Notes under the pieces: generated by a model
What the model saw: the letters and a program-made list of their open reading frames with translations, nothing else
What the model was told of the DNA's origin: nothing
The model's database searches: none
Translations under genes and position numbers: made by a program
Assembly (NCBI GenBank): GCA_035221665.1
Contig: CM069155.1
Coordinates: 4,526,001-4,590,000 of the forward strand
Source of the DNA: Okamejei kenojei
Lineage: Eukaryota
Reading direction: 5' to 3'
DNA: 64,000 bases
In this document: piece by piece, positions 1-64,000 of the stretch
Numbering within the stretch: position 1 is the stretch's first letter
How the letters are laid out: each line of letters opens with the position of its first letter

Positions 1-984
1 TCACAATTAACAGGAGCTTTATAGTTTTTTGCTACTTCATCCATAGCTAGCTCCTGTAACTGGTGGGAGAGCATATACTGAATTGCTTCGGCCAATTCTA
101 CATCAATCGCCTTTCCTGCCTCTCTACGCTCAGCAAACTTCCCAGCAATGTTCGGAATTACCTCCAACCGAACTCCTTTACTGCTCTCCCCCAGCATAGA
201 AACAGTGTCAGCAAACTGCACTGATAGAACATCCTCCTCACAGGCAGGATAGTTCTGCAGCCCTGAAACAGGTGCTGCTAGCACAAGCTCTCCATCAGCC
301 TGGCTTGGGCACCACTCCTCCTCACGGAGCTGGTCCCTGTCGAGCATTCTTTTGTAATAGAATCTCGACGTGGGAGAGCCGTGAGCAAACGGACTCTCCT
401 ATGGAGGGTATAACCTCCAGGCCCGACTCATCTACGGGCCACAGAGACTTGCCAGTGGCCGCCCGCCCTACTGACAAGCCTCCACTGCCCCCCGGCAGTG
501 GGTCCGCAACCACTGGCTGTGTAGCCAGCACCGGACCAGGTGTACCAGACGGGCCTCCATCCTCAACACTCTCCTGGCCACTTTTCCTTTCTAACCCCGG
601 AGCGCCTCACCGACACCTTCTTCACTTTCTGCAACATATCTACCAGAACTCCAAACCGTCGCAGAAAATGACCTGTGGTCAAATTTTTTTAAAAACCTTA
701 CCTCCGTTTAAACTTGTTAACGAAGAACTGCAGATGCTGGAGAATCGAGGGTGAAGTCTGAAGAAGGGTCTCGACCCGAAACGTCGCCCATCTCCTTCGC
801 TCCTTAGATGCTGCTGCACCCGCTGAATTCTCCAGCTTTTCGTGTAACCCTCCGTTTAAACTTACCGCTCGGAGGAGCGCTGCTGCTCCAACCGGCCGAC
901 TGCACCAGCGTCTGACGTCATGACGCACCAACGGCTGTACGGGCTTCTATTCACGTAGTCACTCACGTGACTCCGAAGTAAAAT
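1..984 (-). mobile_element. DIRS1-like retrotransposon copy A, 5' end with gag remnant
   Basis: Minus strand starts at 984 with attttacttcggagtcacgtgagtgactacgtgaa, the same terminus as the element at 1305. A minus-strand frame is open from ~345 to the window edge (...DVELAEAIQYMLSHQLQELAMDEVAKNYKAPVNC), resembling the DIRS gag 'Y.xP.NC' region. There is a frameshift upstream. Confidence 0.75.
716..848 (+). mobile_element. Penelope terminal-repeat mini-insertion with minimal hammerhead ribozyme motif
   Basis: CTGAAGA(758)-A-GGGTCTCGACCC-GAAAC-GTC(785). Flanked by a perfect 15-bp TSD cctccgtttaaactt (701-715, 849-863). Inserted in DIRS copy A. Confidence 0.85.
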
Positions 985-1082
985 ATCAGCCACTTGTTAT
1001 TATACAGCCCCCACAAAACTAACGTCAATGGAACCAAATGCATAGGGATGAATATGATTGGTGCACAATAGTCTGAGCTACA

Positions 1083-1196
1083 GTTTCGATTTAGTTTGGA
1101 AATACAGCACGGAAACCGGCCCTTCGGCCCACCGTGTCCGCACTGACCAGCGACCCCCGCACACACTAGGGACATTTTGTTTTAAATTTACACCAA
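1083..1196 (-). mobile_element. HE1/V-SINE-like tRNA-derived SINE, 3' part (5' part at 6248-6448)
   Basis: Reverse complement of the SINE tail (gggccgaagggccggtttccgtgctgtat). Breaks at ...tttacaccaa and resumes as caccaagccaattaacc after the DIRS element. Confidence 0.8.
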
Positions 1197-4009
1197 AGTC
1201 AAGTCAAGTCAAAAGTCAAAAGAGTTTATTGCCATGTGCCCCTGACAGGACAATGAAATTATTTCTTTGCATAGCACAACAGAACATAGTAGGCATTGAC
1301 TACAATTTTACTTCGGAGTTACGTGAGTGACTTTGTAAAGACCCCGCCAGGCACGCGTGCGCGACATATGTGAGCGACCGGCAGTGAGGAGCGTTGCTCC
1401 TCTACTGCAGGGACCTGCAGGTAAGGAAAACTAACCTGCCATCCTTCTTTCATTTCAGGGACTCTGTTTCACAGAGTACTCCAGGCCGCTTTGGCACTGA
1501 CTGCGGACCGTGGGATGCGGGCAGTCAGCGGCGGCTCTTACAGAATGGAGTCGGGAAGAGCCCGTTGACCCAGGTGGGTCCAGGTTCTCACTCGCCGGTG
1601 AAGGACGGCAGAGCAGCCCGACTCTACACCGCAGCCCGCAGGACACCGCGGGCTGACGGCATTAACAAAGGAGTGGGGGCTAGCCCCAACTCAACTGTAT
1701 TCCACAGCCAGCAGGATCCCTGTCTGTATTAACATGCTTGCAGGCAACGGCTGTGGGCTAATGGCTTTACTTACGCCTTTGCCCCGACTTTATTTTTACA
1801 CCGGGGACCCGGTAGGGGCCGGGCTCACACTCGCCGTTCGCAGGCAGCGACGGCAGAGCGGCAGCCCGAATCTACACCGCAGCCCGCAGGATCACCACGG
1901 GCTGACGGCTACGCTACCCGGAAGTGGACCAGGAGGGTCCGGGCTCGGAGGCTGTCATTCGCGGGCAGCAAAGGCAGAGCAGGAGCTCCGGCTCAACGTC
2001 GCAGGCCGCAGGAATTCCGCGGGCTAACGGCTATGCTACCCTATAGAGGTAGTAGACAGAGCCGGGGTCCCACTCACACACAGGCGGGAGCCTTGCCGTT
2101 AGCGGCAGTCTATGTCCCGCATGTAATTCTGGTCACCATTGGAGCTGGGGGGGGAGAGAATGCGCTCCTCCACCAGAAGCTCATAAAGACCCTCAGGTAA
2201 GATACTAACCTTGAGTTGTTAGCTTCTGTACTAGACTTTGCTTACAGAAACAATGATGGGAGACCAGAATGAAGGCATTGATGTCTGCCTCCCAGGGCCA
2301 TGGGACTTCGGATGGGAGTCAGCGCTCACTATTCCCGAAGCTGCCCGCAACGCCAGCAGCGCCGGCAGCGCCCACTCTGTGGGCCGAGATAAGAAAGTGG
2401 AAACCGGGGAGCCCTGCAGCAGCCAGGACCCGATTCTCCACCACGGCTGGCCATGGAGCCGTAAAGTGGTAGGAGCACCGGGCAGGAGCAGGGTAGGCAA
2501 GACCCTGACTCCCTACCACTGTCACCTAAGCATAGGGACAGTGGAGCTAAGGTGCGTAAACGTGTAATTCGCCTGGCGGCACGTTCTCTCTCCCCAACTA
2601 TGCAGGTCACCAGAGAGAGGACCAGGGGAAGAATCGCACGACAGTCGGTGAAGCCCCACTGTAGGAGCCGGGGTTGACTTTCCACCGGAGCAGCCGCCAG
2701 TTCACGGACCGGTGAAAGATTGAGGCCTGGGTCTGCAAGCCCGCTGTGCGGCCGGCACAGACTCACCGCCGGGGGAGCCTGCCAGAACGCGGGCCGGTGT
2801 AGTCTCATCTCGGTCACCGCACCCGCCTTTAGCGGCAGGATGTGAACGAACGTCGGGACTGGCGGCAAAGCCCGCGCGGACGTCGGGGTATCACGCTTTG
2901 GCGGCCGGACCGACTCATCACCGCTCATGTCTTACCAGACTAGCGGGCCGCCTCCGTCCGGAAGACGGCGGACCAGCAGCAGGTTCGCGCGGGCAGTCGC
3001 TTAGCCACGCAGAAAGCGGCAGGCAGCGACATCCTGTCTAGGCACCCTTGTCGAAGTGCGGGGCGATGACGGAAGCCTCAGGGATTCTCCAGAACCTGAG
3101 GAAGTCGACTTGTCATCCGCAGATGTGGCGGCGGTCGCGTGGCTCGGATGGAGCGTTATCCTAGAGCACAATCTCTGCACCTGGACCAGATGTCCGCCAG
3201 TCCAGGAGACATGCGGCTGGGCCCACCAGCATGTCCACGTCATCGGTGGGGATGCCACGGATCAAGCAGCTGGCGGACACGTAAGATGGGCTGGAGCTGG
3301 AACCTACAGTACCTGAGAAAACCCAGGAGGAACTGCTGAATGTGGTCTCCAAGTTCGCCCCGACGAAGCACACAGGGGCCCAGCATAGACTACCTCAGCT
3401 GCAGGAACAGGTCTTTACCGAGGGCGGATCAAAATTACCCAACTGCATATCAGTACCCAGTCAAACACCATCTGGGGCAACATCAGTCCGGGGATAGGGC
3501 ACAGGAGCTGAAGTTCTAAAACCTCACGTCGGGGAATATCTTTGCCAGGTCGGTTGACAGCATGGAAATGACGGCAGAACAGGAGGATGCTCTTGCAATG
3601 TTAGTCATGAAGTTAACACTTCCCGGAGTATCGCCATCAAACCGACTTCTAAAACACCCATATTTGCGGGTTGTACTGGGCATCTGCGACGCCACCACCG
3701 AGACAGCTGTTCAGTGAGGACCTGCCTAAACAGGTCTAGGACCTGGAAAAAAAATTTAGGAGGCGAAGGCAGACGGGTTGATGAACCCACCTCCCTCCAG
3801 CAGGCTGGCAGTGCGCAGACAAACACCATATGGCAAGACCTCGGGGGCACCTGAAGACCAGTAAGGACCTACACGCCGGCAGCACCTCAACACAATTCAA
3901 CGGAACACCAGGAACCAGAACGTCAGGCCCGCCGGTAACCATGGAGGTAAGGGGGTCTGGTTCTCTTGGAAGTGCTGCATGTTTAACCTCACAAGTAGGA
4001 GAGCGGTTA

Positions 4010-4960
4010 CATACATTCTGGGATGCAAGGGAGCTGATTGTCACTATCCCAGGGAACAAAACTATAGACATAATAGAGGCATGTAACAGCCTTGCTTGCG
4101 CCAGGAAACCGACTATTAGACATACTGCTAAAATAATTGCTAAACTTGTAGCTACATTCTAGCTACATAATTGGGCCGTTACACTATCTAAGCTTACAAA
4201 GAGCAAAATCTCGGCATTAAAAGCGAATGCTGGACATTTTTACGGGCCTATGCAGCCGCCAATCAAGGCATAAATTGAGCTACAATAGTGGATTAGCTAT
4301 GTTTGTGGTTATTAAATCCCATCATTACATCAAACCCATTAGTCGTGTTACAAAACCGACGCAATGCACCAAGGCTGGGGAGCTACCGACACCTTTCCAG
4401 TTGGGGTGGTAGATGGAATTTGCACGAGTCTACTTTTCTTCAATCACAAGGTAATAACTATTTAGAATGCCTGGGAGCATGTCACGGGCTACGGGCTTAA
4501 TGCACTAATCTGCAGCATATGCATTCCGTCTTCATATACCACTGTGGTGGGCGTATTTAAACCTTATGGGTGGTATCAAGTCAATATCTTGTGATGAATT
4601 GGAAAAATTAATTTGCTCTAGTGGATTGAAAGAAATATTTGGATATCAGCTACGTACCTTCCGGTTAAGCACTCAATACAGCATACAATACGGCGGACAC
4701 CAGGTCACAAGTATTTAATATGACATCAAGTGGATGTTGAACCTCCAAATATTTGCTAAAAAACTATAGCCTAATATGGGATCACCAGATATTGACCTCC
4801 TGCACCCAGGTTGAACCATTGGATACCAACATATGTGTCTTGAGAACCAGATCCTGGGGCAGTGACGAATGGACGAGTTCTCGCTACATTGGGGGAAATG
4901 GGTTTTCTATGCTTTCCCCCATTCTGCTTCATCAGATAGATGTTGCAGAAAACGCAACCA
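4010..4960 (+). pseudogene. DIRS pol remnant (RT C-terminal connection, RNase H, probable methyltransferase-like region); RT core missing
   Basis: Frameshifted motifs: 'VTIPGNK...IIAKLVATF' (4040-4160), LQTDA..GWG-like (~4348-4382), 'NYLE' (~4455), 'VAYLNLMGGIKS..C' (~4547-4592) and 'YLPG..N..AD..SQ' (~4655-4710). No YxDD seen. Confidence 0.7.
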
Positions 4961-4979
4961 GATCTGCAACAGAAAGGAC

Positions 4980-5500
4980 CATGGACATCATACAGCAGCG
5001 TGCAGAGAGAGTCCACCAGTAAGCAGTACCTTACCCACATAAGGATATGTGAGGTTACCATTAGTCGGACCTAGACACCTACATATCTACTACGATCTCC
5101 AATGTGCTGGAAATCCTCACGGCCTGCATTATGATGAGTCCCTCAGTTACAGTGCCATATACAGTGCCAGGAGTGCACTGTCATCCTATCTCAACATTGG
5201 AGTGGGATCTCACCAGCTGGTATCCACTCTGAAGGGTATGTCTATCCTTCACGACCTCGATATATTACCAGAGATATAGGGGGTGGTGTTGACCCTACTC
5301 AGGAGCTGATCGCCTTTGGCGGATTTACCACTGGACTTATTCACCTTCAAAGTGGTGATGGTACTGGCACTGATGACAGCACAACGGGTCCAAACTTTAC
5401 AGGAATTGCCTGGATAAAATGGTTTTGACCCACAATAAAGTCACTGCGTTATAGAAGAGTTGCTTAAACTGCACAGACCTGCGACTACAGGTCTGAAAAT
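4980..5500 (+). pseudogene. DIRS tyrosine recombinase N-terminal remnant
   Basis: 'LSYSAIYSARSALSSYL' (5140-5195) and 'FTFKVVMVLALMTAQRVQTLQ' (~5339-5402) resemble DIRS YR motifs, including the first catalytic Arg. The C-terminal H-x-x-R and Y were not found. Confidence 0.7.
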
Positions 5501-6247
5501 GGGCATCAGGAGATGGCTCAAGGTGGTATTCGGTGCAGCAGGTAAGATACTAACATTTTAAAAATGTCATTCTACCAGGGCTGCATCCACATCAGCGGCG
5601 AGGACCATGGAGGTGTTCATGGATTATGTCCTCACAATAGCGGGCTTGGGCCAGTGAAACTACATTTCAGCGGTTTTATAACAGAACGTGTGGCCGCTCC
5701 CCGCAATGTTGGCGGATTCAGTTTTAAGTGCTGTTCCCTAAACGTTTGTCCCCGAGTTCAGGGGTTTTATTGTTGTATTAACAAATGTCATTATTTTTCA
5801 GCTTATTCAAGTCTGAAATACGTTAACATACTTCCGCCATCAGTATTACAGCAGTGTGTGAGCATGGACGTGGTGCAGGGCATGGAATCACAGAGCTTTG
5901 AAATCTTCACAAAGTCACTCACGTGACTCCGAAGTAAAATAGTAAGATTAAATGAGAACTTACCAGTTTGAAGTTTGATCTATATTTTATGAGGAGTTGC
6001 GAAGAGGGATTTTGTGCCCTCCGCTCCCAACCCTCTACTATAAGGTCAACTGGTATATTCGAGTTCTTTAATCTTACTATCTTCAGTCATTGTTGTTATC
6101 TGTGATTCCACACCGCTGCTTTGAAGAATGTCGCGCATGCGTGCCTGGAGTGTCTTCACGAAATCCCTCATCGCAACTCCTCATAAAATAAAGATCAAAC
6201 TTCAAACTGGTAAGTTCTCATTTAATCTTACTATTATATACGTTTCC

Positions 6248-6448
6248 CAAGCCAATTATATACACCAAGCCAATTAACCTACAAACCTGTACGTCTTTGG
6301 AGTGTGGGAGGAAACCGAAGATCTCGGTGAAAACCCACGCGGTCACGGGGAGAATGTACAAACTCCGTTCAGACAGCACCCGTAGTCGGGATCGAACCGG
6401 GGTCACTTCAGCTGTAAGCCAGCTACTCTACCTCTACGCCACCGTGCC
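6248..6448 (-). mobile_element. HE1/V-SINE-like SINE, 5' part
   Basis: Reverse complement is ggcacggtggcgtagaggtagag...ccggttcgatcccgactacgggtgctgtctg: Pol III A/B boxes plus V-domain-like core. Confidence 0.85.
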
Positions 6449-6747
6449 ATCAGCGAGCAGAGATTATTCCCCTTTCCATATTCCTCAATGTATTTATCAC
6501 TTTAAATGATATTCCAGTTTCTTGGATTGTTCATGACATGATTTGATTTGTCCATTGACAGCATTCGTTCTTCGAGGACAGTGGAAAAATACAAATGTGA
6601 CCTTGAGTGCGAACGGTGAAAGTACATGAGGCTGAAAATTCAATTACAAAATGTGGATTATTTTTGCATCCTGCAATAGAAAATCAATTCTTCCACGAAT
6701 GGTAATGACCGGGTCACTTGACATAATTCTGAAAACTCAGTTGAGCA

Positions 6748-7245
6748 GTTTCAGTTTCAGTTTAGTTTATTGGCACGTGTACCAAGGCACAGTGTGGCTT
6801 TTGTTCTGTACTATCCAGTCAGCAGAAAGACAAGACATGATTACAATTGAGCCGTCCACAGTATACAGATTCATGATAAGGGAATAACGTTTAGTGCAAG
6901 ATAGAGCCAGAAAAGCCCAAGCAAAGATAGTCAGAGGGTCACCAATGAGGTAGATGGTAGTTTAGCACCGCTCTCTGGTTGTGGTGGGATGGTTCAGTTG
7001 CCTGATAACAGCTGGGAAGAAACTGTCCCTGAATCTGGAGGTGTGCGTTTTCACACTTCTATACCTTTTACCTGATGGGAGAGGGGAGAAGAAGGAGTGG
7101 CCAGGGTGAGACACGTCCTTGATTATGCTGCTGGCCTTGCCGCGGCAGCCTGAGGTATAAATGGAGTCAATGGAAGGGAGGTTGGTTTGTGTAATGGTCT
7201 GGGTTGCGTCCACAATTCCTGCAATTTCTTGCGGTCTTGGTTGCA
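6748..7245 (-). mobile_element. Rex1/Babar-type LINE 3' end
   Basis: ORF 6962-7267 ends HPGHSFFSPLPSGKRYRSVKTHTSRFRDSFFPAVIRQLN, followed by a short-repeat tail. A near-identical copy lies at 37425-37882. Confidence 0.75.
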
Positions 7246-8079
7246 AGCACCTCCTGTCACAAGTCACACTGACAATGTGATGCTCAGGATGTTGTCATGA
7301 CCCTTGTGTACCCCTTTGCGAGGATGGCCAATTTGCTGGGGCCACACCTCCCCGGAGGCACCTGCTGAAGGACACCCTCTGCTCTGTGTTAACCTGAGAA
7401 GATTTTGAATAAGATAAATACCTGCCAAAATTTTCACATCCACTCCCCACTACCACTGCAGCCCCTCTGTTCCAAAGCTACTCTTCTCCAGGAGGCCATC
7501 CTTAACCCCTTTATCTATATTTTTTCTCTCCTCTTTTCAATGCCCGCTCACTCCCCACTAACCAGCACCTAGCCCCAGCATCTGTTTAAGGTCCCACTTT
7601 TCCAATGCCCCCGTTGGGGTACGCTGGAATTCCTAAGCCATGCTTAAATCTTTTTTATACATTGCATGAACTTGAATCATAGGTCAACTGTAACAGATCT
7701 GAATGGAGTTGCTCTCAAAATGTAACCCACCTCTAATGCAATAAATTATTCTTTCCAGAAGTAATCTTTGGACATCACATTTCCCTCTCTCACTTTCTCT
7801 GGCCCCGCTGTGTCAGTTGTCAAGATCACTCTTCCGGTCACTCTTCAGTTCGCTCATTCCTCCTGACTCACCCCTTCCTTTCCATGGGCACTTCCCCTTG
7901 CTACTGCAACAGGAGTAACACCTGTCCTGACATCTCTATTCTCACCACCATCCAGGGACTCGAACAACCTTCCAGCATTGTGGGTGATAAAAATGGTAGT
8001 GCTGCCTTCAAACATGGAACAGCAGAGCACAAGTAAAATCCCCTTTGGCACAATATTCATGTCAAACAGAGTCATATAG

Positions 8080-8470
8080 TCATAGAATCATACTGCATGG
8101 AATCAGGCCCTTCGGCCCTTCTGCCCAACTTACCCATCTACACCATCCAACATGTCCCATCTACCCTAGTCCCACCTGCCTGCGTTTGGCTCATATCCCT
8201 CTAAACCTATCCTATCCATGTACCTGTCTCGATGTTTCTTAAACGTTGCGATAATATCAGCCTCGCCTCGCTCAGCATCATGTTCAGTACACCCACCACC
8301 CTTTGTGTTTCAAAATCCACTTCCTTACATCCTGACAAACTGTAATGGGCCCAGCACCGAACCCTGAGGCACATCATTAGACACACGCCGCCGCTCTGAA
8401 AAGCACCCTCTGCTTCCTTCCGTGAAACCAATTTTTTATCTATTCATCCATATCTCCTTGGATTCCATGG
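8080..8470 (-). mobile_element. CR1-type LINE 3' fragments
   Basis: TQRVVG.. motif and the ggcccttcggccc 3'UTR shared with other CR1 copies. Confidence 0.65.
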
Positions 8471-8521
8471 ATGATGCTAACATCACATATCCACCTGCAC
8501 ATAATATGCTACTTTTGCAGG

Positions 8522-9060
8522 GATTGGTCCAGGTCAGCATGGATTTATGCAGAGGAAATCATGCTTGACTAATCTTTTGGAATTTTTTGAGGATGTAACA
8601 ACTAGAATGGATAAGGGGGAGCCAGTTGACGTGGTGTATCTGGGCTTTCACAAAGCCTTTGACAAGGTCCCACACAAGAGATTAATGCGTAAAATTAGAG
8701 CACATGTTATTGGGGGTAGGGTATTGACATGGATAGAGAACTAGTTGGTAGACAGGAAGCAACAAGTAGGAATTAACGGGTCCTTTTCAGAATGACAAGC
8801 AATAGCGGGGTATTGCAAGGTTCAGTGCTGGGATCCCAGTTATTTACAATGTATATTAACGATTTAGACGAGGGGATTAAATAAAACACGATTTGCGATG
8901 ACACAAAGCTGGGTGGCAGTGTGAGCTGCGAGGAGGATGCTATGATGCTGCTGGGTGACTTGGATAGATTGGGTGAGTGGACAGAAGCAGTATAATGTGG
9001 ATAAATGTGAGGTTATCCACTTTGGTGGCAAGAACAAGAAGGCAGATTATTATCTGAATG
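8522..9060 (+). mobile_element. CR1 LINE RT fragment
   Basis: KSCLTNLLEFFEDVT..MDKGEPVDVVYL.F.KAFDKVPH, QGSVLGP and FADDTK-like motifs. Confidence 0.9.
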
Positions 9061-9270
9061 ATAGACACAAAATGCTGGAGTAACTCAGCGGGACAGGCAG
9101 CATCTCTGGAGAGAAAGAATGGGCGACGATTCGGTTCGAGACCCTCCTTCAGAATGATGTCAGGGGAGTGGGCGGAACTGAGATAGAATGTAGTTGGAGA
9201 CAGTATGGTGGGAGAACTGGAAATGGGGAGTGGATGGAGAGAGAGAGAGAGCAAGCAAGGTCAATTTCAA
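9061..9270 (-). mobile_element. Penelope terminal-repeat fragment with degenerate hammerhead motif
   Basis: atagacacaaaatgctggagtaactcagcgggacaggcagcatc...gggcgacgattcggttcgagaccctccttcag. Confidence 0.75.
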
Positions 9271-9274
9271 GTTA

Positions 9275-10495
9275 AGGGCCTGTCCCACTTGAGCATCATC
9301 TGCGCATAATTTACGCAACATCATTTATGCGTCACGCATTACCCGCGCATGGTGTGCATTACCCGCGCATGGTGTGCATTACTCGCGCACGGTGTGCGTT
9401 ACCCGCGCACGGTGTGCATTACCCGCGCATGGTGTGCATACCCGCGCATGGTGTGCATTACCCGCGCATGGTGTGCATTACCCCGCGCATGGTGTGCATT
9501 CCCACGCATGGTGTGCATTACCCGCGCATGGTGTGCGTTAACCGCGCATGGTGTGCAATTACCGCGCCACGGTGTGCATTACCCGTGCATGGTGTGCATT
9601 ACCCGCGCACGGTGTGCGTTACCCGCGCACGGTGTGCATTACCCGTGCATGGTGTGCATTACCCGCGCATGGTGTGCATTACCCGCGCACGGTGTGCATT
9701 ACCCGCGCATGGTGTGCATTACTCGCGCACGGTGTGCGTTACCCGCGCAACGGTGTGCGTTACCCGCGCACGGTGTGCGTTACCCGCGCACGGTGTGCAT
9801 TACCCGCGCATGGTGTGCATTACCCGCGCATGGTGTGCATTACTCGCGCATGTGTGCTTTACTCGCGCATGGTGTGCATTACTTCGCGCATGGTGTGCAT
9901 TACTCGCGCATGGTGTGCATTTACCCGCGCATGGTGTGCATTACCCGCGCATGGTGTGCATTACCCGCGCATGGTGTGCATTACTCGCGCATGGTGTGCA
10001 TTACCCGCGCACGGTGTGCGTTACCCGCGCACGGTGTGCGTTACCCGCGCATGGTGTGCATACATGGTGTGCTCGCGCATGGTGTGCATTACCCGGCCAT
10101 GGTGGCATTTACCCGCGCATGGGTGCGTTACCCGCGCGTAGCGATACCCGCGCATGGTGTGCATTACTCGCGCATGGTGTGCATTACCCGCGCATGGTGT
10201 GCATTACTCGCGCATGGTGTGCATTACCCGCGCATGGTGTGCATTACTCGCGCATGGTGTGCATTACTCGTGCATGGTGTGCATTACTCGCGCACTGTGT
10301 GCATTACCCGCGCACGGTGTGCGTTACCCGCGCACGGTGTGCATTACTCGCGCACGGTGTGCATTACCCGCGCACGGTGTGCATTACCCGCGCACGGTGT
10401 GCATTACCCGCGCATGGTGTGCATTACCCGCGCATGGTGCCTGGTGATGTAGGCAGTGACACGCAGTCAAGTGTGGCGCCTCAGGATTATGGGAT
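9275..10495. mobile_element. Harbinger-type MITE (left TIR only) hosting a minisatellite
   Basis: Begins (ttaa)gggcctgtcccactt, the same TIR as 32893-33211. The right end is cut by a Penelope insertion. Confidence 0.65.
9336..10439. repeat. 20-bp minisatellite (GGTGTGCATTACCCGCGCAT)n, about 55 copies
   Basis: Directly visible tandem array with variants (..ACTCGCGCAC.., ..GCGTTACCC..). Confidence 0.97.
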
Positions 10496-11580
10496 TCAAA
10501 GGTCAGATTGGGAATGGGAGGGGGAGTTGAAGTGCTGAGCCACCGGGAGACCAGGTAGGTTAAGGTGGACTGAGCTGATGTGTTCAGCGAAACGATTGCC
10601 GAGCCTGCGCTTGGTCTCGCCGATGCACAGAAGTTGACACCTGGAACAGCGGATACAGTAGATGAGGTTGCAGGAGGTGCAAGTGAACCTCTGTCTCACC
10701 TGAAAAGACTATCAGGGTCCTTGGATGGAGTCGAGGGGGGAGGTAAAGGGACAGGTGCTGCATCGCCTACGGTTGCAGGGGAAGTACCTGGGGAGGGGAT
10801 GGTTTGGGTGGAAAGGGATGAGTTGACCAGGGAGTTGCGGAAGGAACGGTCTCTGCAGAAAGCAGAAAGAGGTGGAGATGGAAAGATGTGGCCAGTAGAG
10901 GGATCCCTTTGGTGGTGGCAAAAATGTTGGAGGATTATATGCTGTATGCGACGGCTGATGGGATGGAAGGTGAGGACACGGGGCTTCTGTCCTTGTTGTA
11001 AATGGAGGGAGGGGGAGCAAGAGTGGAGATGAGGGATATCGAGGGGACCCTAGTGAGAACCTTATCTATAATGGAAGAGGGGAACCCCTGTTTCCTAAGG
11101 AAGGAGGACATCTCTGATGATCTAGTATGGAAAACCTCATCCTGGGGCCTATAGTCTGTCTCCTGCGATGGAGACCTTGAGATCTAGAAACAGTTGGGAG
11201 ATGTCGGATATGGTCAAAGTGATTTTGAGTGCAAGATGGAAATTAGTCGTGAAGTTGATGAAGTCAGTGAGTTCTGCATGGGTGCAGGAGGTAGCACTGA
11301 TGCAGTCATCAATGTAGCAGAGATAGAGTTTGGGGATAGGGCCAGTGTACGCCTGGAACAGGGATTGTTCAATGTACCCTACAAAGAGGCAGGCATAGCT
11401 GGGACCCATGCGAGTGCCCATAGCTACACCATGGATTTGGAGGAAGTGGGATGAGTCGAAGGAGAAGTTGTTGCGGGTGAGGACCAGCTCTGCTAGGCGG
11501 AGGAGAGTATTAGTAGACGGGAATTAGCTGGTTCTGTGGTCGAGGTTCCAGAAACGGTAGGGAGATGTCGGAGATGGTTT
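10496..11580 (-). mobile_element. Penelope-like element fragment (RT + GIY-YIG endonuclease)
   Basis: Minus-strand peptides AMGTRMGPSYACLFVGY...LYLCYIDD (PLE RT) and FTCTSCNLIYCIRCSRCQLLCIGETKRRLGNRFAEH (GIY-YIG). Confidence 0.92.
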
Positions 11581-11589
11581 TCAAAAATG

Positions 11590-12330
11590 ATCTGAATGGT
11601 GTCAGATTAGGAGAAGGGGAGACCTGGGCGTGCTTGTACATCAGTCACTGAAAGTAAGCATGCAGGTACAGGGGGCAGTGAAGAAAGCTAATGGCATGTT
11701 GGCCTTCATTGCCAGAGGTTTTGAGCAAGGAGGCCCTACTGCAGTTGTCCAGGGCCCTGTGAGATGGCACTGGAGTATTGTGTGCAAATTCTAGTCTTGT
11801 AATTTGTGGAAGGACATTATTGCTATTGAAGGAGTGCAGCGCAGGTTCACCAGGGTAATTCATGGGATGGCAGGACTGACGTATGATGAAAGAATGGATC
11901 GACTGGGCATTTGCAGGAATTTAGAAGGATGAGAGGGAATCTTATAGAAACATTTTAAATTCTTAGAGGATTGGACAGGGTAGATTCAGGAAAAATGTTC
12001 CCGATGTTGGGGAGTCCAGAACCAGGGGTCACAGTTTAAGAATAAGAGGTAGGCCATTTAGGACTAAGATGAGGAAAAACGTTTTCACCCAGAGGGTTGT
12101 GAATCCATAGAATTCTCTGCCACAGAAGGCAGTGGAAGCTAATTCACTCGATGTTTTCAAGAGAGAGTTAGATTAGCTCTTAGGGCTAGTGGAATCAAGG
12201 AATATGGGGAAACAGCAGGTACAGATTTTGGATGATCAGCCATGATCATATTGAATGGCGGTGCTGGCTCGGTGCAAGGGCTGAATGGCCTTCTCCTGCA
12301 CCTATTTTCTATGTTTCTATGTTCTTATGT
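11590..12330 (+). mobile_element. CR1 LINE 3' portion
   Basis: AVKKANGMLAFI, VQRRFTR and FTQRVV motifs; tail cctattttctatgtttctatg. Confidence 0.9.
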
Positions 12331-12590
12331 ATGTCTCAACCACCAACCATGGCAGGGTGTTCCAAGCACTCACCACGCACTGTGTAAAAAGGTGTCAAGC
12401 ACATCTCCTTTAAACTTTGCCCCTCTCACGTTGAAGCTACAGAATGCCTTCTAGTAATTGATTTTTGCATCCCAGGAAAAAAGGTTCTGAATGTCTAACC
12501 CACTTATGGCCTCTCATAATTTTATATACTTCTATCAGATCTCACTGCCACTTCTGACATTCCAGAGAAAGGCATTTATTACTTGCCATC

Positions 12591-12689
12591 AGTCTGAAGA
12601 AGGGTCTCAACCCGAAACATCACCCATTCCTCCTCTCCACAGATGCTGCCTGTCCCGCTGAGTTACTCCAGCATTTAGTGTCTATCTTC
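12591..12689 (+). mobile_element. Penelope terminal mini-insertion with hammerhead motif
   Basis: agtCTGAAGAagggtctcaacccGAAAcATCaccc, with an approximate TSD (ggcatttattactt / ggccttaattactt). Confidence 0.75.
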
Positions 12690-12952
12690 GGCCTTAATTA
12701 CTTTCATCTCTTCAATAAATAAATGATTAGTGATTTCACTGAGGATGTGTGTGTATTAATAAAACACAGAGTGAACAATACTGTGATATGAGGGCAAATA
12801 TTCTGTCCTGTGGTGGAACTGACTGGGCCTCTACATATCTTCTCACTTGCAGCCAAACTGTATATTCTCTCCTGTCACACCATGACGTAGCAAATGGCAT
12901 AGTCTTTAGTCCTAAACCGTCAGTGAGGCAAACTGACTAGAGGTTTACTTCT

Positions 12953-13086
12953 GTTTAAGAAAGAATTGCAGATGCTGGAAAAATCGAAGGTAGAGAAAGA
13001 AGAGTCTCGACCCGAAACGTTGCCTATTCCTTCTCTCCATAGATGCTGCCTCATCCACTGATTTTCTCCAGCATTTTTGTCCACCT
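12953..13086. mobile_element. Penelope terminal fold-back mini-insertion
   Basis: Inverted terminal piece joined to gtctcgacccgaaacgtt; approximate TSD ctRgaggttt. Confidence 0.7.
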
Positions 13087-13667
13087 CTGGAGGTTTTCAT
13101 TTAATTGGACTGCAGTAAAATATGATATTTTAAGATAAATTACTCAATGTAAATGCCTCTATATTAAACACTTGTGTTATAAGAATTATACAAGGATAAA
13201 ACCATGCTCTATTCTCTATTCTCCTGGCATGTTGAGCTTTCTTAAAGATTAGCACAATCATCAATGCATTCCAAATGACAGAATAACAATTGGGCTTTGA
13301 AAGACTATCTCTAAGATTTCTCCTTATGTTTAATACCTCCATATCATACATGGATATTATATATAAAGCAGCAGCGCAAATTCAAATTACTTTAATGCCA
13401 TATACACCAGGGTGCAATTAAATTCCTTGTTTGTATGAAGCTCATGGAGTGAACAATAAACACAACGAATACAATGACATATGCTGTCGTGCAAAGTGAA
13501 GAAGCATAAAACACATGTGCAATAAGGGAATAACCAACTGAGTAAGTGGCAGCTCTACTGGAAAGGGGGGTGAAAGCAAAGATCGGTTCATGAGCCATGG
13601 GGAAGAAGTTGCTTGGTAAGTCCAGACATCCGGGCATTTAAGTTCCTGTATCTTCTCGCAGAAGGTG

Positions 13668-13932
13668 GGTGGCATGGTAGTGCAGTGGTAGAGTTGCTGC
13701 CTTACAGCACCAGAGACCCGGGTTCGATCTTGACGATGGGTGCTGTCTGTGTGGAGTTTGCACGTTCTCCAGGTGCTCTGGTTTCCTCCCACAATGCAAC
13801 GTTGTGCAGGTTTGTTGGTTAATTGGCTTTTGTGAATTGTCCCTAGTGTTCAGGATGGAACTAGTGTATGGGCGATCATAGGACATGCTGGGACAAAGGC
13901 CCGTTTCCACACTGTCTCTCTAAACTAAACTA
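13668..13932 (+). mobile_element. HE1/V-SINE-like SINE inserted in an older minus-strand LINE (~13390-14340)
   Basis: ggcatggtagtgcagtggtagagttgctgcc...gggttcgatc, with a (taaac)n tail. Confidence 0.85.
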
Positions 13933-14809
13933 GAGGTAGAGGAGAGAAAAGAGAATGAGCAGGTTGCAGACATTCTGGATAATACCTCTAGCCTTCTGGA
14001 CACAGTGCACCGTGTAGATAGACTGGATGAAAGGAAGTGATGAGTGTCGGATGGACTGGGCTGTGTTCACTACTCTCTGCAGGTCTTGAGGCAGTTGCTA
14101 AACCAGGCTGAGATACATCCTGTCAACATACTCTTTATGGTGCATCCAGAGACCCTCAAGGAAATCCTTGTGCACACGTTGAATCTTTATGGACGCCTGA
14201 GATGTGCTTTCACGATCACCGCATCAGTTGGAAGGGACCAGGGACCAGATTGTGGTGATAGGGATGCTAAAAAACCGGAATCTGTACACTAGCTCTACCA
14301 CAGCCACGTTGATGAGGACAGGGTGGTGTTCTGATGAAGTGCACATATATATATTAATATACAGCCAAAATTAATATCTGAGATCATAACACAATTCAAT
14401 ATTTATAACCACAACCATCAATACACCATGCAAGTGTATCTGATTAATAAACCGTAGATTAATTAGTAGATCCGTTGTGTTTTCATTGGCAAAATTACAT
14501 CTTTGACTGCATTGACTAGAGTTCAAACAATTCCCTGTGCTTACAGGAGATAGACATACAATGGTTTAAAAGTACATTCACCTTTTACTATTGTTACATG
14601 CTGAGAAGCGCTATCTTCACACCTGCAATCGCCTTGACATTGATTTGGCAAGTTAAGATCACAATGGGCATCGTGACAGATAAATCAGCCCGTAATCATT
14701 CTCACCAGGAGGGAGCATTGGAAAACAATATGTACAAAGGACATTTTATCATTGAATGGAAAATGATGGACTACACAGACCTGGTTCCTGCTGCAGTCTC
14801 CTTGTGAGG

Positions 14810-15013
14810 ACAGAGGGCAGTGGAGGCCAAGTCACTGGATGGATTTAAGAGAGAGTTAGATAGAGCTCTAGGGGCTAGTGGAATCAAGGGATATGGGGAG
14901 AAGGCAGGCACGGGTTATTGATTGGGGACAATCAGCCATGATCACAATGTATGGCGGTGCTGGCTCGAAGGGCCGAATAGCCTCCTCCTGCACCTATTTT
15001 CTATGTTTCTATG
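14810..15013 (+). mobile_element. Young CR1 3' end
   Basis: Near-identical to copies at 22940, 28470, 32054, 41160 and 61745; (tttctatg)n tail. Confidence 0.9.
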
Positions 15014-15518
15014 AATTAGCCTTTGTTCTGGCAAACATCTGTGCAAAAAGAGTCCCTTGTACCTTTGGTGATTGTGTTCAGTTTGTTGCGGTGAACATTG
15101 CTAGTTTGTTTTGTAAGAATGTTAAACATCTAAAATCAACTGCGGATGCTGGAAGCTCCACAATAAAAAACAGAAAATCCTGGAAACATCCAGCAGGTCA
15201 GACCGCACATGCGGAAAGGGAACCAGGGTCTAGATTTCTGCCTCTCTTATTTTTCTCCACAATGCTGCACGACCTTGCTGAGTGTTTGGGGTGGGAGATT
15301 GCAACCTTCACGTGGTCCGCCCTGTTTGCAATCAACCTGGTGTGCACAATCAAAGAAGATCAAATAGTACAAGTTGTCCAACAACTTTAGGCTGCACGCG
15401 CCATACGCAAGCAGAAGAAGCTGAGTATTTGCAGCATTTTCTGTTTTCATTTTCTACCAGTAGTATTCTCACAAAAAAACAGTCAATGTATATATAGTAT
15501 CAGCCTCAGCTGCAATCT

Positions 15519-15700
15519 TGTGTAGGAAGGAACTGCAGATGCTGGTTTACGCCAAAGATAGCCACAAAATGCAGGAGTAAATCAGCGGGTCAGCCAGCAT
15601 TTCTGGAACGGGTGACATTTCGGGTCGAGACTCTTCTTCAGACTGAGATACCCAGAGATGCTGCCTGTCCCGTTGAGTTACTCCAGCATTTTGTTTCTAT
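15519..15700. mobile_element. Penelope terminal fold-back mini-insertion with hammerhead motif
   Basis: Minus-strand hammerhead motif at 15610-15645, inverted arms, TSD ctgcaaYct (15510-15518, 15701-15709). Confidence 0.8.
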
Positions 15701-16054
15701 CTGCAACCTCAATCCTAATTGTTTGAAGATTTATATCTGCAGGAATTGAACAAAAACAAAGTATATTTCATAGAAACATAGACATAGAAACATAGAAATT
15801 AGGTGCAGGAGTAGGCCATTCGGCCCTTCAAGCCTGCACCGCCATTCAATAGGATCATGGCTGATCATCCAACTCAGTATCCCGTACCTGCCTTCTCTCC
15901 ATACCCCTTGATCCCCTTAGGCCACAAGGGCCACATTCCTCGCGCCCTGCAAGATGTCTGGAGCAGGAAGGACACTTGTGAAGGAAGAACCTGTGCAGGT
16001 AATAAGTGGCCTCAGATGAGTTACAGAGATAGCAGGACTATTCTAACCAGTTAA

Positions 16055-17000
16055 GCTGACATCCGAGATGTCCTCATTCTTCAGGGAACAGGGATTCCCC
16101 TCCTCTATCAGAGATGAGGTCGCCCACACTTGGTCACTTCAATAACTTACAGCTCCGCCCTTGCTCCCCCTCCTCCCTGTTGCAACAGGGACAGAGCCCC
16201 CCTAGTCCTCACCTTCCACCCCATCAGCCGTCACATACAGCATATAATCCTCAGACATTTTTGCCACCTCCAACGGGATCCCACCACTAGTCACATATTC
16301 CCATCTCCACCCCTTTCCACCTTCCGCAGGGAACATTCCCTCTGCAACCCCCTGGTTAATTCATCCCTTCCCACCCAAATTACCCCCTGCCCAGGTACCT
16401 TCCGCTACAACCGCAGGAAATGCAACACCTGTCCCGATATCTGCTCCCTCGACTCTGTCGAGGGACCCCGACAGTCCTTTCAGATTAGGCAGAGGTTCAC
16501 TTGCACCTCCTCCAAACTCATCTACTGTATCTGCTAGTCCAGGTGTGGACTCCTATATATCGGCAAGACCAAGCGCAAGATCAATGATCGTTCACTCAGT
16601 CGCCTTGGCCCAAATGATCTTCTAGCTGCCGAACACTAACTCCCCCTCCCATTCCCACACTGACCATTCTGTTCTGGGCTTCCTCCATTGGCAGTGAGGC
16701 CAAATGCAAATTGGAGGAACAGCACCTCATATTATGCTTGAGCAGCTTACACCCCAGTGGCATCAATATTGATTTAACTAACTTCAAGGAACCCTTCCAG
16801 CCCCTCTCTGTCTGTTCCTCCCCAGACCTAGTCATCATACTAGTTCATCCATTTGTTCCATGTACTGTCTATATCTTTTGTTCCCCTCTCCCCAATCCTC
16901 AGTCTGCAGAAGGGTCTCGACCCGAAACGTCACCTATTCCTGCTCTCCAGAGATGCTGCCCGACCCGCTGAGTTACTCCAGCATTTTGTGCCTATCTTTA
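16055..17000 (+). mobile_element. Penelope-like element 3' portion (RT C-terminus, GIY-YIG, terminal repeat)
   Basis: RAPLVLTFHP and RQRFTCTSSKLIYCIC motifs; ends with ctgcagaagggtctcgacccgaaacgtcacc (16904-16934). Confidence 0.88.
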
Positions 17001-17256
17001 GATACAATGCACCATTGGCTTCAACATCATAAGCATCAACACTTTAGCATTGGTGTGCAAGTAGCTTTAGCAATGGTCAACTAGATCAGCATCAGCAATG
17101 TACCAACGTATGTCTGCTTTTGTTGTTATTGGAAACCGAATAAATAGCAGTAGCACACAATGCACGACACCAAGAAAAGGAAAATACACTTTAACAATCC
17201 TCTACAGTGCTGAAATTTAACCAGGCTAGTGGATACTTAATATTAGCTCATACATT

Positions 17257-17540
17257 GTTTAGTTTAATTTAGAGATACAGCACAGAAACTGGTCCCTTGG
17301 CCCACCATATCCGCGGCGACCAGCCATCCCTGCACACTAGCACAATCCTACACAATCGGGACAATTTACAATTTTACCAAGCCAATGAACTCACAAACTG
17401 TACGTCATTGGAGTGTGGGAGGAAACAAAAGATCTCGGGGAAAACCCACGCAGGTCGCGGGGAGAACGTACAAACTCCGTACAGACAGCACCCGTAGTCA
17501 GGATCGAACCCGGGTCTCTGGCGCTGTAAGGCAGCAACTC
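17257..17540 (-). mobile_element. HE1/V-SINE-like SINE
   Basis: Reverse-complement head and tail match the other copies. Confidence 0.85.
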
Positions 17541-17994
17541 AATGGTTTAATAGCTGTTCAGAGAGATTGGACTGGGATTGTCCTTGGAGCAGAAAAGATT
17601 ATACGAGTGAAATTTTAAAAAAGGTGTTCATAATCCTGAAGGGTTTTGATAGAATAAATAAGGAGAAAATGATTCCGATCTTGGAAGGAACACAGATTTA
17701 AGGTAATTGGTAAAATAAAAACATGAGGGAAATATTTTTCATACTGTCACTGTTCTGATTTGCAAAGCACTGGCTGACAAGATGGTGGTGGAATCAGTAT
17801 GGTTAATATGGAACAAGTGAAGGAAGAACCTGCAGGACAGTGGGATGAGGGACTAATTAAATAGATCGCAAGCAGTAATGCATGAATTGTCGATGTTATG
17901 GTGGCAGAGACAGAACACTCCATGACGGCAAAGGGTAGCAGATGACACTGAAAATATTAGTTGGCTGTGGAGGTCTGTATGAAGCATAGATTAA

Positions 17995-19755
17995 AGATAG
18001 GCACAAAGTGCTGGAGTAACTCAACGGGTCAGGCAGCATCTCTGGAGAAATGTCTTCTTCAGACTGGAAGTATGTGGGGGGGGGGCTGAAGAGCTGGAGG
18101 CGAGAAAAGACCAGGACCTATCTGGGCCAACCACAAATGACCACAGGCAGGGTAGGCCCATTGTTGGCCAGGGAAGGTGTGATTTCAAAAAGGATAAAAT
18201 GTGTATCTCTTTGCAAGATGCAGGGTGGGAAGAAGTGTAGTCCAGATAACTGTGGGAGTCGGTAGATTTGTAATAGATGTCCGTTGATAGTGTCTCCTGT
18301 GACGTGGTTAGAGAGATCGACAAAGGGGAGGGCGGTGTCCAAGGTACCTGCACCTTGCCAAGATGCTATCCCCTACTGTCAATTCCTCTGTCTCTGCCGC
18401 ATCGCCTCCCAAGATGAGGTAGGAAAGAAATGCAGATGCTGGTTTAAATCGAAGGTAGACACAAAATGGTGGAGTAACTCAGCGGGACAGGCAGCATCTC
18501 TGGTGAGAAGGAATGGGTGACCAGATTGACGAAAGGTCTCGACCTGAAAAGTCATCCATTCCAATTATTTTCCTGCCTGTCCCGCTGTTACTCCAGCATT
18601 TTGTGTCTACCCAAGATGAAGTGCTCCCTTCTAGGACATCCGGGATGTCCTCATTATTCAGGGATCCCTGAACGTGGGTTCCCCTCTCCAATCATAGATG
18701 AGTCCCTCACATGTGTCTCCTCCATGTCCCGTAGTTCTGCACTAACTCCCCCATCACCTAGATGCTACAACAAGGACAGCGTTCCCCTGGTCCTCATCTT
18801 TCACCCCACCAGCACCCACATTCTTTGATATTTCCGTCACCTCCAACGGGATCCCACCACTATTCACATCATCCCAACTCTGCTCCGTCCGCAACTCAAT
18901 AGCAATAGGTGCAGGAGTAGGCCATTTGGACCTTCGAGCCAGCTGATCATCCCCAATCAGTACCCCGTTCCTGCCTTCACCCCATATCCCATGACTCCAT
19001 TATCTTTAAGAGCCTTGGTCAACACGTCCCTTTTCACCCAAACCACCCCCCTCCCCAGGTGCCTTCCCCTGCAACCACCTACCCCTTTCCCTCCCTCCTC
19101 GACTCCATTCAGGACCCCCATGACCATATCAGGTGTTGCTGATGAGGGCTTTATGCATTGGCGAGACCAAACGTAGAATCGGCAACCGATCCGCTGGACA
19201 CTTATGCTCAGACTGCTGAGGCCTACGGGATCTACTGGTTGCCAACCATTTCAACTCTCAATCCCATTCCCACACTGACCTCTCTGTCCTGGGCCTCCTC
19301 TATTGCCAGAGTGAGGCTGCAGGCAAATTGGAGGAACAGCACCTCATATTTCGCTTGGGTATGAACATTGAATTCACTAACCTTAGATAACTTCTACCTA
19401 CACTCCCCTCCCTCTCCTCCCTCCTCCCTCCTTCCCTGCCCCCTTCTTCCACCCTGGTCATTTAACCAGTTCCACAGTTCACCACATTGTATCCATCTTG
19501 AGATCAGACCTTCCCTAGCCAACAATCGGCCTTCCAGGGCTCCACCTTACTTGAGGTGAGTTATGGCCGGCCCAGATAGGTCCTCCCGTTCGTCACCTCA
19601 CCACGCAACCCGTACTTTCAGTCAGAAGAAGGGTCCAGACCTGAAACGCCACCCACCCTTTTTCTCCAAAGATGCTGGCTGACCCGTTGAGTTATTCCAG
19701 CATATTGTGCCTGTCTTTGGTATAAACCAGCATCTGCAGTTCTTTGTGTCTACAG
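17995..19755. mobile_element. Penelope-like element with inverted 5' part, a nested mini-insertion (18421-18609) and a CR1 patch (~18898-19013)
   Basis: STDIYYKSTDSHSYLDYTSSHP on the minus strand and VPLVLIFHP on the plus strand. The nested unit has TSD cccaagatgaRgt. Confidence 0.85.
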
Positions 19756-20194
19756 CAACATAGACTAGGTGGCCACAACTGTCTATTTTTCTGCGGAAAA
19801 TTCAACGTAATTCTATCATTTGCAAGACAGATGCAATAAGAAAGCAGATGAGTTGTTAGCTTTGCCATAGCGCTGGTTTGTGATGGCATCTGCAGGTGAA
19901 GTTCATGTAACCCCCTTGCAAAATTAATTGCAGGAACACTTTCTGATCACTTACCCTGTGATTACCTTTTGTACTCACATTGGAGCTCAATGGTATTCTC
20001 CACTGTTTACCTAAGCACTGCAAACGAAAGAAGTCCACAGATAACCCTTGGTCTAACTTAACTTCAGCCGATTTCAGCCAGCAAAGACAATTGATGTCCC
20101 TTTAGCCTCAGTCTCCCTGATTAGAGATACGGGCACTCCCGCACTTTCTTGATTCAAAACCATCGACCCTTGTTGGAAGTACCCAAATAATTAT

Positions 20195-20398
20195 GTAGGA
20201 AGGAACTGCAGATGCAGGTTTACACCGAAGATAGACACAAAATGCTGGAGTAACTCAGCAGGACATGCAGCAACTGGATAGGAAGGAACTGCAGTCTGAA
20301 GAAGGTCTCGACCTGAAATGTCACTCATTCCTTCTATCCAGAGATGCTGCCTGTCCCGCTGGGTTACTCCAGCATTTTGTGTCCACCTGTCTATACAA
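20195..20398. mobile_element. Penelope terminal fold-back mini-insertion with hammerhead motif
   Basis: Perfect 11-bp TSD caaataattat (20184-20194, 20399-20409); ctgaagaaggtctcgacctgaaatgtc. Confidence 0.85.
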
Positions 20399-20994
20399 CA
20401 AATAATTATCAAAAATTGACAAAGGTGGACATGTTCAAATTGTATGTTATCAAAACTCACACACAAATAATGCTTACTTGGACAAACTACCAACTGGAGT
20501 GGTGGAGACGGCTAGAGAGGAAATATTAACAAATTCTTCAATATAGTAATTGATATTTTAAGCACTAATGTGAAATTTTGATGTAAGCAGCAATTTACAT
20601 TGTAATGTCAAATAAATAAATTTTCAGATAGACTTAAACGTGAAGTGCAAATAGATTTTTATTACAAAGAAAAACAAATACTTCAGAAGTTAGCTGTAAT
20701 GAAATATTCATGCCAGCGATTTTTTGCAGCAGAGAGGTCATCAAGAAGTGATGTGCTATGAAGCAGCAGTGAGAGCACAACTATAAACAAAGTATTCAGA
20801 GACCGTCACCTCAATCCAGACCTCTTAATTCCACCTCATCATTGATTCCACTTGATCTGGTGGAATACGAGGTCCTGTTTACTCACTGATGAACAAATTA
20901 AGAGGTCACGGTATTTTTCAAGAGTAGGTCCAGTGCAAGAGCCCTGCTATCTTCCCAGCACACAACAAAGCAGTCATGTACTCTTCCCAACTTA

Positions 20995-22375
20995 GAATCA
21001 TAGAATCATAGAAAATAGGTGCAGGAGTAGGCCATTCGGCCCTTCGAGCCTGCACCGCCATTCAATATGATCATGGCTGATCATCCAACTCAGTATCCAG
21101 TACCTGCCTTCTCTCCATACCCCTTGATCCCTTTAGACACAAGGGCCACATCTAACTCCCTCTTAAATATAGCCAATGAACTGGCCTCAACTACCTTCTG
21201 TGGCAGTGAATTCCACAGACTCACCACTCTCTGTGTGAAAAATGATCTTCTCATCTCGGTCCTAAAAGACTTCCCCCTTATCCTTAAACTGTGACCCCTT
21301 GTTCTGGAGTTCCCCAACATCGGGAACAATCTTCCTGCATCTAGCCTGTCCAACCCCTCATTCTCCTAAATTCCAGCAAGTACAAGCCGAGTCTATCCAG
21401 TCTTTCTTCATATGGAAGTCCTGCCATCCAAGGAATCAGTCTGGTGAACCTTCTCTGTACTCCCTCTATGGCAAGAATGTCTTTCCTCTGATTAGGAGAC
21501 CAAAACTGTATGCAATACTCCAGGTGTGGCCTCCCCAAGACCCTGTACAACTGCAGTAGAACCTCCCTGCTCTTGTACTCAAATCCTTTTGCTATGAATG
21601 TCAACATACCATTTGCTTTCTTCACAGCCTGCTGCACCTGCATGCCTACTTTCAATGACTGGTGTACCATGACACCCAGGTCTCGTTGCATCTTCCCCTT
21701 TCCTAATTGGCCACCGTTCAGATAATAGTCTACTTTCCTGTTTTTGCCACCAAAATGGATAACCTCGCATTTATCCACGTTATACTGCATCTGCCATGCA
21801 TTTGCCCACTCACCCAACCTATCCAAGTCACCTTGCAGCCTCCTAGCATCCTCCTCACAGCTAACACTGCCCCCCAGCTTCGTGTCATCCGCAAACTTGG
21901 AGATGTTGCATTCAATTCTCTCATCCAGATCATTAATATATATTGTAAATAGCTGAGGTCCCAGCACTGAGCCTTGCGGTACCCCACTAGCACTGCCTGC
22001 CATTCTCAAAATGACCCGTTTACTCCTACTCTTTGCTTCCTGTCTGCCAGCCAGTGCTCTATCCACATCAACATTGAACCCTCAATACCGTGTGCTTTAA
22101 GTTTGAATGCTAATCTCTTATGTGGGACTTTGTCGAAAGTCTTCTGAAAGTCCAGATACAATTCTTCTTCTCTCTTCTCTTCTCCACATCCACAGGTTCT
22201 CCCTTATCCACTCTACTAGTTACATCCTCGAAAAATTCTATAAGATTCGTCAGACATGATTTACCTTTCATAAATCCATGCTGACTTTGTCCAATGATTT
22301 CACCACTTTCCAAATGTGCTGCTATCCCATCTTTAATAACTGACTCTAGCAGTTTCCCCACTACCGATGTTAGAC
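20995..22375 (-). mobile_element. CR1 LINE ORF2 (RT through 3'UTR), disrupted
   Basis: SGVPQGSVLGPQLFTIYINDLD..ISKFADDTKLGG (ORF 21341-22066) and QHGFMKGKSCLTNL (22110-22490). Confidence 0.95.
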
Positions 22376-22419
22376 TTCTGCAGGTGCAGCATAGAAGACA
22401 TGCTATTAGGCTGCAGCAC

Positions 22420-22935
22420 AGCTTGTTTTGGGAACAGCTCTGCCTAATTCTGCAAGAGGCTGCAGGAATGTAGCTCAGTCCAGCACACACCCTTGTCTCC
22501 CCACTATTGACTCCATCTACACTTCACACTGCCCAATCAGTACCCCGTTCCTGCCTTTTCCCCATACCCCCTGACTCCGCTATCTTTAAGAGCCCTATCC
22601 AGCTCTCTGGATCCACCCTATCCACCTCCAGGTTCAGAAACAGCTACTTCCCCTCTGTTGTCAGACTACAAAGCTAAGACCCCCATAAACTAGGGGGCAA
22701 TTAACCGATTTTTCAAACAACCTAATTGTGGATGGACATTGGACATTTTCTCTGGAACTGCAATGCAACAATACTGTAAACTATATTCTGCACCTGGTAT
22801 TTTTCTCTTTGTACTACCCGCTGCTCTTGTCAATGGTTTGACCGTTCTCATGTATGATCTGATTGAATTGGTTAGCGCAAAAACAAAAGCTTTTCACTGC
22901 AACTGGTTGACATGACAATAATAAACTAATACCAA
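22420..22935 (+). mobile_element. Older Rex1/Babar-type LINE 3' end with an internal CR1 patch
   Basis: attgactccatctacac...tccaggttcagaaacagctacttccc...caataataaactaatacc. Confidence 0.6.
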
Positions 22936-22939
22936 TATT

Positions 22940-23125
22940 AAATCACTGGATGGTTTTAAGAGAGAGTTAGATAGAGCTCTAGGGGCTAGTGGAGTCAAGG
23001 GATATGGGGAGAAGGTAGGCACGGGTTATTGATAGGGGACGATCAGCCATGATCACAATGAATGGCGGTGCTGGCTCAAAGGGCCGAATGGCCTCCTCCT
23101 GCACCTATTTTCTATGTTTCTATGT
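22940..23125 (+). mobile_element. Young CR1 3' end
   Basis: Same family as 14810. Confidence 0.9.
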
Positions 23126-23732
23126 TAAACGCCCTCAATTCCCTGCTGTGGTTTCAGCCTATAAACCCTTATCATTAATTTAGCCAAGTTTCTGAAAGCT
23201 ACAGAACTCTTGCAACAACAAATGGGAATAAAGCTGCTGCCATTACTCACAAAACAAACATGTCCCCAAATGCCATTAGCATTTCTCTCATATCCGACCT
23301 AATGAAGCAGTGACAGGGCAATCAAAGAAAAATAGCTGGAACTGTTAAGAATGCAGCTGAACATTTCTCATGCACATGGAGTTTCTGTTACCAGTTGGTC
23401 TAAAATCAGATTAAATAAATGCAAAAATTCTGATCCTGTCTCCAGTACAAAAATCTGTAATGAATTGTCTCTAACCATCATTAATTACCTAGTCAACAAG
23501 AAAGAAGGGCCACTAAAGCATTCAAGTCAGTGAAATAGTTCCTTGAACAGTAAAAGGTGGTGCCTGGACCAATGATTTCACTGTGGAACTGCTTACCTGC
23601 GCAGCCATCTATCATAGCTATTCTGGGGAAACCTGGTATAGATTGCAAACTCTATATTATCATCCAACACACTGCTCTCTGTGTCACTCAACACAAACAC
23701 ATAGAGCTGAAAACAGGGGCATTATCAGACCA

Positions 23733-23932
23733 CATATACCAGGGATAGGCAGCATCTCTGGAGAGAAGGAATAGGTGACTTATCGGGGCGAGGCCCTTCT
23801 TCAGACTTGAGTCTCGATCTGAAGAGTCACCCATTCCTTCTCTCCACAGATGCTGCCTGTCCCGCTGAGTTACTCCAACATTTTGTGTGTGTATCTTCGA
23901 TTTAAACCAGCATCTGCAGTTCTTTCCTACAC
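23733..23932. mobile_element. Penelope terminal fold-back mini-insertion
   Basis: Perfect 12-bp TSD attatcagacca (23721-23732, 23933-23944). Confidence 0.85.
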
Positions 23933-23969
23933 ATTATCAGACCATATGGCCACTTGTTCTGCCATTCAA

Positions 23970-24362
23970 TAGGCTTCATTGTGAACAATTATGGGCACCA
24001 TATCTGAGGAAAGGTGTGCTGACTCCAGAGAGGGTCCAGAGGAGGTTTACAAGAATGATCCCAGGAATTAATAGGTTAGCCCATGAAGAGCATTTGGCGG
24101 CACTGGGCCTGTACTCGCTGGAGTTTAGAAGAATGATGGGGGACCTCGTTGAATTGTATCGAACAGTGAAAGGCCTGGACAGAGTGGGTGTGGAGAGGAT
24201 GTTTCCACTAGTGGGAGGGTCTAGGACTAGAGGTCATAGCATCAGAATTAAAGGATGTTCCTTTAGGAAGGAGATGAGGAGGAATTTCTTTACTCAGAGG
24301 GTGGTGAATGTGGAATTATTTGCCACATAAGGTTGTAGAGGCCAAGTCAGTGGATATTTTGG
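23970..24362 (+). mobile_element. CR1 LINE fragment
   Basis: LERVQRRFTRMIPG..LGLYSLEFRR..SRTRGHS..FFTQRVVN. Confidence 0.9.
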
Positions 24363-24802
24363 GACACTAACAGCTACTAGCAAAATGATGACCCTCCACC
24401 ACCAAGATCAATAAGGACAGAGGGTCTATGGGACCACCTCTACTTACAGAATCCTCTGCGTACGGTCATCATGCAGATATGTAAATATATTATGTTCCCT
24501 TTGCGTCTCAACTGTGGAACGCTCTACACAATAGCATTTGAGAGGCATGTCATCAGAAGACAATAGCTCACAACTCATTTTCAAGGGCAATAAAAGACTG
24601 GATAATAAAAACTGGCTTCGTCAGCAATTCATTGCCGTTCAGACAACGTCCCTTTTGTCCCTGGAACAACAAAGTGGTCCTTCAATCCATCGCTTTGTTA
24701 GAAAAGATCTGTGGCAATGAACTGCAAAACTTCATCAGAGAAAGAGAAATGGGTGGAGGGAGGGAAAGAGGGAGAGAGGGAGGGGGGGTGGGTGGGAGGG
24801 AA

Positions 24803-25084
24803 NNNNNNNNNNNNNNNNNNNNNNNNNNNNNNNNNNNNNNNNNNNNNNNNNNNNNNNNNNNNNNNNNNNNNNNNNNNNNNNNNNNNNNNNNNNNNNNNNN
24901 NNNNNNNNNNNNNNNNNNNNNNNNNNNNNNNNNNNNNNNNNNNNNNNNNNNNNNNNNNNNNNNNNNNNNNNNNNNNNNNNNNNNNNNNNNNNNNNNNNNN
25001 NNNNNNNNNNNNNNNNNNNNNNNNNNNNNNNNNNNNNNNNNNNNNNNNNNNNNNNNNNNNNNNNNNNNNNNNNNNNNNNNNNNN
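24803..25084. other. Assembly gap (282 N) preceded by a G/A-rich low-complexity tract
   Basis: Run of N in the sequence. Confidence 1.
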
Positions 25085-26139
25085 TAAAAATCCAAATGCT
25101 GGAATTGAAACAAGAACAGAAAATGCTGGAAAAACTCAAGCAGCTACTGTGAAAAGAGAAATAAGTTCACATTCCAGATTAAAAACCCTTTCACCAACCT
25201 GTCAGGAAGTCCTATTCACTGATGTAATGACAGAAACTTGTCGGACAACTTGTTTACTGTAATCATAATCTGGTTTAGAATTCTGTAGCCAGATTTAACA
25301 ATGAGGACTCCTCTTGCCTTTTTTTGGGATCTTGTTAGCACTGGCTAGATAAACATGATAATTTGAAGTGTTAGAGTTAATCTATTTTTCACTAAAGCTC
25401 TGATCAATAATATATCAATAGCTAAGCTTCTTAAAATGTTGCACTGCGTAATGAAACAGACCAAATGTTTAAGCTAATTTGGCTTTTCTACAACTACTTT
25501 TCATTAGATTGTGATTCCTGCCTATGATGATATTGTGCTATCTTGCAGTCACAGTTCATTTAACGGGCAGTACAATGAGTGGCAGCATTAAACTGCCACA
25601 CGGAATCTTGCTCATAAGTTTCATAGCTTTGCTGTTCAATCAAGGGGAACCTCCATGCAAGTCATCGAGACATCCTAAAGGGTAATAAAGGATGATCCAA
25701 TAACACAAGGATACATAACTCCACAATCCTCATGCATATTGTCAGGGAATCTTTTCAAGACCAATAATGTCAGAAACCTGAAGAAAAATAATTTGGGGAT
25801 AATCCTAATATTGATGCAATAATAAAATGAAAGGCTTGACTTTAAAAAGTACTTTTATTGATATTAAACCATTCAAATGTGTTCTACAATTGTAGTCACT
25901 CTAAGTTAATAAGCACAGTAGCACACAGCAAGCTCCCACAACCAACAGAGTGAAGCCCGACACAAATTGGAGGAATAGCACCTCTTATTTTGCTTGGGCG
26001 TATTCATGGAAAGGAGTGAATCATCACTGATATCATCCACACTTTAAAAATAAATAAGGTTCATCATTATATCACATATAATTTCTTAACTGCAATGTTC
26101 TCCGCAAAATAAAACATTTTGATAATACTTGTAATATTT

Positions 26140-26241
26140 AGAAGGTAGACAAAAATGCTGGAGTAACGCAGCGGGTGAGGCGGGATCTATGGAGCGAAGG
26201 AATGGGTGACGTTTCGGGTCGAGACCCTTCTTCAGACTGAA
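26140..26241 (-). mobile_element. Penelope terminal mini-insertion with an intact hammerhead motif
   Basis: Reverse complement of 26208-26235 is CTGAAGAAGGGTCTCGACCCGAAACGTC; TSD gtaatattt (26131-26139, 26242-26250). Confidence 0.88.
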
Positions 26242-26627
26242 GTAATATTTTGATACTTCTTGTATTCATTCTGAGCTCCGCCTGAAGATGACCATTGCTC
26301 TTTTATGCTTATAACATTTTTGCAATTAAATAATGGCATTTTATGTCAGCACCAGCACTGCCTCATTGCAAGTGTATTGCTACCATACTTGAGCTCCAAA
26401 GCCAAAACAACAGTGTGAGTGATAGTAAAGAACCAACAATAAATCTGGTTGCTTAATGTTGTCATTTCCAGCTTTGAGCCGGAAAGGTTTGGGTTGAAAA
26501 ATTCCACTCAGAGGTAATGAGATCAAGAATTCAGTGCACTGCTGATGCACCATCTGCCATCTCAGTTGAATATGAAAGATTCTACCTGATGATATTGGAG
26601 TGGAGAGTGATAATCTCTAAGACAATA

Positions 26628-26945
26628 AGTTTAGTTTAGTTTGGGGATACAGCATGGAAATAGGCCACTGAGTCCACGCCAAGCCTTGATCACTTGTCCA
26701 CACTGGTTCGATGTTATCCCACTTTCTCATGCACTTCTTAAACATTTGAGGGAACTTGCAGTGGACAAACCTACAAACCTGCACATCGTTAGGGTATGGG
26801 TGGAAACTGGAGCATGTGAAGAAAACCCACGCGGTCACAGGGGGAGAATGCAAACTCCACGGGGTTAGCATTCGAGATCAGGATCTAAGCTGGGCATCAG
26901 ACACAGCGAGGCAGCAGCTCCACCTGCTGCGCTACTGCTCCACCC
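26628..26945 (-). mobile_element. HE1/V-SINE-like SINE (older copy)
   Basis: Reverse-complement tail and V-core similarity. Confidence 0.75.
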
Positions 26946-27427
26946 TTGCAGTGTCCTTTATTTAACATGATTGAAAATAATAACAGATTCGCTTGTCATC
27001 ATCACAATTCTATCTGCAATTTGACTTCGGAGTTTCTTAAAATAGATCAGATACTGCAAACGTAAAGCATTTTGAAACGTTCCAAAGTCATGGATAGTGT
27101 GGAAATTCCAATGCTGGGGGTACGGTCTTTCCGATGAGTTGCCAAGCACTATCTTCTCTTTCAAATAGACATAAAAGATCCCATGGCACGTTTTACAGAA
27201 CAACTGGGAAGAGAGTCCAGCTCTACTGGCCAATATTCATCTGTCACTGCTCATTACTCGGGCTGAGTATCTAGTCTTTAGCACATTGGGACTGCATTAT
27301 TTGCAGACTGGAAGCTGGATTTCGTACGGCATGTAATAAATAAAGTTCAAATATATATCAAAGGCTATAAAGTGATTCTGAATTCCATAACTTTCCATAA
27401 CAGTCCTTTATTTATCATTTAATTTAT

Positions 27428-27730
27428 CGATTTCCACCCATACTCCAAAGACAAACAGGTTTGTAGATTAATTGGCTTGGTATCAATGTATAAATGAATT
27501 GTCCCTGTTTAAGAAAGACTGCCGATGCTGTAAAAATCGAAGGTAGACAAAAATGCTGGAGAAAATTTGCAGGTGAGGCAGCATCTATGGAGCAAAGGAA
27601 TAGGTGATATTTTGTGTCCCTCGTGTGTGTAAGTTGGGTTGATGAGTGGGGATCACTGGTCGGTGCAGACTCGGTGGGCCGAAGGGCCTGTTTCCACGCT
27701 GTATCTCTAAACTAAACTAAAGCAAACTAC
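27428..27730 (+). mobile_element. SINE 3' half interrupted by a Penelope terminal piece (27507-27614)
   Basis: tgtccct is duplicated around the insert. Confidence 0.75.
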
Positions 27731-28399
27731 TTGGAATGCCACATACTCAATTGTCAATGGGATCTCCAGCCTGGTGTACTGTAGTATTTTTATGCAGCGG
27801 TTGGTGATCAGTACATTTGGCACCAATGTTACAACACAGTTGAAACACTCACAAAATAAGATACGTCAAATTAATATATTTGTCAGAGCTGAATTTAGCA
27901 GTAATCTTCATGTTAATGCAACAAATCAAAACATTCCACATTTTTGCTGTCTACAAAAATAACAAATTAAGTTGCAAAGATTCTCAAACATTTAAAGATA
28001 GGAAGTACCAGCAACTGGTCCTAATTAAAATATTAGGACCAGTGTGAAGAACAGGAAGCAATTATCGGTAAAACTACATCAGACCCACTGATATAGTTCA
28101 ATGATAGTAGTCGTAGCTCCAGGGGGCGCCGCACGATGGCAGCCTCGCCAACAGTCGGTCTGTCCTTTTGTCTTTTTTTGGTTATTTTTAGTGTGTTTTA
28201 AAAGTATGTGTGAGTGTTCACTGGTTTGTTTTATCTGCGGCGTTACATCGTAGAGCTGGAGGCCTTGCTCGGGGCTGACATTGAGCCCCACAGCGGGGAC
28301 GTGGACTTACCATCTGAGCCGATCCCTTGCCTGGGATCGACGCTCCAAACTCCTGCGGACTTTAACATCAAGGAGCTCGCAGTCTCGGGTGGAGACCGA

Positions 28400-28953
28400 T
28401 GTCGGGACGCTCCAAACGCCGGGTTCGATACTGACTGCGGGTGCTGTCTATACAGAGTTTGTACAGAGGAAGCCATTTAAGACTGAGGTGAGAAAAAACT
28501 TTTTCACCCAGAGAGTTGTGAATTTGTGGAATTCCCTGCCACAGAGGGAAGTTGGGGGCAAATCACTGGATGGATTTAAGAGAGAGTTAGATAGAGTTCT
28601 AGGTGGTAGTGGAATCAAGGGATATGGGGAGAAAGCAGGCACGGGTTATTGAATGGGGATGATCAGCCATGATCACAAAGAATGGCTGTGCTGGCACGAA
28701 GAGCCGAATGGCCTCCTCCTGCACCTATTTTCTGTTTCTATGTTCTCCCCGTGACCTGCGTGGGTTTTCTCCGAGATCTTCAGTTTCCTCCCACACTCCA
28801 AAGACGAACAGGTTTGTAGATTAATTGGCTTGGTGTAAATGTAAATTGTCACTAGTGTGTGTAGGATAGTGTTAATGTGCGGGGATCACTAGTAGGTTTG
28901 GACTGGGTGGGCCAAAGGATCTGTTTCAGTGCTGTATCTCTAAACTAAACTAA
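28400..28953 (+). mobile_element. SINE interrupted by a young CR1 3' end (~28466-28743)
   Basis: The SINE reads ...gagtttgtac | CR1 | gttctccccgtgacc... Confidence 0.85.
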
Positions 28954-29940
28954 ACATGATGGCTCTTTCCGTGAAACGGTTGCTACAGGGCACATAAAAT
29001 GGCAAGGATCATCAGCTGGCTATTTAATACAAAGTTAGCATCTTCTCCTCACAGACCAGTGCAGTGCTGTGGTTGGGGATGAGCCATCTGTTTGACTGTC
29101 TTCTGTAAATGGCTACGGTGATGATGATAGCAAGCCTGAGCAGGAAGCAAGTGATCCGATGAGTGGGGAGGTCAGCAGTCATCAGCCAGAGCAATCTGTG
29201 CTCTGCCTCGGACACTTAAACCCACCAGTCGCCAGATGCCCAGGAAAGTATCTCTGCCATAAAGCCTGACTCCTCTCAGGAGGAGCTGCTGTATTTACCT
29301 TCAACTAAAGAATACAATTCCATTGCACTGCACAACACACTAACATCTCTCTCTTCAATCCTATTCTCTTGGATTAAAGAACTAATCTTAAAGCTGTATT
29401 AATTTATCCAATCCCATTTCAAACATTTCTTTCATCATAATAATCATTGAAAAGTGCCCTTTTCACAGCATGAATAATAAAAAACCAATCCATTCCTCCA
29501 GTTGCATTTAAAATATTGAACATTTTATTCTTGACCTCACAGCGACCACTTATTTTCTCCCTTTATATAAAGAATGCTATAATTATATTTTTAAAAATTA
29601 TTTCAATTACCAAATAATTCACTTTCGATCATTGGTCCTGCTTTGCAAGACAATATTAGAAATCCTTCCGGAACGGGATATCATTATATCCATTCTACAA
29701 ATATTGGCAAATGGTTATATAAAAACTACATAAAGTGCCGACACTTAAAGTTATTAACGAACATTATTTAATTTTAAATTCTTGACAATCCTTTCGATGG
29801 CATCCAAAAAAGACACAAAGTGCTGGCATAACTCAGCGGGTCAGGCAACATCTCTGGAGAACATGGATAGGTGGCGTTTCAGGTTGGAACGCCACATTCT
29901 ACAAACAGCTAGACTGCAACTGTGACTATTCTAGGCACTG

Positions 29941-30198
29941 TGGTGGCATGGTGGTCAGCAGTAGAGTTGCTGCCTTACAGCACCAGGGAACAGGGTTCAA
30001 TCCTGACTACGGGCACTGTCTGTACGTGACCTGTCTGGATCTCCGTTTACCTCCCACACTCAAAAGACGTACTGATTTGTAGTTTAATTGACTTGGTATA
30101 ATTGTAAATTGTCCCTAGTGTGTGTAGGATCGCTGGTCGATGCGGACTCGGTGGGCTGAAGGGCCTGTTTCCATGCTGTATCTCTAAAAAACTAAAAA
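29941..30198 (+). mobile_element. HE1/V-SINE-like SINE
   Basis: A/B boxes, V-core and tail. Confidence 0.85.
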
Positions 30199-30792
30199 CA
30201 CTCTCGTTCATACCCCTGAATTGTTATAAATGCATAGCTGCATAGGCTAACGATTATTCACTATCATAGAGCCAGAGGGATTTTGCCTTCTGTAACCTAA
30301 GCAGGAATTTGCACTAGTGAAATATAACTCTTCAATCATTATTGGCAAATGGTTTGCTACTTCATACTTACACTTATGAAGGCCTTGACTCTCTTATAAT
30401 TTTCCTAAGGCTGATTAAATCATCTTATCGTGATTACTAAATATATCCTGTAAGACGATTGCTCAAGCAGTGGAATACAGATTAGATCCGAGTAGGAATA
30501 TTTACCACAATTATTAATGGTATATCTATTTGACAAATAATAAATTCCATCTAAATATTTAAAATAGTGCATCAGAAATGCACAGGAGCTACAGCTGGAT
30601 ACAGAGGCTACACAGTTCATACAAGATGCAAATTAGTCATAAAATGCTTCGCACTTCTGAGGTACAACCTAGAATTGACAGGTGCAATTTAATTTGCAGT
30701 TTTTCAGCAGAACTGTTAAGCTCTGAAGAACTTCAAACTAGTTCCCGCTGTAGCAATTAAATGTTCCTCCCTGAAAAGGGAGGTCATCTGTG

Positions 30793-31891
30793 TTATCCAA
30801 CTCTGCATGAGCAGCATTGTATAATATAGCCTGAAATAAAGATTCAGGCATGTCTGCCAAGGTCAGCATTGATTGTCCATTCTGAGTTGTCGGAGAAGGC
30901 ATTGAATATTTTCCTTGAACGACTTCAATCAATATGGGAAAGTTCTCTTGTGGTGCAGTTATATAAGAAGCCCACAAATTTGACCCAGGGACAATGAAGG
31001 AACCACATTTCCCAAAGTTCCTGGTGTGTATGTGGCTTGAAGAACTTGGGAATGATGTGTAGGAAGGAACTGCAGATGCTGGTTTACATCGAAGATGGAC
31101 ACAAAATGCTGGAGTAACTCAGCCGGACAGGCGGCATCTCTGGAGAGAAGGAATGGGTGATGTTTTTGGGTTGAGACCCTTCTTCAGACTCTCACTGGGT
31201 GGTGAGGTCTCTTTCCTATAGAAAAAAGCACGGAGACGAAGGGGACCCGGAACCCGTTGAGGTGGGGATGGTGGTGACCCGGATCTCATTGAGGTGGGGG
31301 CGGGGGGGAACAAAGGTGAGGCCTCTGTTGAGAACAGACCACCCCTTAATGGAAAATGGGAGGTCAGAGGAGATGGTGAAGACTTGACAAGGGTGGGGGT
31401 TGGGGTCAGAGGAGGGAGCAGGCGAGTGGACGGTGGTTGAGGCGAGGTCTGGTGGGGGGGGGGGGGTGGTGGAGGTTCAGAGTAGTTGGGGTAACCTGAT
31501 GAAAAGAGGTTCTGACTCGCTGAGTTAGGAGAAGATGTGTTTGTTGACCAGTGGGGCAAATGGTTACATGTTTGGGTGGAACCACAGATGAATTCCATGG
31601 CCTCTGTAGTTAATCCTGTGGGTACCCTGCACTGCAGACCCATGTGGTGCTGGTGATGGAGTGAGTGGATGTTCAAGGTGCTGGGTAGATGTTGATGCTT
31701 GCTTTATCCAACTCGGCATGAGCAGCACTGTATGACACAGCCTGAAATAAAGACTGAGCCATCGCTGCCGAGGTCAGCATTGATTGCACATTCTTAGTTG
31801 CTGAGGAAGGCATTGAATATTTTCCTTGAACTGTTGCAATCGATATGGAAAGTACTCTAGTAGTGCTGTTATATAACAAGCCCACAACATT
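30793..31891 (+). repeat. Diverged ~190-bp direct duplication (30793-30980 and 31704-31891) flanking a Penelope fragment (31057-~31560)
   Basis: Both copies start ttatccaactc.gcatgagcagca and share gaaggcattgaatattttccttgaac. Confidence 0.85.
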
Positions 31892-32053
31892 GTAGGTATT
31901 TTGAGTATTCTTCCGGAAAATGCAGTTATAATTTTTCAAAAAAGTGTTTGTTATTTGGATCAAGCAAATGTCAAATGCTTTTCTGATACCTAGTCTCCAG
32001 TGAATTAAACTACACAGCTGTAGAATAGAAAGCAAATTGTTTCTTAGGTATTA

Positions 32054-32597
32054 TAGAAACATAGAAACATAGAAATTAGGTGCAGGAGGAGGCCATTCGG
32101 CCCTTCGAGCCAGCACCGCCATTCATTGTGATCATGGCTGATCCTCTGTTATCAATAACCCGTGCCTGCCTTCTCCCCATATCCCTTGACTCCACTAGCC
32201 GCTAGAGCTCTATCTAACTCTCGCTTAAATCCATCCAGTGATTTGGCCTTCACTGCTCTCTGTGGCAGGGAATTCCATAAATTCACAACTCTCTGGTTAA
32301 AAAAGATTTCCTCACCTTAGTCTTAAATGACCTCCCCTTTATTCTAAACTGTGGCCCCTGGTTCTGGACTCACCCAACATTGGGAACATTTTTTCTGCAT
32401 CTAGCTTGTCCAGTCCTTTTATAATTTGATATGTTTCTATAAGATACCCCCTCATCCTTCTAAACCCCAGCGAATACAAGCCTAGTCTTTTCAATCTTTC
32501 CTCATATGACAATCCCACCATCCCAGGGATCAATCTCGTGAACCTACGCTGCACTGCCTCAAACACAAGGATGTCCTTCCTCAAATTAGGAGACCAA
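32054..32597 (-). mobile_element. Young CR1 3' portion
   Basis: VQRRFTRLIPGM..LSYEERL; (catagaaa)n. Confidence 0.92.
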
Positions 32598-32892
32598 TTG
32601 TGCAGGAGAGAAAGATAATTAAAATGTACGAGGTCAAAAAAGGCTGGGAATGGGGCAGATATTTTATTTTCTGAGAGACTTTAAAAATAGGCCCATTTAT
32701 AACTGAGGTTAACTATTTTTTTCTTGGAGGGACGCGAGACTGCGCAAATCTCTTTTGAGAATTGTGGAAGAAGAAATTTTAATTAGATTTCAAATGGAAA
32801 TAAATAGATTCTCAGTAAATAAAGTTGAAAAGTTGCCATGAATAGTAAGAGATGCAGACAAAGGTACAATTAATTCTGCCGTGATACATTAA

Positions 32893-33211
32893 AGGGCCTG
32901 TCCCACTTTCGCAACATATTCGGCAACTGCCGGCACCCATCATAGGGAGGCGAACATTTTCAACATGTTGACAATTCAGCGGCAACCAGAAAGACGCTGC
33001 GACTCTTTGGGTGACTAGGAGACTGCTCACGACCATACAGGCGATATGTCAGGGGGTGACGCCTGTATGGTCGTGAGTAGTCGCCCAAAGAGTCGTACCT
33101 TGTTCTGGTAGCCGCTGGATCTTCAACATGTTGAAAATGTTCGGCGACCTGTAACGACGTATGACGGGTGCCGGCAGTTGCCAAAAAAGTCGTGTAAGTG
33201 GGACAGGCCCT
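32893..33211. mobile_element. Harbinger/PIF-type MITE
   Basis: TIRs agggcctgtcccactt...aagtgggacaggccct with TWA-like flanks. Long subterminal inverted arms (caactgccggcaccc / gggtgccggcagttg) and an inverted internal block. Confidence 0.85.
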
Positions 33212-33551
33212 TTATAGCAAAGCAGGTACAAGAGGTTTACTCCTTATTTGTACTTATTTGCATACGTCATCCAGCATTTTTGTTTTGGGGATGGAAACAG
33301 ATTAAACTCCACAGTGTTTGTTATCATTTTATCAAACATTTCACAACTTCAATATCGTGTTACAGAATTATAGATCTATACAGTCTGAAAACAGGTCTTT
33401 CAACACAACCCGGCAATGCCAACCAAATTGGCTAACTGGTTGCTCTTGCCTGTGCCTACCCCTTATCACTCCAAACCATTCCTAAGTACAGGTGAATTTT
33501 ACATATTGTAATTGTACGCACCTCAGGACATCCCAACTCCTGTAGTCAATA

Positions 33552-33773
33552 AGTAGGAAGGAACTGCAGATGCGGGTTTAAACCAAAGATAGACACAACA
33601 TGCTGGAGTAACTCAGCGGGACAGGCAGTTTCTCTGGGGTGAAGGAATGGGTGACGGTTCGGGTCGAGACCCATCTTCAGACTGAAGTCGGGTGACTTCT
33701 TGACCCGAAACGTCTTCTCTCCAGAGATGCTGCCTGTCCCGCTGAGTTACTCCAGCATTTTTTGTGTACATCT
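33552..33773. mobile_element. Penelope terminal fold-back mini-insertion inside an old minus-strand CR1 (~33360-34380)
   Basis: TSD tgtaStcaata (33541-33551, 33774-33784); inverted hammerhead pieces. Confidence 0.82.
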
Positions 33774-34713
33774 TGTACTCAATACCTTGACCAAAAAATG
33801 TAAGCATGCCAAATGCTTATTGATCTGAATTTAACTTCCAATCTCAATCCATTTGTCGTGTTGACCAAGATTCCATAGTACTTAGATAATGGTCTTCACA
33901 GCCCACTGGATCACCAAAGTTCATGTAATCTATGAATTTACTAATCATACCACCTACATTGTCATCTAAAATATTAAAGTAAATACTAAACAACAATGAA
34001 CCCAGCACTAATCCCTGTGGAACACTACTTGTCACTTGCCTCCAGTCTGTAAAACAAGCTCATATCACCACTCTCTGCCTCCTACAGTCATCAAACTTGT
34101 ATCAAATTGGCTGGCTTATCCTGGATTCACTATGATCTAATGTTTCAGACCAACCTGCCATGTGGCACCTTACCTAGGGCCTTAATGAAGTCCTTGCAGA
34201 CAACTTCCCTCATCATTGTTCTTGGTCTTCTCTTCAAACAACACAATAAACCTTGTGGGACACGTTTCCCATGCTCAAAGTCTTGCTGACTATCTCTAAT
34301 CAGTCCCTTCAAACACATATAAATCCCGTCTCTCTGAATTCTCTCCAGCCTGTTTTCTCCACTCTCTGACAGGCATTGACTCAAGCACCAACTCCCTCAG
34401 GCACATCCCTTCAAAATGTTGCCTCTGTGTGTCTCTCTTGCAGGTGTCAGGAACTGAAAGTGTCCGTGTGCGATGGATTAAGTGCAATGACATTCTGACC
34501 AACGGCCCAAATCAAAAAGTTGCCATTGAGAATGAATATTCCAAATTCTCAGCATCCTAAAAATCTCAGCTCGCTTCACATACATAAATTGAGAATATTT
34601 TTAGCTTACTGTTGTGAGATATTATTTTTTAAATTATTTATTTCTAATAAATGTAGAAAACGAAATAAAGGTGAAAGATTGATAAACACATTGGTCCAAC
34701 AAGTTTTTCCATC

Positions 34714-34925
34714 TGAAGATAGACACAAAAAGCCGGAGTAACTCAGCGGGACAGGCAGCATCTCTGGAGAGAAGGAATGGGTGACGTTTCGGATGGAGCC
34801 ACCTTCTTCAGTCTGGTTAGGGATAAGGGAAAGGAGAGATATAGACGATGATGTAGAGAGATAATGAACAATGAATGAAAGATATGCAAAAAAGTAACGA
34901 TGGTAAAGGAAACAGGCCATGCTGT
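34714..34925 (-). mobile_element. Penelope terminal-repeat fragment
   Basis: gaagatagacacaaaa...gggtgacgtttcgg...cttcttcagtct. Confidence 0.78.
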
Positions 34926-35659
34926 TGCTTACCGTCAGGTGTAAGAATCAATCAGACACCTTGATAATGATTCAAAAGCTTTCTGCAAGCTCTTTCTTTT
35001 TCAGTAGGTGGAGAGTGTGGTGCCTGATGATCTATAAAATATGTGTAGGCTTCTCCAGTTTCACCTTGTATATCAAATTTCAGAGTTTGACCCTATATTT
35101 CTTCTCTGGCAATAGGTATTCAACAGCTGTTTGCTTGCAGAAATGACGTAATATAAAGCGGAGAACTCTGTGAGATTGCCCATGTCCCAAAGCACTCAAC
35201 GTCCCTGCATTTGAAATGTAATTATAGTCTGTTCTTGTCATTGACTTCCAGGTCTAACTCAGTGAGGATTGGAATGCAGGATGAAAGACCAAACAGAGTT
35301 TGCTCCTCATTCCGTGTGCTCTTATAGAACATATCATTCAAGCTATTTGTAAAAGGCAGCCTGTCCTTCAACAGGGCCAATGCAATTTAATTTACACTCA
35401 TTCCAAGGACATTACAGTGGCGACATTCCCATAAAATGCAGCAGCATCGGTGTGCGGAGGATAGCAGCCAGCAACGGGGAAAGGTGAAGTAAGATCAGAT
35501 GAAATATCTTTGGGAGGCAGACTGTGAGATGATCTAGTTAAAGCTTTCAAGATTATGAAGGCGTTTGACAAAATGATCAGTGAATATTGATCGCTGTGAG
35601 AGGAATATAAATAGGATTCAAATGTTAACAACTAGAAAGTTATAGTAAAGAACAAGGTT

Positions 35660-36500
35660 CATAAGGAATGTAAAATCATGAGAGGAATAGATCGGGTAGA
35701 TGCACACAGCCCCTTGCCCAGATTAGGTGAATCAAGGACCAGAGGACATAGGTTTAAGGTGAAGGGGAAAAGATTGAATCGGAATCTGGGGGGTAACTGT
35801 TTCACACAAAGGGTGATGGGTGTTCAAGGTTCAAGGTTCACATTTATTTGTCACATGCACCAAGGTGCAGTGAAATGAGTTACCAGGCAGCCATACAATT
35901 AAAAATAACACAATGCACCATAGAATTTAACGTAAACATCCACCACAGCATTCTTCACTGTGATGGAAGGCGATAAAGTTCAGTCAGTCTTCCTCCTTTG
36001 TTGTGTATGGAACACACTGCCAGAGGAGGTAGTTGAGGTGGGGACTGCCACAGCTGCCACAGCCAGACATAGAAACAGTTTTTATCCACGAGTAGATGCT
36101 CTACTCAACCGCCAAAAATCTGTAGCCTCCCTTTGATCTGGTATTTTGTTGGTTCACATGCTTGATCAATGGTGTTTTATCAATAATGTTTTATTATTAT
36201 TAATGTTTAGTGTTTTCGGAGTCATTCGTAACTGTCACTGTATGTCATGTTGCTACTTGTGTGTGGAGCATCAAGGCAAATTCCTTGTATGTGAATACTT
36301 GGCCAATAAACTTACTTACTTACTTACTTCCTTACTTACTTACTTACTATCACAATGATTAAGAAACAGTTAGACAAGTACATGGATAGGACAGGTTTGG
36401 AGGGATATGGACCAAATGCGGGCAGCTAGGACATTGTTGGCAGGTGTGGGCAATTTGGGCCGGAGGGCCTGTTCCCATACTGTATCACTATGACTCTATT
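35660..36500 (+). mobile_element. CR1 3' portion interrupted by two other LINE 3' tails (~35821-36000 minus; ~36050-36346 plus with (ttac)n tail)
   Basis: SRTRGHRFKVKG..FTQRVMGV resumes as gtgtatggaacacactgccagagg, and again at 36350. Confidence 0.75.
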
Positions 36501-37424
36501 TTTAATTTACCATGTGATGATTAACTTATGATGTACTAATGATGTTAATGATGGGCTCGGGAGACAAAGAGGTCACCGGACAGGCAAGGAGTGGAGGGAT
36601 TTGTTGCAATGGTAGGTGGGTTGGGTTGGTTACAGAGCCAAAGAGTCATAAAAAGACCCTTCAGCCCATCAAGTCTAGCAATCAAGCACCCGCCTACACT
36701 CGTCCTATTTTATTCTCCAACGTTTCCATCAATTCATCCCCAAATCCGGCATTCACCTACAACGCAGCCCCTCGCAGTGGCCAATGGTCTGGATCCAGCA
36801 TCCCTTTGGGATGTTGCAGTTTGCTGGAGCACCAGGAGGAAGAAACATGCACTCACTAGATCGTGCAATGCACACACAGGCTGCACAGGGATTTATTCAA
36901 GAGAATACATTTATTGTCGTTGGAAATGTTGGAAATTATAAAATGGGATTGTATAGTTTTGTAAGTAATGTTTTCTGTCTCTGAAATTCCTATTTTAATG
37001 GAAAAAGAAGCAAATGAATAACAGGAGCAACTGATTTTGAAAATGTTTTGAAAATGCAACTTATGTAATGGCTTGTTAGTTTTAAGGGAGAAAATGATCG
37101 ATCTTCCATATTGGGGAATTTCTGTTGCTTAATACTTTGGGTAATCTGACAAAATGGACAAAAGACAGTAACTACTCTCCCAAGGGTTTTGCTTGTAACA
37201 CTTTTAATGTACTTATTGACTGTTAACATCCTTGCTGATATAAAGAACAGCATCCTACAATAAATCAAACAGTATTGATATTCACTGTGTGTCCTCACTG
37301 CCAGATCCTCCTGCATAATACAGCACCTTCAAGTATGCTGTACTCCTCCAGAACCACACTGAATCCTCAGCCTAGATTTGTGTTTTCAAGACTGGTGAGA
37401 TACCGGAATGAAATCTGGAAGAAA

Positions 37425-37882
37425 TTGCAGTGAATTGTGCATCCCAGACCATCACACAAACCAACCTCCCTTCTATTGACTCCATTTATACCTCAAGCTG
37501 CCTCAGCAAGGCCAGCAGCATAATCAAGGGCATGTCGCACCCTGGCCACTCCATCTTCTCCCCTCTCACATCGTGCAAAAGGTATAGAAGTGTGAAAACG
37601 CACACCTCCAGATTCGGGGACAGTTCTTTCCCAGCTGCTATCAGGCAACTGAACCGTCGTACCACAACCAGACAGCAGTGCTGAGCAACTATCTACCTCA
37701 TGGGCTATCCTTGATCAGACTTTACTAGCTTTCCCTTGCACTAAACGTTACTCCCTTATCATGCATCTGTACACTGTGACTGGCTGGATTGTAATCATGT
37801 ATTGTCTTTCCACTGGCTGGAGTGCACGCATCAAAAACATTTCACTGTACTTTGGTACAATAAACTAAACTGAACTGAACTG
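37425..37882 (+). mobile_element. Rex1/Babar-type LINE 3' end
   Basis: HPGHSIFSPL...KRYRSVKTHTSRF; (actga/ctaaa) tail; homologous to 6748-7245. Confidence 0.75.
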
Positions 37883-38559
37883 TATCCAGAGAGGAAAGTT
37901 TATTCCATCAGAGCTGAGCCTGATACCCATTTTGCAAAACATGTGTCAGCTCATGATACAGTACAGGAACAGCCCTTTAGCTCAATGAGTTTGTGCCAAT
38001 CATCAAGCATTAATTTACATTCATCCTATTTTATTCTCCCCACATTTCCATCAACACCTTTCTAATTCTATCCACATGTATCCACATGTAGATACTCAAG
38101 GCAAATTCCAGTGACCAATGGAACTACCATCCCTTTTAAACGTGTGAGAAAAAAGAATACCTAGAAGAAACCCATATAGGAAGAAAGTTCCAAGTAGTTA
38201 GGAGATCCTAGATTGTGTGACAGCATCTTTAAGCCCCTGTCCCACTTTCACGACCTAATTCACAACCTGTGACAACCTTAAACGATCTAAAAAAAATCAA
38301 GGTTGCGGTAACCTAGGAAGTCCTATGACATTCCACGATTATGTCTACGACCTCCTACGACTATGTTGAAGACCTCCCACGACTATGAAGAAGACCTCCT
38401 TCGACCTCCTTCGACTTTGTTGAAGACTGACTTCGACCTTGTACGTTTTAACTGCTGTTTGCAGGAGCCCTTTTGCTTCAGCAGCCTTTTAAGAAAGGCA
38501 GAAGGGGAAGAGCAAGGGTGAAGAGGGAGCACAAGAAGAGGTCTCAATGGGTGAATGGA

Positions 38560-38677
38560 GATGATGTGATGGACTGTCCCAGTACACCAGATGACTGGAA
38601 GAGAGCGGCGCTGGGCTTTGACAAAAGATGGACCTTTAAGCACACATGTGGGACAGTGGATGGCAAGCATGCCATTC
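38560..38677 (+). pseudogene. Harbinger DDE transposase fragment
   Basis: CPSTPDDWKRAALGFDKRWTFKHTCGTVDGKH matches the HARBI1/Harbinger 'P.t.eeW..ia..F...w.fp.c.GaiDGkH' block containing the first catalytic Asp. Confidence 0.85.
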
Positions 38678-39075
38678 TTGTCCCTGTCCCTGTACCCCTC
38701 ATTTTCCTTATTGTACAGGATGGCATTGTGCTGGAACCATTCCTCAAGGTCCCCCTCCTGCTGCCTGGTGAAGGTGTAGGGCATAACCTTCCTCCAGCTC
38801 TCCCTCACCACCAATGGGCCATCTGCCTCTGATGCTGTGTCAGACACAGGAGAAAGGGCTGCTTTGCTGCCTTCAAATGAGGCAGTGGTGGGGACATATA
38901 GTACCACTCTGGTCTCCTCCTCCAGGGGTCTCTCATGCAGGGCTACCTCCTCCTGCACTATCACCTCCTGTGGCATCACCTCCTGCCACTCCTCCTCCTG
39001 GGTGGGCAACACCTGCACGTCAGGTTTTATTTCGGGTTGTGCCCTACCCCTGCGCTGCTGCCTTTTTGGTGCCAT
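38678..39075 (-). pseudogene. Harbinger ORF2 (Myb/SANT/MADF-like DNA-binding protein) N-terminal fragment
   Basis: MAPKRQQRRGR (NLS-like) ... YTFTRQQEGDLEEWFQHNAILYNKENEGYRDRDK, the start of a MADF-like trihelix domain, cut at the deletion junction. Confidence 0.75.
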
Positions 39076-39984
39076 CTCTAAAACACGTCTCCTCTCCAAA
39101 AAAACTCTCCAGCTATGAATGAACATGCCCTGGAGTGACAGAGGTGAGGTTCTGCTGTTTAAATACTGACCTTTTTTTCACCCCGGAGTTATTACCTTTG
39201 ACTGCCTCCGACCACCTAGGACCACCTACGACTAGCATCACGACCTGCTACGACCTACCTACGACCTCCTCAACCTCCTACAACCTCATGGCGAGCATTC
39301 TGCGAGTATGAGTCAAGGGCAAACTCGGCAGAGGTCATGAATTAGGTCGTGAAAGTGGGACAGGGGCTTTACCAGCTATGCTTCTGTGCCACTCCAAGAT
39401 TCAAGATTCAATTTAATTGCCACTGTACCAATTAAGGTACAGTGACATTTGAGTTACCATACAGCCATACTAAGTAGAAAAAAATATATACACAACACAG
39501 CAAATAAAATTTAACACAAACATCCACCACAGCGGAATCAATATTCCTCCCAGTTGGTTTACTTTTTGTTTGGCTATAGTTTATCACAAATTACCATTCC
39601 TGTTCAGAAGGCTGACATGGGAAATTAAAATAGATTCTTCTCTGAGCATTGACATGGTAACAACTTATTTTTCGAGAAGCAAGGAGAGGGAAGAATTACA
39701 TTTCATGCTTTTCTTCACTCCTTACAAATGCTATGTACGACAGTGATCGCAACTTCTACTGAAGTGTGGATGGCCGTTGGCTCACTAGAAGCTCATCCGT
39801 CCTTTGACAGATCTTGTTTTTGGTCCTGCTGGGGGTCTACAGCCCCCTGCTCACTTAGCAAACTAGGTGGGGGAGACGGCTTAGTTGCTGACTATCTGAC
39901 CATGGAGCAGGTGGCACGGGATTACATGGTACCCATGGCAGGGGAACACCCTGACCGAACTAATGCAGAGTGTTGAGCCAGGGG

Positions 39985-40285
39985 AAAGGGTGCTCTGCAT
40001 TTAAGTTGTTGCCTTACAACACTTGCAGCGCCGGAGACCTGGGTTCGATCCCAACAACGGGCGCTGTCTGTACGGAATTTGCACGTTCTCCCCGCGACCT
40101 CGTGCGTTTTCTCCGAGATCTTCGGCTTCCTCCCACACTCCAAAGACGTACAAGTTTGTAGGTTAATTTGTTCGGTATAAATGTAAATTGTCCCTAGTGT
40201 GTGCAGGTTAGTATCAATTTGTTGGGATCACTGGTTAGTGAGCCGATGTGTCTGTTTCAGTGTCATGCCTCTAAACTAAACTAAA
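39985..40285 (+). mobile_element. HE1/V-SINE-like SINE
   Basis: B box, V-core and tail. Confidence 0.85.
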
Positions 40286-41049
40286 ATATGCTGTAATAAT
40301 GAGCAAGATGTAACTGCTGGAGGAACTCAGCACGTCAGGCATCATCTGTTATATGCAGAGAGATGGTCAACTTATTGCATCAGAATTGTTCCTGCAAAAG
40401 TTATATTGTATATTTGGTTTAGTTATCTGGATGGAGTAAACCATTTCAAACCCATTATTATATAATATCAAGACGCGTGAGCTCAGTATGTCAGGGGGAT
40501 CTATGATATATTAAATCAATGTTCAAGGATATTCAGAACAGTGACACAGGTGGACTGCATGGCCTGCAAAGAATCTGAAACACATCTGCCAGATGATGCA
40601 TTTTCAGTCAACATCTTTTGATTCATGCTCTAGTGAGCATCCCAATGCAGCCTTCGGTTTGCTTCATTGAGTGCTGTGCCACAGTGATGTGGCATGTTAA
40701 GTGCTAGACCTATTGAAAGCCACACAATTCTTTTAACCTCCAGTGTAACTATTTCTACATTGTTCATATCCAGTCATTCTGCTCAAATTTTTTCACCAGC
40801 CTCATCTTTTAGTGGTACAGTTGAATGTGTGGCTAAGGAGCTAGTGCAGGTCGGAGTGCATCACGTATATGTATTATTGGGCTATCGTCCAGGGCATGAG
40901 AGACCTTGTACAACAAGGGCTGATTGCACCCACATACTGGAGCTGTACCAATACCCTGGCAAGGAAGTTTATTACTTGGGGGGGTTCACCTAGTGTGGCA
41001 GGAGTGTGGGAACCAGAGAGGTGGAGAGATTGAAAGGGAGTAGAAGATA

Positions 41050-42320
41050 GGTCAAGTAAGTCTAAAAGGAAGGACAGATATGGCCAGACAATGGTGAGGT
41101 GCTACACTTTGGAAGGTTAAATGTGAGAGAAAAGTATACCTGCCACACATTTCCCTGTATTTCCCTGCCACAGCGGGCACTGGAGGCCAAATCACTGGAT
41201 GGATTTAAGAGAGAGTTGGATAGAGCTCTAGGGGCTAGTGGAGTCAAGGGATATGGGGAGAAGGCAGGCACGGGTTATTGATAGCGGACGATCAGCCATG
41301 ATCACAATGAATGGCGGTGTTGGCTCGAAGGGCCGAATGGCCTCCTCCTGCACCTATTTTCTATGTCGATATATACAGCAAATGGCAGGATCCGCAGGGA
41401 CATTGAAGTACAGATGTATCTTGGGGACCTTGTCCATAGCTACCTGAAAGTGGCATCACAGGTGATAATGAAGGCGTAGAGTGTACTTGCCCTCATTGGT
41501 TGCCGCATGGCGTATAAAGGTCAGAAAGGCATGTTGCAGCTGTATAACACTTTGGGTTAGGGTAGATTTTGAGTATTGGGTGCTGCACTATAGGAAAGGA
41601 TGTGGAGGCTGTGGAATCGGCACAGAAAAGGTTCACCAGGATGTTTAATAATAATAATAATAATAATAAAAATTTTTATTTATGGGCGCCTTTCAGGACA
41701 CCTTACAGATTAAAACAAGCAAATTACAAACATATAAACAAATGAACAAAGCAGTAGTAGCGACATCAACAATACACAATTCAAATGTTGCCTGGTGTGC
41801 AGTTTATTAGGCTTTTTTTTAATCTAACCTGGTTTATTTCTTATTCTTGTTGTCCCTGCCATTTTTTTTTTCATACAGAATGCTTTTATTCGGAACAAAC
41901 AAAAATACAAAGTAGTAACACGATCAAAGAATGCCTATATTGGCATTTTACAAACAAAATTATCAAATTAAAATATTAACATTTTTATCAACAATACATT
42001 CGACCTCCCACGGTGACCAGCGTTCACGGAAGGCCTCCAGAGTCCCCTCTCCAGGGACACGCGGGCACGGGCAGTTTATTAGCCATGAGGAGAGAGAGTT
42101 TGGACAAACTTGGATTGTTTTCTCTGAAGCGTTGGAAGTCGAGTGGTGACACCATAGAAGTATATAAAATTATGGGTGGCATAATAGGGTAGATGGTGAG
42201 AGCCTTTTCCCCAGGGTGGTAATGTCAAATGCTAAAGGGCATAGTGCTAAAGGGGAGAGAGCTAAAGGGCTAAAGGGGAGAGAGGTAAGTTTGACGATGT
42301 ATGAGGCAAGTCTTTTACAG
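41050..42320 (+). mobile_element. Older CR1 interrupted by a young CR1 3' end (41160-41365), an L2-like tail (41645-41783) and a Tx1/L1-like 3' end (41860-42068)
   Basis: The CR1 reads across the inserts (aggttcaccaggatgtt...tgttgcctgg...tttattag). The inserts carry (aat)n and poly-T tails. Confidence 0.7.
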
Positions 42321-42404
42321 AGAGGGATAGGTGTCAGAAGAAAGGTCTCCACCCGAAACGTCACCCATTCCTTCTCTCCAGAGACACTGCCAGTCATTCT
42401 GAGT

Positions 42405-42937
42405 TCAGGGGTTGTCCCACTTTGACGACCTAATCCATGAGTTTAGATTTGAAAAAATGTCAATGTCGTGTTGACTCACCAAAGTAAAAGACCTCCTACT
42501 ACTCTGTCTATGACCTCCTACGACCCCCCCTTGACCTCAGTCCTCTACACCTAAGACCAACTACGACTAGCTATGTGGAAAATGATCACATGATAAAATT
42601 ATGTCTTGTTTACATTTTTCTCTCGGGACAGTTAACGACCTACGACCACCATCACGACCTACTATGACCTACCTATGTCCTACCTACGAGTAAAAAGTAT
42701 CAATTGTTTCATGCCAACCTTTTTTTTAACTCGTGGACATTTTTTATCAGGCTGGAAAAAAACGGCGTGACCTACTTGAGGCCACGAGTACGCGGAGACC
42801 ACTCACGAGCATGAGGAAGAGTTACGAAGACCTCCTATGACCTTCAATGACCTCGTGGCGACCATGCTGCGAGCATGAGTCTAGGGCAAACTTGGCAGAG
42901 ATCGCCAATTAGGTCGTGAAAGTGGGACGGGGGCTTT
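42405..42937. mobile_element. Non-autonomous Harbinger MITE of the 38232 family, inserted in a Penelope terminal repeat
   Basis: ggggttgtcccactttgacgacctaat...attaggtcgtgaaagtgggacgggggct; splits the host sequence ctgagtt|actccagc. Confidence 0.85.
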
Positions 42938-43284
42938 ACTCCAGCTGTTTTTGTCTATCTTAGGTGCCTGCGACTCCAGAGGAAGTGGTAGAAAGAGAAA
43001 TGTTAGGAAAGTTCAAGAGGCATTTAGACAGACACATGAAGAAGCTATGAGTGGAGGGATATCGACCGTGTACAGTCAGATATGCTGTTTAAATTGGCAT
43101 CATGGTCAGCACAGAGATTGTGGGCTGAGGGGCTGTTCCTGTGCCACACTGCTCAGCATTCTATATTCTGATACCCATCTGTATGAGCTACAATGACCAC
43201 CATGCTGTTTAATTGCTTACTGTGCCCATCTGCCCCTCTTCATGGATCACCAATCACAGCTTCCAATGCTCACGTCACTCAGAA

Positions 43285-43535
43285 AAGGTCATAAGGTCAT
43301 AAAGTCATAAGGTCACAGGGGATAGGAGCAGAGTTAGGCTATTAGGCCCATCCAGTCTGCTCTGCCATTCCAACATGGCTGATCTATCTCTCCCTCCTAA
43401 CCCCATTCTCCTGCCTTCTCCCCATAACCCCTGACACCCGTACTAATCAAGAATGTATGTACTGTATCTCTGCCTTAAAAATATCGATTGGCCTCCACAG
43501 CCTTCTGCGGCAATGAATTCCACAGATTCACCATC
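43285..43535 (-). mobile_element. CR1 3' end
   Basis: (ggtcataa)n tail and gaattccacagattcacc. Confidence 0.8.
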
Positions 43536-45002
43536 AGTCGACCTTGATGGCCTCAGAACCATGGTGATAATTTTAGCCCAGCCCAACAAGTGGTAAACAG
43601 GCAACTATTGGACTCGATGTAACCAACCAAAAACGATTCAGTGGTCTAGGGTAAACTTACATCCTTGTATTCCAGGACTCTTTAGAGTGAGGTCACCAGC
43701 CCAGACTATGCAAAGGGGCTAAAAAGCTGCGATGCCATTTTAAGATGGACATGCCAATGTAGCAGTCGGTATTGTACCTGTCCCATAGGTCCAGCAACAA
43801 AGGTTTGATCCTGACCTGCAGTGTTATCGACATCAGCATCTTCTGCCTATGGCCGTTTATACTTCTTTAGGAGTGCTTGCCACCTCCCAAAGACTTGTAG
43901 GTCAATAGAAAATTGGCAGTAGGATATGCAGTTGGGCAGGTGGGGTTAATGGATATACAGTACAAGAAATAATAAGTTAATAGGTTACGGAAAGCAGTGG
44001 GGAAATGGGATTGAAGGGGATTGCACTGTGTAATGACTCAATGGAGCAAGTGTTCTCCGGCTATGTTGCAAGGAAACGCATCGATATGATATTTTAAAAA
44101 GAGAAACGTAGAACCTGTGTAAATGGGATGTGTTAATTTAACATCAGTCATGGAGAAAATGTTGGCATCTGTAACTGAAAATCAAATCCAGATGAGCCGA
44201 CACAGATAATGAGGCAGCTAAAGCATGTGCAAATTTCAACAAGCATATCTATGCTTAACAAACCTCCAATTATTTGAGGAGACAGCAGACCTGATCGGAA
44301 AGGAAAATACGATGGATACAGGGTCTTTAACAAAAGGCTTTGCAGGGCAGCGCTTGGATGAATTACTCAAGAAGATTAAATTAGAGACAGGAAAAACAAA
44401 CTGGATTAAAAATTGGTCATAATGGAGAATGCAAAGGTTAAGGGCAGATTTTCATGGAACTGGGTAGGCGTATCTGACAGAATTCAGTTCTGACCTCATC
44501 TGTTCCTTTGTACAAGTGGCCTTGAGGGCCGGGTTTGAAACTGCAGAGGAGATAAAATAGATTTTACAGGCCCAGAGGAAGCTGCAATAGAATGCGGGAA
44601 AAATGGGAATATTAACAAAAAAAACTTACAGCGACTTTCACTGCCAGTGACCGAGGTATAATTTTGGTAAAATTAAAAGGTAGCAATTATGTTTGCATAA
44701 TTCTGGTGCCATGGGAAAGCAAAGGGATTTTAGATGCACAGTTATAGGCTAATAAGATTGTACAGCAAAGCTGATGCAATTTTATGTTTCTCCATGCCAT
44801 GCAGAATATCAAAACTGAGTCCACATAAACCCCAATAAGGAGTTGGAGTATTGTGTGTCATAAGGATCTAGGATGGATATTGTGTCTTTGGGAAGGATGT
44901 GATCAAGATTTCAAATGATTTGGCCTGGAACAATATAAATACAAGGAGCAGCTTCAGAAATTGGAGCTCCTTTCAGTAAGAATATGGTATTAATGTGATC
45001 GA

Positions 45003-45370
45003 GGTTTAGTTTAGTTTGGAGGTATTGCGTGGGAACAGGCCTTTTGGCCTATCGAGTCCACACTGACCATCGCTGACATTAGTTCTGTGTTATCCACCTT
45101 CGCACCCTACACACCAGGGGCAATTTACAGAAGCCCATTAACCTACAAACCTGCACGCCTTTCGAATGCGGGAGGTAACCGGAGCACCGGAGGAATCCCA
45201 TGCAGTCACACAAACAAGCATATTTATGCTTAACGAACCTCCATTAATCTGAGGGGATAGTATGCGGAGAACAAACAAACTCCACACAGACAGCACCTGT
45301 AGTCAGGATTCAACTCGGGTCTCTGGCGCTGTGAGGCAGCAGCTCTACCCCTGCGTCACTGTGCCGCCCG
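45003..45370 (-). mobile_element. HE1/V-SINE-like SINE with a ~55-bp foreign insert (45210-45265)
   Basis: The SINE consensus is interrupted between ...cagtcac and ggagaac... Confidence 0.85.
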
Positions 45371-45850
45371 CTCAGAGTTAACGGTGTTCAAGGTTAGGGA
45401 CGACACACCTGAAAGCTTTGGACTGGTTCTAGTAACTGGTGAACTCAAAACAAGGCAGCCTCAATAGAAGATTCATTATTGGAGGCATCGTTGAGAGAGA
45501 AGGAGAGAATTCTTCACTGACGGAGATGTGACACTGTAAAATTGATGAAAAAGGATTGAAGAATCTACGTTAGCATTGAAGATGAGATTGGGTCGGTGAA
45601 CGAGGAACTAGGAACATGTCAGGTTAAAGTAAATGTGCAACTGTAAAGGGACATAGACTGTTGTCGTGCCTTGGTTTCTGTGCTGCAGCACCTGAATCCT
45701 TGCGCTGAACTTTTCAACATATATTATAGGTTTAAATTAAGAAGAGTTTTTATTTAGGAGCACCAGAGGACTTCAAACCGAAGCTGGGTGGTAGCCTGGT
45801 GAAGCCAGAATATTTGGGTCACCACTGATATCTCCTTGTGTGTAACTTAA

Positions 45851-46175
45851 GGGCGGCACCGTGGGTCAACGGTAGAGTTGTTGCCTTACAGCAAATGCAG
45901 TGCGCGAGACCCGGGTTCGATCCCGACTACAGGTGCTTGTTTGTACATTCTCCCCATGACCTGCGTGGGTTTTCTCCAAAATCTTCCGTATCCTCCCACA
46001 CTCCAAAGACATACAGGTATGTTGGTTAATTGGCTTGGTAAATGTAATAATTGTCCCTGGTATGTGTAGGATAGTGTTAATATGTGGGGATTGCTAGATG
46101 GCGCAGACCTGGTGGGCCGTAAGGCCTTTTTCCGCCTGTATCTCTAAACGAAACTAAACTAAACTAAACTAAACT
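45851..46175 (+). mobile_element. HE1/V-SINE-like SINE
   Basis: Head, V-core and (taaac)n tail. Confidence 0.88.
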
Positions 46176-46656
46176 TATGTTGCCCTCTCAAAGTGTTCAG
46201 CTGATATTTGATTTGCCGAAGGAGGTGATTAACTGAGATATGTTGAAGATGGACACGAAAAGCTAGAGTAACTCAGCGGGTCAGACACGGAGAGGGAAAC
46301 CAGAGGTATCGAAGGGAAAGGTGTGAAAATGACAGATCAAAGCAGACAAGTCCAGGAAATAGTTCATTGTTGGTTGAGAGGAAAATAAACAGTGAAATTA
46401 ATCAGGAGGACAGTGAAACTAGTCGGAGAACTTGGGTGGGGAGGGATGGAGAGTGAGGGAAAGCAAGGGTTACTTGAAGTTAGAGAAATCAATATTCATA
46501 CCGCTGGGTTGTAAACTGCCCAAGCAAAGTATGAGATGCTGTTCCTCCAAATTGCGTTTGGCCTCACTACAAGATGGCACCTCAGGTAATGCAGCCGTCC
46601 CTCCACAACTCTGCAGTGGCCCAGAGTGCCCTCTGGACTAATTCAGTTCCTCCATT

Positions 46657-46893
46657 TGTGTAAGAAGAAACTGCAGATGCTGGTTTAAACTGAAGATAGA
46701 CACAAAAAGTAACTCAGCCGGACAGGCAGCATCTCTGGAGAGAAGGGGAATGGGTGACATTTCGGGTCTTGACCTGAAACGTCACCCATTCCTTCTGAAG
46801 TCTGAAGAAGGGTCTTGATCCAAAACGTCACCCTTTACTTCTCTCCAGAGATGCTGCCTGTCCCGCTGGGTTACTCCAGCTTTTTGTGCCTAT
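46657..46893. mobile_element. Penelope terminal fold-back mini-insertion with multiple hammerhead pieces
   Basis: TSD attcagWWcctccatt (46641-46656, 46894-46909). A further minus-strand Penelope fragment lies at 46245-46570. Confidence 0.85.
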
Positions 46894-48199
46894 ATTCAGA
46901 ACCTCCATTAGACTGAATTGAAGGAGATATGCAGACGGGATGTTCTTCCCTCACCTTCCCTGCAGTGTAACATCCTCCATCATGAGGTCTACTCACCATC
47001 AGACGATTTTCCCACCATTTCAGATCTTCATTGCTACATTCTAAACAACTTTATAAGAAATAGCTTCCAGCTCAAAAAATAACCGAGGGCCACATTTAAA
47101 CCAAAATCAAATGGCTGAAACTTTAGTGCAGTGACAAATATAAACTGTACGCATAGTACCTCTGCATGAAATAGGATCTCAATTACTCTAACAGGACTGA
47201 CTGTAACTGACTCATAAATATACTGTACGACCTTCCCGACAGGGATAAACAGCGTCTAATAGAAAACCACTGATCGCCCTTGACTATCTTCACTTCAACA
47301 GTATTACGTACATCAGAGCCGACAAAGTCCAAAACCCCTGGACCATCAAGCTCACTGGAACAAATATCAACACAAGTCTGTAATTGTCCAGCGTTGAGTC
47401 GATTGATTTAAAATATGCTTATTCCTCTTTGGTGATCAGTTGGAACATTCGCTCACCATATTAAGCTTCCTTCAAATATAAACGGCCAAATTCTCTTATC
47501 TGTGGCCCTGAAAACTATGGCACTCTGATTGAAAACCAATCTGTTGGACGTGAGAATGAAATAAGCAGCCAAGGTTTAATGTGGTCCTGACTAACACTTG
47601 CATTACCAATTGAGACAAGCATCTGTCATAGTTTTTCTCTGCAACGTCAGAGGCTAAGGGACGACGAGAGAAACATATTTAATGCTGAGAGGCTTAGATA
47701 GGATAGACAGTCAGAACCTTTCTCCCAGGGTGGAAATGTCCACCACTAGAGGGCATAGCTATAAGGTGAGAGGGTGGAGGCTTATTGGAGATGTGCGGGG
47801 AAGCTTTTAACACAGAGGATGGTGGGGGCCAGGAACGCATTGCCAGTGGTGGTGGTGGTGGCAGACACAATAATGGTGTTTAAGAGGTTTAACATAGGCA
47901 CATGGGATTGCAGGGAATAGTGGGATCGGCATCATGTACAGCATGAACATTGTGGACTGAAGGGCCTGTACTGTTCTATGACTAAAGGAAGCAATCCGAC
48001 TATCACAGCCTCTTTTCCTTACTCCGTGTGGCACTGTTTATACCACGCTTACTTTGATGCTCTGAACAACTTCATTTTGCTTGAAGAACAGATGTTAGCC
48101 TTTCTGTGTGCTGAATAATCACTTGTATTCAGCAGCCGACGTCTTCCTTGTAAATGAAGAGCCACATCGCTCTTCAGCCTAAACTGCTGACGATTAAAA

Positions 48200-48417
48200 G
48201 AAGATCAACTCAAATTGCTGGAGTAACTCTGTGGGACAGGCAGCATCTCTGGATAGAAGGAATGGGTGATGTTTCGGGTCGAGACGAGGTCTAAAGATGG
48301 ATCGTGAACCGAATCACCACCCATTCCTTCTCTCCAGAGATGCTGCCTGTCCCGCCGAGTTACTCCAGCGTTTTATGTCCATCTTCGGTTTAAACAAGCA
48401 TCTGCAGTTCCTTCCTT
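48200..48417. mobile_element. Penelope terminal fold-back mini-insertion; another plus-strand terminal fragment at ~48700-48950
   Basis: Inverted arms; ctgaagaagggtctcgacccgaaacatc at 48846-48873. Confidence 0.78.
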
Positions 48418-49999
48418 CGACTTTTAAAATAAATTGTCTTTCCTATTTCAGGGATAACAGCAAAGCTCATTAGAAAAGTAATATAGAATCCAGTCAAATA
48501 TGATTCGTGATTCTATCAAAACAGTACAATTAATTACTTGCCCGGTCACCTCTTGTTTCTAATCATTGATGGAACCTTTGCATTCCACATTTGATAAACA
48601 AATGCTTTTGCTCCCATTTTTCAAGATGTGTCAAAGTACTCTATACGTTGCTTACTATTATGGAGACAGTGACATATCTCAGTTGGGGCAAGGGCTAACC
48701 CCTTTTCACCTAGCCCACAGCTAACAATGGCCAGTTTCCGTTATCATCGTAACTTTTTTTGCATACAGTATCTCTCATTCATTTGTCCTATATCTCTCTA
48801 CATCACCGTCTCTATCTCTCGTTTCCCTTTCCACTGATTCTCAGTCTGAAGAAGGGTCTCGACCCGAAACATCACCCATCCCTCAAAGTTACCCCAGCAT
48901 TTTGTGTCTATCTTCGAGGTAAACCAACATCTGCAGTTCCTTCCTGCACGTGCCATCGTGTAAGCTATGGAAACAAAGTCCTAACTGTCTTCACACATAC
49001 AGACAAAATAACCCATGGCACAATTTTGAAGATTAGGAGAGAAATTCTCACTAATAACCCAACCAAATGCATCCCTTAATCCACCACACTTAAAAGTGAA
49101 TGATTCAGTCACTATCGCCACCTTGTTGTGGGGCTTTCCTGTGCACTAATTGGTTACTGTATTTCCTACAGTAATGAATGCACTTCAAAAGCACTTCATT
49201 GATTCTTGAGGACTTTTGGATGTCCTGAAGTAATAAAAGAAGACACTATCTATCTGATTGCCCGCTTTCTCCTTTTGGTACTCTCTCAGTTGAAGATGAC
49301 GCGTGGCTCAGGCAGCTGAGCTGAACAAAGAGGCAAACTGAATAACTGCATAACCCTCTCTGAAAAAAATAATTAGGTTAAATGTACCAAGTGGTTTATC
49401 AGAGATTGAAGTCTTAACAACAGTTGGCAGCATTTCAGGGGGCATGAAAAAGTAGTTTTGGAGGAGACAGTAGATTGGAGGGATGGATTTAAAAGAGGGA
49501 ATAGTGACTGGGAAATATGTAGAGATATTTACTGCAGAGAAGTGTCAGCAGGTTATAATATGAGAACTGGCTCACCAGCTTTTTTGTGTCTATATTGGGA
49601 TTAAACCAGCATCTACAGTTCCTTCCTACACACTAAAGCTTGGTCAATTTATGATTAGGATAATAAATGTAACCTTTGATCACATTGCACCGTTGCCAAG
49701 GTCCTCCTGTATACAACACCTTAGTCTGTCTCTAACTGACGAGCGCAATATAAATGTTAAAAATTGTTATTTTAAATGTTTTACAGTCCAATAAAGTGAT
49801 TTAATTTTGTTTTGTTAACCTCCATTTAATTATATTGCCTGAGGGTAGATTGATTCAGAATGGAAAGACATGAGGTTGACTCATGTTCAAAGCCAGGCGG
49901 CCTGATAGTTCATACAGTACTGATCTGACTAAAATATAGGAGACTGACAAGTATTGGATGCTAAGTAACTGGTTTTCCTGGACGAAGATCTCTGAACTC

Positions 50000-50270
50000 A
50001 GCACAGTGGCACAACGGTAGTTGCAGGGTTCGATCCTGACTACGGTTACTGTCTGTACGGAGTTTGTACGTTCTCCCCATGACCTGCATCGGTTTTCTCC
50101 GGAAGTTCTGGTTTCCTCCCACACTCCAAAGACGTACAGGTTTGTAGGCTAGGTTACATTGTAAATTGTCCCTAATGTGTGTAGGATAGTGTCAGTGTGC
50201 GGAGATCATAGGTTGGCGCGGACTCGCTGGGGCGACGGACCTGTTTCCCTACAGTATCACTAAACAAAAA
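50000..50270 (+). mobile_element. HE1/V-SINE-like SINE
   Basis: Head, V-core and tail. Confidence 0.82.
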
Positions 50271-50829
50271 TAACTGAAGTGCTACCATATTCGGATAAGG
50301 TTCGGCCATTTAAGACTAAGAGAAAGGGACTATTTCCACATCCAAAGTTGTAAATCTTTGGAATGTTCTTTTCTATGTAGTGGTCAACATTGAGTAAATG
50401 AATACAATTAAAGCAAATTTCTGTAGAATTCACACTCTAAAGGAAGCCAAGAATATGTTGATCAGACAGAGTGGAATAGGGATAAATAATTATTGAATGG
50501 TGGTGCAGGCTCATGTGATCATATGGACTACACCCGATGCGGTCTCATTTATTCTTCTGATGCTGCCACAAGATATCCACAAACCTCTCACTACCTGCTT
50601 ACACTCCCTGCTACCTGTAACATTAAAATAAAATCAGAAGTTGTTCGAGCTCTTGTTTTATTTCTTCAAGCTTATCAAGAACGTTCAGTTCTACCTTTCT
50701 ACAGTGGATTACCTCAGTGCTTCATTCCCTTTTCTGTCTTTGATGACATTTAGATGGATTTTAGACAGGTACATGGATGTGAGGGAACATCGCGATACGG
50801 ATCACGTATAGGCACAGAGGGTTAGTTTA

Positions 50830-51170
50830 ACCTGGATAGAGTGGACGTGGAGAGGATGTTTCCACTAGTGGGAAAGCCAAGTTCATAACCTCAGAATTAT
50901 AGGACGTTCCTTTAGGAAGGAGATGAGGAGGAATTAATTTTGTCAGATGGTGGTGAATCTGTGGAACTCATTACCACAGAAGGCTGCGGAGGGCAGGTCA
51001 AAGCATATGTTTGAGGCAGAGATACATAGATTCTAGTATGCGTATCAGGGGTTGTGGGGAGAAGGTGGGAGAATTGGGGTTGGGAGGGAGAGAAAGATCA
51101 AGCAAGATTGAATGGCAGAGTAGACTTGATGGGCTGAATGGCCTAATGCTGCTCCCACTAATGAACATGA
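50830..51170 (+). mobile_element. CR1 3' end nested in an older CR1 tail
   Basis: ctggatagagtggacgtggagaggatgtttccactagtggga...; same subfamily as 23970. Confidence 0.8.
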
Positions 51171-51868
51171 ACCTGGCATCATGTTAACAGTGACTTTGTG
51201 GGCCTAACAGCCTTTTCCTGTGCAGTACTGTTCAATGTTCTCTGTTGAAGGGGAGGGACCTACCAGTGCAAAAAACAAGGCAAGCCCATCGCTCTACATG
51301 AAAACTATTGCACCCCCAGCTGCCATGCAAGTTGCAAAAACCTTATGTTAATGTTGCATTGCCAACTATGTTTGATGTTAACAGCATGCCAATCAAAATA
51401 AGCATTCTTACAGTCTTACAGTTTGGTCTGAGTGGGGCCAGTTTGCTGCTTTGATATATGGACCTCTCCCACAAACCACAATTATTAGGAAACAATTTTC
51501 TTTTCAAAATGTAAGTTAGTCAAGGAAAGAGCGTTCACGTCGCGGCCCTGTTTCTGCCGCCACGCACAAGAAGCACGAGACAGACACCATTGTATGTCGA
51601 TGCCGAGAAATGTGTTCAGGTCTGGCTGAACAACTTCTAATCTTGCGTGTGGACTCAATAAGAAGAAGAAGATGGTACCATGGGATGGGAGAGTGGCCAC
51701 TTACAGGGTGTTCCCTGCCTCCATTATTTTAGCAAGAGCATTATTCCAATTAAAAGATGGAACCTTGTGCAATAACAGGGCTTTGAATAATCACATAACA
51801 TCGATGCCAGCTATCTTCCAGTACCAGATGCAAAGATTCAAAGTCAGTTTCTCAAATTGGTATGCTAA

Positions 51869-52471
51869 AGGGCCTGACTGACTGACGCCCGATGTGGCCT
51901 GAAAACCGTCACGTAATATGACAGGAAGTGACACAGCTGCGTCAAGCTACGTCACTCCGCATCACCAATTTCCAAGCGTCACCATGCGTCACCATAGGAC
52001 AGAATGCGACAGCATACGGAGGTATAGGACAGCGCCTGTGACGTCAAGCGGCATCAATGTACATCCACCCACGACACGATATACGGCAAGATACGACAGG
52101 TTGCGTCATCTGGGGCGTGTGACGTTATTTGATTACCCAGCTTCCCTACAAAAGGGGACGCGCCACGACGCATCATGACGCACGACGACGAACGAGTGAC
52201 GCGTGGCGATGCACGGTGATGCAAAATAAATTAGCATAGGCAATGACCGTGCATCACCACGCGTCAGCGCGTCATCGTGCGAAAGGGCGCATGACATGAC
52301 ATGTCGCGCAAGGATTTTGAACATTCCAAAATCCTGGGGCGGCAGGGAGACACCGCACATTACCGTGCGTCACCGTATGCGTCACCGTGCCTCACGCCAC
52401 ATCATGACCACGTCACGACCTGACCACGACGTGACAACCTCTTCTTAGGCTGTCGCCTAAAATGTCGCCCT
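51869..52471. mobile_element. CpG-rich Harbinger-like MITE
   Basis: taaagggcctg...gcccttaa ends; repeated cgtcac/gtgacg words; internal palindrome ggattttgaacattccaaaatcc. Confidence 0.55.
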
Positions 52472-53484
52472 TAACACAAAGTGGGCAATACAGGGTGCTC
52501 CCAGATGACCAGGCCATATCTGCCCAGTGAAAGGTAATTATCTTACTGGAGGCAAGCTACAGTTCCACCCTCATATGAACCTTATTACTGCAGAAGAGTG
52601 TGTGTGAAACCCTGTGTTTAAACGGATGAGGCTGTTATAATACTGGTAGCAAACATCAGTCCTTCACAATTATGTCTGTCATTGACAACATTCTAGAGCA
52701 TTAGAGTCCTATACAATCCCTGCAGTCCTAATTCAGATCATGCGTTACAGTAACACCAGAAATGTGAATCAGCATTACTGCTGGTCAGTGAGAATTGCTC
52801 TGTTAGTGCTTAAAAAAAAGGATATACATGTCCGTCTTAGAAAAGCAACCTGTTCTATCTGTCGTGCTTTTGTCGGTGTGTAGCAGTGCTGGGGATTTCA
52901 CTAATCCCGTCTCTTCATCAAAGAGCGAAATGCTAGCACTTTGTCATCCATTGAGAATTGTAGTAAATGTCCACATTTCAACAAATAGCATTTTAAATCA
53001 TCAATTGCCAAGCATACAGTACATGTATAAGAACATTATGTCCTTAACCAGGAGAAAGTTCAACCCAATGCCTTTCAGTTTGTCCGACAATGCCAACATC
53101 TCCAGTTCCCCCTTCCCACCACCCGCACATTTATAAACACATTATATGAAAGTTTACTTTAAACTGCTCCGCAGTGCTACCTCGCTGACAATCAAAGTTT
53201 TGTAACATCTGTTGAGGGCAAGGAGAAAAGCCAGGCTTATTATGTGCCTGCAAGCCATCTGCTGTATGCTTGGGCCTCCTCACACAAGATCAGCTGAATT
53301 TTTAATGAACCCAGGCTGGTTGGAAACAGCTTGTAGATACAATGGCAGGAGAGGCTGTCCAGCTGCAGTAGCTGCCGAATACAGTGTCACTGTTAACTTG
53401 AATGTATAAGTGGGCTGTTGGAACACCATGCGGGTTGATTCATACGAACTTCCAGTGACACAGTAATTCAACTCAATCAGCAGG

Positions 53485-53760
53485 GACACACGCATATATA
53501 CCCGCTCACATGTACACATGCACTTTTACATGCATGCACTCACAGGCACTCATGCATATACAATTCCCATGCACACTCAATCATGCACACGCACTCATCC
53601 TGACACGTGCACATGCACCCCTCACAATGAAGCAACATCTCCGACATGTGTATACACGCTCATATACACGTACAGAAGCACACTTGCTTGCACACACTCT
53701 TTTCCATACACACAAACACTCCATACATCAGTGTGCACGCTCATATATTAATGCATTACG
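53485..53760. repeat. Degenerate (CA/CATG)n low-complexity tract
   Basis: Alternating purine-pyrimidine sequence with seven CATGCA between 53517 and 53617. Confidence 0.85.
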
Positions 53761-55096
53761 CACTGCAAATTACAAGGCATGCTCTTTCCAGGCAACATTA
53801 GTGAAATTAACGTATTACTGCTGTATACATCGTTTTTTTAAAAATTTCTGCTAAATGTACACTGCACCAGGTGATAATCCTTCCCCATAATTCGAAGATT
53901 TCGAAGTAAAGTCAAAGTTTATCCACTCCCATTTTCTGTCAGTCCCCCATCTCGCCTGAGTGTGACCAGATAGCTTTTGCTGAAACTGCAGCAGACGGAA
54001 CAGCTCATTTCAAACAACGGGTCAAGGTAGCTACCGGATTAATAACTTGTAGTGGTGGATTATTTTTGCCACCTATGCCTGCAGCTCCGAAATGAAGTTT
54101 AGAGGAAGGGAATTAACCAAGGCAGAGTTCTGGTCTACTTTATAACCCAAGATTTAAATGAATGCAATAAATAAGCTGAGACAAGTGGAGATCAATGTAG
54201 CTCCTTTCTAGGAGTGTGATGTCTATCACCCCTTTTTCATTTTGTTAAAGTTTGAGTTTGATTGTGCCAGCTTCACATTGGGTACATTCTTTGATCTGAA
54301 ACGAGTGGTTATCTGTTGTTGTCATTGGAACATGTTATAAACAGCTGGGCGCATCTCAGCTGGATGGCCAGCGACCATATAATAAATAGTTGAACCACAC
54401 TGGCGGCTCCCTGTTCAAAATAAGTACCACTTTCCCTCTCAATAAACATCCGTATTCCAACAAGTGGATTGTCACCAAAGCGTTCTAATTATTACCGCCT
54501 TACTGAGTGATTTCGTATATTTAGTAAAACCTTCTGTCCTCAAATCTATTGAAGCCCCGTTTATGAATAACATGTGCCATATGTTCCTGACATACGTCCT
54601 ATTATTAACTTAATTAAGGTTACTTCATCCTTTGAGAGCCCAACTCGTAGTGGCTATCAAGGAGGATCGTGTTAACCCATCAACACCCGGATTAATAAAG
54701 ACTTTCTATATTTAACACAAAAAATAGAACAGTAGAAGATGGGAGGTGTAATGGAACTTTGTTTCCACTAAAAATATGCTCACTTGAATTGAAGAAGTGA
54801 GGTACTCCTCACTTCAGCAATAAATGATATTAGATATAATTTGTTCTTATTTATAGCTGTTATTCTGGCGTTATTACACCCCCCCTCCCGTTGTGACCCC
54901 ACCCGTGGGAGTCAGTGTTGACAGTCTTTCTTACCCCCAGACACTTACAGAGGGGGGGGGGGGGGAGCGGGTTAGTACTAACTACAGCAGATGGCCAGTT
55001 AAATCTACAGCAACCGCTACAGCCAGGTAATCGTGGTCGGCAACATTCTCGTCTCTCTCCAAGATTACAAAAAAAAAGGATGCAAAGTCATCTTAC

Positions 55097-55227
55097 TTGT
55101 TCAGGCTCCGCCGGGCTCTGATGCTGGCTACGATGATGCTTTCTGGCCGAGGAGTCGCCACCGCCTTGAACGTCCCCCTCCAGAACTTTTCGAAGAGCTG
55201 TTTCTCGCCCTGCTGGACGCTGACCAT
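55097..55227 (-). CDS. SRRM4: SRRM4 (nSR100, serine/arginine repetitive matrix protein 4), first coding exon
   Basis: Translates to MVSVQQGEKQLFEKFWRGTFKAVATPRPESIIVASIRARRSLN(K), nearly identical to the human SRRM4 N-terminus as I recall it (MASVQQGEKQLFEKFWRGTFKAVATPRPESIIVASITARK...). ATG at 55227 lies in a perfect Kozak context (gccgccATGg). The exon ends at a canonical donor AA|GTAAGA (GT at 55096-55095); 131 coding nt, phase-2 intron. Confidence 0.95.
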
Positions 55228-55770
55228 GGCGGCGGGCGGGGTGGGTCGGTGGATGGGCAGCGGGGAGAGAGTGAGAGGCTGGAGCTCCGACCCCAGCACG
55301 CTCAAAGCAAAGCAGGCATGCACACACACACAGAAACACACACACACACACACTGCCCGGCAGCACAGGAGCAGGAGCTGTCCAGTTACTGAAACGCTCC
55401 ACCTCCTCCAACAGCTTCCCTTGCACAAAGAGTGTCCCACTCTCTCCCTCTCTCTGTCTGCCTCTCTTGCGATACGGATCAGCCAGCCAGATGCGACGCG
55501 GATTTCCAGCAGTTACTTCATCAAAAGGACCGGATCAGTTTATAATCAGAGGAACTGGCGAATGGGCAGGCAACAAACAACAGGAGAGCTGTTGCCAAAT
55601 AGTCTGGCGTTTATTAGTTACAACAAAGGACTGGCTGTCAGGAGAAGGCAGAGAGATTGTGGAGGACACAAAAGCGGCAGCAGTGTGCGTACAGCAGCGA
55701 AGCAGTTCCCTTGTTTTTGTCTCATTTATTTGTGACGTTGGAGCTGGCTTGGTCAGCTGAGTGCAACATA
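55228..55770 (-). promoter_or_regulatory. SRRM4: SRRM4 5'UTR and proximal promoter candidate
   Basis: CpG-containing, transposon-free region upstream of the ATG. Minus-strand TATAAA at 55544-55539, E-boxes CAGATG (55488-55493) and CAGCTG (~55754), a TGACGT CRE-like site (~55733), and a (CA)n tract at 55321-55353. Confidence 0.55.
55374..55393 (-). promoter_or_regulatory. RE1/NRSE-like (REST) motif, variant spacing
   Basis: Minus strand reads TTCAGTAAC-T-GGACAGCTCC against consensus TTCAGCACC-nn-GGACAGCnCC: perfect right half-site, 7/9 left half-site, 1-nt instead of 2-nt spacer. Confidence 0.4.
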
Positions 55771-56420
55771 TCTTCCCCCTTCTCTCCCCCGCCCTCTCTT
55801 CCTCACACCCTCCCTCTCTCTCTCCCTCAATCTCTCTCCCTTCCCCTCTCTCCCTCGCTCCCTCGCTCTCTTCCTCTCTCCCTAACTCTCTCCCCCCTCC
55901 CTCCTTCTCTCCCTCTCTCCACCCTCTCCCCCCTCTCCCTCCTTCTCTCACTCCCATTATCTCCCCATCTTTCTCCCTCCCTCTGTCCCTCCTCTCTCCC
56001 TCTCTCCCTCTCTCCCTCTCTCTCCCCCTCTCTCTCTCACCCTACCTCCCTCTCCACCTTCTCCCCCTCTCTCCCTCTCTCCCCCCCTCCCTCTCTATTT
56101 CCCTCCCACTCCCTCTCCCCCGGCCTCTCTTCCCCTCTCTCTCCCTCTTTCTCTCACCCTACCCCTCCACCTCTCCCCCTCTCTCCCTCTCCCTCCTTCT
56201 CTCTCTCTCTCTCCCTCCCTCTCTCCCTCCTCTCTCTCTCCCTCTCTTCTCTCACCCTACCCCCTCTCCACCTCTACCCCCTCTCCTCCCTTCCCTCTCT
56301 CCCTCCCTCTCTCTCTCCTCTCCCTCTCTCCCTCCCTCCCTCCCTCTCTCTCCCCCTCCCTCTCTCCCTCTCCCCCGCCCTCTCTTCCCCTCTCCCTCCC
56401 TCCCTCGCTCTCACTCTCTG
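55771..56420. repeat. ~650-bp polypyrimidine (CT-rich) tract upstream of SRRM4 exon 1
   Basis: Almost exclusively C/T on the plus strand. Confidence 0.95.
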
Positions 56421-56993
56421 CCGTGCCTTTTGCCAAAGCCTGCTGCCTGTACATCAGCATAACAAAGGGCGCAGGTTTGCGAGCACCGGCCCTGCGTGTG
56501 CCCGACAGACACAGTGCTGGCCAGCTGTATTTGCCAACCGCCGGTCAAGTGGCGAGGCAGAGGGAACAAGCGCTGTGTTCTGAACCCTTGGTCGAGTGGC
56601 ACTAGATGACATTGCCGGCGTTCTCTGTCTAAACCCTGCGATTTGTCCTCTGCATTCAAACGGAGTTTGTGTTTACATTTCCGCTGGCGTTATGTCCCGT
56701 TATTAAACCGTTGTGATCATCTTGCAGTTGGTGCTGGAAGTCCCCATCCACAATAACATGCGGTTTGCATCGTGGGTTACTCAAGGCATTGTAACCCCTG
56801 GGCCAGAGTGTAGCGGAGGCTGCCCTCGGGTATGGTGCAGAGTGGGCGATAGAATAGAGACGACAGACTCAAAGCAGGAGGCAAATTGTCAGTACCAAGA
56901 GTCTGGTTTACTCTCCAAAACCAGAATACACCTAAACTCCAATAATATGTTGTCTGATTATTCAGAAATTCTGCTGGTGCAGCATCAGGCTAA

Positions 56994-57150
56994 CTATATT
57001 TCCTTTGATCTGTGGTTTTCACTCCTCACCCTTCCATATCTCTAGACCCTCTCCCCTGACTCAAGGGTGTCGACCCGAAACGTCACCCATTCCTTCTCTC
57101 CACAGATGCAGCCTGTCCCGCTGAGTTACTCCAGCATTTGTGTCTATCTC
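56994..57150 (+). mobile_element. Penelope terminal mini-insertion
   Basis: TSD caggctaa (56986-56993, 57151-57158); gggtgtcgacccgaaacgtcaccc. Confidence 0.78.
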
Positions 57151-57654
57151 CAGGCTAATTCGCACCCTGGTCCCCGTGCTTTATGTAATATACCGGGCCC
57201 CTAGTTCCCGCGCTCCCTTTAAAACCCAGCCCCCCTTTAAACTCACCGGGACACAGTCTGCAACACTCCCTTGAAACGCACATGGTGCTGTTTCCTGCTG
57301 TCGTTTGAAACCTTGTGGGTTTACTAGGACATATGTCATTTCGCTGCAAAACATCGAAAACAAATCGGAACTAAAAGAGTGTTGGAACATTAATTAGAAT
57401 AAAACGCGATAGTCTAGAAAGTATTGCAAGTGTGGCAGCTCAATGGAATCTAGCTGCACCAGGAGGTGAATCTTCGGAATTCACCGCTCGAAGAGTAACG
57501 GCGACTTGATCTTTGCCGGCATTTAAAACAGGAATAGACACAGTTTTGAAAGATTGGACTATGGAGACCTGGCACAGGATAGGAACTATGACATGGGATA
57601 GATCAACCGTGATCACATTAAATGCTGAAGCAGGTCCAAATGGCCAGGTCGCCC

Positions 57655-58770
57655 ATTGTTCCCGATGCTGGGGGAGTCCAGAACCAGTTTAAGAATAAGG
57701 GCGAGGCCATTTAGGACTGTGATGAGGAAAAACCTTTTCATCCAGAGAGTCGTGAATCTGTATAATTCTCTGCCACAGAAGGCAGTGGAGTCCAATTCAC
57801 TGGATGTTTTCACGAGAGAGTAATGGGTCTGTTCCACTTAAGCGACTTTTTAGGTGAGTGCAGGAGACTCTGCGCATTCGCCACATGGTCGCCACATGTT
57901 AGCTGGTGGTCTCTGTGAGTCTCCTTCATGGTCACGAGGAGTTCCCGCATTCTGGGAACTAGTCGCGGCCTCAGTGTGGTCGCTGCAAAATTTTCAACAA
58001 AAATTGGTCGCCATGGAGATAATCGCTAATCCTGTCATCGTAGGGGCAGTTGTAGTGGGGTCGCCGTGTAGTTATGGGTAGTCGAGGTAATCGCAGGTAG
58101 TTTTAGCTCATTTTCATTGGGTCATTGGGGGAAAAAAAACGTAAGCACGACTTTTCAGAACCAAGGAGAACTGCCTGGTAATGTTAAATGTCCACCGAGC
58201 TTCACACCTGCGTATCTCTGGCTTATTAAAAGTTGTCTCCACCCCTTCTCCCCCCCCTTCTTCCCCCCCCTTCTTCCCTCCCCTTCTCACCCCCCCCCCC
58301 TCCTCCCTCCCCCCTTCTCCCCCCCCTTCTCTCCCCCTTCTCCCCCCCTTCTCTCCCCCCTTCTCTCCCCCCCTTCTCCCCCCCTTCTTCCCTCCTTTCT
58401 CCCCCCCATCTCCCCCCCTTCTCTCCCCCTCTCTCTCTCTCCCCTTTCTCCCCCCCTTCTCCCCCCTTCTCTCCGCCTTCTTTGCCCCCTTCTCCCCCCC
58501 CTTCTTCCCCCCCCTTCTTCCCCCCTTGTCCCCCCCCTTCTCCCCCCCTCCCTTCTCTCCCCTCCCTTCTCCCCCCCTCCCTTCTATCCCCCCCTTCTCC
58601 CCCCTCCTGCCCTCCCTTCCCCCCCCTTCTCCCCCTCCCCCCCCCCCCCCCACTAGCAGGAGCAGGGTACTGATTTTAGAAGATAAGCCATGATCATATT
58701 GAATGGTGGTGCTGGCTCAAAGGGCCGAATGGCCTACTCCTGCACCTATTTTCTATGCTTTTTTTTCTAT
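57655..58770 (+). mobile_element. CR1 3' end split by a Harbinger-like MITE (57823-~58230) and a C-rich tract (58239-58631)
   Basis: The CR1 stops at gagagagtaa|tgggtctgttccactt (TIR-like) and resumes at agcagg..gggtactgatttt. Confidence 0.7.
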
Positions 58771-59019
58771 TGCTGCTCTGTTGCTGTATTTTTTTGTGCT
58801 ATGTATGTTAGAAATCAAAAAATGAAAGAAGATGTTGGAAGTGCCCAGTAAGTCAGGCAGAAACAGAAGCAGAAACCTCTCATGTGCGCATAACGAATTC
58901 CATCATGCCAGGTAAATGTGGGGGCTCCATGTGCCACTCTGCTCTCATCCTTCAGCAATGCCCAAAGCAGTTGATCTGGTTGGTCTATTTCATTGCTGCT
59001 GCTTGTAAATAAGAAACCA

Positions 59020-59380
59020 TAGATTCATAGAGTGATACAGCCTGGAAATAGGCCCTTCAGCCCAACTTGCCCACACCAGCCAACATGTCCCAGCTACACT
59101 AGTCGCACTTGCCTGCGTTTGTCCCATATTCCTCTAAACCTGTCCTATCCATGTACCTGTCTAACAATTCATTAAATGTTGTTATAGTCCCTGCATCAAC
59201 GTCCTCCTCTGGCAGCTTGTTCAATACACCCACCACCATATGTGTGAAAAAGTTACCCCTCAGATTCCTGTTAAATCTTCTCCCCTTCACCTTAAACCTA
59301 TGTCCCCTGGTCCTCGATTTGCCTACTCTGGGCAAGAGACTCTGTGCATCTACCCGATCCATTCCTCTCACGATTTTATT
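59020..59380 (-). mobile_element. CR1 3' end (subfamily sharing its tail with the SINEs)
   Basis: SRTRGHRFKVKGRRFNRNLRGNFFT; the reverse-complement tail is gggctgaagggcctatttcc. Confidence 0.88.
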
Positions 59381-59904
59381 CACAACGTTTGCCAACTTGA
59401 CAACTGTGATGACCTTTCAAAACCACTTCACTGTTGATAGATGTTTCTGTGTGTCGTGAGGTTGTGAAAGAGGTAAAATAAATGGATGTCTTTCCATGGC
59501 ATGCTCACTCTCCCAAGCTGCGCTGTACTCCCAAACACACCTTTGGAAGAAGTTACACCGTTTTATTTCTTGCAAGACCAGCCATTCTCATAACAAGATC
59601 TCAGTCAGGATCTGTATTTCTATAGAAGGAAGAAGAGGCTTTGACAATCTCGTGGGCAAGCAGCAGCAGTGGCTTATACTGTAGGTGGCAAGATTGCTGG
59701 CCAATTACAGGGCATGGTGTCTACTTTATCTTTGCTCTTTATGTTGTAGGATGGCTTTGCTTATTTGAGCAGGAGAGCAGAGAGCAGGATTTCAGCTTGT
59801 GCCGATGTATTTATTTCAATTGCCATGGTGTGGGCTAATAGCCTCTGTCCTGCTATTGTATATTTGTTAGCAGCGACCAAGTGTTGAATCCATGTCAATC
59901 GTAT

Positions 59905-60870
59905 AGAAATATATAAAATTATTTTTAAAAGTTGTTTTAAAATGTTATTAATATTATTAGAAGCAATTGTACAGGGATAAGACGATCGACATAATAGTTA
60001 TACAACTATATATAGTTGTATAACTATATATCTTCCCCCCCCCCACCCATCCCCACCCATCCCTGGCATCGGGTTTAAATTTGTGTTTAACCATTCTGTT
60101 GTTGCAGAAATTCAGTAAAAGGGAACCATGTCTTAAGAAATTGATCTGGTTTTTCCGCCAAGACAAGCCTAATGTTTTCCAAATGTAGTGTCTCAGACAT
60201 ATCCGTAATCCACATCTTCACTGTAGGGACTGTTGTCTCTTTCCAAAATGTAAGTATTAATTTTTTCGCCGTTATTAGGCTGTAATTGAGGAAACGTCTT
60301 TGAAATATCGTTAGCTTAGAGCAGGCCTCCGGCATACCTAATGTGATCAGTTTTATATCTGGTTCCAATTTAATTTTTAGTATTTTGGAGAAGGTATCAA
60401 ATATTCCCCTCCAGAAGTTTTCTAACTTTATACAGGAAGCGAAGGAATGGGTTATAGTCGCTTCTTGGAGGAGACATTTATCACAAATCGGAGAGACGTT
60501 TGGGAAGATCTTGTTCAATTTGATCTTTGAATAGTAGAGTCCATTGCAGTATTTTAAATACTATCAGGGAGTGCCTAACATTGAGAGAGCAGTAGTGTAT
60601 GTATAGAAGGCTCTCCTCCCAGCTATCCTTTGAAATTAGTAAACCCAATTTGTCTTCCCATGCTCGCCTATGCATCTCAGAAGATGGGATGTGTGCAATT
60701 AAAAGAGTATTGTAAGTGTAGGATATTAACTTGCTTGTATCAGCCTGTCTATTCATGCATTCGTCTAGTATATCTGGACCCATAAAGTGACAGTCTTGTG
60801 TATATGTTTTCACATAGTCTCGGATTTGAAGATATCTAAAAAAATACTTGCTTTCAAATGACGTGTAAAT
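59905..60870 (-). mobile_element. L1-clade LINE ORF2 3' end
   Basis: YFFRYLQIRDYVK and the CCHC zinc knuckle CDKCLLQEATITHSFASC..LENFW, plus AKKLILTFWK; AT-rich 3'UTR. Confidence 0.88.
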
Positions 60871-60871
60871 C

Positions 60872-62057
60872 ATATAGAAATATATAGAATTCTTAAGGGA
60901 TTGGACAGGCTAGGTGCAGGAAAAATGTTCCTGATTGGATTGGACAGACTAGATGCAGGAAAAAGTCTGAAGAAGGGACTCGCCTATTCCTTCTCTCCGC
61001 CTGAAACATTGCCTAATCTTTCTCTCCATAGATGCTGCCTCACCCACTGAGTTTCTCCAGCATTTTATGTCTAACTTCCTGATGCACAGAGTCTCTTGCC
61101 CAGAGTAGGGCAATCGAAAATCAGAGGACATAGGTTCAAGGTGAAGGGGAAAGATTTAATAGGAATCGAGGGGTAACTTTTCACACAGAGGGTGGTGGGT
61201 GCCAGAGGTGTTAGTTGAGGCTGGGACTACCCGAACATTTAAGAAACAGTTAGACAGCTACATGGATAGGACAGGTTTGGAGTGATATGGACCAAGCGTA
61301 GGCAGGTGGGATTAGTGTAGATGGGACATGTTGGCCAGTGAGGGCAAGTTGGGCTGAAGGGCCTGTTCCCACACTGTATTGCTCTATGACTATGTCAGGG
61401 GAGTCAAGAACCAGGGGTCACAGTTTAAGAATAAGGGGGTAGCCCATTTAGGACTGTAATATAACTGAGATGATGAAAACATTTCACCTAGCGAGTTGTG
61501 AATCTGTGGAATTCTCTGCCACAGAAGGAAGTGGAAGCCAATTCACTGGATGTTTTCAAGACAGAGTTAGATCTTGCGGCTGACGGAATCAAGGGTTATG
61601 GGGAGAAAGCAGGAACGGCGTACTGATTTTGGATTATCAGTCATGATCATATTGAATGGCGGTGCTGGCTCAAAGGGCCAAATGGCCTACTGCTGCACCT
61701 ATTTTCTGTTTCTATGTTTCTATGTTTCATGTCCTATTACCTCTAAGTCAAGAACCAGGGGCCACAGACTTAGAATAAAGGTGAGGCCATGTAAGTCTGA
61801 GGTGAGAAAAAACTTTTTCACACAGAGAGTTGTGAATTTGTGGGATTCCCTGCCACAGAGTGCAGTGGAGGCTAAATCACTGGATGCATTTAAGAGAGAG
61901 TTAGATAGAGCTCTAGGGGCTAGTGGAATCAAGGGATATGGGGAGAAGGCAGGCACGGGTTATTGATTGGGGCAGATCAGCCATGATCACAATACATGGC
62001 GGTGCTGGCTCGAAGGGCCGAATGGCCTCCTCCTGCACCTATTTTCTATGTTTCTAC
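60872..62057 (+). mobile_element. Cluster of nested CR1 3' ends with a Penelope terminal piece (60963-61078)
   Basis: Three CR1 tails ending at ~61394, ~61725 and ~62056. Confidence 0.85.
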
Positions 62058-62317
62058 CTGTACACTGTGATTGAGCAGATCATCATTGCCAAGATGAGAT
62101 ACCTTGAGTTGATTTCCTGCCACTGGAACAATGACTTGTTGTTTAGTGTCAACAGTAGTATCTGGAGCCATTCCTTTCACATCTGACTCATGCAGGTTTG
62201 ATGTCGAGAGATTTGTTCCCAGCCCAAATTGAAGTTTGTCCATAATTACTGTGGGGAAATATTGACGATGAGCTGTTGTATAGTTTCAGAGATCAGACTG
62301 GGGTCTGTTTAGTTTTA

Positions 62318-62554
62318 CATCTCTGGATAGAAGGAATGGGTGACGTTTTGGGTCAAAACCCTTCTTCAGTAGTTCTATATCTCTCTATATCACCATCTCT
62401 ATCTCTCATTTCCCTTTCCCCTGACTCTCAATCTGAAGAAGGGTCTTGATCCAAAACTTCTCACATTCCTTTTCTCCAGAGATGCTGCCTGCCCCGCTGA
62501 ATTACTCCAGCATTTTGTGTAAACCGGCATCTGCAGTTCCTTCCTACACATTTT
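62318..62554. mobile_element. Penelope terminal fold-back mini-insertion with two opposed hammerhead motifs
   Basis: TSD gtctgtttWgtttta (62303-62317, 62555-62569); motifs at ~62340 (-) and ~62433 (+). Confidence 0.82.
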
Positions 62555-62912
62555 GTCTGTTTTGTTTTAGTCAGTCACTGCTGAATATTCAGAAATATTT
62601 CTATATATTACAGTTAAAAGCATTTATTATGTAAGAAAGCATTGTGGTACAGTGGTTAGTGCTGTTGCCTCCCACCTCCAGTGACCTGGGCTCCATCCTG
62701 ATGTTAGCTGCTGCTCGACTAAGTGGGACCCATTGGGTACCGGCTTCACATGGGAGGGCTGGACCCCCAATGCAATATTCCACTTCTCCACCAATTCCAA
62801 TATTGCTGGCCAGTGGGATATTTCTGGAGCGCTAGTATGTGTGTTGTGGGTCAAATGGACTGATTTCCAGAGGGCTAGTATGGACATTGTGGGCCGAATG
62901 GATTCTTGGGCT

Positions 62913-62978
62913 GGCAGCTCAGTCACTCTGGCCAGGCAGCTCAGACACTCTGGCCAGGCAGCTCAGTCACTCTGGCCA
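62913..62978. repeat. 22-bp tandem repeat x3 (GGCAGCTCAGTCACTCTGGCCA)
   Basis: Directly visible. Confidence 0.9.
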
Positions 62979-62979
62979 G

Positions 62980-63742
62980 GCAAGCATTTTAGAACCAATA
63001 GAGACACTTTTTGCAAGCATTTTAGAACCAATAGATACTTTTTGCAAGCATTTCAGAACCAATAGAGACACTTTTTGCAAGCATTTTCAAGAACCAATAG
63101 AGGCCACTTTTTGCAAATTTTAGAACCAATAGACACTTTTGCAAAGCATTTTAGAACCAATAGACACTTTTTGCAACCATTTTAGAACCAATAGACACTT
63201 TTTGCAAGCATTTTAGAACCAATAGAGACACTTTCTGCAAGCATTTTAGAACCATAGAGGCACTTTTTGCAACCATTTTAGAACCAATAGACACTTTCTG
63301 CAAGCATTTTAGAACCAATAGACACTTTCTGCAAGCATTTTAGAACCAATAGACACTTTTTGCAAGCATTTTAGAACCAATAGACACTTTTTGCAAGCAT
63401 TTTAGAACCGATAGACACTTTTTGCAAGCATTTTAGAACCAATAGACACTTTGTGCAAGCATTTTAGAACCAATAGACACGTTGTGCAAGCATTTTAGAA
63501 CCGATAGACACGTTCTGCAAGCATTTAGAACCAATAGAAGCCATTTTTGAAATAGACACTTTTTTGCAAGCATTTTTAGAACCAATAGAGACAATAGACA
63601 TTTTAAGAACAATAGCGATTTTTGCAAGCATTTTTAGAACCAATAGAGACACTTTTTTTTGCAAGCATTTTAGAACCAAATAGGACACTTTTTGCAAGCA
63701 TTTTAGACCCACTTTGCAAGCATTTTGAACCAAGCACTTTTT
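62980..63742. repeat. 31-bp minisatellite (TGCAAGCATTTTAGAACCAATAGACACTTTT)n, about 24 copies
   Basis: Directly visible head-to-tail array with no spacers. Confidence 0.97.
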
Positions 63743-64000
63743 AGGTGTTTGGAGCTCGCAGGCGGTTCCAGCTGCGGGAGGTGCAGTGCGAGCATAGATG
63801 GGGGGGTTGGAGCGGGCTGGGCGATTCTAGCTGCGGGAGGCGCGCGCGGAGCGTAGTTGGATGTGGGGGGGGGGGTTGGAGCGGGCGGGAAAACTATCGA
63901 GTCCAGATAAAACATTTAATCTGTGGGAGGCGCGGCGCGAAAACTAGCGCGTGCGTAGTTGATTATATTATTTGAAGAGGGGGAGGGGGGTCTCTCGTAC

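Follow-up and report, generated by a model that had tools for sequence, protein, structure and literature searches.

Penelope-like elements (PLEs) of the EN+ Neptune type encode a reverse transcriptase (RT), a C-x4-C-x2-C linker and a GIY-YIG domain, and they carry a hammerhead motif in their pLTRs; head-to-head inverted pLTRs, a 30-40 bp tail on one end only, target-site duplications (TSDs) of 8-10 bp, heavy 5' truncation and solo pLTRs are further traits of these elements (PMC8557442, PMC3846280). The Cys-rich linker between RT and endonuclease (EN) is typical of Neptune and Nematis (PMC8557442). In metazoan PLEs, the minimal type I hammerheads have an extra base between position 9 and helix II, a G-C first pair, and a palindromic ACGT in place of helix III; the motifs are mostly solitary, and opposite-strand pairs 100-700 bp apart have already been noted and ascribed to truncated PLEs (PMC4209133). 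For the Poseidon element of the lizard Anolis, reverse transcription was shown to begin at two internal sites that lie 3' of the hammerhead and bound the tail, with uncleaved RNA as template; nicking and extension by the PLE protein affect both strands of the target, which is preferably A+T-rich. The later steps of PLE integration were left unvalidated, and no treatment of 5' stops or fold-back junctions was found in the main text of that paper (PMC11167929). Metazoan non-LTR retrozymes are likewise small, non-coding, equipped with a type I hammerhead and related to PLE pLTRs, and they occur as head-to-tail tandem repeats with at least two complete motifs and circular RNA (PMC7229834; bioRxiv 10.64898/2026.07.22.740005). 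The preprint on retrozymes counts dispersed monomers too and covers one chondrichthyan (bioRxiv 10.64898/2026.07.22.740005).

The stretch analyzed here is a 64,000-nt window of the Okamejei kenojei genome (contig CM069155.1, positions 4,526,001 to 4,590,000 of the forward strand; all coordinates below are those of the window). It holds a hammerhead-bearing pLTR, inverted pLTRs, an optional 30-40 bp tail and TSDs, together with RT, linker and GIY-YIG remnants, heavy 5' truncation and solo pLTRs, as in EN+ Neptune PLEs, and its hammerhead shares the extra base, the first pair, the ACGT palindrome and the mostly solitary occurrence of the metazoan motifs. The window also agrees with Poseidon in its two putative start sites downstream of the hammerhead, the probable extension of both nicked strands, A+T-rich targets and an apparently uncleaved template (PMC11167929). 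It differs from EN+ Neptune PLEs in that the pairs of inverted and direct pLTRs are mostly without ORF body and the 5' ends concentrate at one site; no quantification of this was found in the literature consulted. The small loci are almost certainly dead-on-arrival insertion products of a Neptune-type PLE, without standing as a separate family, and the PLE itself is ordinary, its hammerhead, tail and inverted repeat all being as expected.

Positions in the terminal unit are numbered from the first C of the CTGAAGA core (+1), which places helix II at +9..+20, GAAA at +21..+24 and GUC at +26..+28; hammerhead cleavage is expected after +28, so that a cleaved arm would start at +29. This ~135-nt unit, rightly recognized in the earlier note as the hammerhead-bearing terminal repeat of a PLE, is present at 29 loci with 39 scorable arms in the 64-kb window, a higher count than the 20 or so copies reported there for the repeated unit, and occupies about 3.8 kb (6%) of it. 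One additional weak match adjoins the N gap at 25093, and low-complexity matches at 55.8-58.5 kb as well as a match at 15138, whose score of 28 equals the level of the reversed-window control, were left out of the count. Minis arose in two or more subfamilies. Directly before the core, a pyrimidine tract and CAG are preserved in every subfamily, though the UTRs differ between them.

Mapped by tblastn, relatives with RT and GIY-YIG, in which Pfam identifies both RVT_1 and GIY-YIG, align in order on 11556-10493 (-) and 16059-16788 (+). A telomerase-like RT followed by a C-terminal GIY-YIG endonuclease in one ORF was thereby found, the window copies being frameshifted remnants, and the linker C-x4-C-x2-C can be read in the translation of 10700-10830 (-); the Neptune assignment, based on this Cys-rich linker and on the host, is a provisional one. 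The longer coding copy, 5'-truncated, at 9061..11589 (-), comprises the RT core (11152-11556), thumb, linker, GIY-YIG start, 3' UTR and a short-end unit; it is broken up by a 20-bp satellite (9336-10439) and is flanked by a 9-bp TSD within a CR1 fragment. The 5'-truncated remnant at 16055..16998 (+), for which a TSD was not found, had been described as an RT/GIY-YIG-coding copy at 16055-17000. It does retain the thumb end of the RT, the linker, the GIY-YIG region, the 3' UTR and a unit to +95, but the RT catalytic core is absent and lies in the separate copy at 11152-11556 (-). An older long inverted copy spans 17994..19745, with a short-ended arm, 3' UTR and ORF piece on its (-) side and an ORF remnant, 3' UTR and tailed unit on its (+) side. 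ORF remnants occur in 5/28 insertions, and neither a full-length ORF nor a complete pLTR-ORF-pLTR copy nor an upstream pLTR-ORF junction was found within the 64-kb window. None of the six other window ORFs looked at received a Pfam name.

The Poseidon ORF starts at helix II (PMC11167929), whereas no internal ORF start could be shown in the window unit. The ATG near +50 was rejected as a start, as a stop near +101 closes its frame; another frame is open across the unit, yet no relative with an ORF attached in frame was found. A protein search with a single translated unit gave no candidate, and one with an alignment of 13 window translations gave 17 matches, one of them from Rhinoraja longicauda. 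HMMER over representatives gave 12 matches, from which P0121, P0128 and P0131 were excluded as unrelated repetitive proteins. Altogether, 20 predicted peptides from other contigs contain the unit, and among them none running from the tail into an ORF start was found. An exact motif scan of bacterial and archaeal genomes, a check for contaminants, returned no match.

The TSDs indicate that these pieces were inserted by retrotransposition. All ten listed in the earlier note are present, at 8-15 bp with 0-1 mismatch; the one at 15519-15700 escaped the automatic scan but was verified by comparing the sequences directly, and the locus given as 46657-46893, whose TSD stands, ends in fact at 46901. 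Four more were found, at 9061-11589, 12585-12693, 12947-13086 and 27507-27614. With a ±10 nt search, 2/200 random intervals score at least 8 and 0/200 at least 9; for the real loci the search window was wider than for these null intervals, which makes TSDs of 7-8 bp weaker. The TSDs are A+T-rich (96/145 bases, 66% vs 54%, p=0.003).

Ten loci are short head-to-head fold-backs, and the long copy raises the number of inverted copies to 11 of 29 loci. The earlier view that most units are fold-backs is true of 8/10 of the loci it listed and of only this minority of all loci, the listed 26140 and 56994 being single arms. In subfamily B, the mini at 716..848 joins an inverted tail-only arm (about +91..+124, -) via GA to a direct arm from -2 that bears an intact minimal hammerhead (758-785, +), with a 15-bp TSD, and that at 12947..13086 joins an inverted tail arm (+88..+131) to a direct arm (+4..+94), with a TSD of 10 bp (1 mismatch). 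At 15519..15700, a tail arm (-6..+131, -) is followed by a 3-nt filler and a short arm (+44..+94, +; TSD 9 bp, 1 mismatch). The mini at 18418..18609, nested in the ORF of the older long copy, consists of a tail arm (+26..+128, -) and a direct arm (about -3..+91; TSD 10 bp); that at 20195..20398 of a tail arm (about +34..+129, -), a re-copied tail piece at the junction and a direct arm (-3..+94; TSD 11 bp); and that at 23733..23931 of an arm from -2 (or -8) to +63 (-) and a tail arm (+11..+132, +; TSD 13-16 bp). At 33552..33773, the tail arm (about -4/-10..+128, -) meets a short arm (+12..+95, +; TSD 11 bp, 1 mismatch). The locus 46657..46901 has three parts, since its tail arm (-) folds back within the helix II palindrome, with a 5-nt overlap, onto a direct piece (+9..+41), followed by GA and a direct arm (-2..+96; TSD 8 bp). 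In 48185..48416, an arm from +11 (-), a 3-nt filler and a tail arm (-1..+126, +) were read, and a TSD was not found. Finally, 62318..62554 combines an arm (+1..+52, -), a 2-nt filler and a long tailed arm (-60..+136, +; TSD 15 bp, 1 mismatch).

Solo units lie at 12585..12693 (+; -4..+98; TSD 10 bp, 1 mismatch), 29806..29884 (-; +17..+95; TSD not found) and 42333..42405 (+; -1..+71), and, in subfamily B, at 26140..26241 (-; about -8..+96; intact minimal hammerhead at 26208-26235; TSD 9 bp), 27507..27614 (-; +16..+131; old, with a weak 7-bp TSD) and 60964..61078 (+; -2..+96; within a CR1 fragment). Single arms with upstream 3' UTR are found at 34715..34910 (-; short end +96; upstream limit approximate), at 48727..48949 (+; tailed, with an internal deletion) and, with the core deleted, at 56994..57150 (+; short end +94; TSD 8 bp). 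At 46245..46568 (-), an ORF C-terminus and 3' UTR are joined to +54..+96, the hammerhead being deleted, and a short tailed fragment (+75..+134) lies at 49575..49635 (+). At 31056..31425 (-; upstream limit approximate), a tailed unit from -2 is fused directly to part of the ORF's N-terminal region, which may reflect a template jump at the fixed stop.

The ends of the arms are not random. Of 39 3' ends, 33 fall at two sites ~35 nt apart, +88..+99 (18) or +123..+136 (15), a spacing that equals the known PLE tail. The tail is on exactly one arm in 11/11 inverted copies (p=0.003 under random pairing). At the other extremity, the main stop lies at about -2, immediately 5' of the hammerhead core. Here too, the divergent 3' UTRs of the long copies, different upstream of -3, begin to share sequence. 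Of the arms at risk, 15/24 end at -10..+4, a per-base rate 22-fold above that of +21..+65 (p=6e-10, in a window picked after seeing the data). Simulation of end-calling put 15.2% of uniform ends in the edge window vs 14.1% true, so that the peak was not created by the calling. A second, weaker stop lies in the helix II palindrome, where 7 arms end (7.6-fold, p=0.001). Exactly one arm ends at -10..+4 in 10/10 short fold-backs (p=0.0055), in both subfamilies A and B, and the two arms abut with 0-5 nt between them. These end statistics come from small numbers in a single window. Arms that start exactly at -2 are mostly preceded by A, without a cap-like extra G, and GA precedes -2 in 3/7 exact-edge arms (p=0.014, post hoc). 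The clustering of junctions in or beside the motif was borne out. The refuting condition set in the earlier note, junctions both unique and random, is incomplete here: all ten junctions in the window are distinct, with 0/45 pairs in common, and their placement is still not random, so that neither a new family nor ordinary random truncation fits. Seven of the outside peptides were read by eye as fold-backs, all with different junctions and five with one or both arms at the edge; at this amino-acid resolution, three fit the one-complete-arm rule, two have both arms and two neither arm at the edge, and the rule is therefore not general. Arms of the same locus are no closer than arms of other loci (12.9% vs 13.6%, p=0.38), so that a common template of both arms could not be shown, and the arm pairs at 15519, 62318 and 48185 differ at subfamily-like sites.

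The consensus fits the PLE-type minimal type I descriptor (CUGANGA, extra base, helix II, GAAA, palindromic 15.1-16.1, NUH). Its helix II of 4 bp and helix I of 2 bp, the latter as in D. virilis, contrast with 7-8 and 4-5 bp in metazoan PLEs (PMC4209133). As no Rfam hammerhead family matched in the whole window or in the intact copy at 26 kb, the identification relies on that published descriptor. Rfam gave two matches at E<=1 in the window, both miRNA-like hairpins, one of which is the 48185 fold-back itself. Core and 4-bp helix II are intact in 2/19 arms spanning the motif, precisely those already pointed out at 758-785 (+) and 26208-26235 (-). In helix II and the 2-bp helix I, 90% of cells pair, vs at most 49% when slid. 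A covariation analysis of the hammerhead fold gave no signal, with one cell changed on both sides, as high a value as in 230/500 shuffles, and monomer MFE folding gave no support for the fold (z -1.2 to +1.6 in 6/6 copies). The core is mutated at 14/241 positions (5.8%) vs 118/1988 outside (5.9%, p=1.0); such neutral decay is expected of copies decaying after insertion and says little about the source element. The other GUC (-1..+1) was rejected as a cleavage site, since it has no helix I register and arms begin upstream of it.

For the integration itself, we consider that there is about an even chance that a pair of cDNAs, primed at the two start sites inside the element, are joined after one of them has reached a fixed template end. 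The endonuclease would cut the target with a stagger, giving the TSD of 8-15 bp, and each nick would prime one cDNA at one of the two sites. Priming within the 5' copy of the terminal repeat would leave just 95-135 nt of template, so that one cDNA would run off the putative RNA 5' end at about -2. The fixed stop is probably this RNA 5' end; in D. virilis, the promoter lies inside the pLTR (PMC2377424). The biochemistry invoked comes from the lizard Poseidon element, which belongs to another clade than this Neptune-type element (PMC11167929). In a solo unit, the run-off 3' end would jump or be joined to the other target end. In a fold-back, its partner would be the second cDNA, whose flap would be trimmed; the point of joining would vary and often fall in the helix II palindrome. 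Alternative joins to another template might yield the ORF N-terminus at 31056 or the repeat piece at 46657. The site itself, CTCAGT with A at -2, is one that we take to be initiator-like. Retroviral strong-stop DNA is likewise a short cDNA that runs off an RNA 5' end and then jumps. In L1 twin priming, two primed cDNAs are joined to give an inversion, the second primer annealing at a variable internal site, whereas both outer ends in the window are fixed element 3' ends. The hammerhead may be carried along passively, contributing a palindrome for joining, not cleavage.

Other readings of the same ends have to be weighed. A possible, clearly less probable one places the twin priming in the 3' terminal repeat. 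The minis would then be extreme 5' truncations, and at about -2 the RNA itself would hold an obstacle, such as a 3' splice site occupied by splicing factors, a spliced or lariat junction, or a structural edge. The conserved pyrimidine tract and CAG would suit an acceptor, the bases at -2 read as one, and an intron in D. virilis ends at the 5' end of helix I (PMC4209133); moreover, some arms continue to -6, -8 or -10, a spliced exon could lengthen the helix I of just 2 bp, and a tiny first exon could explain the GA before -2. Yet the sequences joined at the acceptor share no exon, the ends are most frequent at -2 rather than at the putative branch A (-8), and 9/24 arms pass the site with none ending at -20..-11. 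Marginally less probable still, the -2..+135 module might combine an internal promoter with both RT start sites, and solo units would be transcribed and, as SINE-like parasites of Neptune elements, re-mobilized in trans. Because fold-backs would then be built afresh at each insertion, their unique junctions are compatible with it. It would account for the roughly 23/28 insertions without ORF and for subfamily B, whose five minis are never linked to UTR or ORF (0/5 vs 9/23 of the others, p=0.12), and it has precedents in rotifer pLTRs that suffice in cis for trans mobilization (PMC3846280) and in the non-autonomous PLEs with pLTRs reported in Chlamydomonas (PMC8557442). On the other hand, minis of subfamily A agree with the terminal repeats that ORF-bearing copies carry, divergence among the window copies is star-like (median 7.6%) with no mini-only lineage demonstrated, and flank transduction between loci was not seen.

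Three further readings are improbable to different degrees. Antisense self-priming has been proposed for inverted pLTRs (PMC3846280), and self-priming on an antisense template, or snap-back of a single cDNA at palindromes, is an unlikely source of the head-to-head form here: ends are over-represented in helix II, the 46657 junction is centered on its palindrome and two outside peptides look folded back at the palindromes of helices II and III, but 9/10 junctions lack symmetry and are either blunt or bridged by short fillers, the outer ends are both at the two start sites, and the truncated arm bears the tail in 7/10, fold-backs that a single-cDNA snap-back cannot make. Rather less likely again is the retrozyme-like, non-autonomous family spread from fold-back masters that the earlier note envisaged. 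High density, narrow size range, TSDs and recurrent junction classes (+10..+12 four times, a tail-only arm twice) would be in its favor; these similar classes differ, however, in filler and tailed arm, no junction is shared, and a single master behind at least 40% of fold-backs is excluded (p=0.046), though many small fold-back families are compatible with ten loci. The window units are moreover solo or head-to-head, with a minimal and mostly broken motif that decays neutrally, where retrozymes are tandem. No head-to-tail array of the unit was found among 31 TRF rows, nor does any locus carry two complete motifs in direct orientation; a partial direct repeat occurs at 46657 alone and is without the first core box, and the inverted arm, being antisense, is unable to serve as dimer partner. 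Most improbable of all is that hammerhead self-cleavage of the template sets the ends, as the idea of ribozyme-delimited units implied. A start at +26 is seen in one arm, and two outside peptides begin near +28, but 0/39 arms start at +29, a single end falls in +26..+32, and the main stop is ~30 nt upstream, which argues that the templates were uncleaved; most arms keep the whole core, the predicted hammerhead fold (-3.9 kcal/mol) is weaker than a competing hairpin (-10.5 kcal/mol), and cleavage is dispensable for insertion of the lizard element in vitro (PMC11167929).

Inverted pLTRs, tails and solo minimal hammerheads have already been published (PMC4209133, PMC3846280, PMC8557442), and calling this an under-described system was therefore an overstatement, the architecture being largely described. 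For the fixed 5' stop, no prior description was found in a search of the openly accessible literature. The supplementary alignments of PMC4209133 and PMC11167929 and the preprint tables may already show the family or its 5' ends. The solitary minimal hammerheads tallied in genome scans should be regarded with caution, as mostly neutral debris. The value of these loci is mechanistic: they bear on the completion and joining of PLE cDNAs and on the origin of pLTRs and inverted pLTRs, and a density of 6%, with 3' ends fixed at two sites and a single fixed 5' stop, makes the mechanism testable by junction counts. If the SINE-like reading is true, the junctions present in the genome in their thousands would directly document the second, unsolved half of Penelope integration.

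Copies of a ~135-nt hammerhead-bearing unit, the terminal repeat (pLTR) of a Penelope-like element (PLE), were located by iterative local alignment at 29 loci of the window, with 39 scorable copies, or arms, low-complexity matches and one match at control level having been left out. Besides ten short fold-backs of two head-to-head arms, these loci comprise one long inverted copy and, for the rest, single arms. ORF remnants occur in 5 of 28 insertions, and a complete ORF in none. The ten target-site duplications (TSDs) listed in the earlier note are all real and four more were found, the chance level being 2 of 200 random intervals with a score of at least 8; TSD sequence is A+T-rich (66% vs 54%). 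The arms, whose median divergence from the consensus is 7.6%, split into at least two subfamilies, one of which, B (loci starting at 716, 12947, 26140, 27507 and 60964), carries diagnostic linked changes at +47, +59 and +60, counted from the first C of the CTGAAGA core. An older copy of the PLE harbors a fold-back inside its ORF, with a clean 10-bp TSD (18408-18619), and the ~28 nt separating TSD from unit at 60900-60964 resemble re-copied upstream target DNA (templated filler).

The units are part of an endonuclease-containing PLE, both by membership and by mode of working. Relatives with RT and GIY-YIG domains align collinearly with ORF remnants at 10493-11556 (-), 16059-16788 (+), 18183-19387, 31282-31425 (-) and 46473-46565 (-). 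The nearest named relatives of the RT fragment at 11149-11523 (-) are from Amblyraja radiata (80%) and Leucoraja erinacea (77%), and in a protein search the translated terminal unit matched a Rhinoraja longicauda gene model, which makes a skate or ray the probable host. A C-x4-C-x2-C linker was found N-terminal to the endonuclease region, a mark of Neptune and Nematis elements (PMC8557442); linker and host together suggest that the element belongs to the Neptune clade. Small ORF fragments of the PLE lie without terminal unit at 7818-7967 and 25946-25999, and a 20-bp satellite (56 copies, 9336-10439) sits within a coding copy, between endonuclease region and 3' UTR. A short 3'-UTR motif is common to otherwise divergent subfamilies (18110-18190 (-), 19520-19600 (+), 48700-48740 (+)), and the copy at 19.5 kb has a strong splice-donor-like site ~70 nt ahead of CAG.

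The motif in the unit consists of the core, an extra base, a 4-bp helix II, GAAA, an ACGT palindrome replacing helix III, and GUC, with a helix I of 2 bp only. It agrees with the minimal type I hammerhead published for metazoan PLEs (PMC4209133), and gave no match in Rfam. Two of the 19 arms that span it keep the motif complete, and neither strand is clearly favored among complete motifs. Mutations hit non-CpG core positions as often (14/241) as positions outside the core (118/1988), the figure for CpG sites within the motif being 38/171; covariation, tested across copies, is absent from the hammerhead helices, and a competing hairpin at +3..+40 is predicted at -10.5 kcal/mol vs -3.9 for these helices. 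Inserted motif copies thus decay neutrally, which is no argument against activity in the source element.

The 5' ends of the arms cluster at fixed sites, which excludes purely random truncation. Among the 24 arms reaching +4, 15 end at -10..+4 (mode -2), just 5' of the core, and 9 run on into the 3' UTR. Ends per base in this interval, set post hoc, are 22 times as frequent as at +21..+65 (p=6e-10), and simulation showed that the peak is not an end-calling artefact; another seven arms terminate within helix II (7.6-fold, p=0.001). The earlier note had proposed ribozyme-delimited ends, and cleavage-defined ends are absent: no arm starts at +29, and one does at +26. Fold-back arms lie 0-5 nt apart, which rules out an unrecognised subfamily UTR as the cause of the peak. 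Long copies have dissimilar 3' UTRs upstream of -3, and the stop thus coincides with the boundary of a conserved module.

Each of the ten short fold-backs has exactly one such edge arm (p=0.0055), the partners stopping at +10, +11, +11, +12, +26, +34, +44, +88, ~+91 and -60. All ten junctions are distinct, no two of these loci sharing one; most contain 2-3 filler bases, and the helix II palindrome forms the centre of a single junction. A dominant master fold-back (at least 40% of fold-backs) is excluded at p=0.046, many small families still being compatible. Edge arms are also joined to the ORF N-terminal region (31056) and, at 46657, to another fragment of the repeat. GA directly precedes -2 in 3 of 7 exact-edge arms (753-756, 46797-46800, 48286-48289; p=0.014, post hoc); at 716 and 46657 it can be read as a brief duplication of the core start, of the kind expected from telomerase-like realignment at a template end, or as a very small spliced exon. 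Outside the window, 20 predicted peptides contain the unit, and seven, read by eye as fold-backs, are all different, with one edge arm in three, two in two and none in two; in these peptides the stop recurs, and the strict one-edge-arm rule does not.

At the 3' side, two clusters hold most ends of the 39 arms, 18 at +88..+99 and 15 at +123..+136, the other 6 lying elsewhere. The 35-nt spacing is the known optional PLE tail (PMC8557442; PMC3846280); in a lizard element, RT starts at two internal sites that bound this tail (PMC11167929). Exactly one arm is tailed in 11 of 11 inverted copies (p=0.003), and the untailed arm is the edge arm in 7 of 10 short fold-backs.

From the end distributions and junctions observed, we infer enzymatic steps and a nature of the stop for which we see about an even chance: twin-primed cDNAs, run-off at the template end of the 5' terminal repeat, and joining. 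Staggered nicks in the target would each prime a cDNA at one of the element's two internal start sites. Where this happens within the 5' terminal repeat, ~100-135 nt of template would be left, up to a CTCAGT, its A at -2, that resembles an initiator. An internal promoter has been demonstrated for the D. virilis PLE (PMC2377424). The run-off cDNA would then be joined to target DNA, to the other cDNA or to a different template, and a finished cDNA jumping onto its partner would yield one complete arm. Twin priming would also account for the one-tail rule and for tails on truncated arms. The main rival, in our opinion unlikely, is that cDNA synthesis on the 3' repeat halts at a barrier inside the RNA, namely a splice acceptor; the bases at the stop fit an acceptor as well, and the D. 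virilis intron terminates at helix I. Slightly more doubtful is a reading in which solo units give rise to transcripts of their own and move again, at which the restriction of subfamily B to mini-insertions hints (p=0.12). In a shared-variant comparison, arms of one locus were about as divergent (12.9%) as arms of different loci (13.6%), which fits either one RNA or two as their source.

The window is vertebrate DNA with many old repeats. A short coding exon with a start codon and a terminal GT donor lies at 55129-55227 (-); it presumably opens the coding sequence of SRRM4/nSR100, the neural microexon regulator, and gave no match in Pfam. If so, introns make up most of the window downstream on (-), and the putative pre-mRNA would contain the intact hammerhead of 26208-26235 in sense orientation. 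ORFs on opposite strands at 38383-39177 presumably include a Harbinger/PIF nuclease fragment (38452-38832 (+)) and a MADF-like partner (-), and RT-like fragments in the G+C-rich 1400-4200 presumably resemble a DIRS/Ngaro element; Pfam matched neither. CR1-type LINE fragments are numerous (21341-22523, 23950-24330, 32058-32680, 59099-59416), with RVT_1 at 21341-22081, and 60087-60909 is, we assume, an L1/Tx1-like C-terminal fragment. An almost perfect inverted repeat of 24 bp at 33021-33083, which has no relation to the unit and gave a weak miRNA-model match, is perhaps a small DNA-transposon derivative, and a 31-bp tandem repeat (~24 copies) occupies 62980-63727.

Retrozymes require head-to-tail repeats in which two motifs are complete (PMC7229834; bioRxiv 10.64898/2026.07.22.740005), a layout absent from the window; the units, which the earlier note had likened to retrozymes, are therefore not such elements. 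With published PLEs they share inverted head-to-head pLTRs, palindromic junctions, one-sided tails, TSDs and solo pLTRs, all already described (PMC3846280; PMC8557442), and nearby opposite-strand pairs of minimal hammerheads have been attributed to truncated PLEs (PMC4209133). A fixed 5' stop at the hammerhead edge and the pairing rule were not found described in the literature outside subscription journals, repeat databases and supplements; together they provide a modest, testable clue to PLE integration.
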